Assembly: GCF_026571515.1 (NCBI RefSeq)
Contig: NW_026857081.1
Coordinates: 1-64,000, forward strand
Origin: Ruditapes philippinarum
Taxonomy: Eukaryota
Reading direction: 5' to 3'
Length of the DNA stretch: 64,000 nt
The notes below the pieces were generated by a model that worked only from the letters and a program-made list of their open reading frames with translations, was not told the origin of the DNA and ran no database searches. Below are positions 1 to 64,000 of the stretch, in pieces. Numbering within the stretch: the first letter of the stretch is position 1; each line of letters starts with the position of its first letter. A program made the translations under genes and the position numbers.

Positions 1-731
1 ATTTTCCAATAAATTTTGTGCTAGAGTTGTAAACCTTGTCACATATGATGTGGTTGATGACAAGCAACTTATATTTAAAGTTTGAAGAAAATACCTTAAG
101 AAAATAAAGAACTTATAGTGAAAAAACTTAAAAACTAGAATCAGAAATCTTGAAATTCAGTATATTTGTTGCCATAGCAACCAGAATTTTCAACATAGGA
201 AGATAAGAAAAGGATGTGCATAATTTCCATACTGCCATCTACCCATATGTTAAATTTCAAAAAAAATATTTTCAGTACTTTTTGTGTTATCACTGGATCC
301 AGGTTATGTGTAAAATTTGCCATATTTTCAGTCTATTTGTTGCCATAGCAACCAGAATTTTCAACATAGGAAGAAAAAGAAAAAGACGTGCATAATCTCC
401 ATACTGCCATCTATCCATATATCAAGTTTCATAAAAATATTTTCAGTACTTTTTGCGTTATCGCGGGATCCAGGTTATGTGTAAAATTTGCCATATTTTC
501 AGTCTATTTGTTGCCATAGCAACCAGAATTTTCAACATAGGAAGAAAAGAAAAAGACGTGCATAATCTCCATACTGCCATCTATCCATATACCAAGTGTC
601 ATTAAAATATTTTAAGTACTTTTTGCGTTATCGCGGGATCCAGTTCTGTGGACGGACGGACTGACAGACGGACAGACAGACGGACGGAGGGTAAACCTAA
701 AGTCCCCTCCGGTAAACCGGTAGGGGACTAA
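1..731 (-). mobile_element. Non-autonomous Helentron-type (HINE-like) element with ~171-bp internal tandem units, inserted into the viral capsid gene
   Basis: Units recur at 171/342/513 (gccatagcaaccagaattttcaacatagga). A (GGAC/GACA)n microsatellite lies at 650-688 and a terminal palindrome agtcccctccggtaaaccggtaggggact at 701-729. A near-identical inverted copy starts at 63601. Confidence 0.8.
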
Positions 732-1440
732 TAACCATTTTACCATCTACCTGTTGTCTTATTTGTCTTGCAAGTTCTGGGTCAGACACCATATCGAATT
801 CCAAACATATGTTTTTGATTGTATAACTTGAAGTAGCATCTGTTGATTTAATTACTTTTTCATAATCATTAAAAGTAAGTTCATATTCGAGTCTGTCACC
901 AAGACCAGCTTGGTAGAATGGCATATGAGTTTCTAATAGTTCAAAATCAAGTGGGATGCAGAACCTGTTTTTGTATGCTTTTGCTACAGCCTCATCTTCT
1001 TTGTCTGATGAAGCATCTGCAGCACCAATCCTGTGTTTCAACATATTATCTTTACCGATACCTTGATAAGCCATATTTACACGTTCAGGGGGAGACTTCC
1101 ATAAATCGATATAACAATGGTAGATGTCACTGTCATCAATAGACATAACTTCATTTCCACTTATTCTAATTGTTGTTTTCTTAATTATTGCTCTTCCTAT
1201 GCTTTGATATACTGTTGCATTTACATCTTTAGAGTTTAGTTCAATTTCAAATGCTAATCTGACTGATCCGGGAACAATAACATCATTACTACTTAGATTA
1301 GGAAATCTAACTAATAATTGTTGATTTTGGTCAATAGTTGAAGGATTATTGGTTATAACAACACTTTGACGAATTCCTCTTATACCACGTGGTTCTCTTA
1401 ATTTTCTGTAGGGGTTTAATTTTTCTCCAAAAGCCGACAT
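732..1440 (-). CDS. Double-jelly-roll major capsid protein of a Polinton/adintovirus-like virus, N-terminal ~236 aa, interrupted by the Helentron-type element
   Basis: Intronless ORF. Motif order PSTIDQNQQLLVRFP..D....LAFEIEL, GRAIIKKTTIRISGNEV..I, FCIPLDF..MPF..L.YELTFND fits the first jelly roll of PRD1-adenovirus-lineage MCPs. The last residues of the ORF track (SPLPVYRRGL) are read from the inserted repeat. Recognised by eye, not by search. Confidence 0.75.
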
Positions 1441-1483
1441 TTTTAAAGGGAAATTTTTAAGGATATTTTTTAAGTTATAAAAA

Positions 1484-2781
1484 ATGGCTGAAGGCGGATT
1501 TGAATTTGATAATTCTGCGTTTGATAAAGATGACTATGATGAACTGCTTGTAGATGATGATTATGAATTTAATAGAACTATACAAAACCGAAGTGCTCAT
1601 ATTGAGGATATCGGTGATGATGTTGATACAAGAACACAATTAATAGTACAACAGAAACAATATGTAGTTAAAGAATATTACAAGTTGATAAAAGAAAAGT
1701 ATGGTTTAGACCCAGTATATATTGATTATTCAAACTTTGAACTTGGTCCTGATAATAAAACACTATTTTTAAAGTTAAGTGATAAAGATACTCAAATTAC
1801 TTCCAAAAAAGGTGATAGTTTTATAAACTTGGGTTCTTTGGCGAGTAAAATTGGTAGTGGTGGAACAAGTGCAATTAGAGACTTATTAAACTTACCTGAT
1901 TATAGATCTACAACTAAAACATTATCAGCACAAGCGGCTAAAAGTTTGCAAAAGGTGAAAGATGATCTACCTAATGTTGATAATATAGAAATGACTGATT
2001 TACCTAATGCAGCTGAAACTGCAGTGAAAGTAATAGAAACATCATTTACTGACGAACAAGAAACACAAACAGATATGACAAAAAGAGAAATGGATGGTGT
2101 CCTCAAAGCGATGACTACTGTAAAAGAAGAGATTGCAAATGAATTAGTTAAGCTATCTGGAACAAATAAAGACATAGAAAAAGAAAAACATAAATTAGAA
2201 CAAGCCAAATCATATAATGATGAATTCCAAATAGAGAGGATAAGTAGTCGAATAAGAGATTTGGAGTCTGAGAAAAGTGCAAGACTGGAAGTAATTAATG
2301 TTAATAGAGATAAATTATGTAGTCAGATAAATAGGATAAAGGAAACAATAAATAAAGTATTAAAAGAAGACACTACATTAGCTGAAAGAATAAAAACTTT
2401 ATTTAGAGAACAAGGAATTACAATTGTTAGTGTTTTAACTGCTTTTGGTATGATTATTGGTGTTATTGTTTTTTATTGTGTTTGTTGACTTTTATTCCTA
2501 CTACCGGTGGTGGAACTACAACACCTAAGCCTCCTCCAAAAGATGGAAGTGGTGTAAAAGACTGGATAAAAAAACAATTATCAAATCTTGGTAAACTGTT
2601 AGCTACTCTAGCTGGTAAAGCTGCGGAAGCATTGCCCGGTATTATCGGTGCTATTGTTTCTTGGTTGCTTTCCTCTGCCAGCAAGGTTGTATCCTGGTTT
2701 GGTGAACATTTATGGGGATTAGTTGTTCTTGTTGCCGGAATGTTGTATGCAGCTGCTAATAATTATATTAATAAAAAGTAA
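1484..2781 (+). CDS. Viral coiled-coil protein with C-terminal hydrophobic/amphipathic helices; one frameshift near 2470
   Basis: ORFs 1484-2488 and 2476-2781 overlap at a T-rich stretch. Acidic N-terminus, long heptad region, hydrophobic GITIVSVLTAFGMIIGVIV, G/T/P linker, then amphipathic/TM segments (LPGIIGAIVSWLL; LWGLVVLVAGMLYAAA). Confidence 0.65.
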
Positions 2782-2787
2782 AAAAAA

Positions 2788-3442
2788 CTATATAATTTCC
2801 AATACACAACTAATTGTTAATCCATTGTTGTTTATTTTCTGACCTTTCTCATCACAAACGCTTATACTTAATTCAGAAATATCACCATGTGTCAATTGTT
2901 TGTATTGTGGATTACTAAAATTAATATGAACAATATCACGGAATGGTTTATTTTCAACGGGAACAACACAAAGAATAATTACTAGGAGCACCATCAAAGA
3001 AAATTGTAAGAGCTATTTATTTGCTCAAGATGAACATATAGTTGTTTATAAGGTGCAAAATCTATTGTTCTTTCACCGTAGTGCGTTTTCATTAGCAGTA
3101 AATCTTTTTCTTATTTTTAAACCCTAATATTTGTTTTAAACCTTTACTTATCTTCAAATCATCGGAAGTAATTAAAGAGGCAATACCATTTGTTTCATTT
3201 ACAGTTAATGTAATATTATAATTGTCAAATATATCTACTATTTGTTGAAAACTGTAAATAACCATTTGTAATCTTGTTAGGACTATCAAAATCCTTTTGT
3301 ATATATTCATCAATTAAATTATAACCAACCTATAGTATAAGTAAAACTCTTTAATCCGATTCTCTTATTTCCACATTTGTTATCTATATATAATTGTAGC
3401 AAATTTATAGTGTTTTTCAATGTTTGAAATTGTTTGATACAT
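2788..3442 (-). CDS. Minor capsid (penton-like, single jelly roll) protein, frameshifted
   Basis: Reconstructed across indels: MYQTISN...IGLKSFTYTIGWYNL...NGY.SFQQI...LKQILGF...DFAPYKQLYVHLEQI..DGAPS..LCVVPV...FSNPQYKQL..ISELSISVCDEKGQKIN..ISCVLEII. The size (~210 aa) and C-terminal pattern fit Polinton-type pentons. It includes track ORFs 2788-2997 and 3092-3313. Confidence 0.65.
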
Positions 3443-3457
3443 TTTTAATAAATAAAA

Positions 3458-4816
3458 ATGACAGTACATAATTTCAAATACAACGAAGAAGTAGTTTATA
3501 ATACAGGAGGAATATATCTTAAAAACATATAGATATAATAAAACAATCCGTTATTATTTCATCAGATAAGAAAAGTTTTAATGCGGATTTCCCAAATATA
3601 TTTGAAAATTACTATTACCAAAAATATCATCAAATGAAATAGTTAATAGATGGAATGCAGAGTGGTTTATCGTTTTGGCAAAATCAATTAAACTTCGCTA
3701 TATGGTGTGCTACTACAGGTTGTGGTATAGATGTTAACAACCATTTAAAAGCAGGGTTGACCGGTTCACTATTCTTATTTCACGTTTACTACCAAACAAG
3801 AAGAATATTATTTTAATTATCTATTGCCCTACCACAAGATGAAAGTTGGAATGCATTTAACAATTTACAGTTATGACCGTGGTGCTTACGAAAGAATATG
3901 TAAAGAGTTTAATGTAGACCCTCATTCAGATTGGAGACAAAAAATGTATAAAAGTGGAAATGGTTTAGGATTAGTTCACACAACTAGTCACTCTGCATGG
4001 AAACGAACTGATTTTAGACATGATTATTCTTCAAAACATATTTCTAGCAGCATATCATCTGATTTAGATTTATCAAAAATGACATTCGGGGCTGAAGTTC
4101 CAGGTGGAAGAAAATGTGGTATTTCATCATGCGAATATCTTACGCCAAAGAAAATTCATATTGATTATATTCAACAAGAAGATGATGTTAAGGATGTTTG
4201 GACCACATTTATTCTCGATACTTCAGAAGGTTTTACGAGATCAGGTGTCAACGGATTAACGAATCCATAAGGACTTATTGTTGGGCTATTCTTGGTTCAC
4301 AATCTCAAACTAGAACGGATATACTTGGAACAGGAACAGCTTTTGATGCGCAAAAACAATTTCTTGCAAACGTTGAGGATGCAATTAATAGTCCCGTAGA
4401 TTTACCGAGTCAAATTAAAAGATATCAAAATACATTAAAATATGCCAGAAGTAAAGTTGATTATGTTTACGGAATTGGTTTGTACATGTCTCCTAGTAAT
4501 ATGGAATTAAAAATCGGAGAAATACAAAATTATAATAATAAAATTATAGTAGCAACTAATTATCAAAAACTTGGATTGAATAATGATGTTAATATTCAAC
4601 CAATTCCAACAATTCTACATACAGAAATTAAAGGAACACCAACAAAGAAATCTTTACCAGAACCTAAAGAAATAGCTAAATCTTTAGTTAAATTGTCAGA
4701 TGGAATAGAAAAAAAAAGAAAAAAATATATCAATAGAACACGAAGATAAAAAAACAGCATTAATCGTCGGTAGTATAGTAATAGGTATTATTACATTTTA
4801 CTTTTTACGAATATAA
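3458..4816 (+). CDS. Uncharacterised ~450-aa viral protein with a C-terminal membrane anchor, several frameshifts and a stop
   Basis: ATG at 3458. Pieces read ...FWQNQLNFAIWCATTGCG...FHVYYQTRRIL...YDRGAYERICKEFNV...DWRQ...RINESIRTYCWAILGSQSQTR...FDAQKQFLANVEDAIN...YNNKIIVAT, ending in KKTALIVGSIVIGIITFYFLRI* (TAA 4814-4816). It joins track ORFs 3824-4270 and 4198-4749. Confidence 0.6.
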
Positions 4817-5238
4817 TTTTTTCGGATGCCTATATATCATTTTTTTCTTTTTTAGGGGTGTGGGTTCGAGTCCCGCCGGGGATAAAATTTTTTTTTTTTT
4901 TTTTTTGGGGCGGGTACTATAATTATCATGATTTAAGCATTTCTATACTTTTCAATTTGGGGTATAACGGGATGATATTTTTTTTTTAGGATGAGGGAGA
5001 GGAGTAATATAATATATTACTATCAGTTCTTAAGATATTTTTTACACTTTTCCCAAACAACCTTCATTTGTGGACAGATGTCTTTCATATTTAGGGAGAA
5101 GATATCTTGCATTGTCTTCCTTTTGATTGAGTTAGAGTTCAGTTGGTCAAGATCAGGAGTGCCATAGATATGGTTTTCAATGTATATTTCATAAAAACAC
5201 AATAAAATATTGATGTTTTAAAAATATTGATATATGTC

Positions 5239-5294
5239 CACACATACACACACGCACGCACGCACGCACGACACACGCACGCACGCGCACACAC
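5239..5294. repeat. (CA)/(CGCA)n microsatellite
   Basis: cacatacacacacgcacgcacgcacgcacg... Confidence 0.9.
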
Positions 5295-5439
5295 TTACCA
5301 GTTAATGTTAATGTCTTACCCTTTTCCTTCCGTAAAAACTATAAAGATCGTTTCGTTAAACACTGCTATACAATTTTTTTTTGATTGTTTAAAGAAGCCT
5401 AAAATTATTTCTAACATTGCTTTAAAATAGTTTGTATGC

Positions 5440-6187
5440 ACATGAACAAACTTATTAATGAATACCATCTTAATTAAACAATATGTTGACATAATTATGG
5501 TCGACGAAGTCTATTTATAAAATAGATTTTGATAATGCATTTGATGAACACTTTGTTGATAAGTTTAGTGCAGAATTACTCTATCTCAATTGAACATCAA
5601 TTTCGCATCATACATATTGTACTTTATCTACTGATCTATACACGAAGAAAATGCAACGTGGACTCTAGATTGTATTATGTATAAACATTAAAATGGTAAA
5701 GTGGACTTTGTATTGTATTATGTATAAACATCAAACGAGAGTTTCAAGTATCTTATCTATATGTAGTAATATCTACATTTGCTCATTCCGTTGGACAATT
5801 GTTTGATGCTATAAAATGGTTTCTTTGTTTTGTAAATTAAAGTATTTAACATGCCTTACTCTTTCCTATACATTTTAATACTCAACTTGTTTTGGAATTT
5901 AATAACGAATATTTTCATGGAAGTTTATTTGACATATCGCATGTGCCGGGAAATGATACGATATTTCATTTTTACTAAACAAATAGCATTGCACGTGCTT
6001 TTTATTCACTGCTTTGTTTACCAAATATTAAATTTAGAATGTTTGTAGTCTGATAATGAATTCAAAGTGTTTTGTTATGTTTATCAACACCGTCAAATTT
6101 TGTAGATACTAGTTCTTTACTATGCGTTTCAAGTTGCGAGGGTCAATGTGTCTTAAATAAAGGTTGTTTATAAGACTGTAGTGTACA
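5440..6187 (+). pseudogene. Truncated copy (A) of the 5' end of EGF-repeat receptor gene B
   Basis: Aligns with ~13555-14305 (MIRYFIFTKQIALHVLFIH...). It has TAG at 6046-6048, an internal deletion near 6075, and ends at the repeat gtgattaatgcttccga. Confidence 0.85.
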
Positions 6188-7024
6188 GCATGTATTTTTG
6201 TTGTGATTAATGCTTCCGATGGATCACTTTGTTTCCAGATTTATTTTTTTGTAACTGAATATAACTACAGTTTGTATTTGTATTGCTTGCAACAATCTTC
6301 TGATGAATTACTGATGCCAACATTTGTTATTTTCCGCATCTTTTTGTGTTGGACGGCTGCAGATATAACTATTTTAAACTGCTAAAATTGATAACTCCTG
6401 ATCAGTACACCAACACTGGAGAACGATAGGATATCGATGTATAATTCATAATCAACAGTTTGCTGTTGACCTGATTGCTTATCTAACATATATTCCAGGA
6501 AAACATCCTTCGGAACAAACATTATTCGTTAGTTAAATAAATTTTATATAATAAATGATTAAGGTTGCTATATATGTACCATTGTGAATACCATTCCGTA
6601 TTTCGAGGGAAATGAATAATACGTTATCAAATGACCAGTTAGTGTTATAGAAACAATATAAATATATAATCAGTTCAATGAAAACAAACGCTTTCTTTAG
6701 CTCTCGACGGTTGGTTAGTCATCTTCAGAAGAAATTTACGTTTATAAAATGACAATTGACGCAACGTCCTTTTACCTACACCGCTAAAAGGAACGAAATA
6801 TAATCGAAAACTTTGTCTAATAAATACAGAATCTTTCATACATAATGCTGCAATATACAATAATTTATACGTAGAATATAAATTGGCACAAGTGAAAAAC
6901 GAAATTCTAATAATAGAAAATAATAAAAAAATACTTGATAAGATTTTTTTTGTTTGTTTAGGCTTTACATCACATCGACACAGTATAGGTCATAAAAAAG
7001 AATGTAAACGTTAAATAGTAGAAC

Positions 7025-7462
7025 AACAAGAGCTGTCGGTAGGACAGCAACGCTCGACTATTCTTAGTGCTTGATAGTAAAAAAAAATGCTTGATACAGT
7101 TACCTCCTCCTGTTTACAGGTTGGGGTAATGATGGTGAACAAGTGTGCAAAGTTTCAAAGCCATATGTCAATGAACTTTGAAAATATTTGAGGTATTACA
7201 AAAACTTTAACATAAATTATAAGTCGAAAAAGGGGCATAATTCTGTCAAAATGCTTGATAGAGTTACCTCCTCCTGTCTACAAGTTGGGGTCATGATGGT
7301 AAACAAGTGTGCAAAGTTTCAAAGCCATATGTCAATGGACTTTGAAAATGTTTGAACTATTACAAAAACTTTAACATAAGTGGTTACGCCGAAGCAGACG
7401 CCGACACTGACGCTCGGGTGACTGCAATAGCTCTACTTCTTCTTATCGAATAGTCGAGCTAA
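7025..7462. mobile_element. HINE-like non-autonomous element
   Basis: Ends aacaagagctgtc...gctcgacta and tagtcgagct (subterminal inverted repeat), internal tandem units and a GACGCC-type microsatellite. Same family as 11381 and 48385. Confidence 0.7.
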
Positions 7463-7527
7463 AAATGTCTATAAATAAATTAATAATGGACAAAAAGAAG
7501 AAGAAAAGAAATGAAATTAAATGTTAC

Positions 7528-11196
<3,669 letters not shown>

Positions 11197-11380
11197 TCAT
11201 ATTGTTATGGATATTAAGTGTTCAATAATTGTATTTGTGGGCTAAAACGTCAAACTTTTGTTGAATTTCTTTTTACTTGCCTAAGAAAAACCTTGAACTC
11301 ATTCCTGGACACTAGTGGCTAAAATAATATGCCTATCAAACCATTACTGACATAGTCTTACCTCTATATACAAGCAGTCA

Positions 11381-12358
11381 AACAAGAGCTGTCCGTAAGA
11401 CAGCGCGCTCGACTTTTTTATTGCTTGCCAATAAAAAAAGTTTTTGCAGTAAAAGGCAATACAAGAATCTCTGTATTTTTAAAGTGAACAATGGCCATGA
11501 GCATTAAGATATTTAGTGACGAATTATTTTATTATGACATAATTTATGGTAAAGTGAACAAGTGGATAGGAATGAATTTTTTTAGATTTTTTAAGTTTTT
11601 TAGTGCTTGCCTATAATACAAAACATTGACAGTTAAGGGCCATAATTCAAATAAAATCTTTGACAGAATTACCTTCATCCTGGACATGTTTGGGAATCAT
11701 GATTGTAAACAAGTATTCCAACTTTCAAATTAATATCTCAAACAGTTCAGTCAAAAGTGGACTGGTACTAAAAACTTAACCAAGATTCTAAGTCGATAAA
11801 AGGCCTTAATTTTTAAAAACAAATCCTTGACAGAGTTACCTTCTCTTGCGTACAGATGGGGGTAATGATGTGAAATAGCATTAAAAGTTTCAAAGCAATA
11901 TCTCAAAGGGTTAAGGCAATAAGTGGATTTTACCCATATTCAATGTATTTTCTAAGTCAAAAAGGGGCATAATTCTGTCAAAAACCTTGACAGAGTTATG
12001 TCCTCTTGTCTGTTGATGAAGGTCGTGATGGTAAACAAGTATGGTCAGTTTCAAAGCAATACCTCCAATGGTTTTGAAATAAAGTGAGGTGGTACAAAAA
12101 ACTTAACCAAGCTCAATACACTTTCTAAGTCAAAAAAGGGCCATAATTCTGTCAAAAACCTTGACAGAGTTATGTACTCTTGTCTGTAGATGGAGGTTAT
12201 GATGGTGAACAAGTATGGTAAGTTTCAAAGCCATACTTGTAATACTTCTGAAATAAAGTGGGGTGGTACGAAAAACTTAACCAAGGTGTGACGCCAACGC
12301 CGACGCCGACGCCGGGGCGAGTAGGATAGCTCCCCTTTTCATAGAAAAGTCGAGCTAA
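11381..12358. mobile_element. HINE-like non-autonomous element
   Basis: aacaagagctgtccgtaagacagcgcgctcgact...gacgccgacgcc...aagtcgagct. The part from 11600 to 12357 is almost identical to 48420-49190. Confidence 0.8.
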
Positions 12359-13177
12359 TAATAATTTATTTTCGTAGCAATAGTAAATACAATAGACCTG
12401 TTAAAATAGTCTGTAAAACAGTTATGACACGTTTACATTCTTTTTCCCGATTCTATACTTGAAATAATCATAAATGATGGGCAAAGTAAACTTAATAATG
12501 GTGCGTCACGGCAACTGAACAAAATGTATCACAACATTTAATATAGGTAGGTTCTTTTTATGAAGTAGTTTGCTTGTTATGACTTTTGTCAAACTATTAC
12601 CAGAAAATCAAGTTTAAATATGTTTATAACATGATTACTGTTTTTCAAAACTGGTTAAGAGTATTTTTGAGACAAGTCTAATTTGATTAATCGTATTACT
12701 AGTCCTCAGACAGTTTTGAATACCTGCTACAAGGCTCTGGTGCCAAACTAGTCATGTGATAAACGTATGTAATAAATAATATTTTAGTTTTGTTCATTAC
12801 TATAAGGAAACATTCTTCGCCTTCACGATGAGTCAGTAAATTATTATTACTACAATGATTTGTATGCATGTCAGTGAACGCACAATTGTTTAATTATTGA
12901 GTCAATTTTTACATTTCCTTCTTCACTTTCAGCCTTGTAAAGCAAATGATTCAATTATTGTAAGTGCATAAGTACGTGGTCATATGAACTGTTTTATTTC
13001 AAATTTCCTTGTTTTAGTCATGTAACGTATTGCAAATGATACATGCATGTGTTGACTATAAAAGGAAAGCTACACCGCATAATTTGCACCGAACGTATTG
13101 TAATGATTCAGGCAGAGGAAACAGGTCACTTTATCAATAATGCGCGTGCTATTATTAAAACTATGTTTGTCAATGAC

Positions 13178-13390
13178 TGCCTCCGTGGTCGAGGGGTTAG
13201 AGTCGATGACTTCTAATCTAGTTACCTCTCTGGCATGGGTTCGATCCCCGGGAGATGCTTTGGTGGTTTAGCACTGAGGAAGGTAGTCTAGTATTGGTGT
13301 AACTCTCCAGGAACGATGGTTAGGAAACTACCCGCCTATATGACTGAAATACTGTTGGGGAAAAGGCGTAAAATCAAACAAACAAAAAAC
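13178..13390 (+). mobile_element. tRNA-derived SINE
   Basis: A-box-like gtggtcgaggggttag, B-box ggttcgatccc, non-tRNA body and (AAAC)n tail. An inverted copy lies at 25280-25491. Confidence 0.8.
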
Positions 13391-14012
13391 TATGTTTGTC
13401 AAAAGATTGAACAATTCTGTTTTAAACTGCAGAAACAGCTGTTTAGTGTTTTGCAATGCCTGTAAAGATAAGAGCGATCGCTATTACAATCTGCCTTGTT
13501 TTAGAGGTTACCATTCTATAAATTTTAAATCAAAAATAACATTTTGAAAGCATCCTTATAATGAATAACATCATCATTAAACAATTTGTATATATATGGA
13601 CGACGGAGTCTATTCATAAAAATATTTTGTCACAATGTCTTTGATGACCACTTCGTTGATGAGCAAAGTGCAAAATCACTATATCTCAACTATACATTTA
13701 TTTTGCGTCATACATATTATTCTTTATCCACTGATTTTAAGTTCATTTTATACACGAAGAAAAGGCAAAGTAGACTGTATATTGTATTACGTATAATCAT
13801 TAAATGGGAAGGTTTTAAGTATCTTGTCTTCACATTTACTCGTTCCTTTGGACAATTGTTTGATGTGATAAAACGTTTTCTTTGTTTTGTAAACTCATTC
13901 AATTTTAAACATGCCTTTCACTTTAGGACTATTTTAAAACCCGACATGTGTTTTGGAATTTAATAACGAATATTTCATAGAACTTTATTTGATATATCGC
14001 ATGTGCCGGAAA

Positions 14013-17000
14013 ATGATACGATATTTCATTTTTACTAAACAAATTGCATTGCACGTGCTTTTTATTCACTGGTGTGTTTACCAAATATTAAATTTAGAAT
14101 GTTTGCAGTGTGATAATGAATTCAAAGTGATTTGTAGACAACCTTGTCCATCTTATTGTAGACAATGTTCATCGGACGATTTATGTCTGACATGTTTATC
14201 AACACCGTCAAATTTTGTAGATACTAGTTCTTTTCTATGCGTTTCAAGTTGCGAGGGTCAATGTGTCTTAAATAAAGGTTGTTTAAAAGACTGTAGTGTA
14301 CTGCGCGTGATCAACACATATCGTCCTGTTCTTTGTGTAACAAATGACACTTGCCTTAACTGCTTGAAATTAACTGGAAAGTGTTTGCAATGTGATGCCG
14401 GAAGATATGGCAATCTTTGTCAAAAAAGATGTGGATATTGTCAAAGAGATTTAAAAGGACTCGTTAAATGTAACACAAATACTGGCAACTGCAGGAGTGA
14501 CTGCGAAAATGGATATTTTGGTGAACGTTGCGATAAACCATGCAAAAATTGTATTTCAGTTACAAAGTCAAAACAATGTGAAAAAATAACTGGAGAATGT
14601 ATTTCTGGTTGTTTACCAGGCTGGTTTTATAAGACATGTAATGAAACGTGTAGCAGCATGTGTCTTCATAGGACATGTCATCAAATAAGTGGATACTGTG
14701 TTGAGGGTTGTATAACTGGTTGGTATGGTAACAAATGTGAAAAGCATTGTAATGATAATTGCAAAAGGAGCTGCGATCAAATAAGCGGAAACTGTTCTGA
14801 GGGTTGTATAACTGGTTGGTATGGAAACAAATGTGAAAAGGATTGTAATGATAATTGTAAAAATAGATATTGTGACAATTTAAACGGATATTGTACATAT
14901 GGTTGTAGTCAAGGATGGTTTGGCGAAACATGTGAAAGCGTATGCTCTGACAAATGTTTGCACAATTCCTGTCACAGTTCAGCGGCATGCAAATACGGTT
15001 GTTTGCCAGGGTGGTTTGGCAATACATGCGAAACAAGTTGTAATATTGCTTGCTACAATAGATCATGTGATCAGACAACTGGAGTATGTGAATTCGGTTG
15101 TATAAATGGATTCAATGGTCCGAAATGCAGTGAAATTGACCATGTTTTTACTAACGACAGCATTTCACTAGATGGACACAAGAGAGAGGATAAAACAGGT
15201 AAGTATTACTTCATTACAATATTTCATCGCTTTGAAAACGTTATTCAGTTAGGATATGCTTTAGTTAATATGACTTTTGCAATATTTCAGAAAAAGGGTG
15301 TTTGTTTGTTTCTTACAGTTGATGACTATGACATTAAACCAATAGTATATGGCATTTTCGGGAGTATATCTGGGATGTTTGTCACAGGACTGGGTTGTAT
15401 AATGATTCTGTTAATAAGAAAGTAAGTTAACTATTCTTAATAAGAAAGTTTATTTATAACATATCTATGAAATAAGGGATTTTTTAGTTAATGTTATTCA
15501 TTTTATTAATCAATCTAATTTAGAATTCAATTTTACGTAACACTGTCGCCATTGTTAATTAAATATAGTTCATTCACCTATTCTCCAGAATTTCATTTCC
15601 ATATATGCATGCAAATTATATTAATTTGAACATCATGGCTTTAATCTTACGAGATATACAGCAAATACTGCAACTGATAAAGTTATGATTTATTCTTATT
15701 GTCAGAGCCATTACAAGATTCCGATGGTATGACTATCTTAACAACTCTTTACAGGGAAATGTTTCACCAATATATGATGAGATTTTACAAACCAATGGTA
15801 AGATTTCGATATAACTGTCATAGAAATAAATAGATAATGATATGTTTACAATTTTTAAGATGTTTATAAATTTTGTGTACTAAGTGTACATGTATACTGT
15901 TTTATCCAAAGGGTACACGAATTTTAATAAGTGTGTGCTATAAATAGTATAAAATGAAAGCAATGCGTGATGGAAGCTATCGTGTTTTTGATACAGCTTA
16001 AGGTTATAATTTATGCAAAATTCATAAAGTTTCAATGTGTAAAAAGCCATAAGCTTAAAGACATACTATGGAATCAGTTCCTGGAGCATATCAGTTATGA
16101 GAAATGGGTGTAAAGTAACAACGGCTTGCTCAATGGACTAGATATTTAAGATTACCAGACCGGCTCATTAACCAATCGGCCATGACGCCTCGTTTATTCC
16201 TAGTGGTTGTTACTAGAGTTATGGAAATGACGTATATAATTTTATTCATAGTTGACTTCAGGAAAGTCTCAATACTATACTGATTTTTAAATCAATTTAT
16301 TAAATAGATATAGCATTAGCGTTCCCTATAAGTAGATATATCGTTATTGCATGTCTTTGGCAATACATCTGCTGTTGCTAGTTTCCTAGTGACACAGAAT
16401 TCTGTTTTTATTTAATTTCTTTGAAAAAGAGGGGGTATATATTGTTTTGCTAATGTCGACCGGTCCATCCGTCGGTAGACCACATGGTATCCGCTAATTA
16501 TCTTAAAAACTATCTATCACAAAGTTTTCATATTTTAAACACGGATAAATCATAGCTAGTAGATAACCCCTATTGATTTTAGCTTAAAGGTCAATGTCAC
16601 AGGGGTCTTAAATGTCAGAATGGTTTCCGCTCATTATCTTGAAAACTATTTATTACAAAGTCGTCATATTTCAAATATTGATATGTCATAACTAGTAGAT
16701 GATTTTAAGGTCACTAGGTCAAAGACACGGGTACCTTAAATGTCAGAATGGTTTCCGCTTATTATATTAAAAACTTTTAATCAAAAATCTACATATTTCA
16801 CATATTGGTTGGTCATATGTAGTAGATGACAAATATTGATTTTGGGGTCACTAGCTTAAGGTTTAAGGTCACAGGGGCCCTAAATATCAGAATAGTTTCC
16901 TCTGATTTTTTTAAAAACTATTTATAACCAAGTCTTTATATTTCACCCATTGATTGGCCATATGTAGTAGATGATCCCTATTGATTTTGGGATCATTATT

Positions 17001-18637
17001 TTAAAGGTTAACGTCACATGGGCCTTAAATGTCAGAATTGTCTCTGCTGATTATCTTTAAAAAATCATAAAAGTCTTCATATTTTACATATTGATTATTC
17101 ATATGAAGTAGATCACCCCTATTAATTTTAGGGTCACTTGTTCAAAGGTCAAGGTCACAGGTGCCTTAAATGTCAGAATTGTTTCCGCTCATTATCTTGA
17201 AAACTATTCACGACAAACGCTTCATATTTTACATATTGATTGGTCATATAATGAAGATGATTCCTATTGATTTTAGGGTCACTAGTGCCAATGTCAAGGT
17301 CACAGGGGTCTTAAATATCAGAATGGTTTCTGCTCACTATCTTGAAAACTATTTATCAAAATGTCTTCATTTTTCACATATTGATTATAGTCATATGTAG
17401 AGGATATTTATAACCCTTATTTATTTTGGGGTCACTAGATTAAAATTCAAGGTCACAGGTGCCGTAAATGTCAGAATGGTTTCCGCTCATAATCTTGGAC
17501 GCAATCACAAAGTCTTCATATTGCACATAATGATTGATCATAGCTAGTAGATGTCCCCTATAGATATTCAGATCACTTTGTTAAAGGTCAAAATGTCTTC
17601 ATATTTCACATATTGATTGGTCAAATGTATAGAATGACAATTATATATTTTGGGGTCACTAGATTAAAGTTCAAGGTCACAGGTGCCATAAATGTCATTA
17701 TGGTTTCCGCTCATTATCTTGGAAGAAATTTATCACAAAGTCTTCCTATTTTACATATTGATTGGTCATAAATAGAAGATATCCCCTATAGACATTCGGA
17801 TCACTAGGTAAAAAGGTCAAGGTCAAAGGGGCCTTAAATGTCAGAATAGTTTCCGCTCATTTTCTTGAAGACTATTTATCACAAATTCTCCATATTCAAA
17901 TATTGAATAGTCATTTGTAGTAAATGACCATGATAATGATTTTTGGGTCATTTCAAAGATCACAGCGGCATTAAATGTAAGAATGATTTTTGTTTTACTG
18001 TGAAAACTTTTTATCACACTGTTTTTATATTTCACATTTTGATAAGTCATAATGGCGTCACTAGTTCAAAGGTCAAGGTTTTTTTTCACATATTGATTGG
18101 TTATAACTAGTAGGTCATTATTTTTCTTTACACTTCCATGTACCCATTTATGGCAAGTTTTTATAACAAAATGTCCAATACTATGAGTCAGGGCGAGAAA
18201 GCAGGGGGGGGGGGCATATGACATATTGTGTCGTTTAACATTTCTTGTTAATCATTTCATACTGTTGAACCACTAGTAAAATTATGTTACTATTTAGAAT
18301 GTAAGTATTTATTTCTACTGGCAATACAGAATTGAATACAAATGACGAGACAACACCAGGTGGGAATATAGAATTTACGGAGTCTCACGAGTTTCACTAT
18401 ACTGGCGGTGAAACATCTATCAATCTTCGAAATAAAGCTAGCGTCTGTGATCAAAGAGCTTTACAGATAAGCCAGGGCGAAGAACTAGAAAGAGAAAGAA
18501 CGAACAGTTTTGTCGAAACAACGGGTATTTACAGAACACATCTTAGCGATAATTCTGACTATGAACAAATACAGCTGCAACCAGATTTTTGTGAAGAAAG
18601 AAATGAAAGCGTTTACTACTTACACCCTATTAATTGA
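14013..18637 (+). CDS. EGF-repeat single-pass receptor B (MEGF10/CED-1/SREC-like); exons 14013-15198, 15319-15421, 15706-15797, 18330-18637
   Basis: Hydrophobic N-terminus and repeated CxxGW[YF]GxxCxxxCxxxCxxxxCxxxxGxC units in one exon. TM exon IVYGIFGSISGMFVTGLGCIMILLI, then an exon with SPIYDEI and a last exon with SDYEQI and YYLHPIN*. Intron phases 1,2,1 are consistent. Confidence 0.85.
16425..18250. repeat. HINE-like element with ~140-bp tandem units in intron 3 of gene B
   Basis: Repeated ggtcactag...aaggtcacaggggccttaaatgtcagaatggtttccgctcattatc, with gtcc-type motifs at the left end. Confidence 0.8.
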
Positions 18638-18787
18638 AGGAATTCCTGTGAGGTACAAAAGGCAAAAACGTCAAATTTTCATTCCTTAAATAGATCAGCT
18701 TGATAGTCTATGTGCACTAAAACAGAAATATATGCAACAGATAGTTAAAAAATATACCCAGAAATAAATTGACAGATGTATTTTTGT

Positions 18788-19091
18788 TAGCGGTGTTACG
18801 TTTATCCGATTAAGCAGGTTCGATCGGTATTAAGCCTAAAACCGGTTAGAAATTTCAATAACCGGTAACCGAGTTTGCAGAAACCCTTTTTTAGATTGAT
18901 TTAAACATTACTTTTGTTTTTGTCAAGATATGACATTTTGTTTTAATCTCTGTTTAATCTGTTTATCAATACAAAATAAGTATTTTTTTTAAATAAAGTA
19001 ATTCTTTCAATACGATAAGTAAAACGTTCAACACGGTTATTAAAGTCACCGTTTAAAAGGTTACCATTTTTTACTAACGGTGACACCCCTA
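18788..19091. mobile_element. hAT-type MITE
   Basis: Imperfect TIRs tagcggtgttacg / cggtgacaccccta, flanked by an exact 8-bp direct repeat ATTTTTGT (18780-18787 and 19092-19099). Confidence 0.75.
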
Positions 19092-20307
19092 ATTTTTGTG
19101 CCTTTCTTAGTCTCGGTTTAAAAGCGTTACATTTTAGGTCATTTTTCACAATTAGAATAATTATTCTGGGTAAACAAAATTAGCAAACAATCTGAAATCT
19201 CGCACCCCAAATTTTGGTCTTCACCGACATCAAAAGTAACATAAATATCGAAAACTTATTTTAAGCCCGTCATGTCAAAACACATCAGTGAAGTCCCATT
19301 AACATTTTCCTTAAAAAATGTCTCCTATTAAATAAACGACTTGAAATTAGTTTATCGGTTGTTTTATTTTTCATTGCGTTGCCGAATGTGATATTGCAGT
19401 CTTTATAATACTACAATTTTCTGTCACCTATATAGTACTTGACCGCGGCAAAGTATCTATATATAACTTGTTTAACATGAACCTGTAAGAAGAACTAGTT
19501 TGTGCCATACAGACTTTTGAATTTAAGTAAACTTGTATGAAATTTGCTGACCATCTCGGCGAAGAACGTTATAGGAATATAATAACTTATATATTTACAA
19601 TTAACAATCTTATCATGAATAGATTGAATTATTACATGTTACATATACATGTAATAAAATACATAAGTGTATAGAAATATTTTACATTTAACATACATGT
19701 CAATAATGATACAGTGGTCTCCTTTCTTCTTATACAAGTCTTATTTTCCCTTTACCAGATTCATGAAACTACAGATAGTTTTTTTAGACTTTACACTATC
19801 AACAGTTTTACAGTTTATCAATTCGTGATGATGTGGAACAAACATCACTATCATTGCGTATTACATGTATATGAATTAATACTATTAGGATAAAAATCAG
19901 AACAATTTTCAAAGGAAAGTTAGTCATTATTTAATGCATACAAATATTTGTCGTCAGCTCACTGACAAAGAGCGAAATTCGCTATTTACTGATTGAAAGA
20001 AAAAATATAATTAGCTGATTAATAAGTAGAAATATAATATATTGAAATAATATTCTGATCCAATAACTGATTTTGCACATTTAATATTTTAGAATTGCAT
20101 CAGTTTACGTGCTATCAATCCAAATTTGAATTTGTACTATTTCATTATGAAGATATATTGAATATAAGTTTTGTTTATATGACCTTTTTCTCTTAGGTCG
20201 AGCCGATTTCATTGGGAATAATGTGAACTAAACAGATGTCAGACATTTGTATCATTTCAATCCAGGACATCATTATTATTTCAAAACAACGCTTATAGGT
20301 ATTAGAA

Positions 20308-21248
20308 ATGATACTAAAATATTTGATTTGTATTTATGTATTTTATGGAATAAATGCTGACAATGATATGTTTAAGGATAGGGTAGATATATTAGAACGA
20401 CAAATGGTCGAAATGAGAGAAAATTCTGAACGTACAGAAGCTGAATTTCGAGCAGAAATAAAGGAATTGCACAAGAAGATTAGGAAAGGACAAGAAAAAA
20501 TCGATGAAATGGCGGTAACCCACCAGGAAGAACTAGCAACACTTCGACAATCACTCGGAAATTGCTTGGAAATATCAAGTTAGTCATGCTTTAACATATT
20601 TGGTAGAATCTAATTATATATCAAACGCGTAAGGACATAACTAACATTTTAGTCAAGTATGTGTAATACTGGATATAGCTATATTATTGAATTTTTCAGT
20701 GAGTCAAGGAATATTTTTTCAGTCATAGTAGTAGGGACTTGTTCTTACAGTAATTTTACAATTGCCTGTCAGAAACGTTCAAGAAAAGAAATGGAGAGAT
20801 TGACCCTTCGGCGACCGAAGTTGCATTCTTTGCAAAATTAGGACAGGAAACCAACCACCTCGGAATCGAGCAAACAATCATCTTTGACGATGATGTTACC
20901 AATATTGATTCGACAAATTCACCTACGGCCTACAACAGACATACTGGTGTGTTCACCGCGCCTGTCATCGGTTTATATGTTTTTTCAACAACAGTCCTGT
21001 CATCGTACCAGTCCACGAGCCATTTTAGGTTTTATTTAAACCATACACCGTTAACAATTATGTAGGTACATGGCAACAATAGTAGTGGCTGGGATTCTGC
21101 CAGTCAGACCATTGTTTTAAATTTGAAACGCGGCGATGTCGTATCTGTGAAGAATACTGAGAACGACACAGGAGTGCTCGGTGGTGGTCATTCCATATTC
21201 TCCGGATTTTTGCTGCGTGAACATGATGAAGATGTTATTGTTGGCTGA
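20308..21248 (+). pseudogene. Secreted coiled-coil + C1q-domain (C1qDC) gene with an in-frame TAG; exons 20308-20578 and 20773-21248
   Basis: Signal peptide and coiled coil, then VAFFAKL...IIFD..VTNI...YNRHTGVFTAPVIGLYVFS...SASQTIVLNLKRGDVVSV...SIFSGFLL (gC1q signature). TAG at 21063-21065; AATAAA near 21312. Confidence 0.85.
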
Positions 21249-22084
21249 TTACTGTAAATCCAATCTTAAGTCATAAAAAGCTTTCCATTTGACACAGTTA
21301 ATTTATTTATAAATAAAACTCTGGAAACAAAGTGATCCTCGGAAGCATTAATCACAACAAAATTTCAACAGAATTGCAGAATCGATTTGATTGAGTCTGT
21401 ACATGAGGGATAATGAATACTTGCAACATCCCTCACGCCCCCTAGCACCGGCTTGAGCGATACTCAATTCTAAAATCTTTTATTTTCCTTAAATTCCTTA
21501 AATTCCATGCAATTTAAGTCGTTTGAAATCATTGCACTCATATTATATCGATAAAAACCAGTGCAAAAGTTACATTCTCCTTTAACACGAGTTATATGTA
21601 TATCCTTTCAATGGCCATAGTAATAAATGTAATCTCTAAGGTGGCACCTTTTGGTTTTTGTAGATTCAATATTTATGTAAACGCCAACATTGAAACATAA
21701 ACATTACACTATTATCAAAGTCAATGACGATTTTAGGGCACCGTAATGACCGGTTTTAACGTGTTTTCGCGCGAATGCGACAAAATTGAAAATTTACGAT
21801 TTAACAGCAGGTGCGTGCCACATGTCTGTCCCTGCAACTTGGTCTTCGGAAAGATAAATTTTTGAGACAGGGAAGACAAAATTATGCATATAGGAGACTG
21901 CTAAACGAGGTCGCTACTTGCTTTTTTTAACACTTGCTTTTTTGAATGTGAGACGTAAAAGATCACTCCTTGCTTTTTCTTAAAATGCATATCAATATAA
22001 TTCAATTTTAATGTATGAACATAAGTTAAACCACATGTTTTTTTCTAAATTTTAGAATTTATATGTTACAACTTTTTTGTTTCT

Positions 22085-22900
22085 ATTGGCAATATAGTAT
22101 AGAATGCCAATATCGGAGCAACGACGTGTCAGCACATAGAATAATCACTAACTTACAAAGTTACATACACGGACGACAATACATATATCAATTTAAGGCA
22201 AAAATTTGATATCGATGATTAAAATGGAAAAAAATAAGGCATTGCAGACGAAAAGAGCGAGTAGTAATTCAGACACTACAACTGAGAACAAAGGTGGTAA
22301 AAGAGACAATCATGATTTTTAAGAAACAATATAACAACTACATATTTACGTAGATGAAAACAATAAGAGTTTATTACTGACACAGGATCAATAAAGTTTC
22401 TGCATACAACCTATTTTTTTTTTCAAAAAGGATACGATGTTATACCAGTTTTGTCTTAGTTTTATTTTTGTTTCGAAACGTTAAAAAGGATTTTTACATT
22501 TTACGCATTAGATCCTATTGATAAAAGTGATTCTTGCAATATGAGAATGACTATTAGAAAACATGTAATTAGATAATGACTGTCACTATATATTTTTGGA
22601 AATATACAAATGGTCAAAATTCACATTTAGTTGTTTTTTAATTAGTTTGTACGAACAATACCTGATTCTGATAACAATAATAACAATACTTTCTGGACGC
22701 CGGTTCTTTGTTGTTGTATATGTTAAATAATATAGGTCGTTTTATGCTTTCCATTTGCATATTTGTTGTATTATTAATACATATTTAAAATATCTGTTCT
22801 ACATGAATTACGAATTAAAGTTACGTAAACTAAACATTAATTTCCAGTTTGATTGTTGCAGTTCTTCGTATTTGAAGCTTTTACTAAGATATCACATTTC
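22085..22900 (+). pseudogene. Orphan degenerate last exon and 3' flank of another EGF-receptor paralog
   Basis: Aligns with 28600-29500 (acgacgtgtcagcaca...tatcaatttaaggcaa...cagacactacaactga...tttctgcatacaaccta). It contains stops. Confidence 0.7.
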
Positions 22901-23849
22901 AACTTTTGAGTAAATACACTTTCGGAAATAGAAAGTTCCACAGTAAAACACATGATGATCAATCGATCCAAAATGGGAAGTATAAGAATACAAAACCATC
23001 CTGTAATATTTCCTGACAGAGAGGCCCGTTTGACAGAAGACGACTCTCAATTTGAAGTTTTTTTAAACTTTACACCAAGTAATGCGTTTTTGTCCATATC
23101 TTAAAGTAAAGATCAATAAGAAAGAGAAGCACAAGTCATTCTAAAGTTTTATTACTACAACCCATAGTTAATATTTATGAACGTATATGGCAATACCTGT
23201 AACGGCAAAGCAGACAAATAAGAATTAAGTATTCTTAAAATAATGCAGAGATAATTAACATTCTCCTCCGGTTTGCAGTGTGTATATGTAGGAGATATTA
23301 CTATTGACATATAAAGTTTTAATAAATCATACAATGTGACACAGCGTTTGCAAAATAATCATTGGCCAACGGAATTACTTTTGTTTTATCCTGTTGTTTT
23401 TTCGTTAAGGGCCGCTTTGAATGGAATGACACGAACGTGACCTATTGAAAGTTCCATGATCACCAACGTATCAACACATCATCGGATGTTCAGTTTTCAA
23501 ATTTTCATCATTTTCCGGTTTAAATGATGAATACTGCTTAAGCCAGTACTAGTGAGCATTTGTGGTAGCTTTCAATTTTCATTTAGAACTGCCCGTGAGC
23601 AAGCTCAATAAAGATATGTTGAATAAGTGCTCTCTCGGAAGCAATAGTCACAGTTAAATTGCATGAAATTGCAGACTCGGTTCGATTGAGTCTGTACATG
23701 AGGGATAATAAAAAAAACTGCTATATCCCTCATGCTCAATTTTCAACGCTTAAAAGTGCTGGAATCAATGATCGAACTGTGTCTGCGACTTTTTCTTCAT
23801 TGAATTAAAGCTTCATTAAATAAGTTCATAAAAAAGAAATAGCTACATT

Positions 23850-24262
23850 TCGTTATATATCGACTCCCGTTCTTATTTTGGTGTCCAGACAACCAAAATG
23901 AGTTTTATAAGCCATTGGAAGTACAATTTCTGTTGGCATGAGAAACTCCGCCTTTGAGTCAACCGTATAACAAATATTTTTAAGTAGCACTTCGAATTTA
24001 ACGGTATATTTCGCATTATCTAACGGATGTTTTCATACAAATTCAATCTTTTAATGAGATGATTACTTTTTTTGTAAACGACAGGGCTAATGCACCGTGA
24101 AACTAAAACGGTAAAAGTTTGTTTGCACAAGAATATCTCATATTTGCTGTGATCTACATGGTTACAATTGATTTTACCATTGTGACGTAGCGCATACACG
24201 AGCTAATTATACAAGTCTTCATTTGCATGTTAAAATTCGTATACGAACTTAAGTGTTACCGT
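23850..24262. repeat. Dispersed ~420-bp repeat; an inverted copy lies at 32092-32550 (intron of gene D)
   Basis: gtgacgtagcgcatacacgagct...catttgcatgttaaaattcgtatacga...aagtgtt is the reverse complement of 32093-32166. Similarity extends to gagaaactccgcctt. Confidence 0.75.
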
Positions 24263-25279
24263 GATGTTTTCCTTTCAAAATCATAACTAATGAGATTTAC
24301 AACAATACTGTTAAAATGTTAACGAAACTATAGAATGCTAAGTTTTTAAGCCGACGGAAAAATATGTTTTATTTAATGTATTATTTTTTATTTAATGTAG
24401 CTTTAATTTTCTTGTTTTGTATGAATGATTTACAAACTTAACCCCTAATAGTTTTTGAGTAATTTGGAAAAAGCCAACTTTGTTGTGTAACTTTTCATCT
24501 TTTTTACAACATCAAGAATTCACAATTCAACAAGTTTAATGAGATAAAGGAATACAAGTTTGCTTCTTTAAAAAGAAGCATGCGAGAGGTATTTTTGCCG
24601 CTGTGGTAGATTTGTTTAATTCGAAAATATTTGGGGATATTATATGGCATAAAAGACACAGTGAATGGTTATAAATTACAATTATTAAACAAAATAGAAT
24701 TTATTATATATATTGCAATAAAAGTTTGTTTTACACTTCATCTTTTTTAATGTTTTAAAAAAATTATATGCCGGAGAAATGGACTTTTTTCTTGGCGCAT
24801 TAGGGATACTTTTTCTACAAAAAAATGTAAAATAACTTAATGTAAATTAAATGATATTCATCATTTACATTAGTATTTTAAATTCAGTTCCCTTTGTAGA
24901 AAAAGTATATATACATATTAAAAGTAGTATCAAAATAAAAGTTTCTTGTAAAGTTCAATAAGCAAATTTTCGGTCACTGTTTTGTTAAATATAAAGAAAC
25001 ATTTCCTCTACATTTTCCAGAACGGGTATAAAGTATGTTAATCAAACAATTTTAAGTCCAGGGTTTACATAAAAAAATGTTAATATCATTTGAGTGTTAT
25101 ATACTGTTATATACTGTTTATTGGATTAAACAGTATATAAAGCTGCATGCCTCCAACCACAATATTAGAAGAAAATAAAACTTGAGGTAAAACTTGTGTG
25201 CCATTTGCGCCAAAAAATTTCTCTTTGCGTTATTCAGACATACCGGTTCAATCCACGGTTCACTCGATCATATAATAGT

Positions 25280-25491
25280 GTTTGTTTGTTTCATTTCACG
25301 CCTTTTCCCAACAGTATTTCAGTCATATAGGCGGGTAGTTTCCTATTAAATCATCGTTCCTGGAGAGTTACACCAGTACTAGACAACCTTCCTCCGCGCA
25401 AAACTACCAAAGCATCTCCTGGGGATCGAACCCACGCCAGAGAGGTAACTGGATTAAAAGTCATCGACTCTAACCCCTCGACCTGGGAGGC
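25280..25491 (-). mobile_element. tRNA-derived SINE (same family as 13178)
   Basis: Reverse complement of the 13178-13390 element. Confidence 0.8.
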
Positions 25492-27180
25492 GGTATATAT
25501 AATGCATGTTGATATTGTAGCTATAATGTTCACTGTTACTATTTATCGGAACATGAAATAGTAAAACGTTATTCAGAAAACAATACGGTAATCGATTTAT
25601 AAAATTTAAAAGATTAAACGGAATGAAACATCCATGTAGTGCTAAGTAACGTAAATATTTTCCGATTTTTCTATGTACCGATTTTTTCACTTCGATGTTA
25701 ATTTTTCGTTTAAGTTAAGCCGTATTTTGAAACGGGGCATGCGCAAAACAATTTTTGTAGACTGCTCCTAATGATTTTACGCTTAAAATGAGATTCATTC
25801 ACTACAATCAGATACGCAAAAGTGGATGCCGCCAGCAATCAGTCTGAACACTATGGAGAGGTCTGATGACCTCTCCAATGAAACAAACGAAAAACTTTCG
25901 GATCAATTATATGGATATTTTATCCTGTTGTAGACTACAGATGGCTGCTGCGTATATAGATTTCACTATCAAAACAACCATGAAAAATGTTTTATATCAA
26001 TTATTTTTATATGTTTCTCTGTTTTATCAATTCGTAAGACACATAACAGAAACTAAATCCACAAATTTAAAGGCCATTCTATTAATTATATGTCACTAGT
26101 TTGCATCCATAGTATATAACTTTAGAGTAAACTGCAGTTAACTTCCGTTATCTCTAATTCGTCCCGATTTTCGTAAAGTTGAGATAACGAAATGTTAAGA
26201 TTTGACAGATTTAGAATTCTTGTTATAATAAGGGTTCTCAATTATTTGATGTTATATCTTTTTCTTAACATATATCTTCTATTATTATTTGCTATAAATA
26301 TAGTAGTAAAAATATTGTTTTGTTTTTACCTCTTGAGCGTTCAGTCAATTCAGTCGAGAAGTATTGTTTTATTGCAGAAATATGGATTTTATCTGGACAA
26401 ATCATAAAAGAGGTAAGGTGACACAATCGCTTAACAGAATGATACATGAAATGATTTGGTTTCTTACCAATTAAGCTACGTAAAAGGTGAACTAAACCTA
26501 ATTTGTTTAATAATCAAAAATAAACTTAAAAAGCAGTCATTGAACTCGTGTCCGTAACATGCAGTTTATTAATAATTCTCGATAGAAATATGCCAGTAAC
26601 TTACTGCAGCTTACTGCTGGAGCGTTTATTCAATGTCGGAAAAGCTAGTTAATTGTTTGTACGTTCTTATTTAAAACGACAATGATTCAGTGGTTCATTT
26701 GTACATGACTTGTAATTAGTAATGATTTAAAAGATCTCTAGACATTATTGTTTCAAGATTGTTTTAAAAGGTTCAATGAAAACTTAGTAATGCTAATAAA
26801 GAATGCCCATTAAAAGCAAATTATCACATGATTAAGATTGTCAGTGTAACAGGCAAGTCTGTTTTTATCACATATTTACAAAATATTTGCATTTGGAATA
26901 TAAAAATAACGCGGTTATATTTCGAATGACAACAAAATGGACGGAACTATACATGTGGAACATTAAATTTAAATTTATATTCTAAAACTACAATATATAT
27001 GCAAGTTCGTATTTTAGAATAATAAGCGAGAGAAAATGAAAAGTTCATACAAAGACATAGGTATTTGTATTAATTATCTAAATGTGAAATTAATACAGTT
27101 ATATAATTAACGCGTACTACTGATGTTCTTACACTTGTGAATACAAAATTCACAATTTTACTCTACAGTTAATAACAAAA

Positions 27181-28884
27181 ATGACGAAACTGTTCAATTA
27201 TATCAAACAATTGTTTCTACACAAGCTTTTTATATACTGTTGTGTTTACCAGATTACGTATTTACAATGTTTTCAATGTGATAAAGAATTTGAAGTAGTT
27301 TGTAGTCATGTGTGTCCTTATCATTGTAGAAAATGTTCGACTGACGATATGTGCTTAACATGTTTATCAGCACATTCAAATTTTACGGATTCTGTTTCGT
27401 TTATATGTTCATCAATTTGCAAGAATTTGTGCATTTTAAATAGAACTTGTTTGAAAGGATGTGATGTGATGCGCGATATAAATCCACATCGTCCTGTTCT
27501 TTGCGCGGTCAAGGAAACATGCTTACAGTGTTTAGAATTGTCAGGGAAGTGTTTGCAATGTAATCCCGGAAGATACGGCAGTCTTTGTGAAAAGAGTTGT
27601 GGACATTGTCAAAGAAATTCTGAAGGACCCGTTGAATGTGATAAAATCAGTGGCAAATGCATCAGTGAATGTGAAGATGAATATTTTGGTCGACGATGTA
27701 ATAAAAAGTGCACGCACTGTGTGTCCGCTTCGCAGCAGCGAAACAGGTGTGAAAAACTAACAGGAAAATGTGTTAACGGCTGTTCGCAAGGCTGGTTTTA
27801 TGAAACATGTAATGAAACATGTAGTAAGATGTGTCTCCACGGAACATGCAATCATAGAAACGGATATTGTGATGTTGGATGTGTAACTGGTTGGTACGGA
27901 AACAAATGCGAAAAAATTTGTAATAAAAACTGTATTCAAGGGTCTTGTGATCAATTTAACGGATATTGTACTAATGGTTGTCTCCCAGGCTGGTTTGGTA
28001 ACAAATGCGAACTGAGTTGCAGCGATGTTTGCCTCAATAATTCATGTGACCAAAATTCTGGAATATGCAAAGAAGGAGAACTTAGTGATTAATGCTTCCG
28101 AGGGATCACTTTGTTTCCAGAATTTAGAACTTTCATGAAAAAAAAAGATTTTTTTTATATAACTTCTCTATTTCTTTATGTATCTACCTCAAACTTCATA
28201 CATACCTCTATTCGAGTTTTCATGTAATTCAATAAAGTAATTTGGTTTTTAGAGGATATTATCAATTATCTGAGAAAATTGGATCTTTCATTATCTGTTG
28301 TATAAACGTAATTTTCTTACTAGGGGAGGCAAACTAAACACATTACTAAGATATAGACAAACTAAAAACTAAAAAGATTTAAGTTCAGTTATGTCATTCA
28401 TTCATTCAATGGCATAATTCAATGACCAATGGCCCTTCAGAATGTTGATGGGGTTCTAACCGGTAGGGGACTTATGGATTGCTTGCAATGCTATGATATT
28501 TGTTTGTTGTACTTGATATTATTTGGACTTTAGTTAAACAGCATATAAGTATTCATATGTAACATTTTCTTTTGCTTCTAAAGATAATGTAGAAGCAAAT
28601 ACCAATAACGGAACAACGACATGTCAGCACATGGAACCAACACTAACTTACAATGTTACAAACACTGGCAATAAGACATCTATCAATTTAAGGCAAGAAC
28701 TAATCTTGATCAAAGAGAAATACAAATTAGGCACTGCGGTCATATCAAAGAAACAGAGCGAGTGAATTGTACGTCAGACACTTCAACTGACAATCATTAT
28801 TATGAAGAAATAAAAGAACGGTCATATATTTGTATAGATGATGACAATGAAATAGTATATTATTATTTACACCCTATCAATTAA
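27181..28884 (+). pseudogene. EGF-repeat receptor C: ectodomain exon truncated at ~28085, TM and IYDEI exons absent, frameshifted last exon 28584-28884
   Basis: The 303-aa ORF is collinear with gene B and stops inside the repeat gtgattaatgcttccgagg. The downstream exon encodes ..TSINLR/(shift)..HYYEEI..IVYYYLHPIN*. Confidence 0.8.
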
Positions 28885-31378
28885 GTTTTTGCATACAACC
28901 TACCTTTTATTAAAGCTCGATACCATGTAATGCAACGTTTGTTATATATTTTTATGTATCAAAATAAGATATTATATTATATAGATTTATATAGTTTTAC
29001 GTTTGTTTATCTTCTACATATCAGGCTTTATTGATGAAAATGGACTTTTTCATGGTGTGAACGATTACGATTTGTTCGAATAAGGAAACAAGCAAAAGGA
29101 TACCATCTGTATGGAATAGTCGGAAATACTTTCATCGTGCGTGCGATCAAAATTTACATTCAGCTTTAAAAAAAAAACAGTTTATCCGAAAAATATAAAA
29201 ACCCTGATCCTGATAAAAATAACAATTGATTACTTTTGAATAATGTCTGGACGCCAGTTGCTGTATTGTACAATAGTAAAATAATAAAGTGTAAAATAGT
29301 ATTACTGGTCGTTCTCGTATTTTCAATTTATTTTTTTCGAGATATTGTCAATAAATATTTAAAAAAAATATTTAGACTTGTTCTACACGATTGAGCCAAC
29401 TCAAGTAATGTGAACTTAACATGAATTCAAATTTCCAGTTTGAGTTATGCATTTCTTCAAATCTGAAATGACAAACAATACTTTTACTTTATGATCACAC
29501 TTCCACATCTGAAATAATACGTTTAGGGAAATGAAGAGTTCCATAAAAATACAAATGACAAGTCGATGTAAGATGGAAATCTGAACTGATGGAAATCTAA
29601 ACTTTCGGACGCTGAACTTCAAATAGAAATCAAGCAAAATACAGAACAATAGTTTCATGTTTAAAATTTGTCTTACGAAAATGATACGATTCAATTCTGG
29701 AACCTTTGAAAACTATAAACCTCGGGGATCAAGTTAACAAACAAATTCGATATTGATTTGAAGTTACAAACATAAAAACACGTCATATATTGACTACAAA
29801 CGCTTTGCAGGTGTTCATCGCATCTGTAAACGGTTTATATGCCTCTTCGACAACACGCCTGCCATCTTAACATTCCGCAAAATGTAAATATAAAGATTAA
29901 CGAGGCAGAGCAACACAGACCATTTTATATTTCATTACGACAACACTAAGTACATATTTGGCAATGCTACAAGTCAGAAAAGTATCTCAAGTTTGAAACA
30001 CTGCTATGCCGTATCTCTACAGAATTATTCAATATTTCCCAAATATTTGCTTTGTGAACAAGTTATTTTTGGCTTTTAAACGGAAATCCAATATTTAGTT
30101 TTAATAAAACGTACAATATGATACTGTGTTTTTATCAATAGTGCAGCATATATTCATTTCTTTGTTTGCCATGATAATTAACATATATACGTTATTTATG
30201 ATTTTAAGATCTTAAAGAGAAAAGAGAAGAATAAACCTTATGGAATCAATAATAAACAAGATTATATAATAAGAAAATACTCGGATGATGAAAGACCAAA
30301 AGATAATAAGATATACTAAACAAACCACTGTGGCATAAAAGGCAAGCATTTATCGGGAAAAAAACTCATTCTTGGTTATTTTGGAGTATGTAAAAGTAAG
30401 TGACTTTATATGGAGAATTTCTGTAATGAAAGAACAATATGAAATATAATAAACCTGGAAAAGGTGATCCTTCGGGAACATTAATTTCAACAAAATTACA
30501 TGAAAATTGCAGACTTGGTTTGATTGAGTCTGTACATGACAGATAATGAAAGAATGCAACATCCCTCTTGTCCCCAAGTACCGGCTTTAGCGGTTTTTAA
30601 TTTTCAAAACTTAAAAGTGCTGGAACCAATAATCTCGTACGTCCAGATAAATATAACAAACTGAAGTGAAGTACGGGACAACCTTTTATAGTTGCCTAGC
30701 AATTGAATAAAGTTAGCTAAAATGTAACAATTTGATAAATATACAACTTATTTTTATTGCTCTAAACGTCATCATGTGCGTGTTGTAAAGATAGAACTTA
30801 TTATTCATGGAGTAAAACATTGCAAAGCTGTTTGATAGTGATAAAAAAGGGAGACAATATATAGAAGTTTAAATCCGAAGCAATCAATGGCTTCCTCCAA
30901 TGATACTGTTTGTGCTTCTTTTTTTTACATTTTCATTAACGATTGAGGCAAACAAATCATACAGTTAGTTTTCTAACAGCCATGTAAAATCATGAATTAA
31001 TGCATTTATCCATTGTACACTTAATAATAATAATGATAATAATAATGATTCAATTTATTGACCTAATGGTCAAATTTGCGTTTATTACTTACAAGACAAT
31101 TTACATATGACACGCAAATGGTGTTGTTTTATCTTCTAGTAACCACTAAATGTATCTCATCGAAAACTCTCCCAATAAGGTTCTTTTAAGGTATGAATTT
31201 TTAAAATAATGCATTACTAAAACAGTATATTATTGTCACCAGCACACTTAATATTTATTCATCGATGAAATCATATTACCATTATGCTTTTTGTTGTAAA
31301 GTGTTATCATATCATATCTACATGTGGATTGTCACACTTAATGATTAAGCAGGAAAGATAAGCACAATTTACAATTAT

Positions 31379-34300
31379 TTAATTCACTGCGTGTAGATAA
31401 AGCACGTCGTCATGATGTTTATTTGTTACTAATTCTTCACTTTGATCGGTTGAAGCGTCTAAAGTAGATTCCATGTGATATTCGTTTTCGCTGTCCTTTG
31501 ATGATGAATATTTAGATTGTTTTAATGAGTATTGACCTACATTTTCTACATCGTCATCGCTGTTTCCGGCCAATTTATTATCTTCCCCATCCTTTGATCC
31601 ACATGAAGTGTCAGAGTTTAGGCGTGACGTTGAGACTCTGGTTTCATAAGTTCTCAGGCTAAGATAAGAATTTTCTCTCGCAAGTCCTTGCTTTGTGGTA
31701 TTGTATTCCGCGTATGCATCACTATATACCGTGACATCAAATGGTAGCATGACTAAACTTTCTTCAGATCTGTCTTTCGCTTGTGTTTCTTCTTGAATTC
31801 CTCCTAATAAATGCGAGGAGGGGCCTCCAAATTTTGTAGCACACGTTGGTTGAGAGTCAGTATCTATCATAAAAAATAACACTATAAAATGTGTCAGCTG
31901 ATCGAACACTGAATTTCCATTACATAATAAACATTATTCCTTAAAGCTACATTACATAAATATGTAAAAATATTTTTGCCATCGGCCTAAAAACCAAGCA
32001 TTCTACAGTTTCATTAACCTTTTTAACAATATCGTTATAAATTTCATCAAATACTGTTCATAAATTAGGATTTTAAATGGAAAACCCCACGTTAACACTT
32101 AAAGTCGTATACGAATTTTAACATGCAAATGAAGACAATAATCAGCTCGTGTATGCGCTACGTCACGGTGTTATAGTTGCTATCCATCGATCCGGAACAC
32201 AGAAAATATAAGATTTTCTTGTGCAAACACAATTTAACCGTTCAAGTTTCACGGTGCACTAGGCCTAGGGTTCAGTAAAAATAATCATCTTATAAAAAAG
32301 ATGAAATTTTTATTTAAATATCCGTTACAATGCGGAAATATACCGTTAAATAAGGACTGCTAGTTATAGTCATGTTTGTTGATTTAACATTGATGTACGG
32401 ATGATCTGAAGGCGGAGTTTCTCATGCAAACAAAATTTTGTACTTCCGAATTCGCCACAATGAGGTTGCACATTTGTATGCTCATAAAACTCATTTTGGT
32501 TGTCTGGAAACCAAAATAAGACCTGGAGTCGATATGAAATGTCGCTATTTCTGTTTTTATGAAATTTATTAAATGTAACTTTAAGTTATTAAATAAAAAT
32601 GATAAAAGTAAAACTCTTGGTATTTTTCCTTCTGATCTGGCTATATTACTTTCATACGTGTAAGTGACTTCTATACACATTAGCACGAATGTATTCTTGT
32701 GTTTTACTTAATTTCAAAATCAAGACAGAGCTTCATTTGGCACAGGTAACTTTCAGTTCCATTTTTTGGAACACATAAATGGAGAAATGAGACTACAGAT
32801 CACAATGTGAAGTAAGACTTAAATTCGGTGCACTTTGAAACAATCATAACGATTGCCGTTATTGTTAAGAATTTTAAAATATAATATTACATTTCGTTAA
32901 GCTCTTAACTCTTAGTATAAATCCATTTCTAAATTGCACGGGTGGTGTGTTTTTTCGATTTTCGTACCATTATATATTTCCTTGCTATATTTACACATAT
33001 ATGATAAAAATGAATAAATATTAAGCTTCATCATAAGATAATAAATGTAATAATTCAATACCATTTAAATCTTTAATTTCATCATAAATTGATTCTTCTC
33101 TAGTGTTTTTCTTCATTTCCGACAAGACAATCTCCCTACCGATGTTTTCGTTTCTGTACACAACAACCCTACAATTACAATTTATATTTATAAATATACT
33201 TCTGCTCTTACAAAAATATCAATTATTATAAAGATAGAAATAGCAGAAAAAAACAAAAATTGTATTGGGCTGTTTTTCAGTGTGTGTGGGGGGAGGGGGG
33301 GTTAGAAAAAGTGCCAAAAAAGAAAATCTCAATATTTTATACCTTGCTTTCAATGAAATATTTTATTTCTGGTAAAATAATAGAATATTTATTTGAACCG
33401 TAACAATTTTCGAAAATTTCAACAGACAATTTGCCAAAATAATAGCAAATTAACAAAATCAAGTAAAATGATTTCTGCGATTAATTATCGTGGAACAACT
33501 TACCTCCAGATTGTGTAATATCTTACCTATGACGGACGATTAGAATACAAAGGAAACATAACAGTATAGAAAACACGCTTAATAGACAAATCACCATAAT
33601 ATTGTCCATAGAAAATATGATCGTTGTGGAAACTAAAAAAAGATAAACAACAGCTTATGTAATGATATGTATATAGGTACAAGTTTCTGTCTTCATTATA
33701 ATTTTTAATAGCATAAATTATGTCAAGTTTAATGGAAAAAGTATAATAATTCAATAAAGTAAAACCTCGTTCAAATCGTTTGTATTTGTATTTCAATAAT
33801 TTCACCTTGTGCATTATAAAGTTTGGTCAATTTACTAAGCATGAATAATTAATGTACAATATTAATCAAGGATTGTATATACATGTAATTCTTACTTTCA
33901 TAACTTTTCGTGACACCGTTTCCAAACCGCGAATCACATGAAAGACAGGCGGTTGTGTAGTTTTCACATGAAGCTTCTAAGCGTGTTTCACTACAGTTCC
34001 CCTCGCAGTTTTCACCATAGTACCCTTCAATGCAGCCTCTGTCACAAACTCCAGCCATCTGTTCACAAGATATATTAAAACAAGTTCTACTACATGATGT
34101 GTTGCATAACTGGCCAAACCAACCAGCAACGCAGCCGAACAGGCACTTACCACTACTTTGATCACATGTTTTCTTCTCGCATGTGTTACTACATGTTTTA
34201 TTACAAAATATACCGTATTTACCTGGTACACATCCATTTACACAATGCTGTGTAGTTTGCTCGCACGTGCGATTTAAGCACGTGCTGTTACAAATATTAT

Positions 34301-35186
34301 TACAACTGTTCCCGAACCAGCCATTTAAACATCCATTTTTACAGTGCCCTGATATTTGATGACATGTGTTGCCAATGCAAGTCGTGCTACATACCCTCTT
34401 ACAATTGTTTCCATACCGACCAGGAATACAACCCTTTAAACAAAGTCCGGTTTTCTGGTCACATGCTTTGTTAGCACACGTTTCACTACATTTGCTTTCA
34501 CATGTATCTCCATACCAGCCTGGCATGCAGTCATTGCAGGTTCCGGAGCTTTGGTTGCAATAATTATTTAAACATGTTTTGCTGCAGATGCTTTGGCATT
34601 TTTCATTATATCTACCAGCTACACATCCAAATATACACTTTCCAGAATGTCTTTCACATTTTCTACTATTTGAATGCGAATTAAAACAATATTGACTACA
34701 CTTCTTATCGCAACGGTTGCCGTAAAATCCATCTAAACAATCACCTTGACAATGCCCGGTGACAATATTACACGTTACGATTTCATCTTCATTAGGACGG
34801 CAATTTCCGCACTTTTTGTCACAGTGAGTTAAGTTACCGTACAAATTATTTGTGCACTTCTCGCATTGGCCTCCCGAAATTTGAACACATTCCGCGCAAA
34901 CACGAAATGGGGGACAGTAGATACAACAGTTATTGCCCTCTTTGCCTCTGTAACATCCTCTTAAATTTGTTCCATTAGAAATAAACAACATATCACAACC
35001 AACTTTACATATTGACCTACACGTGCTATTCGAGAGCTCGTTCTCACATTCTAAGCACGAATAAAGTAAAGAGCATTTTGCACACCGTTCTGGACACAGA
35101 TGAAAGTCGACCGTTCCAAAATAAATGTCATTACAAATGTAGCATGATACCAATGGTAAACATAAAAGAAGTTTTACACCCGCCAT
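31379..35186 (-). CDS. EGF-repeat single-pass receptor D; exons 35186-33896, 33632-33527, 33153-33062, 31863-31379
   Basis: Signal MAGVKLLLCLPLVSC, EGF array in one exon, TM IMVICLLSVFSILLCFLCILIV, ESIYDEI exon, and last exon with SYLSL, GQYSL and LYLHAVN*. Phases 1,2,1. Confidence 0.88.
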
Positions 35187-38100
35187 AATCCGAAATAGAT
35201 TGTAGTTCAAGAATCAACTGTCATACTTCTGATGAAAAAATACCTCTGCAAAATGACGTTTCATATTATTTTCAAAATCAAAAGATATACAAAACATTAT
35301 ACAATGTCGTCGTTGTAAAATCATCGATACTTCTTAGATTAAAATTCTTTTTATTCTTTTATACTGAAAATAAAAGCAGATTTGACTGAAATTTAGAGAT
35401 CTATGTCCTAAACATAAGATTTTTCATGCAAATTCCTAGTAGAAAAGTACCTGCCAGATTACGTGGTTTGTTAAGATATAAATGTGTCTTACAGATCTCA
35501 TAAATATAAAATTCAGCATATACATGTGTGATTTCATGGTAAGTGTATATAACGTATTTAATCAAAGAAAAGATTACTAACCTTTTCAAAATAGTTAAAA
35601 TCTGGAAAAAAGTGTGATCCCTCAGGTACATTAATCACAACAAAATTACATGAAAACTGCTGACTCGGTTTTATTGGGTCTGTCTTTTCAAAACAATAAC
35701 TCAATAGAATCACTTAAAACATGTTTTTTATGTACATAATAGTACAGTTTTATACTAACGAACAATAAAGGTAAGTATGATGTTGTAGCTTTTCTACAAT
35801 CAAGATCAAAGTTCAGTATTAAAACTAAATGAATCGTGACATTTGCTATGCTTTACATAGTCTGATATCCCGCATCATACAAATACGGACTTTAAGATGG
35901 TGACATTGTTTAATATGAACTGAAAAGAAAACACTCTGAGAGTGACATTTTAAATCAATATATAGACTTACTCTAAAGGATTATATGTCATATCAAATAA
36001 TGTGCTTTGTGAAGGCATATTTAAGTTTTAACCTTTCGACAGCATTGTTTGGTTGTATATCGTAGTTTCTAGATTCAAAAGATGTACATGTATTTTTTAA
36101 AATATTTTACTATGTACATCGTCAACTTTGACGGTTCAATTAACATGTTATGAGAGATATTTTCTGTTACATAATGGCATAAGTTGAATCATTTACAAAT
36201 CTCAAAAATGTATGTTATCTTTTGTTTTGATTTTCAGTTCTTTATCATCTCAGTCCGAATAGACAGAGACCAGGAACGAGAAACGTGTAATGAAATAATG
36301 GACCTTTTCTGTTTAAGCACCCGCTTTAATAGCTAAATCAATTGCTCACAAATAGTGTTACAGTCAATAAGTGAACATTTATAACACAAGTGAGGCAAGT
36401 GAATCGCTAATCAGTCAATAAACATAACAATGCATATAAACACTGGAAATGTCCATTCTTTATCATACATGTATTTATATAAGGCGTTTCCATTATTTTA
36501 TAATCTATTATGAAAGTATGTAATTAATATATATAGTTATACGACAATTCCTCCATCACAGCAAAGCTATTCAAAAAGTGTGTTTTACGTCTGTACGAAG
36601 GCAGTAAAAGGACACCTTTTGACATGCAAGATTTGTTTCTAAAAGTCTTGTGTTACCGTTCTTTTACTCACTCGTAAGGAACATTTGGCGCCATTCAACA
36701 TTGATTTTGTCACATGCTTATCTGAATCCTTGTGAGAATCAGCATATAAAAAACGCGATGATTAAACCTTAAAACTCTGCATGTTTCTTGAAATATTGTT
36801 ATTTATTTACAATACCTGTGACGAAAGCGACAATTCTTCGAAGGGGAATGTTAAATATCGCTACTTATCTTGCGTTCGACTATTTTCAGTGCTTGGTAGT
36901 AAAACTAGGTCCTGGATAATATAGCATTTTTATAACATCGAAAAGGTCCATAGTTTGTCAAAATCCACATTAAAGTGAGGGTCTTGGATAGTGACCTCGT
37001 ATTATTTTCACAAATAAGAGTGTAAAGTTTCAACCTATTCCCATTACCAACAAAGTAAATACTTAACCCAAGTGTGACCCTTAAACCGCCACGTGGGTGA
37101 GTACAATAGTTCTACCATTTTTTCTAACAGTCGAGCTAAAGCTCAATCTTAACAGGCGACATTTTATATGACTCAAACAGGACACCTTAGAAGCGGACGG
37201 AAAGTTGTAGCGAACCAGATAGCGCAACTCAGGATTAAATTCAGTTAATCGGTAAAGAATTAAATAAATTGAATGGCCGTTTCCAGGAACGACGTAGCTT
37301 ATTATTTTAGCATTGATTGGTTTTTGATTTGTTTATTGTTGATGTTGTTTTTGACGACACTAACAGTTGTCCGTTGAAAAATACAGAAACTCTATCTTTT
37401 CTTGTTTATTGTCGAACATTCTATCAGAAAAAAACAACAACAAAACAATAACATGACATTCACTGTCCCTTTACTACTACTACTACAACAGCAACAAAAT
37501 AATAAAAAAATCAATGACCATTGCGTTAAAAATACGAATAAGGAAAATAACCTTATTTCCGTTCCAAAAGTTATCCATATTACATTGACACAATACATGT
37601 TAAGTGTCTGTTTCAATGTTGAACGACAAAATATGACTCTCTAGATACTGGAGGCAGCCATTATAACATTGATAATGAATGAAAGTGAATTCTGTCCGAT
37701 TAAAATAAGTGCACTAGAATTCCATGCAAATACAATTTGTCTACACATTGCACTGCCTAAGCTTATAGGCCATGTAAATATTTTCAATAGTTTTATATTT
37801 TCAAATGGACATACTTTATTTTCCAGTAGATAACGTCAGATACACTTACTCCTATTTTCTTTTAAAGCGTCTTCTAACAGACAGTTCGCCAGGATAAACA
37901 ACAAATTGTCCCAGGCGAAGTCGAGGATAAATTTTTGTTTGTCCTAATGAATTCCTACTGTACTGTACCATTACAAAATTTAACACTTCCAGTTATGGTA
38001 TATATGCAGTTGAAGACGATAATGTTTACATTATTCAGTCATATCATGATATAATTGGTTGTGCAGGTTATTCAGTTATTATATTATGCATTTTTATTGC

Positions 38101-40559
38101 AATATAAAATAATCAAACTGTATATGAACATGTCATCCTGAAAAGCGCAATGGTTAATAAGTTCAGATTACGAAGCACTCAGGTGATGATCATGGTTTTT
38201 CGAGTTCAAATTTGCAATTGAAAAAAAAAGTTGTTTCTGGTGAGCGATTCAGGGCCATCATGGCCCTCTTGTTGACAATTTCGGCTCATTTGTATACATC
38301 TTTTTTCTTTTATTGCTATATATTCGCTAATTATCGACTGTGTTGTCTGCTGAATGCGAATTTGTGTGAAATTCACGAGGAAGTGAAATCCTGTTAATTG
38401 AAAAATATCTCAAAACAAACAATTAAAAGGAAATTAAAAAAAACCTTTTCATGATTCGAACCAGTATCTCTACACTTACGGAGCGAATTCTCTACCACTA
38501 CGCTATTACGCTGAAAGGGTTTAGGTGACGATAAATAGTATGCTTTTATATAAGAATTATCGTCACCTCTTTTGTCAATATTGATGTAAACATATAATGA
38601 AAGGAATAGCGAATTCGAGCTGTACTCAAATAAAAAAGAAAAATTGTGAAATATTTACCATATAATTACTAGGTATTTAAAGTACGAGTATATCCTACGC
38701 TTATATCATTAAACCTTTTATCCGTTTATTTTGACTTCAGTATATTACGTGATATATTTAACATATAAGTTGTAGTTGCGTAACTTCAGTCACTATGAAG
38801 GAGGAAAAAAAAGCGTCTCATGTACAATAAGCCCTGAGACCGCATACATTATAGTACCATAGATAACCATAAAACAATGTTGTAGCAATATACAGTACCC
38901 AGCATACTTGAATAATTATTCTCTATCTATATGCGCACGTACATATAAACTGTTATCTACCAAAGAAGAACGGAAATTTTGCAATTTTGAAATCAATTTT
39001 ATTCTAATTATGTTCTGTTTCAAAGAAAAAAAACTCCAGTAAAATTATGCTTTAGGTGCATTTTAAACAGGTAATTGTGTGGGTCTATTTTTAATATGTA
39101 AAAAATTACTAAAACCATGACTTATGTTTTTTCACAAATTAAAAAATACAAATGAGTATTTACCCACATAGTCATTCAAAAATGAGTATTAGTCATTAAT
39201 GTATTGTGTGACTGAGATCTTAAGTATGAAAGTGGCTTATAACAGCATTGATTTTGGGCTGTTGGTACTGTAGTAATATCCATCGATCATTTCTTGTATT
39301 TTTCGTTTTCGTACAAGACTGGTGTTTTATGACAGACTTTAAACCAAAACATCACATATGCTAACAATATTAAAAAGTAAAAGATTATCAGGAAAGACTT
39401 TTTTAAGTCTATTTAACTGTAAAGAAAACTGGCATGTTTTGACAGGATCGGAAACAGATCATAATGCAGTTGGTATACCTTAATATCCGATATATGATAC
39501 ATTATTTACAGTTCTTAAATAGAAATGCTTTTGTTTTTGTTTAAGTGTTTTATCTTTACTTATAAAGCAATTACTCTTTACTTAAAGCACTGAAAACAGT
39601 TTATATTTTGTTACAAAAGTAGGCACATGTATCCTCGTGCGATGTGAATGTATGTATCTTAAGTAATTCAAAGAACCAGTGTTTTTTTTAGAAATTATTT
39701 AAAGAATGGCTTCATAAACTTAAAATAGATAACACAGGTCTCATTTACTTTGTGTGGCTTAAGAATCGAGTTAAAATAAAATCGACTTAAGCCGATCAAA
39801 TCACATTTTGAATATAATATTTGATTGATTCTTATTTCAACCATGTAACGATATCGTTACCTGTTTTGAACTTCCATATCCGTATGATTGCAACAGTTAA
39901 ACATGATCAGTGACAATATATAGTTCATGTTTCTACATTTTATTCCAGATATGAATTGTCCTACCAAGCTACATAGTAAACATGGTCTTCATTACTCAAG
40001 AGATCTCAACCAAACTTTCAGTGTAATATTTGCAACAGAATTGTGTCCCTTTGTTTTATTCTCACAACTTATACATAGATGCAACTTCTTCCATATTTTT
40101 CAAGGTATTTAAACCAAATCTATATAGAACTCCTCACCAAGTGTTCTGGTGCATTTTGTACGGATTTTTTATATTAATATTTTTGACAGAAAATGGACCT
40201 TTACCCCTTTGTTGTTGTTTTTCAATACGTACGTGTAATGCAATACTCCTCTGCGTATAAAGTCATCTAAATTTCTGAAGGGAACCAAACTTTTATTCTG
40301 TGCTTTGGCATGCTCTGACATTTACTGATGTTATTTTGTGATTTTATTATTTAGACAGAGTTGTGGCAATTTGTCTGTGGTTTTTGTTATCCTTTTTGTC
40401 TTAACATTCACTCGTGCATATTGTCATGTTTGTCCTAACATTTACTCGTGCATATTGTCATGACTTCATGATTGAATCAGTTTTACGAAATAATGGCACT
40501 TTGTTGACGATTCATTGTGAACGACTTTAATAGACATTTATGTTGGTCAAGAATTCTGT

Positions 40560-40810
40560 ATTGTTGACAGATACGGAAGTGGGTCACTTATGCTGAGGGA
40601 AGACATGTGGTAAATAGAGGTACATTGACTGGTCATGCCGGGATATTGAGCGATCAATTCATTTAAATAGGCAATCATGGGCGCGACAACAAGGCTCGGC
40701 TGGTCTAGCACTACCTGCAGAGGAAGTGTGCAACCTATCTCATGGGGGCATGAGAAGGCGTATCAAAACATTTGTCTTTAGCAATGAGTCACACACCTGC
40801 TTCTGAGACT
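40560..40810 (+). mobile_element. Highly degraded Tc1/mariner transposase remnant
   Basis: Conceptual fragments RYGSG.., DNKAR and MRRRIKTFVFSNESHTCF* resemble the Tc1 GGGSVMVWG, DNAR and C-terminal MxxR..A.GGHT.Y motifs. Confidence 0.4.
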
Positions 40811-42605
40811 AACCCTGTGAACAAACCTACATGAAGTTGTCAAAGTAAGTTGTATGTCCAAACATAATGGAAATAGGCGATCTTCCTCTTTTCTCATACA
40901 TTACTTATGCAAATTAATAAAAAAAGGTTAAATTTGTTATCTCAATCAAATTGATAAAACTTTAAACATTAAAAATTATTTGTCCGACGGTATCTTACTA
41001 TTGCCGAAAATATTCACACTTAAACATTAGTAAAAATTGAGTAGCATATTAAAAAAGAAGAATCCAATAGCAGCTGTGTTTGCATTGACCACATTAAACC
41101 GTTATTAAAAAAATTAAGCTTGGTTAAATCTCATGGTACGATAAAAACATGACATTGATGCAAATAACGTAAATGTTACAAAACGATCATTGCTTTTCCA
41201 TGCATTTCAAGTTTGCACATTTGAATTTCTTTCTAGTGAATACATTTTCTACGTTCTTTAAATTTAGAACCAATATCACATGAAATCGCTTGTTTGCCGT
41301 TTATTTATTACATTTTATCTATTTAACATACGTGTTCTTTAACATCGTCGTACAAAGACTTGCGTAAAACATCAAATCAAGTTATTTTTGATAAATCGCA
41401 TGGCATTTAATCGTATGATTAAAAGAATCTCACATTTATTGGCATGTCATTTTAATTCATGAAAATGGTATAAAGCTCGTCACAGACTCGATTGTGGAGG
41501 CCGTAAAAAGTCGCCGCGTACATTCAATCAGGGATGTTATATTTCCGATCCCTTAAAGATCGTTCAGCACGACACAATTGTTGTGCTTGTGGTATTTTAG
41601 TTCTTTCTATTCGGCATCTTTTTTGTTGGGTGGTTCCAGTATTCCTTACTTGAATAATGTTGAATCACCCTTAGGATATGTGGCCTGCTTTTTAAATTTG
41701 TCTTTTGACGTCATATCTGTGATATGCAGGCTTCATAACCTTAGATCCCCTTTCAAAATTCCATTTTATTTAGTTCCGCCCATTGTTTTCTCGTTTAGGG
41801 CACATGCATGTTTTTACTTGGGGACCATATGCCGCTTTTCATGGAATGACACTAATGTGTCACATTGAAGGTTCCATGATAACCGCCATATGAACACATC
41901 TGCGGATGTTTCAAAATTCTAAATTTTATCAGTTCATGATAAATGTTGAATTCTGCTTGAAGCGGTGCTAGGGGCGTGGACGGTAGTTTGCACTTGACAG
42001 TACCGTCCATGAACAGGCTCAATCAAACCGAGCCTGCAACATAAATTTTGCCGTGTTGGGCTTTTTTTTTAGGGATTCTTATATCTCTCTATTTTATTCA
42101 TCACTGACAGGACAATTCATGTTCATTTATATATGTTTAAAATTGTGCGAACATCTAGAAATTCAATATTGTACCAAAGGTTCATGCAAACCTTTGTCTG
42201 CATTCCAAGGCTGTATTTAAAGAACACGTGTTGAATCGTTGTCTCATGTTGAAAACTGCAATGCAAAAGATATTGTATTGACCCCAACCCAACCTAACCG
42301 CCTAATAAGGAATTGTAGAACTCTCGTTAGGGTTTAGTAATTGGAATATAGGTTAAATATTATATGGAAGTTTATGTAAAGATATAATTATCATAATAGA
42401 AAACATTGTGCCTGCCATCTTGCTATTGTTCTCGTGGTGCGGAAGTAAAAGCTTCTGTTAAAAATTGTTTGTTTTTCGCAAGTGTGTGACATTGTGCATG
42501 ACGCATCACAGGAACTGACAAATATATTGTTTTGTTTAAAGTTCTTTTCCCAGACAGTGTTAATCTTTTATTCAAAGTCATTTAAGTTAAGTTGGATATT
42601 AGAAT

Positions 42606-45600
42606 ATGGATCTGAGATGGCTTATACTTATCACGTTACAATATGTGAAATTAGACGATGCAGGTAACACAAAATTGAATATCTTTTTCTACTTTGTCAT
42701 TGACTAGTGCTATGATATAAAATCAGTGAAATATGAAAATGTTGAAGGTTGTCCAATGTGAGTGAAGTGCCTTCAATACATAGACACTAGCATTGTTATT
42801 TAACCAAATTTTGGGTTAATCTAATCTTTATAATTGCTGTGCAAATTACAATATATACGTGTATCAACCTCATGTAGTTTATTTTCCTAACACATGGATT
42901 TTCTGAGATACATCTACACAATCATCAATCAATACAACTATGTCGATGTAAAATAATAATATGGGTCATTTGTGCACGAATGTGTCTTCACAATAAGCAT
43001 GTCTTAATGATATTATCATTTTATAATGTACATTTTTTTCTAAACTACTTGTATTGTAAAAAACTGCAAAAATGATTCTTTTCGCTTTGACTGAGCCTGT
43101 TCATGTACGGCAGTGTAAATTCAATCTTCCAAGCGTTCCTAGCACCGGTTTAATCAAAATTTAACATTTATTATATTGTGCAGTTACAAGAATTAAAACT
43201 AAAACATGTTTTATTCACGATGTAACTCTTTTCCTTTGAATTTTCATTATTACTAAACACTGTCGTTGTGTATTTAAACCAAAACCATTGTCGTTTATTT
43301 ACAGCTTTTAAACATTTTATTCTAAATGTTAATCCTTAATGGTTGTTGACATTTTAATTAATAGGTGATTGTCCCATTGAGCACTGCAGACACTGTACAA
43401 CTCCTAAAGAATGCTCTGTATGCACGTTGGGCTGGTTTGGAGAACAATGTGAGCACAAATGCAATTACAATGATTCTACGTGTTCAATATGCAGTGATTC
43501 ATATCTCAGAAAAAGTTTCAAAAAGTTTGACAAAGATTTTTGCTTTGGATGTTCAAAAACTGAGTATATTTTAAACGGTACCTGTAAACAATGTCCACAA
43601 AACTGTGACTCATGTATTGATTTGATTAATTGTACTAAGTGTAAGACAGGATACTTTGGATCGTCATGTCAGAATGAATGCCCTGTTAATTGTGAAAGCT
43701 GTAAATCTCCTGATTTGTGTACCTCTTGCAAAAATGAATGGCAGGGTAGTTCTTGTCAATGCAGTCCAAACTGTTTAAAAGAGGGAAATTCGTCTGAATG
43801 GTGCAATGAGAATGGGACGTGTACGAAAGGTTGTATCAAAGGGAAAAGAGGAAGCATGTGTAACTTAGATTGTCTAGAGAGTGATTCATGTATTGAATGT
43901 GATCAGTATACTTATCGATGCCTAAAGTGTTCAAATGGGTGGTATGGGACAATTTATTGCAATAAAACATGTGGACATTGTTTTCCTGACAGTAAAGGAG
44001 ATATTGTCTGCAATATTGATGGAGGAACATGCAACAATGGATGTGCTGACGGATATTTTGGTCAAACTTGTAATGATAAGTGCGAAAATTGTCTGGCTCA
44101 TACGCAAGACGTCGTGGTGAAGTGTAACAGTACAAGTGAAAAATGTAACACATCTTGTTTTAATGGTTTCTTTGGTAAAGACTGTGAAAAAGAATGCAGC
44201 CCAAGCTGTTTTGATCCAATAGCAAACACAAGCAAGTGTGACAAAGAGAGTGGCCAATGTATATATGGTTGTATCCCTGGTGTGTATGGTGAGAGATGCG
44301 ATATGAATTGTAGCGTATATTGGTCTAATACTACTTGCAATCAAAGTACGGGCCAGTGTATGAACGGGTGTATTAAAGGATGGTATGGCTTGAACTGCAC
44401 ACTTGCTTGTAGCGATACTTGTCTCAATCAGTCGTGTAATATATCGTCGGGGTATTGTGATGTCGGGTGTGAATCTGGTTGGTTTGGGGATAGTTGTCAA
44501 GACGCGTGCAGCATGAAGTGTGCTAACAGATCGTGCTCAAGAGAATCTGGATTGTGTGATAATGAATGTTTAGATAGTATTAATGGTACAAACTGTTTAA
44601 GAAGCTGTATTGGAAAATGCAAAGACAACTCGTGTGACAGACATACATCGTGGTGTATACTCGGTTGCGAGACTGGATACGAGGGGCTCTTTTGTAATGA
44701 AAGTAAGATGAAAAATATAAACATATAAATAATACCTCATAAAATATAAATGACAACGCACATTATTCGAAGCATACTTTTTATATTAAAATAGTAAACG
44801 TATCCACCCAAAAGGGGTGTCCGTTATTGTTGATAACTTTTAAACACTTGCACCTTACCGCTTTAGATTCCAATCACACTCGGGACTTTGGGTTTGTTCA
44901 TGTGAGTAAACTGTCCAGATAGCTTATAGAACGTCGTTGGTTCTACTCTGGTGCGCACTCGTGCCGGAAACAATTCACAGAGGGGCACCTGATGTCTTCC
45001 TCCATCAGTAAAGCTGAAAATTCGTCATATTACCTACCTCTACAACCCAGCAACAGCAAGAAGTATCCATCCGATATTACCTGGTATCACATGATCAAAA
45101 ATGTTTATGCCCACAACTTTTTGTTATACATTTTCAACAGTCATTTATATATTAAACAAACGTTATTACACTCATGAAGTTTTTCTTTCCAATTTATCGG
45201 CATTGTACCTTTTAAGATACATACACACATATTAAACATAATTATATGCACTCCTATCATTGTTTTTAATAATTTTGACTTTAATTATAAGTTACTACCT
45301 TTTTTATAATTTAAGCAATGCAGACCGATTTTGGTTCAATGGTTATAGTTACAAACGCTGGTATCGCTGGGGCTTTAATAGTGTTCTCGATTTTCTTTGT
45401 AGTGTCCGTCGCCATACGGTAAGAAAAAGCGCATGATTTATATTCAACCACAATCTAAAATATGTTATTTTCTATTAGATTTTCTGGAATCATTTTCTCT
45501 TCTATCGTTAAGGTGAGCTCTTGTTTTAAACTAAACGAGGAAGCGGCGTACAAGGGACTAAATATGTGATTTATGTTTGAAATTAGAACTTTTTGTTATA

Positions 45601-47140
45601 CAGAGGATATTTATGTTTTTTTCTATAAATACAGTGTTTATTTTCATCGAGTGATATGAAAATAAATATTTAATGAGTGGCGGTAGCCACAAGTGAAATA
45701 TGATAATTTTCATAGCACAAGATGAACATAAATCCTGTATTTATAGGAGAAAACTTGAATTTTCTATCTATTATATACAATTTTCACCTTTGTGACATCA
45801 CAGTTTGAAAGACTTTCCCTTAAAGTTTGTATATTGGCCGAATTTAGCAGAAAGTAGTCTGACAAGACACCAGTGAAAATACGGAAAATATGTTTCATTA
45901 CAGTGAAAATACAGAAAATATGCTTCACTGCAGTGAAAAAACGGAAAATGAAGAATACGCATTTTATTTTATCAATATTTCTCAATATTTCACTTATAAG
46001 TATATGATAAAAAAAGAATATTGTACATTCACAGAATCGGTAATATGTTCAATTCGTTCTTATAATTACCACCTGCATTTTAACCACCGTACTTTTATAC
46101 ACGTGGCTCTTACTTCTTATTTCAGATATGCGGTGTGTCCACGACGAAGGAGAAATATAAACAATTCCACAAAAGAAAATGTTGAATCAATTTATGACGA
46201 AATTTGTGAGAATACAGATGGTACGATAAAAGTTACTTAATGCATTGTATATGTTTGACTGGATGTATTTTGAATTTATAATTCCAATCAAAATTGTTCG
46301 AATATCTGTTTCCTCTTTAGACCCAGTTCTATGATTGCATTCTGCATTTCTTATTCTGTGTAATATTTATTTTGTGTCCTTTCAGAGATGGCCATACTTA
46401 CAAATTGTATGAATGAAGATGTTGATTTGGATATAATGGTTGATTCTCGACTCGATAATGCAAGCTTTTCTAGATGCAATACAAGCAGAGGTGACCATTA
46501 TGGTAAATTGATTGACACAGGAACTCAGAACAATGAGTATACGGACCTGACATATTTAACAGTCATGAATTCAAGAACTCCCATACCACAACTTCCTCCA
46601 AGAACTGCGGTATCAAACGCACCAAATGACGTTATGGATGAAGATGTTAATTTGGATATAATGGTTGATTCTCGACTCGATAATGCAAGCTTTTCTAGAT
46701 GCAATACAAGCAGAGGTGACCATTATGGTAAATTGATTGACACAGGAACTCAGAACAATGAGTATACGGACCTGACATATTTAACAGTCATGAACTCAAG
46801 AACTCCCCTACCACAACTTCCTCCAAGAACTGCGGTATCAAACGCACCAAATGACGTTATGGAAGGTCTCTTAAAAAATTGTGGCAGTATCCGTCCAATG
46901 GATTTGAATGATATCCCTCGTGCACTATACGGCTTTAAAAATTCTATCAGTGAACAGATAGATACCCAGGAATGTAATTATATTGACATGAATATGTCTA
47001 AAACCGATGGAGATTTTTTGACAAGGTCAATGGAGATGTGTATTGGAAAACAGCAAGATTGGAAGCAAAATCGTCCTGATTTAAAACTTTCATCTAGCAA
47101 CGAGAGTGACCAAAATGATTATTTACACCCAATCTGCTAG
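42606..47140 (+). CDS. EGF/furin-like-repeat single-pass receptor E; exons 42606-42663, 43365-44702, 45316-45418, 46126-46220, 46386-47140
   Basis: Signal exon MDLRWLILITLQYVKLDDA, 1.34-kb Cys-rich exon, TM AGIAGALIVFSIFFVVSVAI, ESIYDEI exon, and a long tail ending NDYLHPIC*. All introns are GT-AG with consistent phases. Confidence 0.88.
44812..45040 (+). mobile_element. Degenerate tRNA-derived SINE in an intron of gene E
   Basis: gggactttggg..gtgagtaaactgtccagatagcttatagaacgtcgttggttctactc matches the SINE at 51258-51465. Confidence 0.65.
46409..46858 (+). repeat. In-frame 2 x 225-bp tandem duplication in the tail of receptor E
   Basis: Units start at 46409 and 46634 and encode nearly identical 75-aa copies. 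Confidence 0.95.
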
Positions 47141-48384
47141 TAGTACTTGCTGTTTTGTATGATTCTGTTTGATATGTAAAATACTTTATATTGTATGATA
47201 TTGATGAACAAATTGACCTAAAATGTTACATGACAGTTTTGATAGTTATTACGTGTTTTGAAGCACTTTTGTTAAACATATACTATCTCTTGAATTGTTT
47301 TGAAATTTCATTTTTTTTCTTCATGTATTATCTTACAGTTTGTATTATATAAATGAAAATAAAAAGCTGACAATTCTACCGGAAATAATGCTTCTCATGA
47401 GTGTATGCCACCTCTGGACCAGCAACATTGTTCATCACAAAACAATACAGACGTTGTTTAACAGGAAAATAAATAAGATAGAAAGTATATAATGATTAAT
47501 TGAGTCATGTTTGACAATTAATTTCCACTGCTCTAATTAGTCAATCTCTTATCATGTACATATCCTATCTTAATGAAACATAAATAATATGTGCTTTTTT
47601 GTTTTGTTTTTGTCTTTTGCACCAGTTAGTATATTAATGAAAATTTAACAAATAATTTATTTACTAATTACTTTTAGCTAGATGCCCAAAAATAATTGAT
47701 TCAAAAATCTCCTAATAGAATAATGAAAATTTCACAAATAAGTTATTTACTAATTTCTAAAGCGTTTTTAAAAGAGTACCAAGAACGATATATATATATA
47801 CACAAAAGGTTTAAACCTATCACATCAGCAATACAAATCAAATATATATTACAATTTAAAAAAAAACTAACTTCATTAAAGAGACACCTACAGCCCTGCA
47901 AATTGGAATAAAGCCTAATCTAATTTCAATATGTATCTAACAGAGGCTCAAGAATTTGGTAGTATCTACGTTTGCTGGCACCAACAGAGATAAGTGTTAC
48001 GAAATCGTTTACAACAACATGCCATCAATTAAGTATGTGATCTGTCCAATTTTATGAAACGCTTAAACCTGCACTGTTGCATCTGTAACTGTATCTTTAT
48101 ATCTTTTCCTTGTCATATAAAACAACATATGGCTTACCAACCAAACGATGTACAAACGGATTTTTTTTTCACAATACAAAACATTTACGCAAAAACATAC
48201 AATATATAGAGATATACAAGGAACAAAATATTTCTTTTAAGATTCTACAAACAAGATTATAAAGAAAGTAATTCAATAGTATTATCTTACCAATATTGTA
48301 AAACGTTATTACTGTCATACCTATTTTTAATATTACATTAGAAAAAGATTTCTTTTTAGAAGTAATTACATTACAATATTATAA

Positions 48385-49190
48385 ACAAGAGCTGTCCGTA
48401 AGACAGCGCGCTCGACTTTTTTAGTGCTTGCCTATAATACAAAACATTGACAGTTAAGGGCCATAATTCAAATAAAATCTTTGACAGAATTACCTTCTCC
48501 TGGACATGTTTGGGAATCATGATTGTAAACAAGTATTCCAACTTTCAAACTAATATCTCAAACAGTTCAGTCAAAAAGTGGACTGGTACTAAAAACTTAA
48601 CCAAGATTCTAAGTCGATAAAAGGCCTTAATTTTTAAAACAAATCCTTGACAGAGTTACCTTCTCTTGCGTACAGATGGGGGTAATGATGTGAAATAGCA
48701 TTAAAAGTTTCAAAGCAATATCTCAAAGGGTTAAGGCAATAAGTGGATTTTACCCATATTCAATGTATTTTCTAAGTCAAAAAGGGGCATAATTCTGTCA
48801 AAAACCTTGACAGAGTTATGTCCTCTTGTCTGTTGATGAAGGTCGTGATGGTAAACAAGTATGGTCAGTTTCAAAGCAATACCTCCAATGGTTTTGAAAT
48901 AAAGTGAGGTGGTACAAAAAACTTAACCAAGCTCAATACACTTTCTAAGTCAAAAAAGGGCCATAATTCTGTCAAAAACCTTGACAGAGTTATGTACTCT
49001 TGTCTGTAGATGGAGGTTATGATGGTGAACAAGTATGGTAAGTTTCAAAGCCATACTTGTAATACTTCTGAAATAAAGTGGGGTGGTACGAAAAACTTAA
49101 CCAAGGTGTGACGCCAACGCTAACGCCGACGCCGACGCCGACGCCGGGGCGAGTAGGATAGCTCCCCTTTTCATAGAAAAGTCGAGCTAA
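48385..49190. mobile_element. HINE-like non-autonomous element (near-identical to 11381-12358)
   Basis: Same termini and internal units but different flanks, so an independent insertion. Confidence 0.8.
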
Positions 49191-51257
49191 AAAGGAGAAA
49201 AAAAATTGTCATCAACACAAGGGAAACAACTCCTTTTATCTTAATATTAGTGTTCAACTCTGGTCATGAATACTTTATGCAATGATAACATAAGGACTAA
49301 ATGTCATAAAATGTGTTCAAGAGAAAAAGAAACAAAAAAAGGGAAGTGGGTGAAGTTCCGAGTGGATCAAGTCTAAATAATTGATGTTAAAATATAAGTC
49401 TCGATTAGGCAGCAATTAATCATATTTGCCCCATAAAATTGTCAAACTGAAAAATCCTATTTTGTTGTTGTTTTTAAATTATATAATACTGTTCTCAAAA
49501 GATGAACGCCATAAAAAGTTGAATTAAATTCAATGTTGCATTATATAAGTGTTCATTGCCAAGACTATATTATCTGTTAAGGTTCACTGTGTGTTCACAT
49601 TTGTACATTTTAAATTTATCGATGATTTAATATCTTCCCAGAAAGAAGAACTTAACTGGCAATGCCAAAATAAATGTTTTATAGTTTCAGGTTGTTGCAG
49701 AAAGAACATGTATTAACATCTTTTATTCTCATTTATTCTCATTTTATGTAAAAGATAATTGGTTATCGGTATCCTTTGGGTAACTGTATACTGAAACCAT
49801 TATAAATTTGAATTCCTTTGTAATATTAAAAGGGAGTCTATAAATGCATTTCCATTAAAATTATCATTCAAATTCATCATCCCATTTTCTCTCGGCCATA
49901 GAGTATGTATTTGCTCTAGGAATATAATCATAAATTTGTCTGCATCACTTTTTTCTTGCTATCGATTTTATAATCATTAAAGGCTGGATAGGCATTTCCT
50001 CTTTCTGAGCTAGATGCCTAAAAAAATGTGATTCAAAAATCTCCTAAAAGAACAATGAACAAATGGACTTCGAACACAGCATTTACCTAATGGGCTAGAA
50101 TGTAATGTCCTCAGATCTATATCCTTAATATCAATTTAATGACTTATTTGAACATTAACGTAAACTCATACAAATTCACTGACCCTTCTCATATCAGACC
50201 CATGAGCAATCACAGTTCAACTACAACATCGTACAACATCGCAACAACATCCGGTGCTCATTTTTTTATTCCGAGATTCACGGATGAGCAACACCGTAGA
50301 GAATGTAAGCATGGTTTTCTTTATCATTAGAAATGCTTTCTATGCATATATAGTTCCCTACTTGACCCCTCATGTTATTCTGATTATCATATTTATGGAT
50401 TACAAAAAGAATCTCACCCACAATATATTTGTTTTCAAAAGAGCGCATGTCAATGTTTCTGGTAAAATATATTGTTTATTGGTTATTAAAAAAGTAACGA
50501 GTGAGGATTTATCAATTGGGTAGATGGCCTATACATCAGAAACAACGTGACCTGTTGTAATATGTATTGTTCAAATTTGTTGATATGGCCGAGGGGTCGT
50601 GTCGCATACTTAAAGTCATTTTACAAAAGCGTTCCTTACCCGGCTTATTTAGTAACACTTGTAGTATATGTTTAGGGGCGCAATAGACGCATTCTCATAC
50701 AACCAAGTAAAATAGATTCAAACACGAGCTGTCAATAGGACAGCGCGCTCGACTAGTGTCAGTGCTTGATTGGAAACAAGAACCTGGATAATGTAAGAAA
50801 TAACGAAGTCGAAACAAATGACATAGTTATGAGTCTTGAATATTGACATTTGAATTTTGTATACTTACAAAGAGTCTTATATCAGTAAAATACATACCAG
50901 ATATGTTGGTATAAGAAAGTGACATTCAATTGCAATTACTTTAATATTGAATGTCTGGCTTCACAAACAACCATAACTGAATCAAAAAAATGTCAGAGTT
51001 AGGAACGTTGGTTAGGGATCATGACATGTCAATACCTCCAGAACACAACAGAACAGACATGTTATTACGACTTGTACAAAATACATCATTTACTCTGGTC
51101 TATTTACAGAGCGTGCACTTGTAATATATAACAAAGACACTTGTTGCTAGTTCTATCGTTTAATGACCACTGAATGTTACAAGTATACAAGTGGCGAGAA
51201 GATAATGGACATGCGCATTACAGTATTAGATATATAGTATTTAGATTAAACATATGT

Positions 51258-51465
51258 TTGTTTTTTTTTATTGTGTTTTACGTCACACCGACACAGTATA
51301 GGTCATTTCTTTACTGGTGGAGTAGAACCACCGACGTCCCGTAAGCTAGCTGGATAGCTTCCTCACGGAAAGAATCCAAAGTCCTTGTCGGGATTCGAAC
51401 GCACAGCGTTGAGGGGTAAGTGGTTTGAAGTCAACGACCTTAACCACTCGGCCACGGACGCCCCT
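51258..51465 (-). mobile_element. tRNA(Ser/Leu-like)-derived SINE
   Basis: Minus strand reads ggggcgtccgtggccgagtggttaagg...gttcgaatccc followed by a body and an A-rich tail. Confidence 0.8.
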
Positions 51466-53794
51466 TAAGCATATGTATACAATATACAATATCTACATTA
51501 TATTCACATACATTTGTATATAATAAAAAAATTAAACCTGGATATCGCATTATACCTATAAAACATTTTCATGACAATAAACAAACAAACATATAGTTAT
51601 GAAAAATGTGCATTTACAGTATACTCTGGGACATACGATAAGTATACTTAAGGGTATAGTTTCTTAAGTCAAAGGAAACAGTGGTTAGTTGCGTTTTTAA
51701 TATTTTAAACTGGATAAATTATATGGAAAACCACAAATTACTAGAGAAAACCACAAACTATAGCTTCAATACCACAAGCTCTATTTGTAATAGGGTCTAT
51801 AACATGTATATGACCGAGTTGCTCCTTTAATTTCGGAACACCTCGCCGATTATTCGTATTTGGAGCTTATCCGGAGACTGGCGGGAATAGCTAGTAACAA
51901 AACTATTTCAGCTGAAAAAAATATTAATCTGAAAATCTTTGAAAAAATATAGACTATAACAATAGATCTACAACAATTTTTTTAAATATACATGTATATA
52001 TTAATTATATTTATCTACATATGTTGTTGTTTTTAAATGATATAATACTGTTCTCAAAAGATGAACGACATAAAAAGTTGAATTAAATTCAATGTTGCAT
52101 TATATAAGTGTTCATTGCCAATACTATATTATCTGTTAAGGTTACTGTGTGTTCACATTTGTACATTTTAAATTTATCGATGATTTTATATCTCCCCAGA
52201 AAGAAGAACTTAACTGGTAATACCAAAATAAATGTTTTATAGTTTCAGGTTGCTGCAGAAAGAACATGTATTAACATCTTTTATTCTCATTTATTCTCAT
52301 TTTATGTAAAAGATAATTGGTTATCGGTATCCTTTGGGTAACTGTATACTGAAACCATTATAAATTTGAATTCCTTTGTAATATTAAAAGGGAGTCTATA
52401 AATGCATTTCCAGTTAAAAATTATCATTCAAATTCATCTTCCCATTTTCTCTCAGCAGTAGAGAATGTATTTGCGCTCTAAGAATGTAAACATCAATTTG
52501 TCTGCATCCCTTTTCTGACTATCGAATTTATAATCATTAAAGGCTGGATAGGCATTTCCTCTTTCTGAGCTAGATGCCTAAATAAATGTGATTCAAAAAT
52601 CTCCTAATAGAATAATGAACAAATGGACTTCGAACACAGCTTTTTACCTAGTGGGCTAGAATGTAATGTCCTCAGATCTATGTCTATCACTTTAATGACT
52701 TATTTGAACATTAACGTAAACAAATTCACTGACCCTTCTCATATCAGACCCATGAGCAATCACAACTCAACTGCAACATCGTACAACATCCGGTGCTCAT
52801 TTTTTTTATTCCGAGATTCACGGATGAGCAACACCGTAGAGAATGTAAGCATGGTTTTCTTTATCATTAGAAATGCTTTCTATGCATATATAGTTCCCTA
52901 CTTGGCCCCTCATGTTATTCTGATTATCATATTTATGGATTACAAAAAGAATCTCACCCACAATATATTTGTTTTCAAAAGAGCGCATGTCAATGTTTGT
53001 GATTAAATATATTGTTTATTGGTTATTAAAAAAGTAACGAGTGAGGATTTATCAATTGGGTAGATGGCCTATACATCAGAAACAACGTGACCTGTTGTAA
53101 TATGTATTGTTCAAATTTGTTGATATGGCCGAGGGGTCGTGTCGCATACTTAAAGTCATTTTACAAAAGCGTTCCTTACCCGGCTTATTTAGTAACACTT
53201 GTAGTATATGTTTAGGGGCGCAATAGACGCATTCTCATACAACCAAGTAAAATAGATTCAAACACGAGCTGTCAATAGGACAGCGCGCTCGGTTATTGCC
53301 AGTGTTTGATTGGAAACAAGAACCTGGATAATGTAAGAATTAACGAAGAGGAAAATTTCATTCGAAACAAATGACATTGTTATGAGTCTTGAATATTGAC
53401 ATTTCAATTTTGTATAAAAGAGACATATGTATCAGTAAAATTCATACCAGATATATTGGTATAAGAAAGTGTAATTACTAAAATATTGTATGTATGGCTT
53501 CATAAACAACCATAATTGAATCAAAAAAATGTCAGAGTTAGGAACGTTGGTTAGGGATCATGACATGTCAATACCTCCAGAACACAACAGAACAGACATG
53601 TTATTACGACTTGTACAAAATACATCATTTACTCTGGTCTATTTACAGAGCGTGCACTTGTAATATATAACAAAGACACTTGTTGCTAGTTCTATCGTTT
53701 AATGACCACTGAATGTTACAAGTATACAAGTGGCGAGAAGATAATGGACATGCGCATTACAGTATTAGATATATAGTATTTAGATTTAAACATA

Positions 53795-54004
53795 TGTTTG
53801 TTTTTTTTATTGTGTTTTACGTCACACCGACACAGTATAGGTCATTTCTTTACTGGTGGAGTAGAACCACCGACGTCCCGTAAGCTAGCTGGATAGCTTC
53901 CTCACGGAAAGAATCCAAAGTCCTTGTCGGGATTCGAAACGCACAGCGTTGAGGGGTAAGTGGTTTGAAGTCAACGACCTTAACCACTCGGCCACGGACG
54001 CCCC
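53795..54004 (-). mobile_element. tRNA-derived SINE (duplicate of 51258-51465)
   Basis: Same sequence in the second duplication unit. Confidence 0.8.
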
Positions 54005-57000
54005 TTAAGCATATGTATACAATATACAATATCTACATTATATTCACATACATTTGTATATAATAAAAAAATTAAACCTGGATATCGCATTATACCAATA
54101 AAATAGTTTCATGACAATAAACAAACAAACATATAGGCTCCAAGCTATGAAAAATGTGCATTTACAGTATACTCTGGGACATACGATAAGTATACTTAAG
54201 GGTATAGTTTCTTAAGTCAAAGGAAACAGTGGTTAGTTGCGTTTTTAATATTTTAAACTGGATAAATTATATGGAAAACCACAAATTACTAGAGAAAACC
54301 ACAAACTATAGCTTCAATACCACAAGCTCTATTTGTAATAGGGTTCTATAACATACATGTATAATGACGGGAACCGAGTTGCTCCTTTAAAATTTCGGAA
54401 AAACCTCTCCCATTATTCGAAAATTTGGAAGTTTCCGGGAACGGCGGGAAATAAACTATTTAAAAAAACTTTTTTTCCCCTTTAAACGAAAAAAATAAAA
54501 TTAATCTGAAAAACTTTTTAAAAAAATTAATAATAAAAAAGATCTACAACAAAAATTTTTTTAAATATACTGTAATATTATTAATTGGGAAAATTTAAAT
54601 TAAATATTTAAATATTTTAAAATTTTTCACAAAAAAACGTTAAAACCCAAAATTTTAAATAAAACAAACCTTTTGGGGTTAAATATACATACGTTGCTAT
54701 CAGAAAACGTTTTTTAGACGTGTTATCTAATTTTCTCCAGAAAGTGTATTGTTGTTTTTTTTTTTTTTCCCAACAAAAAAGTAAATTTATTTAAAGTTTT
54801 CTTAATATTCAGGAAAAAGGCCCGGCAAATTTGCCGTTAAAAGAAATTAAAGGGAAATTGGGGTTAAATTAAATAAAAGTTTTTAAATAAAATCTTGAGT
54901 TTTTTTGGGTTGTTTTTTTTTTCAAGTAAATAAAAACTAAAAGGGCTTCCCCGGTTTTATTTCTTTAGAATCATCGGGGGGCTTTTTAAAAAAACATTTT
55001 CCATTAAATGAAATGAACGGGAAAAATTTGTTTTTAAAAAATCTTTTTATATTTATTAAAGACCTGTTTGTATTTATAAGTAAATTTTGGGAACCCCGGT
55101 TTTTAAAAAGAAACTTTTATAAAAATGGGAAAGGAGGTTTGACCCCAAAAATTTTAAAAATTAAAAAGGAAAAAGCTACCATAACACCCGAAAAAAACCA
55201 TTTCAATCTCAAATTATTACATTTTCTACGTCTCTAACAGGACACCAAAAATCAAAGGCCGCAACAAAAAAGCGCGGGGAAATATGGAAACGAACGACAA
55301 CTTCGATCATTTCCAGTGTTGCATCAGATTTTTTAGAGACGTGTGCAAAACTGGACGTGTTCGATTTTATTACATTTGGTTCGAATGCACCAACAATTGA
55401 ATAAACAAAATGCTTCTTACTGAAAATGAAAGTCAAATATTAAAATATTACTTTATTTTATAAACTGCATCCTCGTTTATACTTCTTTGTCAAACATATT
55501 AATCTAAAGTATTTGCTTTATCACTATTCATTTCATGAACAATACTTGTTCAATCGAATACTTCTAAATATTTTCTAAAAATACCTCGGAAAATCCCAAA
55601 CAAGGAACTCCGCTTTTGCACACGGCCACGTAACACACGTGAAATACGGTTGAAATCGGTTTAATATCTTTTACTAATCCTAATTGTGGCCAGATTCTGA
55701 AGTAAGTATTACAATGCAACGTAAAAAATTTTTTCCCCAAAATTTTTAAATTTTTTTATATTTTATTCATAAAAGTTTAACTGAATTTTTTCCCGGAGGA
55801 CAAACTTTTAAAACCGGGCAGCAAATTTTTAACCCTAAAAAATTTTTTCGACCCACCCGGGATTAGTAGTTAAAGAAAATTTGGTAAAAAATTTTTAAAA
55901 GGGGGCCCTATTTTTTTTTATTTCGAAAAAAACTCTAAAGGGCTTTTGGGGCAATTATCCCCGTTTATTCACAAAGGGTTGGTGTCAATTTAAATTGACA
56001 TTTCAAATAATTTTTTTTTTAAAATTTCACTTTTGGGTAAAATTTGGGCCCTGTTTAAAAATTCTTGAAAAAAAATATCACTGCATCTGCAAGGGAGAAA
56101 AAAAAAGGGGCTAAACCCGGGTTTAAAATTTTAAAATAATAGCCAATATTTTTCAACTAAAAAAATTTATAGCCAAAAGTTCAGCGGACTATTAACGAAT
56201 TAGCGATTAACAACATAAGCAGTTGATTAAATAAAACATTACATTTATATAAAACTTTCAGTTTTATAAGGATTCTCAAATAAACTGATACATTTGTGTA
56301 TATTGATAACTACCTTTTTTAAAATAGAACCACAACTTAAATTGTTATTATAGAACAGAATAAAAATGTTATAATTAGTATAATTACTGTATAACAATAA
56401 TATTAATTTATTAAAGATTCATTATAACTTTACACAATGCTGACAACTTTTTTTGTTTGTTCTAATCAAATTTTGTCAGGTTTAACCACTGTCAATTTCC
56501 ACATTTCACACAGAACTGGAGTAGATCTAGGTCATATTAGCCTATAGAAATAACACAAGTTTGCAAACTCATTCACAGAATGCAGCCTTTTTTCTGAATA
56601 ATTTACTGAAAAATATCATCATCACCAATGTAATACAAATCTTCTGCCATAGTAGTACAGATTTTTAAACAGAACATAACTTATTTCACCTTTAAATAAA
56701 TATCAAAATTATCGATGTCGCGAAAATATGTGACAATCGGATTTTTCCTGTTTTCTGAAGAAATATTCACAATTTTGGTTGTTGTGCAAATAGTTGTTTG
56801 GAAGTCAATTCTTTTTAAATATTTTACCATTGTTTTCCACTGGCGATTTAGTCAAGTAGCTTAAAATAAAAAAAATCAAAATTTGCAATTACTGCAATTC
56901 ACGGTAAATTATGGGTAAGTCAATATCCAGTTTATCCATTTTAAAAAGATTTTTGTGGCTAATTGACGGATATTTGATGGCTATTATAAATGCTAGACAA

Positions 57001-58798
57001 TATCTTTAAAGTACTTATACAATTATACATCTCGCATGTATTTTATCACCTCGGGCAATATAGTTAGCAGCACGTGACCGGAAAAAAGATGACACTCAAT
57101 TAAATGCACCCCGCTTGTGTTAATTGGGTCTACTGCATTCATTATCGATTTTTACACCTTATATAAACACTGTTGGAAGTAAAAAATAATCGCCAGATTT
57201 TGTAGCCAAAATGCAAAAATAATCGCCAATCTTATAAAATAATCGCAAATGGCGACTATGGCGACCGACAGCGTGAGCCCTGAAAATATGCAACCTGACC
57301 AGGATTCGAACCCTGAACCCTCGGAATACTGTTCTGCGGTCTTAACGACTGAGCGGCAATCTCCTGGTTTAGACCCCTTTGTATTTTTCAGGAGTAAAAC
57401 TTGTATATATTACACTAAGGAAAACGGACTGAACCTTATATATATTCCTGGTTTAGACAACGGGGTCTAATCCAGGATATAGCCGACTGAGCTGTGTGGC
57501 CACTTACACATCTTCCCTATAAATAGTGAACTGTGACTAGTGATGTTCCGATTGTCGCAAGTCGCCGATAATCAGTTACTAATATGTAAAGTGACAATAA
57601 TCGATTCACAAAAAATTGTTACGCGACGTCGTCGAAAATATTTAAAGTATCAAAGGGAATTAATTCTGACGGTAATTTTCTTTTAGGAACACCTCGCCGA
57701 TCGCAAAAAAAATCATCTCAGAGACAATTTGGATTTGAACAGGATCAATAAGTGATGTAAACAATAGTAATATAATGTGATGTAAATGTTATTATTTGAC
57801 ATCCATTTCAAAATAAATCTACTTCGTAAAATTATGACTATATAAAGTTAAAACTGTGTTGAAAAGTGCTAAATGAAGTTCATGTAACTGAATATAATAA
57901 AGTGCATCGGGAAGAAATGTTACTTCCCTATTTCTTTTTAACGCGACTTTATTCGAAAAGTTATCGATTATGTCCCATCCGACTGAACCGATGATCGATT
58001 GGGACAAATTCCATCCGATTTCCATCACTAACTGTGACATACTCCCCTGCTATATTGATATTGTCCTCGAATTTCACAGAGTTACATAGTTCTGGCTTCA
58101 AAAACTTTATTTGCCACTTTTTAATATTTTTGTTTTTCATCTGATGCGGCATTAAAGTTTTGGATCAGACACAACCTAACCAGAATAACATAAGTTGATT
58201 TAACCTTATTTTTCTTCATATTTGTTAGCAAAAGACCACATGTCAATGTTGGCGGTTAAATCTACTGTTATTCAAATAAAAATCTGGGGAGATCTGTAAG
58301 TGTATGGCTGCACCGGGAAGACTTTCATCCTAAAAATGTCTCTACTGGTCGGGGACCATCAACCAGACACTTTTTGAACATTTTTCTGTACAGATTTGAT
58401 AATTTTTAACCTAGAGACCTAAACATTTGACACAGTTCAGCTAGGTTCTTGTCCTAACTAACAAACAAGTTTGTTTATTTCTGATTGCATTGACACTTAT
58501 ATCCGAGACTCGACAAGGAAAGTATCAAAATTACCTAAATTGTCTACACTACAGTACCATGTGTCCGGACAGATATGTACACAACATGATTTAATTCAGA
58601 TTAAAGCTTGGGTGTATTGATTTTGATTTTTAACATGATAAAACAATATTTCAGCAACAAATGCTGAAGGTTTAGATATTCCATTGTTTACTCTGCAAAT
58701 GATTATATAGCTGGTATATGAGGTCAGACATTGCTTTCTTGACCCCCAAATTTCAACGTCAACATTTTTGAAATAGACATTAAAATATTACCATTTAA

Positions 58799-59424
58799 CC
58801 CATTACTTCATGAGCATTTTGTGAAAAATGGCTGTTTTCATTGAAAAGTCTCCCGTTAAAAGTTCAGATTGCTATAATACTATAAAATCTGCTTCAACAC
58901 TAATCAAACTTGGCACAAATGTTGACTGGACAATTGCCCTTGCAACAACATGCTCAGGCTTAAATTTTCTGTTACCATGGCAACTAGGGGACATCTCAAA
59001 ATTGCCAAAAATCACTATTTTGCGTTGATTTTTTCCATGAAAATTGATTTCAAAGTGCTGCAACTTCTCAATGGATTGAGATAGAGTCAAATGTTTTTCA
59101 GCGTTGGTTACACGTTACCTTATGATCAATCTGGGGTCATTTACAGCCTCTCACAAGTCCAAAATTTTCTTGGCGATGAGGGGGACTCTGCCCCCCCTTC
59201 AAACCCCCCAAACAGAAGGGGTCACATCCCCCTTTTGGCAACCCCCTGATGTATCTTTTGGTTGGGGGGCCGCGCCGAAAAAGAGGTCACTTTTTTTAAC
59301 TACATTTCTCAAACAAAAACAAGTGTTTGGGGCCTAAATAAGGCATTTTTTCATCATTTTGAGACAACAAAAAGGGGGGGGGGGGTGAAAAAGGCGTTAA
59401 AAGGCATGTATATGAAGTAATGGG
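58799..59424. mobile_element. piggyBac-type MITE
   Basis: Perfect 13-bp TIR CCCATTACTTCAT / ATGAAGTAATGGG flanked on both sides by TTAA (58795-58798 and 59425-59428). Confidence 0.85.
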
Positions 59425-60371
59425 TTAAGGAGGTTGAAATAAAAATATTAACTTAAATTTAGAATAAACATGCATTTATTGTTGATTAAAAAGTGACTGA
59501 CAACCACTGAACAAAGAAAATAATAAATTAAGCATTTTAGGGGCCGTCCGTTTGGTGGTTGTCCGGTTTTGGTGGTCCTCAACCAGTAAATAGCAAGTAT
59601 TATTTAAAAAAAAACCTTAGCTTTTTGGTTAAGAACAAGAAAGACAGAATGTTGAATTAAAGAAAAAAATATCTGAAAATATGACTGTGTATGAAGAAAG
59701 AAATGCAGTGTTTGATGTAAGTGGTAGTTTATAGTTTTTTTTTTACCAAGAAAAAGAAAAGAAAAAAAGTTGCCCCATACACTGGAATTCCCCCTGCTGA
59801 GTGTAGACACCCTTCTATACGAAATTGGATTGAGGGGCCCGAGAACTGTCACTATTTAGGGTAGATGTTGTAAGCGGCTAGATATGTAAGTCGATAGAGC
59901 CACTGAGAGTATTCCAAGGATCCCAGGTTCAAGTCCCAGTCAGGCTGCACATTTTCTCACCCATTGACAGTTTTATGAATTTGTAACTAATATTACATGT
60001 TTGTAACTTTATCTCAGATTCTGCTTGTGTGAAATGTCTGTAAAATGAAATGTTACTGATACAGGATTTACTTTGATATTTAAAACTTATATCCTATTTT
60101 CTTTTTGCTTTGCAAACATTTCTCAAGACATTGGGAGATAACAAACATTGTGTTGATTGAATTGTCAACAATGTTACTGTCATGTATATGATATTCAGAA
60201 TCTACTTTATATTTACATTACTAAGAGTAAGATATATATTTAGGGTAGAATTTCTTATAAAAATCTTTATTGCATCAGATAGACGGGCCAAGTTTTTTTC
60301 CATTGCATCAGCTCTACTGTTGTTGAATTGTTGATAACAAATTTAATTACAGATATATATACAGTGAGTAA

Positions 60372-61300
<929 letters not shown>

Positions 61301-61484
61301 GTAAGTTTCAATACACCAGTACTTGTAGATATGTAAGGTATTGTCTATGTCTTGAAATTGAAACATATTAAGGGATATGATTGTGACCTGTTTAAACTTC
61401 TCCATAATAAAATCTAAAAAGAAATAAAGACTTGGAAAGGCACTTTACAAAACAAAAAACAGTTTCGAAATTCCTCTGTAAGGT

Positions 61485-62505
61485 TTTTATGCCCCCACAA
61501 TGTGGGAGCATATAGCGTTGCACTTGTCCGTTCGTCCGTCAATACGTCTGTCCGTCAGTCCGTCCGTCCGTACGTCCCGAAATCTTGTGAACGCAACTCC
61601 TGTTAAACCGGATGGCAGATTTTGCTTAAACTTACAGGGATGAACAACCTTAATGTGTAGATGGTAGTAATGGAAGGAATTATCGCTGCGACCAAATTTA
61701 ACAGAATTATGGCCCTTTGTTGATTTTTTCACTAGATACTATGTAGAAATTTTGTGAACGCAACTCCTCTTAAACCGGATGGCAGATTTTGCTTAAACTT
61801 ACAGGGATGAACAACCTTAATTTGTAGATGGTAGTAAAGGAAGGAATTTTTGCTGCGACCAAATTTAACAGAATTATGGCCCTTTGTTAATTTTTTCACT
61901 ATATACTATGTAGAAATTTTGTGAACGCAACTCCTCTTAAACCGGATGGCAGATTTTGCTTAAATTTACAGGGATGAACAACCTTAATGTGTAGATGGTA
62001 GTAAAGGAAGGAATTTTTGCTGCGACCAAATTTAACAGAATTATGGCCCTTTGTTGATTTTTTCACTATATACTATGTAGAAATTTTGTGAACGCAACTC
62101 CTCTTAAACAGGATGGCAGATTTTGCTTAAACTTACAGGGATGAACAACCTTAAGGTGTAGATAGTAGTAAAGGAAAGAATTTTTGCTGCAACCAAATTT
62201 TACAGAATTATGGCCCTTTGTTGATTTTTTCACTATATACTATGTAGAAATTTTGTGAATGCAACTCCTCTTAAACCGGATGGCAGATTTTGCTTAAACT
62301 TCCAGGGATGAACAACCTTAATGTGTAGATGGTAGTAAAGGAAGGAATTTTGGTGCGACCAAATTTAACAGAATTACGGCCCTTTGTTGATTTTTCGTTT
62401 TCAACTTGTGGCACATGTTGTCCAAAAAATATTTGACCTTGAGTCATAAGATGATAGAACAGTGGCGTGTGGGGGCATCCGTGTCCTATGGACACATTTC
62501 TAGTT
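61485..62505. mobile_element. HINE-like element with a 167-bp satellite array in an eIF2a intron
   Basis: gtgaacgcaactcc at ~61587, 61754, 61921, 62088 and 62255; (GTCC)n microsatellite; subterminal atgccccca/tgggggcat inverted repeat and a 3' hairpin. Confidence 0.85.
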
Positions 62506-62762
62506 TCTATTCCAGTAAAGTCTGCTTATCAAGTAATAATAAAAAGAACTATGATGAATTTTATAGTATAGAAAAAAATCTGATGACTTTTTAGCAGGTG
62601 AATATATAATGTGAGTACTGGAAAAAATATTTCAGTGCATATCACATCATATTTTCTAAAGAAAAATTATTTACTTCAAACTTGAAATATTTGTTGACTA
62701 CAAGGGCATGTAAGTGTGCTTAGCACATTTGCAGAATTATACCCCCTTCTCTTTGTTGATTT

Positions 62763-63600
62763 TATTATTCCCCACCGAAAATTTTCGGCGGAGGATATAG
62801 AAATAGTCTCCGTCCGTCCTTCCGTCCGACATTTTTGTCCGGAGCATATCTCTAAAAGTATTTGAGTTATCAACTTGAAACTTCATAGGTGGATAGACCT
62901 CATTGAGGAGGAGTGCAGTGCACAAGAATGATAACTCTACCTTGCATGATTTTTGAGTTATTGCCCTTTGTTATTTTTCAAAATTGATTTTTTGTCCAGA
63001 GCATAACTCCAAAAGCCTATGAGATATTAACATGAAACTTCATAGATCATAGATCTCACTCAGGAGGTGTGCAGTGCACAAGAATGATAACTCTACCTTC
63101 ATAATTTTTGAGTTATTGCCCTTTGTTATTTTCATACCTAATTTTTCACCTGAGTGGAGCATAACTCAAAAAGTGTTTGAGATATCAACATGAAATGTCA
63201 TAGGTGGATAGATCTTATTGAGGAGGATGTTGTGCGCAAGAATGATAACTCTTCCCTATACAATTTTTGAGTTATTGCCCTTTGTTTTTTTTCATGCTAT
63301 TTTGTCCAGAGCTTATCTCAAAAAGTATTTGAGGTATCAACTTGAAACTTCAAAGGTGGATGGATCTCATTGAGGAGGAGTGCAGTGCTTAAGAATGATA
63401 ACCTTACCCTGCATTATTTTTGAGTTATTGCCCTTTGTTATTTTTCAAAATAAATTTTTGTCCAGAGCATAACTCAAAAAGCCTTTGAGATATCAAAATG
63501 AAACTTCATAGGTGCATAGATCTCACTCAGGAGGTGTGCACTGCACAAGAATGATAACTCTACCTTTTATAATTTTTGAGTTATTGCCCTTTGATATTTT
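62763..63600. mobile_element. HINE-like element with ~157-bp units, interrupted at 63600 by another element
   Basis: 5' palindrome ccgaaaattttcgg, (TCCG)n, and repeated gagttattgccctttg. Confidence 0.8.
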
Positions 63601-64000
63601 TAGTCCCCTACCGGTTTACCGGAGGGGACTTTAGGTTTACCCTCCGTCCGTCTGTCCGTCCGTCAATCCGTCCGTCTGTCCGTCCGTCAGTCCGTCCGTC
63701 CACAAAACTGGATCCCGCGATAACGCAAAAAGTACTGAAAATATTTTAATGAAACTTGATATATGGATAGATGGCAGTATGGAGATTATGCACGTCTTTT
63801 TCTTTTCTTCCTATGTTGAAAAGTCTGGTTGCTATGGCAACAAATAGACTGAAAATATGGCAAATTTTACACATAACCTGGATCCCGCGATAACGCAAAA
63901 AGTACTGAAAATATTTTTATGAAACTTGATATATATGGATAGATGGCAGTATGGAGATTATGCACGTCTTTTTCTTTTCTTCCTATGTTGAAAATTCTGG
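63601..64000 (+). mobile_element. HINE-like element, same family as 1-731
   Basis: tagtcccctaccggtttaccggaggggactttagg + (GTCC)n + 171-bp units; inserted in a T run. Confidence 0.85.

Follow-up and report, generated by a model that had tools for sequence, protein, structure and literature searches.

The Maverick-Polinton group is assumed to form naked particles, in the manner of adenoviruses. One report states that none of its virions has yet been seen (10.64898/2026.06.19.733378) and also describes animal elements resembling Polinton-like viruses (PLVs) in Octocorallia, Hydrozoa and Bivalvia; a second one finds that bivalve genomes hold PLVs in abundance (10.1101/2025.04.19.649669). Membrane-active, holin-like and SLATT genes have been reported for adintoviruses and PLVs (PMC8502044; 10.64898/2026.10.13.758929), and a ClyA-like gene has been reported as well (10.1101/2025.10.09.676808); our literature searches found no membrane-containing PLV particle. 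Cnidarian outlier major capsid proteins (MCPs) fall outside the Maverick-Polinton MCP cluster (PMC10120064).

The window analysed here comprises 64,000 nucleotides of a Ruditapes philippinarum contig (NW_026857081.1). Its viral stretch is the decayed right-hand quarter (4.2 kb) of an integrated DNA virus of the Polinton-3_NV type, approximately 16.3 kb in length, copies of which are numerous in this genome.

Structure of the window copy

The stretch contains the four intronless genes that the original prediction had placed there, with the same positions and strands (Table 1), and each aligns with uninterrupted homologues elsewhere in the genome. The prediction needs correction in that all four are broken in the window copy. 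Amino-acid identity to the genomic homologues is mostly 82–99% per segment, and two penton segments that read across breaks show 48–49%. The head-to-head spacers measure about 43 bp (MCP/coiled-coil) and 15 bp (penton/452-codon gene).

Table 1. Features of the viral stretch and its left flank
Feature	Position	Strand	Remarks
High-copy host repeat	1..734		171-bp tandem units, then GAC-type microsatellite, then hairpin end; non-viral
MCP gene, 5' 237 of 421 codons	733..1440	-	98.7% identity to 421-aa homologue
Coiled-coil membrane protein gene	1484..2781	+	One frameshift near 2470
Penton-like gene	2788..3442	-	Several frameshifts between about 2980 and 3420
452-codon tail-anchored protein gene	3458..4816	+	Frame changes near 3523, 3865, 4240 and 4715
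Inner remnant of right terminal inverted repeat (TIR)	4839..5025		Outer part missing

On the left, the host repeat abuts and truncates the MCP gene. It matches itself (156–481/327–650), has an inverted copy at 63597–64000 and shows a read depth in the thousands, versus 1–130 on the viral part. On the right, positions 4839–4913 align at 84% with a TIR from another copy, similarity to another element copy stops at 5025, and the AGTAGT...ACTACT terminus has no match at this end. Two of the breaks are crossed gap-free by contigs from one short-read run and are thus not simply assembly errors, with the proviso that this run may share the window's source.

The missing element genes had been placed to the left of base 1. 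This is not the case, because the window is the start of its contig (C5568) and opens with the repeat; the genes are carried by other genomic copies, and none was found elsewhere within the 64-kb window.

The element in other copies

One copy measures 16,342 bp between AGTAGT...ACTACT ends and is flanked by a 6-bp duplication. TIRs of 120–780 bp are present in seven of the eight copies paired, and one of the three copies whose ends were read has a clear 6-bp target duplication. Other copies in the genome thus contain the anticipated TIRs and duplication, along with the expected protein-primed polymerase (pPolB), RVE integrase and A32-like ATPase. The Pox_A32 ATPase (E = 6.2e-13) and the rve integrase (E = 6.3e-12) both pass curated Pfam cut-offs. 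The polymerase ORF (1149–1193 aa) itself matches solely Endonuclease_7 in Pfam; its homologues in metagenome loci L076 and L090 match DNA_pol_B_2 (E = 7e-19 and 7e-14), and on these sequence grounds the ORF appears to be a protein-primed family B polymerase as in Polinton/Maverick elements. The element also has a fibre gene (tail-fibre matches), and one relative carries a VLTF3-like gene.

The protease that had also been expected was not found in the element copies or metagenome loci checked. Pfam searches gave no adenain/Ulp1-type maturation protease among ORFs of at least 70 aa in the TIR-bounded copy and no maturation protease in 14 of 22 unassigned ORFs from the 12 longest metagenome loci, a type of search that a very divergent protease could escape. 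IMG/VR scans found no relative.

Capsid proteins

By homology, the MCP is of the Polinton-3_NV/PLV-like double jelly-roll type. Thirteen of 15 family members match Pfam Capsid_N; the best E is 2.3e-4, and the member with a displayed score lies below the curated cut-off. Profile searches of PDB sequences with five alignments, that of the MCP among them, gave no significant match. For the penton, we modelled an uninterrupted natural copy (pLDDT 93.8), and the best Foldseek matches are the pentons of mavirus (E = 4e-9), Sputnik (6e-4) and an atadenovirus (8e-4). The model confirms the penton-like gene as one predicted to encode a single jelly-roll penton. The jelly-roll folds on which the original prediction depended are therefore recovered, for the penton by predicted fold and for the MCP by homology.

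Linkage, gene order and selection

The membrane genes had been proposed to be linked to capsid genes, and this holds both in the genome, where the coiled-coil gene adjoins the MCP gene in 36 of the 40 contigs carrying it (hand count), and in relatives: of 80 metagenome loci, 58 have the membrane genes linked to capsid genes, and 71 have them linked to element genes. Metagenome loci are often near-duplicates, and the counts therefore overstate independence. The 22 loci that have no capsid gene are mostly short; among loci of at least 5 kb, 5 of 23 show none.

These capsid-free loci, and the presence of both the 452-aa and the coiled-coil gene in bivalve gene sets as uncharacterised proteins, would fit an explanation in which a Polinton has captured the two membrane genes, either as host cargo or as chance ORFs. 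We regard this as highly improbable and already largely refuted, since the genes are intronless, lie within the TIRs, are linked to element genes and show purifying selection between copies. Both are large families under purifying selection, and dN/dS of the membrane genes (0.15–0.38) is similar to that of the capsid genes.

Head-to-head pairs of a capsid and a membrane gene are common. Conservation of the four-gene alternation does not extend to relatives: it is found in 9 of 10 fetched genome copies and in 0 of 80 metagenome maps, where the usual order is penton-/452+/coiled-coil-/MCP+. The four-gene order is local. Genes for the MCP, ATPase, three to four small proteins, penton, coiled-coil, 452-aa and late-domain proteins recur in metagenome loci at 26–81% identity. 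The replicase varies while the capsid/membrane module stays, with an SF1 helicase in locus L064 and two polymerase types.

An A-rich run precedes 14 of 15 gene starts in this genome's copies. Since GC-richer relatives do not keep it, the suggested co-regulation of capsid and membrane genes is unsupported. Two raw 'RNA' runs were rejected as transcript evidence because they behave like proximity-ligation DNA: loose ends start at GATC, 69% of reads continue into unrelated sequence, and the mates are equal. Total-RNA runs yield short contigs for parts of the element, with DNA carry-over possible.

Coiled-coil and 452-aa proteins

In uninterrupted copies the coiled-coil protein (639 homologues) has 430–446 aa, with an acidic N-terminus, a long helical region, two to three hydrophobic segments (78 of 78 homologues of at least 400 aa) and an amphipathic helix near the C-terminus. 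A [FY]xNPx[FY] motif lies within the first 45 aa in 12 of 19 relatives below 60% identity (mean in shuffles, 0.05), with the canonical NPxY in just one of the 19. In this genome the FxNPx[F/Y] sorting-like motif is degenerate, its coiled-coil copies having lost the Pro.

The 452-aa protein has a conserved helical core with three near-invariant Cys, a variable beta-rich insert and a low-confidence linker followed by a C-terminal membrane helix, and it has no signal peptide. A C-terminal hydrophobic helix is present in 100 of 117 close and 38 of 67 distant homologues, and an N-terminal one in none of either set. The family (1794 homologues; 2896 clusters at 50% identity) is unnamed in Pfam and PHROGs, and the ESM Atlas gave no usable match for this protein or the coiled-coil protein. 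The 452-aa protein folds confidently (pLDDT 88). Foldseek gave no match of the whole model to BFVD and PDB at E = 0.001 or better, and VIA-align against 48,161 chains gave a best Z of 4.5 over 93 residues (rmsd 3.9) and none of at least 5. Poxvirus/NCLDV entry-fusion proteins (L1/F9, A16/G9/J5) and viral fusogens are absent from the matches of the whole model. We therefore describe the predicted structure as an unmatched fold, and it should be noted that the absence of a match does not prove a new fold. A complex prediction of the penton with the 452-aa ectodomain, in which alignments were not used, scored 0.00 and is evidence neither way. A glycoprotein reading was rejected because there is no signal segment; sequons are in marginal excess (496, versus 398–494 in shuffles).

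Late-domain protein and proposed exit from the cell

The late-domain gene is absent from the truncated window copy. Its product of ~195 aa has two membrane helices and N-terminal PTAP/LYPxL motifs. YPxL is found in 128 of 134 sequences (36 of 41 at <80% identity and 10 of 12 at <60%; shuffled tails, mean 0.17 and maximum 3), and P[TS]AP in 98 of 134 (19 of 41 and 4 of 12 at the same thresholds). Such a conserved P[TS]AP/YPxnL motif in a putatively membrane-associated protein is a property of ESCRT-budding viruses. A SLATT identity was rejected, as 34 late-domain proteins gave no SLATT Pfam match.

Since the capsid genes travel with membrane proteins, one of which has budding motifs, particles of this virus, for which no maturation protease was detected and which has a fixed set of predicted membrane proteins, may well leave by ESCRT-assisted budding inside a host-derived membrane; we hold this with roughly even confidence. 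From the gene content, penton fold, linkage, purifying selection and motif conservation, we infer the following route. MCP, penton and fibre would form an icosahedral capsid, which the A32 ATPase would fill. The late-domain protein would expose PTAP and LYPxL to the cytosol and recruit TSG101 and ALIX, like orbivirus NS3. The site at the endosomal or plasma membrane would be marked by the coiled-coil protein, which has an FxNPx[F/Y]-like sorting motif on the cytosolic side and would also tether the capsid. The tail-anchored 452-aa protein, its large domain cytosolic, would act in assembly or entry while bound to the membrane. The outer membrane would have almost no ectodomain and thus represent a quasi-envelope, which fits the retained fibre; an internal membrane is possibly present in addition. 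The membrane proteins may thus be virion components, as originally proposed, and the best support comes from the late-domain gene outside the window. BTV NS3 is a precedent for a late-motif budding protein (PMC6949946), and iridovirus budding goes via TSG101 and ALIX (PMC4880917).

Several observations count against budding. Late motifs are used as well by non-structural proteins for egress or sorting, and a fibre gene and a penton characterise capsids that are naked or have an internal membrane. The Pro of the sorting-like motif is lost in this genome, no signal-peptide glycoprotein or recognisable fusogen was found in the element, the small genes are only partly hydrophobic, and some longer loci lack a capsid gene (5 of 23, as above). 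Furthermore, nuclear replication is expected of integrating polintons, so that an extra step would be needed to reach cytoplasmic membranes.

Hydrophobic segments are present in 14 of 14 late-domain, 25 of 25 coiled-coil and 11 of 13 139-aa proteins, versus 1 of 16 MCPs, 1 of 16 ATPases and 4 of 41 pentons; the values for the small proteins of 78, 137 and 216 aa are 8 of 15, 4 of 8 and 4 of 16. In most long loci, small hydrophobic genes follow MCP and ATPase in one run, an arrangement reminiscent of PRD1. This run suggests that the main role of the membrane proteins might be to form a lipid layer within the capsid, as in tectivirus PRD1 or iridoviruses, with ESCRT closing or releasing that layer and the 452-aa and coiled-coil proteins acting as inner-membrane entry proteins exposed after uncoating. 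We consider this rather unlikely as the main role, and it is compatible with ESCRT-assisted budding. A tail-anchored, Cys-conserved protein without signal peptide has the topology of pox- and asfarvirus membrane proteins; additionally, no protease was found, a relative has the VLTF3-like gene, and the MCP resembles the NCLDV Capsid_N family and the PBCV-1 and PgVV MCPs (PMC4028283, Fig. S3). Nevertheless, the searches linked no PRD1 or NCLDV membrane protein to the element by sequence or fold, and the late and endocytic-type motifs speak for endosomal or plasma membranes of the host.

The amphipathic helix and hydrophobic hairpin of the coiled-coil protein would also suit a naked virion, into which this protein would be packaged for membrane penetration in the manner of adenovirus pVI or ClyA, leaving the remaining membrane proteins as viroporins or lysis/egress factors that are not part of the particle. 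The fibre and penton fit such a particle, as do weak RTX N-terminal matches in 4 of 34 late-domain proteins (E = 4e-4 to 0.02, under the cut-off), and the membrane-active, holin-like, SLATT and ClyA-like genes of adintoviruses and PLVs are a precedent. We judge it unlikely, because a 16-kb genome whose capsid module has four to six fixed membrane genes carries more of them than is reported for such viruses, because tandem PTAP/LYPxL specifically implies ESCRT use, and because the late-domain proteins do not match SLATT.

ESCRT-assisted budding is our preferred reading. Extending it, one can tentatively picture a widespread mollusc/cnidarian lineage of small integrating DNA viruses that resemble a miniature iridovirus in having an internal membrane and an outer one made by ESCRT, and that use a conserved protease-free module with a membrane-anchored entry protein of new fold; we find this possible, and doubtful. 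If true, the Polinton/PLV/adenovirus branch would gain its first lipid-containing member, one that might connect PRD1-like ancestors with membrane-containing giant viruses. The conserved late-domain protein and membrane module offer a concrete, testable exit route and direct particle hunters to vesicle-density, detergent-sensitive fractions, which standard virome preparations may discard. A large family without structural match, that of the 452-aa protein, meanwhile sits in bivalve gene sets under the label of uncharacterised host proteins.

Comparison with known systems

Overall, the original interpretation stands as to a Polinton-type virus, its capsid genes and their linkage to membrane genes, and is not supported as to four-gene alternation, co-regulation, protease and a new or poorly described lineage. 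The element belongs to the known Polinton-3_NV group (PMC4028283); the lineage is known and its membrane module is undescribed. Polinton-3_NV of Nematostella vectensis (16,575 bp, versus 16,342 bp here) likewise has an MCP and an ATPase and no protease, and the element agrees with the group in its P3_NV-type MCP (by eye), its ATPase, the lack of a detected protease and a length of about 16.5 kb. The published P3_NV MCP matches family members L115 and L118 over the whole length by eye, and these are 30–31% identical to the MCP of this genome (L115, 30%, E = 4e-67). This by-eye link would place the MCP with the cnidarian outliers described in PMC10120064. In 2014 no penton was found for Polinton-3_NV; the present family has one, and a homologue occurs in L115.

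Group 1/2 Maverick-Polintons (adintoviruses, Polintoviricetes) share the TIRs, AG...CT ends, 6-bp duplication, protein-primed PolB, rve integrase, A32 ATPase, MCP and penton. In contrast to them, the element has a multi-gene membrane module, no adenain-type protease was found, and no PLA2X or similar gene was seen. With the PLVs of the Aquintoviricetes (PgVV/Gezel, TsV) it shares a PgVV-related MCP (via P3_NV), the lack of a detected protease and a swappable replicase, and it differs in its animal host, polinton-type polymerase and rve integrase.

Orbivirus NS3 resembles the late-domain protein (PMC6949946): it has about 200–230 aa, late motifs at the N-terminus, a helical region followed by a pair of membrane helices, and a cytosolic C-terminal part. 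NS3 has PSAP and PPxY instead of PTAP and LYPxL, and we regard it as a functional analogue, with no homology claimed. Iridoviruses, asfarviruses and tectivirus PRD1 differ from the element, a 16-kb integrating genome in which no membrane protein homologous to theirs was detected; they share with it an A32-type ATPase, a jelly-roll capsid and several small membrane proteins, and iridovirus budding uses ESCRT (PMC4880917), as we propose for this virus.

The decayed copy in the window

The copy in the window is real and is a decayed fragment of a known but uncharacterised lineage. The original prediction was of a Polinton-like virus (PLV) whose capsid genes alternate with two membrane-protein genes, and the positions and strands of its four genes are borne out; their homologues carry Mytilus and Mactra names, which makes a mollusc the likely host. 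The window is the start of its contig in a genome of 1.4 Gb. The MCP gene ends after approximately 237 of 421 codons, abutting the high-copy repeat of bases 1–734, and the other three genes are each interrupted by frameshifts or stops. Of the right TIR, the inner piece alone survives, and no element genes beyond the four were found across the 64-kb window. Two of the gene breaks are bridged gap-free by contigs from a short-read run. Sequencing runs X23 and X24 are catalogued as RNA-seq, yet behave like GATC proximity-ligation DNA libraries.

Features located in the window and in related loci
Sequence	Position	Strand	Feature
Window	1–734 and 63597–64000		Very high-copy repeat (171-bp tandem units, microsatellite, hairpin end), the two copies in opposite orientation; presumably akin to a non-autonomous Helentron-type element
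Window	733–1440	-	MCP
Window	1484–2781	+	Coiled-coil membrane gene
Window	2788–3442	-	Penton-like gene
Window	3458–4816	+	452-aa tail-anchored gene
Window	~10894–11050	-	Short ORF portion, by motif presumably a poly(A) polymerase exon
Window	13938–15422	+	Long single-frame Cys-rich ORF
Window	27124–28089	+	Long single-frame Cys-rich ORF
Window	33852–35213	-	Long single-frame Cys-rich ORF
Window	43358–44725	+	Long single-frame Cys-rich ORF
L064	9970–13359		Replicase pairing with the capsid–membrane module (see text)
L076	8985–12746		Replicase pairing with the capsid–membrane module (see text)
L090	10294–13779		Replicase pairing with the capsid–membrane module (see text)
L105	3242–3748	-	VLTF3-like gene inside the capsid module (E = 6e-4)
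L105	7433–7843	-	Bcl-2 gene inside the capsid module (E = 2e-18)
L038	6381–6797	-	Conserved 139-aa protein, also in relatives

One of the four Cys-rich ORFs has a weak EGF match, and together they probably represent host genes with EGF-like repeats, arranged as a tandem family.

The complete element

The MCP fragment has at least 54 matches over at least 39 contigs (contigs counted by hand), many of them 97–99% identical. We fetched 40 kb around each of 10 matches; nine of these copies have their genes ordered as in the window, and the tenth is arranged otherwise. Loci L057–L060 (G000:C780) and L049–L052 (G000:C15176) hold the same genes in a different internal arrangement. One copy measures 16,342 bp from AGTAGT to ACTACT at its ends and has the 6-bp duplication sought. 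TIRs occur in seven of eight paired copies. Ends were read in three copies, and the duplication is clean in one of them.

Other copies also supply the replication and packaging genes that had been sought. The ORF inventory comprises an rve integrase, a polymerase with an endonuclease VII insert, an A32 ATPase and the four genes known from the window, MCP included, together with fibre-like (464 aa) and late-domain (193 aa) proteins, a 263-aa ORF, a 72-aa zinc-finger-like ORF and small ORFs of 139, 78, 137 and 216 aa. No maturation protease was found among the element ORFs or the metagenome-locus ORFs examined. The conserved 139-aa protein of L038 and its relatives, a charged helix flanked by hydrophobic ends, is a candidate for a small protein that fuses or shapes membranes.

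Capsid proteins and lineage

The predicted penton fold holds: a model of an uninterrupted natural copy (pLDDT 93.8) matches the mavirus penton best (E = 4e-9), followed by the Sputnik and then the adenovirus pentons. Matches of the MCP family to NCLDV Capsid_N are weak but consistent (13 of 15 members). The distant MCPs of metagenome relatives L115 and L118 are 30–31% identical to this genome's MCP and, compared by eye, match the MCP of Polinton-3_NV (P3_NV) of Nematostella vectensis over its full length (PMC4028283, Fig. S3). Polinton-3_NV is listed there as 16,575 bp with MCP (+), ATPase (+), penton (-) and protease (-) (Table S1). Given this match, the lineage was already on record in 2014. 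PMC10120064 places cnidarian MCPs outside the Maverick–Polinton cluster, and 10.64898/2026.06.19.733378 records PLV-like ATPases in Octocorallia, Hydrozoa and Bivalvia. Meld23486, which 10.1101/2024.03.25.586562 describes as joining a polinton polymerase and integrase with poxvirus-like virion genes, could be of the same lineage.

Linkage of capsid and membrane genes

As predicted, the membrane genes stay linked to the capsid genes; the coiled-coil gene adjoins MCP on 36 of the 40 contigs of this genome that carry it (hand count). Using the 452-aa gene for a metagenome scan, we mapped the best 80 of 155 relatives, several of them near-duplicates, so that counts are not independent. Another element gene is present in 71 of these best 80 and a capsid gene in 58; among the 23 loci of at least 5 kb, 18 contain a capsid gene and 5 do not. 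Where the 452-aa gene has a left neighbour (58 loci), that neighbour is a head-to-head penton in 44. Of the 22 loci containing both MCP and the coiled-coil gene, 18 have these two head to head. Conservation of the four-gene alternation in relatives was not borne out (0 of 80 maps). Most often the genes run penton, 452-aa gene, coiled-coil gene, MCP, ATPase and small genes, and a P3_NV-like subgroup has its membrane genes aligned on one strand. In loci L061–L122, a fibre-like gene of 146–464 aa is flanked by the late-domain and penton genes; its start is common to the loci, its C-terminal part is highly variable, and it has tail-fibre and C1q-like matches.

The replicase varies across loci and the capsid–membrane module is constant. 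L064, L076 and L090 combine the same module with an SF1-type helicase or different polymerase types, a pattern that we read as replicase swapping. Both membrane genes have dN/dS values of 0.15–0.38, as for MCP and penton (nine pairs tested, one saturated).

Membrane proteins

The coiled-coil family (639 homologues) has two or three hydrophobic segments in 78 of 78 long close members, with an amphipathic helix between them. Of 94 sequences, 75 carry an N-terminal [FY]xNPx[FY] motif (28 of 39 at <80% and 12 of 19 at <60% identity; maximum of 2 in shuffled controls). We take it to resemble the FxNPxY endocytic signal, but this genome's copies lack the Pro and strict NPxY occurs in just 1 of 19 relatives at <60% identity, both of which count against the likeness.

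Among long members of the 452-aa family (1794 homologues; 2896 clusters at 50% identity), 100 of 117 close and 38 of 67 distant ones end in a C-terminal hydrophobic helix, with a median of 1 residue after it; none has such a helix at the N-terminus. Three Cys are conserved at 95–97%, and residues 160–240 are variable. The model (pLDDT 88) found no structural match in fold searches. In the mechanism proposed below, this protein would sit in the membrane, turned towards the capsid, and serve in assembly or entry. A naked virion, for which the membrane proteins would serve penetration and act as viroporins, is the real rival to budding, though an improbable one. That their main role lies in an internal membrane is slightly less improbable, if still unlikely, and is compatible with ESCRT budding.

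Other copies of the element carry the late-domain gene, as do 23 of the 80 metagenome loci (best 80 of 155), but the window fragment lacks it. Its product, approximately 195–230 aa, forms a hydrophobic hairpin, with at least one hydrophobic segment in 14 of 14 sequences and two in 10. We examined 134 N-terminal tails, from 119 of 120 homologues with the anchor used and 15 locus ORFs. YPxL is present in 128 (36 of 41 at <80% and 10 of 12 at <60% identity; shuffled tails, mean 0.17, maximum 3) and P[TS]AP in 98 (19 of 41 and 4 of 12, respectively). Such motifs are the late domains that bind ALIX and TSG101 (PMC4880917).

Proposed mechanism

The data establish gene content, penton fold, linkage, selection and motif conservation; the mechanism that we infer, and to which we give an even chance, is ESCRT-mediated release of a quasi-enveloped virus inside host membrane. 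The ATPase would package a fibre-bearing icosahedral capsid, which would then reach a plasma or endosomal membrane occupied by the coiled-coil and late-domain proteins, and ESCRT would free the capsid wrapped in host membrane. These proteins all lack a signal peptide and any large luminal part, so the outer membrane would amount to a quasi-envelope.

Comparison with known systems

A fusogen has reportedly been described in a nematode Maverick. Our literature search, of limited depth and with subscription journals missing, found no report in which late domains, budding or an internal membrane are linked to Polintons or PLVs, which is a weak negative. The conserved membrane and ESCRT module of this lineage is apparently undescribed. 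Adintoviruses are reported to carry membrane-active genes (PMC8502044), polisuviruses holin-like and SLATT genes (10.64898/2026.10.13.758929), and Tetraselmis PLVs a ClyA-like gene (10.1101/2025.10.09.676808); the word 'membrane' is absent from the examined text of PMC11161782 and PMC11131425. The layout of motifs and membrane segments in the late-domain protein parallels that of orbivirus NS3, which connects a capsid without an envelope to the ESCRT machinery so that it can bud (PMC6949946).

Follow-up and report, generated by a model that had tools for sequence, protein, structure and literature searches.

CED-1, Draper and MEGF10 are type I receptors with an EGF-like ectodomain and a non-catalytic, tyrosine-rich tail that is alternatively spliced. 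An NPxY motif in that tail and extracellular EGF_PEAR1L/laminin-type repeats are further marks of the group. They carry an EMI domain at the N terminus, and Draper has both ITAM and ITIM splice forms (PMC8092387). Two Draper tyrosines 15 residues apart, Y934 and Y949, bind the tandem SH2 domains of Shark (10.1101/198986). Scavenger receptors of class F, namely SCARF1 (SREC-I) and SCARF2, bind modified LDL, dying cells or microbes. They are also type I, with short EGF-like repeats and no NPxY motif (PMC6968791), and SCARF1 is described in that review as lacking tyrosine-based sorting motifs. In oyster haemocytes, the membrane receptor CgIgR, a single characterised gene with an Ig ectodomain, recruits Syk through an ITAM of spacing 9, within the consensus range of 6–12, and promotes phagocytosis (PMC6994640). 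Clustered receptor genes are known from Botryllus (fuhc) and Hydractinia (Alr), with EGF domains in fuhc-sec and ITAM/ITIM motifs in Hydractinia, and these systems are Ig-based and extremely polymorphic (PMC12065747).

In bivalve disease transcriptomes, 'MEGF10-like' genes differ between tolerant and sensitive animals, as do transcripts of the oyster 'MEGF10 family' between disease-tolerant families (PMC9892467), and the name implies orthology to Draper/MEGF10. Here we analyse a stretch of 64,000 nucleotides from Ruditapes philippinarum (contig NW_026857081.1; hereafter the window) that contains three intact (B, D and E) and three broken (A, C and the 22-kb exon) EGF-repeat receptor genes. Our preferred reading, to which we give a probability of roughly 0.55, places B, D and E in a venerid subfamily of a large molluscan superfamily of EGF-repeat receptors. 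Each spans the membrane once and, when a ligand binds the ectodomain, likely signals in the manner of Draper, by phosphorylated tail tyrosines that would recruit a kinase with tandem SH2 domains (Syk or Shark).

Gene models and remnants of the cluster

All six pieces lie where the initial annotation had placed them, and the gene models agree with its division of the cluster into complete genes and remnants (Table 1). B (566 aa), D (662 aa) and E (782 aa) are intact type I receptors, and splicing at AG/GT sites yields stop-free reading frames whose intron phases, counted from the EGF exon, are 1-2-1. A single exon encodes the ectodomain, a string of 33-residue, six-cysteine repeats. IYDEI falls 4–5 codons short of the end of the short exon, and the C termini read YLHPIN (B), YLHAVN (D) and YLHPIC (E). 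This plan had been extended to every piece, but the 22-kb exon has lost YLHP and C lacks both a transmembrane and an IYDEI exon. The four-exon layout holds for B and D, but not for E, where a sequence model places a fifth, upstream exon that is predicted to encode a signal peptide.

The B model is identical, letter for letter, to XP_060594290, an R. philippinarum RefSeq protein named 'MEGF10', and a second RefSeq isoform of 476 aa drops the YLHP tail. Searches of the protein databases found no record for D or for E, and two raw RNA runs, sampled at 4–6% of their reads, gave approximately 0–2x depth on D and E exons with no splice joints listed. The last exon of E contains a 225-bp tandem duplication (46408-46863, 98%).

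Table 1. Positions of receptor exons, remnants and other elements in the window
Feature	Position	Strand	Remarks
A remnant	5451..6195	+	5' flank and the opening ~100 codons of a B-like EGF exon
Poly(A) polymerase gene, apparent partial duplicate	7332..11380	-	Between A and B; non-family; other copy G000:C14747:82558-87581
B exon 1	14001..15198	+	Signal peptide, Cys-rich head, about eight 6-Cys EGF-like repeats of ~33 aa; ends phase 1
B transmembrane exon	15319..15421	+	Phase 1 to 2
B short exon	15706..15797	+	ITAM-like pair YDYL-x11-YDEI at 15728-15784; Y442, Y457
B last exon	18330..18637	+	Ends YLHPIN-stop; alternative acceptor 18298 gives the short isoform without the YLHP tail
C1q-domain gene	20340..21248	+	Inside cluster; non-family; in-frame TAG near 21063; start approximate
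22-kb exon	22098..22400	+	Degenerate copy of the last C exon; no YLHP remains
C EGF exon	27181..28092	+	303 aa; shares 57% identity with B; truncated at 28085
C last exon	28584..28884	+	Frameshifted; ends YLHPIN-stop
D last exon	31379..31863	-	Ends YLHAVN-stop
D short exon	33062..33168	-	SIYDEI; partner tyrosine upstream absent
D transmembrane exon	33527..33632	-	
D exon 1	33896..35186	-	Signal peptide, head, about ten 6-Cys repeats
E signal-peptide exon, predicted	42606..42663	+	Phase 1; homologous to the start of Mercenaria P0003
E giant Cys-rich/EGF exon	43365..44702	+	Phase 1 to 1
E transmembrane exon	45316..45418	+	
E short exon	46126..46220	+	SIYDEI
E last exon	46386..47140	+	Ends YLHPIC-stop; holds the 225-bp tandem duplication

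The A remnant carries two stops and a 55-nt deletion; a short dispersed repeat cuts it off at 6196 and does the same to C at 28085. The C1q-domain gene and the poly(A) polymerase piece had been missed by the initial annotation, as had the ITAM-like pairs of B and E described below. The polymerase piece appears to be an incomplete duplicate. We also considered B to E as an insertion, flanked by two 780-bp repeats, in an intron of the polymerase gene; this was not supported, because the second copy of the polymerase gene has no unique match past 11380 within 30 kb.

Ectodomain relatives and the MEGF10-like names

The exon plan had been proposed as a mark of the family, but we rejected it as a marker since it is genome-wide: a giant EGF exon occurs, with other tails, in 46 of 48 other sampled regions of the genome. 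The ectodomain superfamily has 3505 representatives at E<=0.001 and includes molluscan proteins annotated as MEGF10-like, SCARF-like or draper-like, which have the same exon layout at many places in this genome and commonly carry ITAM-like tails. Related ectodomains also sit on kinases and phosphatases (EGF-kinase and EGF-PTP fusions), one or the other being present in roughly one in five of the top relatives. B, D and E have no catalytic domain.

Taken at face value, the automatic names make these proteins divergent members of the CED-1/Draper/MEGF10/11 orthogroup, an assignment with which the Draper-like spacing of the ITAM-like pairs and Atlas feature scores of 0.83–0.87 to MEGF10/11/draper clusters are consistent. 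Nevertheless, neither EMI (PF07546) nor EGF_PEAR1L (PF23301) gave a hit in B, D and E exons or in full-length relatives, NPxY is likewise absent, and the repeats have six cysteines in 33 residues. The nearest Atlas clusters are all molluscan, and the draper/MEGF clusters, in which 88–100% of members have EGF_PEAR1L, rank below three of them. Membership in that orthogroup is therefore extremely unlikely, and by their EMI and NPxY features the family members do not appear to be CED-1/MEGF10 orthologues. Searches of the whole genome for these two domains came back empty, but so did their controls, which makes them uninformative. E gave one sub-cutoff laminin-EGF hit.

Among solved structures the best relative is SCARF1 (PDB 8hna, E 2.7e-4), though the similarity is weak, the Atlas structure TM is under 0.35, and the clam, unlike the SCARF class F receptors, has many paralogues. 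The sequence comparisons thus support the claim of a distinct subfamily hidden under MEGF10, MEGF11, MEGF6, draper and SCARF-like names. They also indicate that the defining parts of Draper are missing from many 'MEGF10-like' genes, which make up a separate, expanded receptor superfamily with a strong excess of ITAM-like pairs in its tails. This much larger mollusc family is apparently undescribed: a literature search of open-access main texts found no description of the family, its superfamily or the superfamily ITAMs, and the main texts of PMC8905726 and PMC8382680 do not mention EGF or MEGF.

Tyrosine motifs of the cytoplasmic tails

Cytoplasmic NPxY is absent from all 12 family proteins, B, D and E included, as had been noted for the tails in the window. 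The expectation that the tail motifs recur in further paralogues also held. Y[LI]H[PA], followed by 1–3 residues at the end of nearly all members, terminates 10 of the 12, including 6 of 8 in Mercenaria, and none of 57 tails outside the family. YDEI is the best-kept motif (12/12 with variants), about 25 residues from the membrane. The combination of YDEI with terminal YLHP, found only in Ruditapes and Mercenaria, is confined to this subfamily and sets it apart from other molluscan MEGF10-like proteins. Genome-wide, matches to a permissive DNA pattern for the C-terminal motif stay at background (65 versus 55 in the control), although four of the 65 fall in the window, where 0.003 are expected. 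A pattern of IYDEI plus donor site gave 26 matches versus 26 and led to C1545 and C10934. Counting members by such patterns alone was rejected.

In six of the 12 family proteins, IYDEI closes an ITAM-like pair (YxxL/V-x11-12-YxxI, with V allowed at +3). Shuffled tails average 0.78 such proteins and none of 2000 shuffles reached six, though the rows are kin. The tyrosines, 15 residues apart (16 in one protein) as in Draper, and the L/V/I positions are conserved, whereas the residues separating them vary. The acidic residues expected from the classical ITAM consensus ahead of the first tyrosine are missing from most pairs. Counting any ITAM-like pair, seven of 12 proteins have one, B and E among them, whereas D and four Mercenaria members do not, the tail of D carrying single tyrosine motifs only, though the gene is intact and conserved. 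The duplication in E has doubled a YGKL-x9-YTDL pair (46499-46549 and 46724-46774), and both pair types are conserved in Mercenaria, YxxL-x11-YxxI of B (spacing 11) and YxxL-x9-YxxL of E (spacing 9, twice). Outside the family, 23 of 57 non-catalytic tails contain an ITAM-like pair, approximately tenfold over shuffles (mean 2.0, maximum 7 in 500).

Because of these pairs, SH2-type signaling is more plausible than the initial annotation had argued, and B and E likely function in recognition or engulfment signaling. In the proposed mechanism, the ectodomain would cluster on a microbial, dying-cell or matrix ligand, upon which a Src-family kinase would phosphorylate the acidic I-Y-D/E-E-I site and its partner tyrosine. 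Binding of Syk or Shark to the phosphorylated pair would then lead to engulfment or cell activation. YxxP sites have docking specificity for single-SH2 adaptors of the Crk/Abl type, one of which the terminal site may recruit.

Alternatively, the proteins could be endocytic scavenger or adhesion receptors like SCARF1/2, with tails that are mainly trafficking modules and YDEI serving clathrin adaptors without phosphorylation. YDEI does fit the YxxPhi sorting consensus, its position near the membrane and its conservation suit such a role, D has no pair, and SCARF1 is the closest solved structure. However, a second tyrosine at fixed spacing is unneeded for sorting, yet pairs are present in 7/12 family proteins and enriched outside the family, and 11 of 12 tails hold 4–19 tyrosines, so that we regard this explanation as fairly unlikely. 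The several tyrosine motifs also contrast with SCARF1 as described in PMC6968791.

It is less probable still that the cluster is a paired set in which ITAM members (B, C9403) activate, S/T-I-Y-D-E-I members (D, E, C1545) recruit SHP-type phosphatases, and the short B isoform tunes output. SIYDEI of D and E fits the ITIM consensus, LTYLTV is present twice in E, the first tyrosine of the juxtamembrane pair is missing from D, E and C1545, and the two B isoforms differ in their tails. Draper offers a precedent in its ITAM and ITIM splice forms (PMC8092387). Against this, Mercenaria relatives of D have PFYEEI or PIYEEI, which are no ITIMs, P0013 carries SIYDEI together with an ITAM pair, E has ITAM-like pairs of its own, the ectodomains of the supposed pairs are just 36–40% identical, and the ITIM pattern is short and easily arises by chance.

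More broadly, and tentatively, molluscs could possess an unrecognised immunoreceptor superfamily, with dozens of genes per clam genome, in which a single EGF-repeat exon of phase 1 is combined with exchangeable tails, whether ITAM, ITIM-like, tyrosine kinase or tyrosine phosphatase. Such a paired activating/inhibitory system would be an EGF-based counterpart of KIR/LILR/Siglec, with the YDEI/YLHP cluster as an old venerid branch that has structurally variable alleles such as C. A separate superfamily rich in ITAM-like tails offers a concrete, testable way into the standing question of which receptors in the haemocytes of molluscs feed Syk/Shark signaling and make recognition diverse. Material for such tests is at hand in the cluster: tail peptides of B, E and D, a natural tail-less isoform and cross-species orthologues.

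Age, selection and polymorphism

In phylogenetic trees, D groups with Mercenaria P0012/P0081 (support 99.5/100) and E with other Mercenaria genes (97/94), indicating that both lineages predate the Ruditapes–Mercenaria split. Age is thus the main reason that B, D and E have diverged so deeply. Support for B in the clade varies, from 97 in a quick tree to 86.4/61, 43.9 and 0.756 in later trees, and one incomplete search without supports placed B outside it. C was omitted from the later trees, as the fragment covers a different part.

Diversifying selection, which had been proposed, finds no support in pairwise ectodomain dN/dS values of 0.35 for B versus C13805 (0.17 in the head) and 0.25 for B versus C. 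The main lineages appear to be old and under purifying selection. The proposed birth and death fared better, recent duplicates and pseudogenes (A, C, the 22-kb exon, C13805, C10934 and the near-identical Mercenaria pairs P0012/P0040 and P0002/P0003) standing beside old paralogues, a pattern that fits a birth-and-death multigene family. A, C, the 22-kb exon and C13805 may have been born and lost through local duplication and repeat-linked truncation.

Pseudogenes and divergent copies could also mark an allorecognition or other highly polymorphic locus, as could dN/dS near 2 in the signal and short exons of B versus C13805, albeit on 5 and 8 changes. High polymorphism was not borne out in D, the only gene testable among the longest contigs at an 88% likeness floor: exon 1 differs from two other runs by 11 bases in 1611 and 14 in 1495 (0.7% and 0.9%), within or below the non-coding range. 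These at most ~14 base changes compare with ~25 residues between fuhc-sec alleles (PMC12065747). C, D and E are covered in both other runs. An allorecognition role is therefore very unlikely, and on present evidence the cluster is not a bivalve histocompatibility locus and gives no sign of self/non-self recognition. Read depth shows two oddities, E at about twice baseline in X2 and the D last exon nearly uncovered in X9, which we do not take as evidence on copy number. For C, by contrast with D, one other run has an allele that is 4.6% different and continues differently after 28070, a point in favor of polymorphism.

The intact receptors and their remnants

The window contains four long cysteine-rich ORFs together with dispersed tail exons. 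Joining of exons at AG/GT sites yields three type I membrane proteins without internal stops (B, D and E; Table), each with intron phases 1-2-1 downstream of its EGF exon. The EGF receptor cluster described in the initial annotation was correctly observed. The remaining members are remnants: A retains just the 5' part of a gene resembling B and contains two stops, C consists of an EGF exon of 303 residues and a last exon with a frameshift, and the 22-kb exon duplicates the last exon of C in degraded form. One short repeat breaks both A (at 6196) and C (at 28085). Four of the 65 genome-wide matches to the terminal motif lie in the window against 0.003 expected, and their clustering is therefore not due to chance.

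B matches XP_060594290, the RefSeq entry for MEGF10 isoform X1 in Ruditapes philippinarum, at every residue. RefSeq also lists another isoform, in which the last intron ends at an acceptor located 32 bases upstream and translation stops after 12 further residues; it retains IYDEI but the remainder of the tail is gone. D and E had no protein record among the 10 and 31 matches, respectively, of their database searches and may therefore be unannotated genes. E requires a small upstream signal exon, whose predicted position is based on similarity to the start of P0003, a Mercenaria mercenaria protein record.

The EGF-like repeats are ~33 residues each and contain six cysteines; in B, a duplication reveals that repeat number changes inside the giant exon. 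In a Pfam search, neither EMI nor EGF_PEAR1L was detected and all EGF matches fell below the cutoff; the closest solved structure is that of SCARF1 (E 2.7e-4).

Table. Positions of features in the window
Feature	Position	Strand	Remarks
Broken ORFs	700-4750		several; no Pfam match
ORF within the above	700-1533	-	
Short repeat	6196-6266, 21296-21480, 23625-23735, 28085-28125, 30451-30612, 35597-35683		six copies in the cluster, two exactly at the A and C breaks
Partial poly(A)-polymerase duplicate	7332-11380	-	4-kb internal gene piece, between A and B
780-bp direct repeat	11596-12361 and 48417-49193		97.8% identity; flanks B to E
B		+	spliced ORF, 566 aa
EGF-repeat duplication in B	14680-14862		recent, 96 bp, 91%
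C1q-domain gene	20340-21248	+	between B and the 22-kb exon; coiled-coil-like exon; in-frame TAG near 21063
C, stretch matched by X9 contig	27152-28070		95% match
D		-	spliced ORF, 662 aa
E		+	spliced ORF, 782 aa
Signal exon of E	42606-42663		predicted
Tandem duplication	49463-54586		2.6 kb, 92.5%
Homopolymer-rich stretches	~54400-56200		beyond the 2.6-kb duplication; resemble consensus error
S1-domain gene exons	60385-61281	+	adjoin the cluster; possible synteny anchor

Membership and age of the family

Further members were found on other contigs of the same genome, where C9403 (RefSeq record P0044) has the complete exon plan and both motifs, C1545 has IYDEI with a different ending, and C10934 holds a broken relative of C1545. 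The family also includes eight Mercenaria mercenaria proteins. All eight are listed with the same 104-Mb longest contig and have accession numbers in two close runs, which, rather than coordinates, suggests that their genes are clustered.

The tail motifs initially proposed to mark the family are kept in these paralogues. All 12 full-length or near-full proteins carry the juxtamembrane tyrosine motif, either unchanged or in variant form, and 10 of the 12 terminate in Y[LI]H[PA]x1-3, an ending seen in none of the 57 non-catalytic tails taken from non-family proteins. Among the sequences searched, YDEI combined with terminal YLHP was seen in Ruditapes and Mercenaria only. From ectodomain sequence alone, the family forms one group in four of five trees (whole-group support 97, 86.4/61, 43.9 and 0.756), while an unfinished tree search put B outside it. 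D groups firmly with its Mercenaria relatives (99.5/100), as do E, C9403 and C1545 with one another (97/94), placements that date the split of the two lineages before the Ruditapes-Mercenaria divergence. The 36-40% ectodomain identity among B, D and E is thus due mostly to age.

The exon plan, by contrast with the motifs, was rejected as a family mark. In 48 other genome regions picked from matches (candidates scored, 150 of 325 and 150 of 468), a giant cysteine-rich exon occurs in 46, and an automatic search placed a membrane exon of phase 1-to-2 downstream of it in 34 of these (2 doubtful), whereas both motifs occur in C9403 only, other subfamilies having their own tyrosine endings. One such giant EGF exon (G000:C15752:160993), on the P0016 contig, belongs to a receptor tyrosine kinase that carries no annotation other than MEGF6. 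By crude patterns, at least 29 of the best 150 profile matches carry a phosphatase and at least 5 a kinase, and the closest Atlas clusters are molluscan throughout.

Larger, younger clusters of giant-exon EGF receptors were observed on contigs C10729 (at least nine genes), C13110, C13075, C10051, C1284 and C8781 (loci L115-L154); their tails end YDT...NNDYDF or bear VTYEDL, and they are better candidates for recent diversification than the window. A tandem array at G000:C3596:25107-50800, with a dozen cysteine-rich exons of 190-330 aa, probably encodes a single, very long receptor assembled from reiterated exon cassettes. Outside the family, the 916-aa giant-exon gene L142 (G000:C1293) carries YIHPI internally and terminates in DYEEIM*, apparently a reshuffled form of the family motifs.

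A search of the literature outside subscription journals, covering listings and the first parts of abstracts, returned no account of the clam family and none of ITAMs in the EGF receptors of molluscs, and the family is apparently undescribed so far. An Aplysia survey counts just two MEGF10 orthologues (PMC9334734). Disease studies of oysters and hard clams report responses of transcripts labeled 'MEGF10 family' or MEGF6 (PMC9892467; PMC4769524), but these transcripts are not assignable to the clam subfamily.

Tyrosine pairs in the tails

B, C9403 and four Mercenaria proteins (6 of 12) have YxxL/V upstream of IYDEI at a spacing of 11-12, both on one short exon in B (Y442 and Y457) and C9403; the shuffle mean is 0.78, although the proteins compared are kin. 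E has lost the first juxtamembrane tyrosine, but its last exon encodes YxxL-x9-YxxL (Y570 and Y583), a pair that a 225-bp duplication has doubled and that has a counterpart in P0003. A pattern search of the 12 proteins found no pair in D or in four Mercenaria proteins. An ITAM-like pair is also present in 23 of the 57 non-catalytic tails from non-family proteins; shuffling gave a mean of 2.0 and never more than 7 in 500 shuffles. The 23 include one kinase past the filter and three near-duplicate pairs, and the pattern permits V at +3. The SH2, ITIM and YxxPhi specificities applied to these tails are general knowledge.

The tyrosines of the family pair are 15 residues apart (16 in one protein), the same spacing as Y934 and Y949 of the Draper ITAM, both required for binding the tandem SH2 domains of Shark (10.1101/198986). 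In oyster haemocytes, phagocytosis via ITAM-Syk is reported (PMC6994640). From the pairs, this spacing and the oyster route, we propose an ITAM-like mechanism, in which the tails would be phosphorylated and would bind partners in response to a ligand, in a presumed cell type. The tail logic may be analogous to that of Draper, although EMI and NPxY, two of its defining features (PMC8092387), are missing from the clam family. SCARF1 has a similar ectodomain and likewise lacks NPxY (PMC6968791), a likeness that need not mean orthology. The ITAM-like signature, common to a much larger molluscan superfamily, is a stronger result than the allorecognition reading.

Selection, polymorphism and genomic surroundings

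The initial annotation had read the cluster as candidate polymorphic immune or allorecognition receptors under diversifying selection. Allorecognition and diversifying selection are not borne out by the data. The family itself is real and of old age in venerids. Pairwise ectodomain dN/dS is 0.25 for B and C and 0.35 (head 0.17, repeats 0.36) for B and C13805, a contig with an 84%-identical B copy that has a frameshift, a stop and IYDEN replacing IYDEI, and shares the upstream flank of A. The signal and short exons of the latter pair give ~2, on 5 and 8 changes. A and B give a value near 1 (10 changes), which fits a dead copy.

Over D exon 1, the contigs of two other DNA-like runs differ at 11 sites in 1611 bases and at 14 in 1495, respectively; the non-coding contigs listed differ by ~0.2-1.4% for one run and by 0.9-4.7% for the second. 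These data argue against hyper-polymorphism in a limited test, which covers the longest contigs listed and in which alleles less than 88% identical escape detection. fuhc, in contrast, is strongly polymorphic (PMC12065747). One contig of run X9 differs from C by 4.6% and then, past 28070, has ~590 bases unlike the reference, a hint that C is structurally variable; this contig may represent an allele of C that lacks the repeat responsible for the truncation. RNA depth over D and E is low (two raw runs, 4-6% of reads taken).

The 780-bp direct repeats could mediate deletion of the intervening 36 kb. The poly(A)-polymerase piece is 77-95% identical to G000:C14747:82558-87581 and ends at a repeat. 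Mammalian MEGF10 has C1q as a ligand (PMC8092387); a link of the receptors to the clam C1q-domain gene inside the cluster would be conjectural. Outside the cluster, the broken ORFs are a probable endogenous viral-like element, presumably of Polinton/adintovirus type; for the ORF at 700-1533, scores against viral and double-jelly-roll capsid clusters are 0.96-0.97, and the recognition value is low. At the other end, we take the S1-domain gene to be eIF2-alpha.
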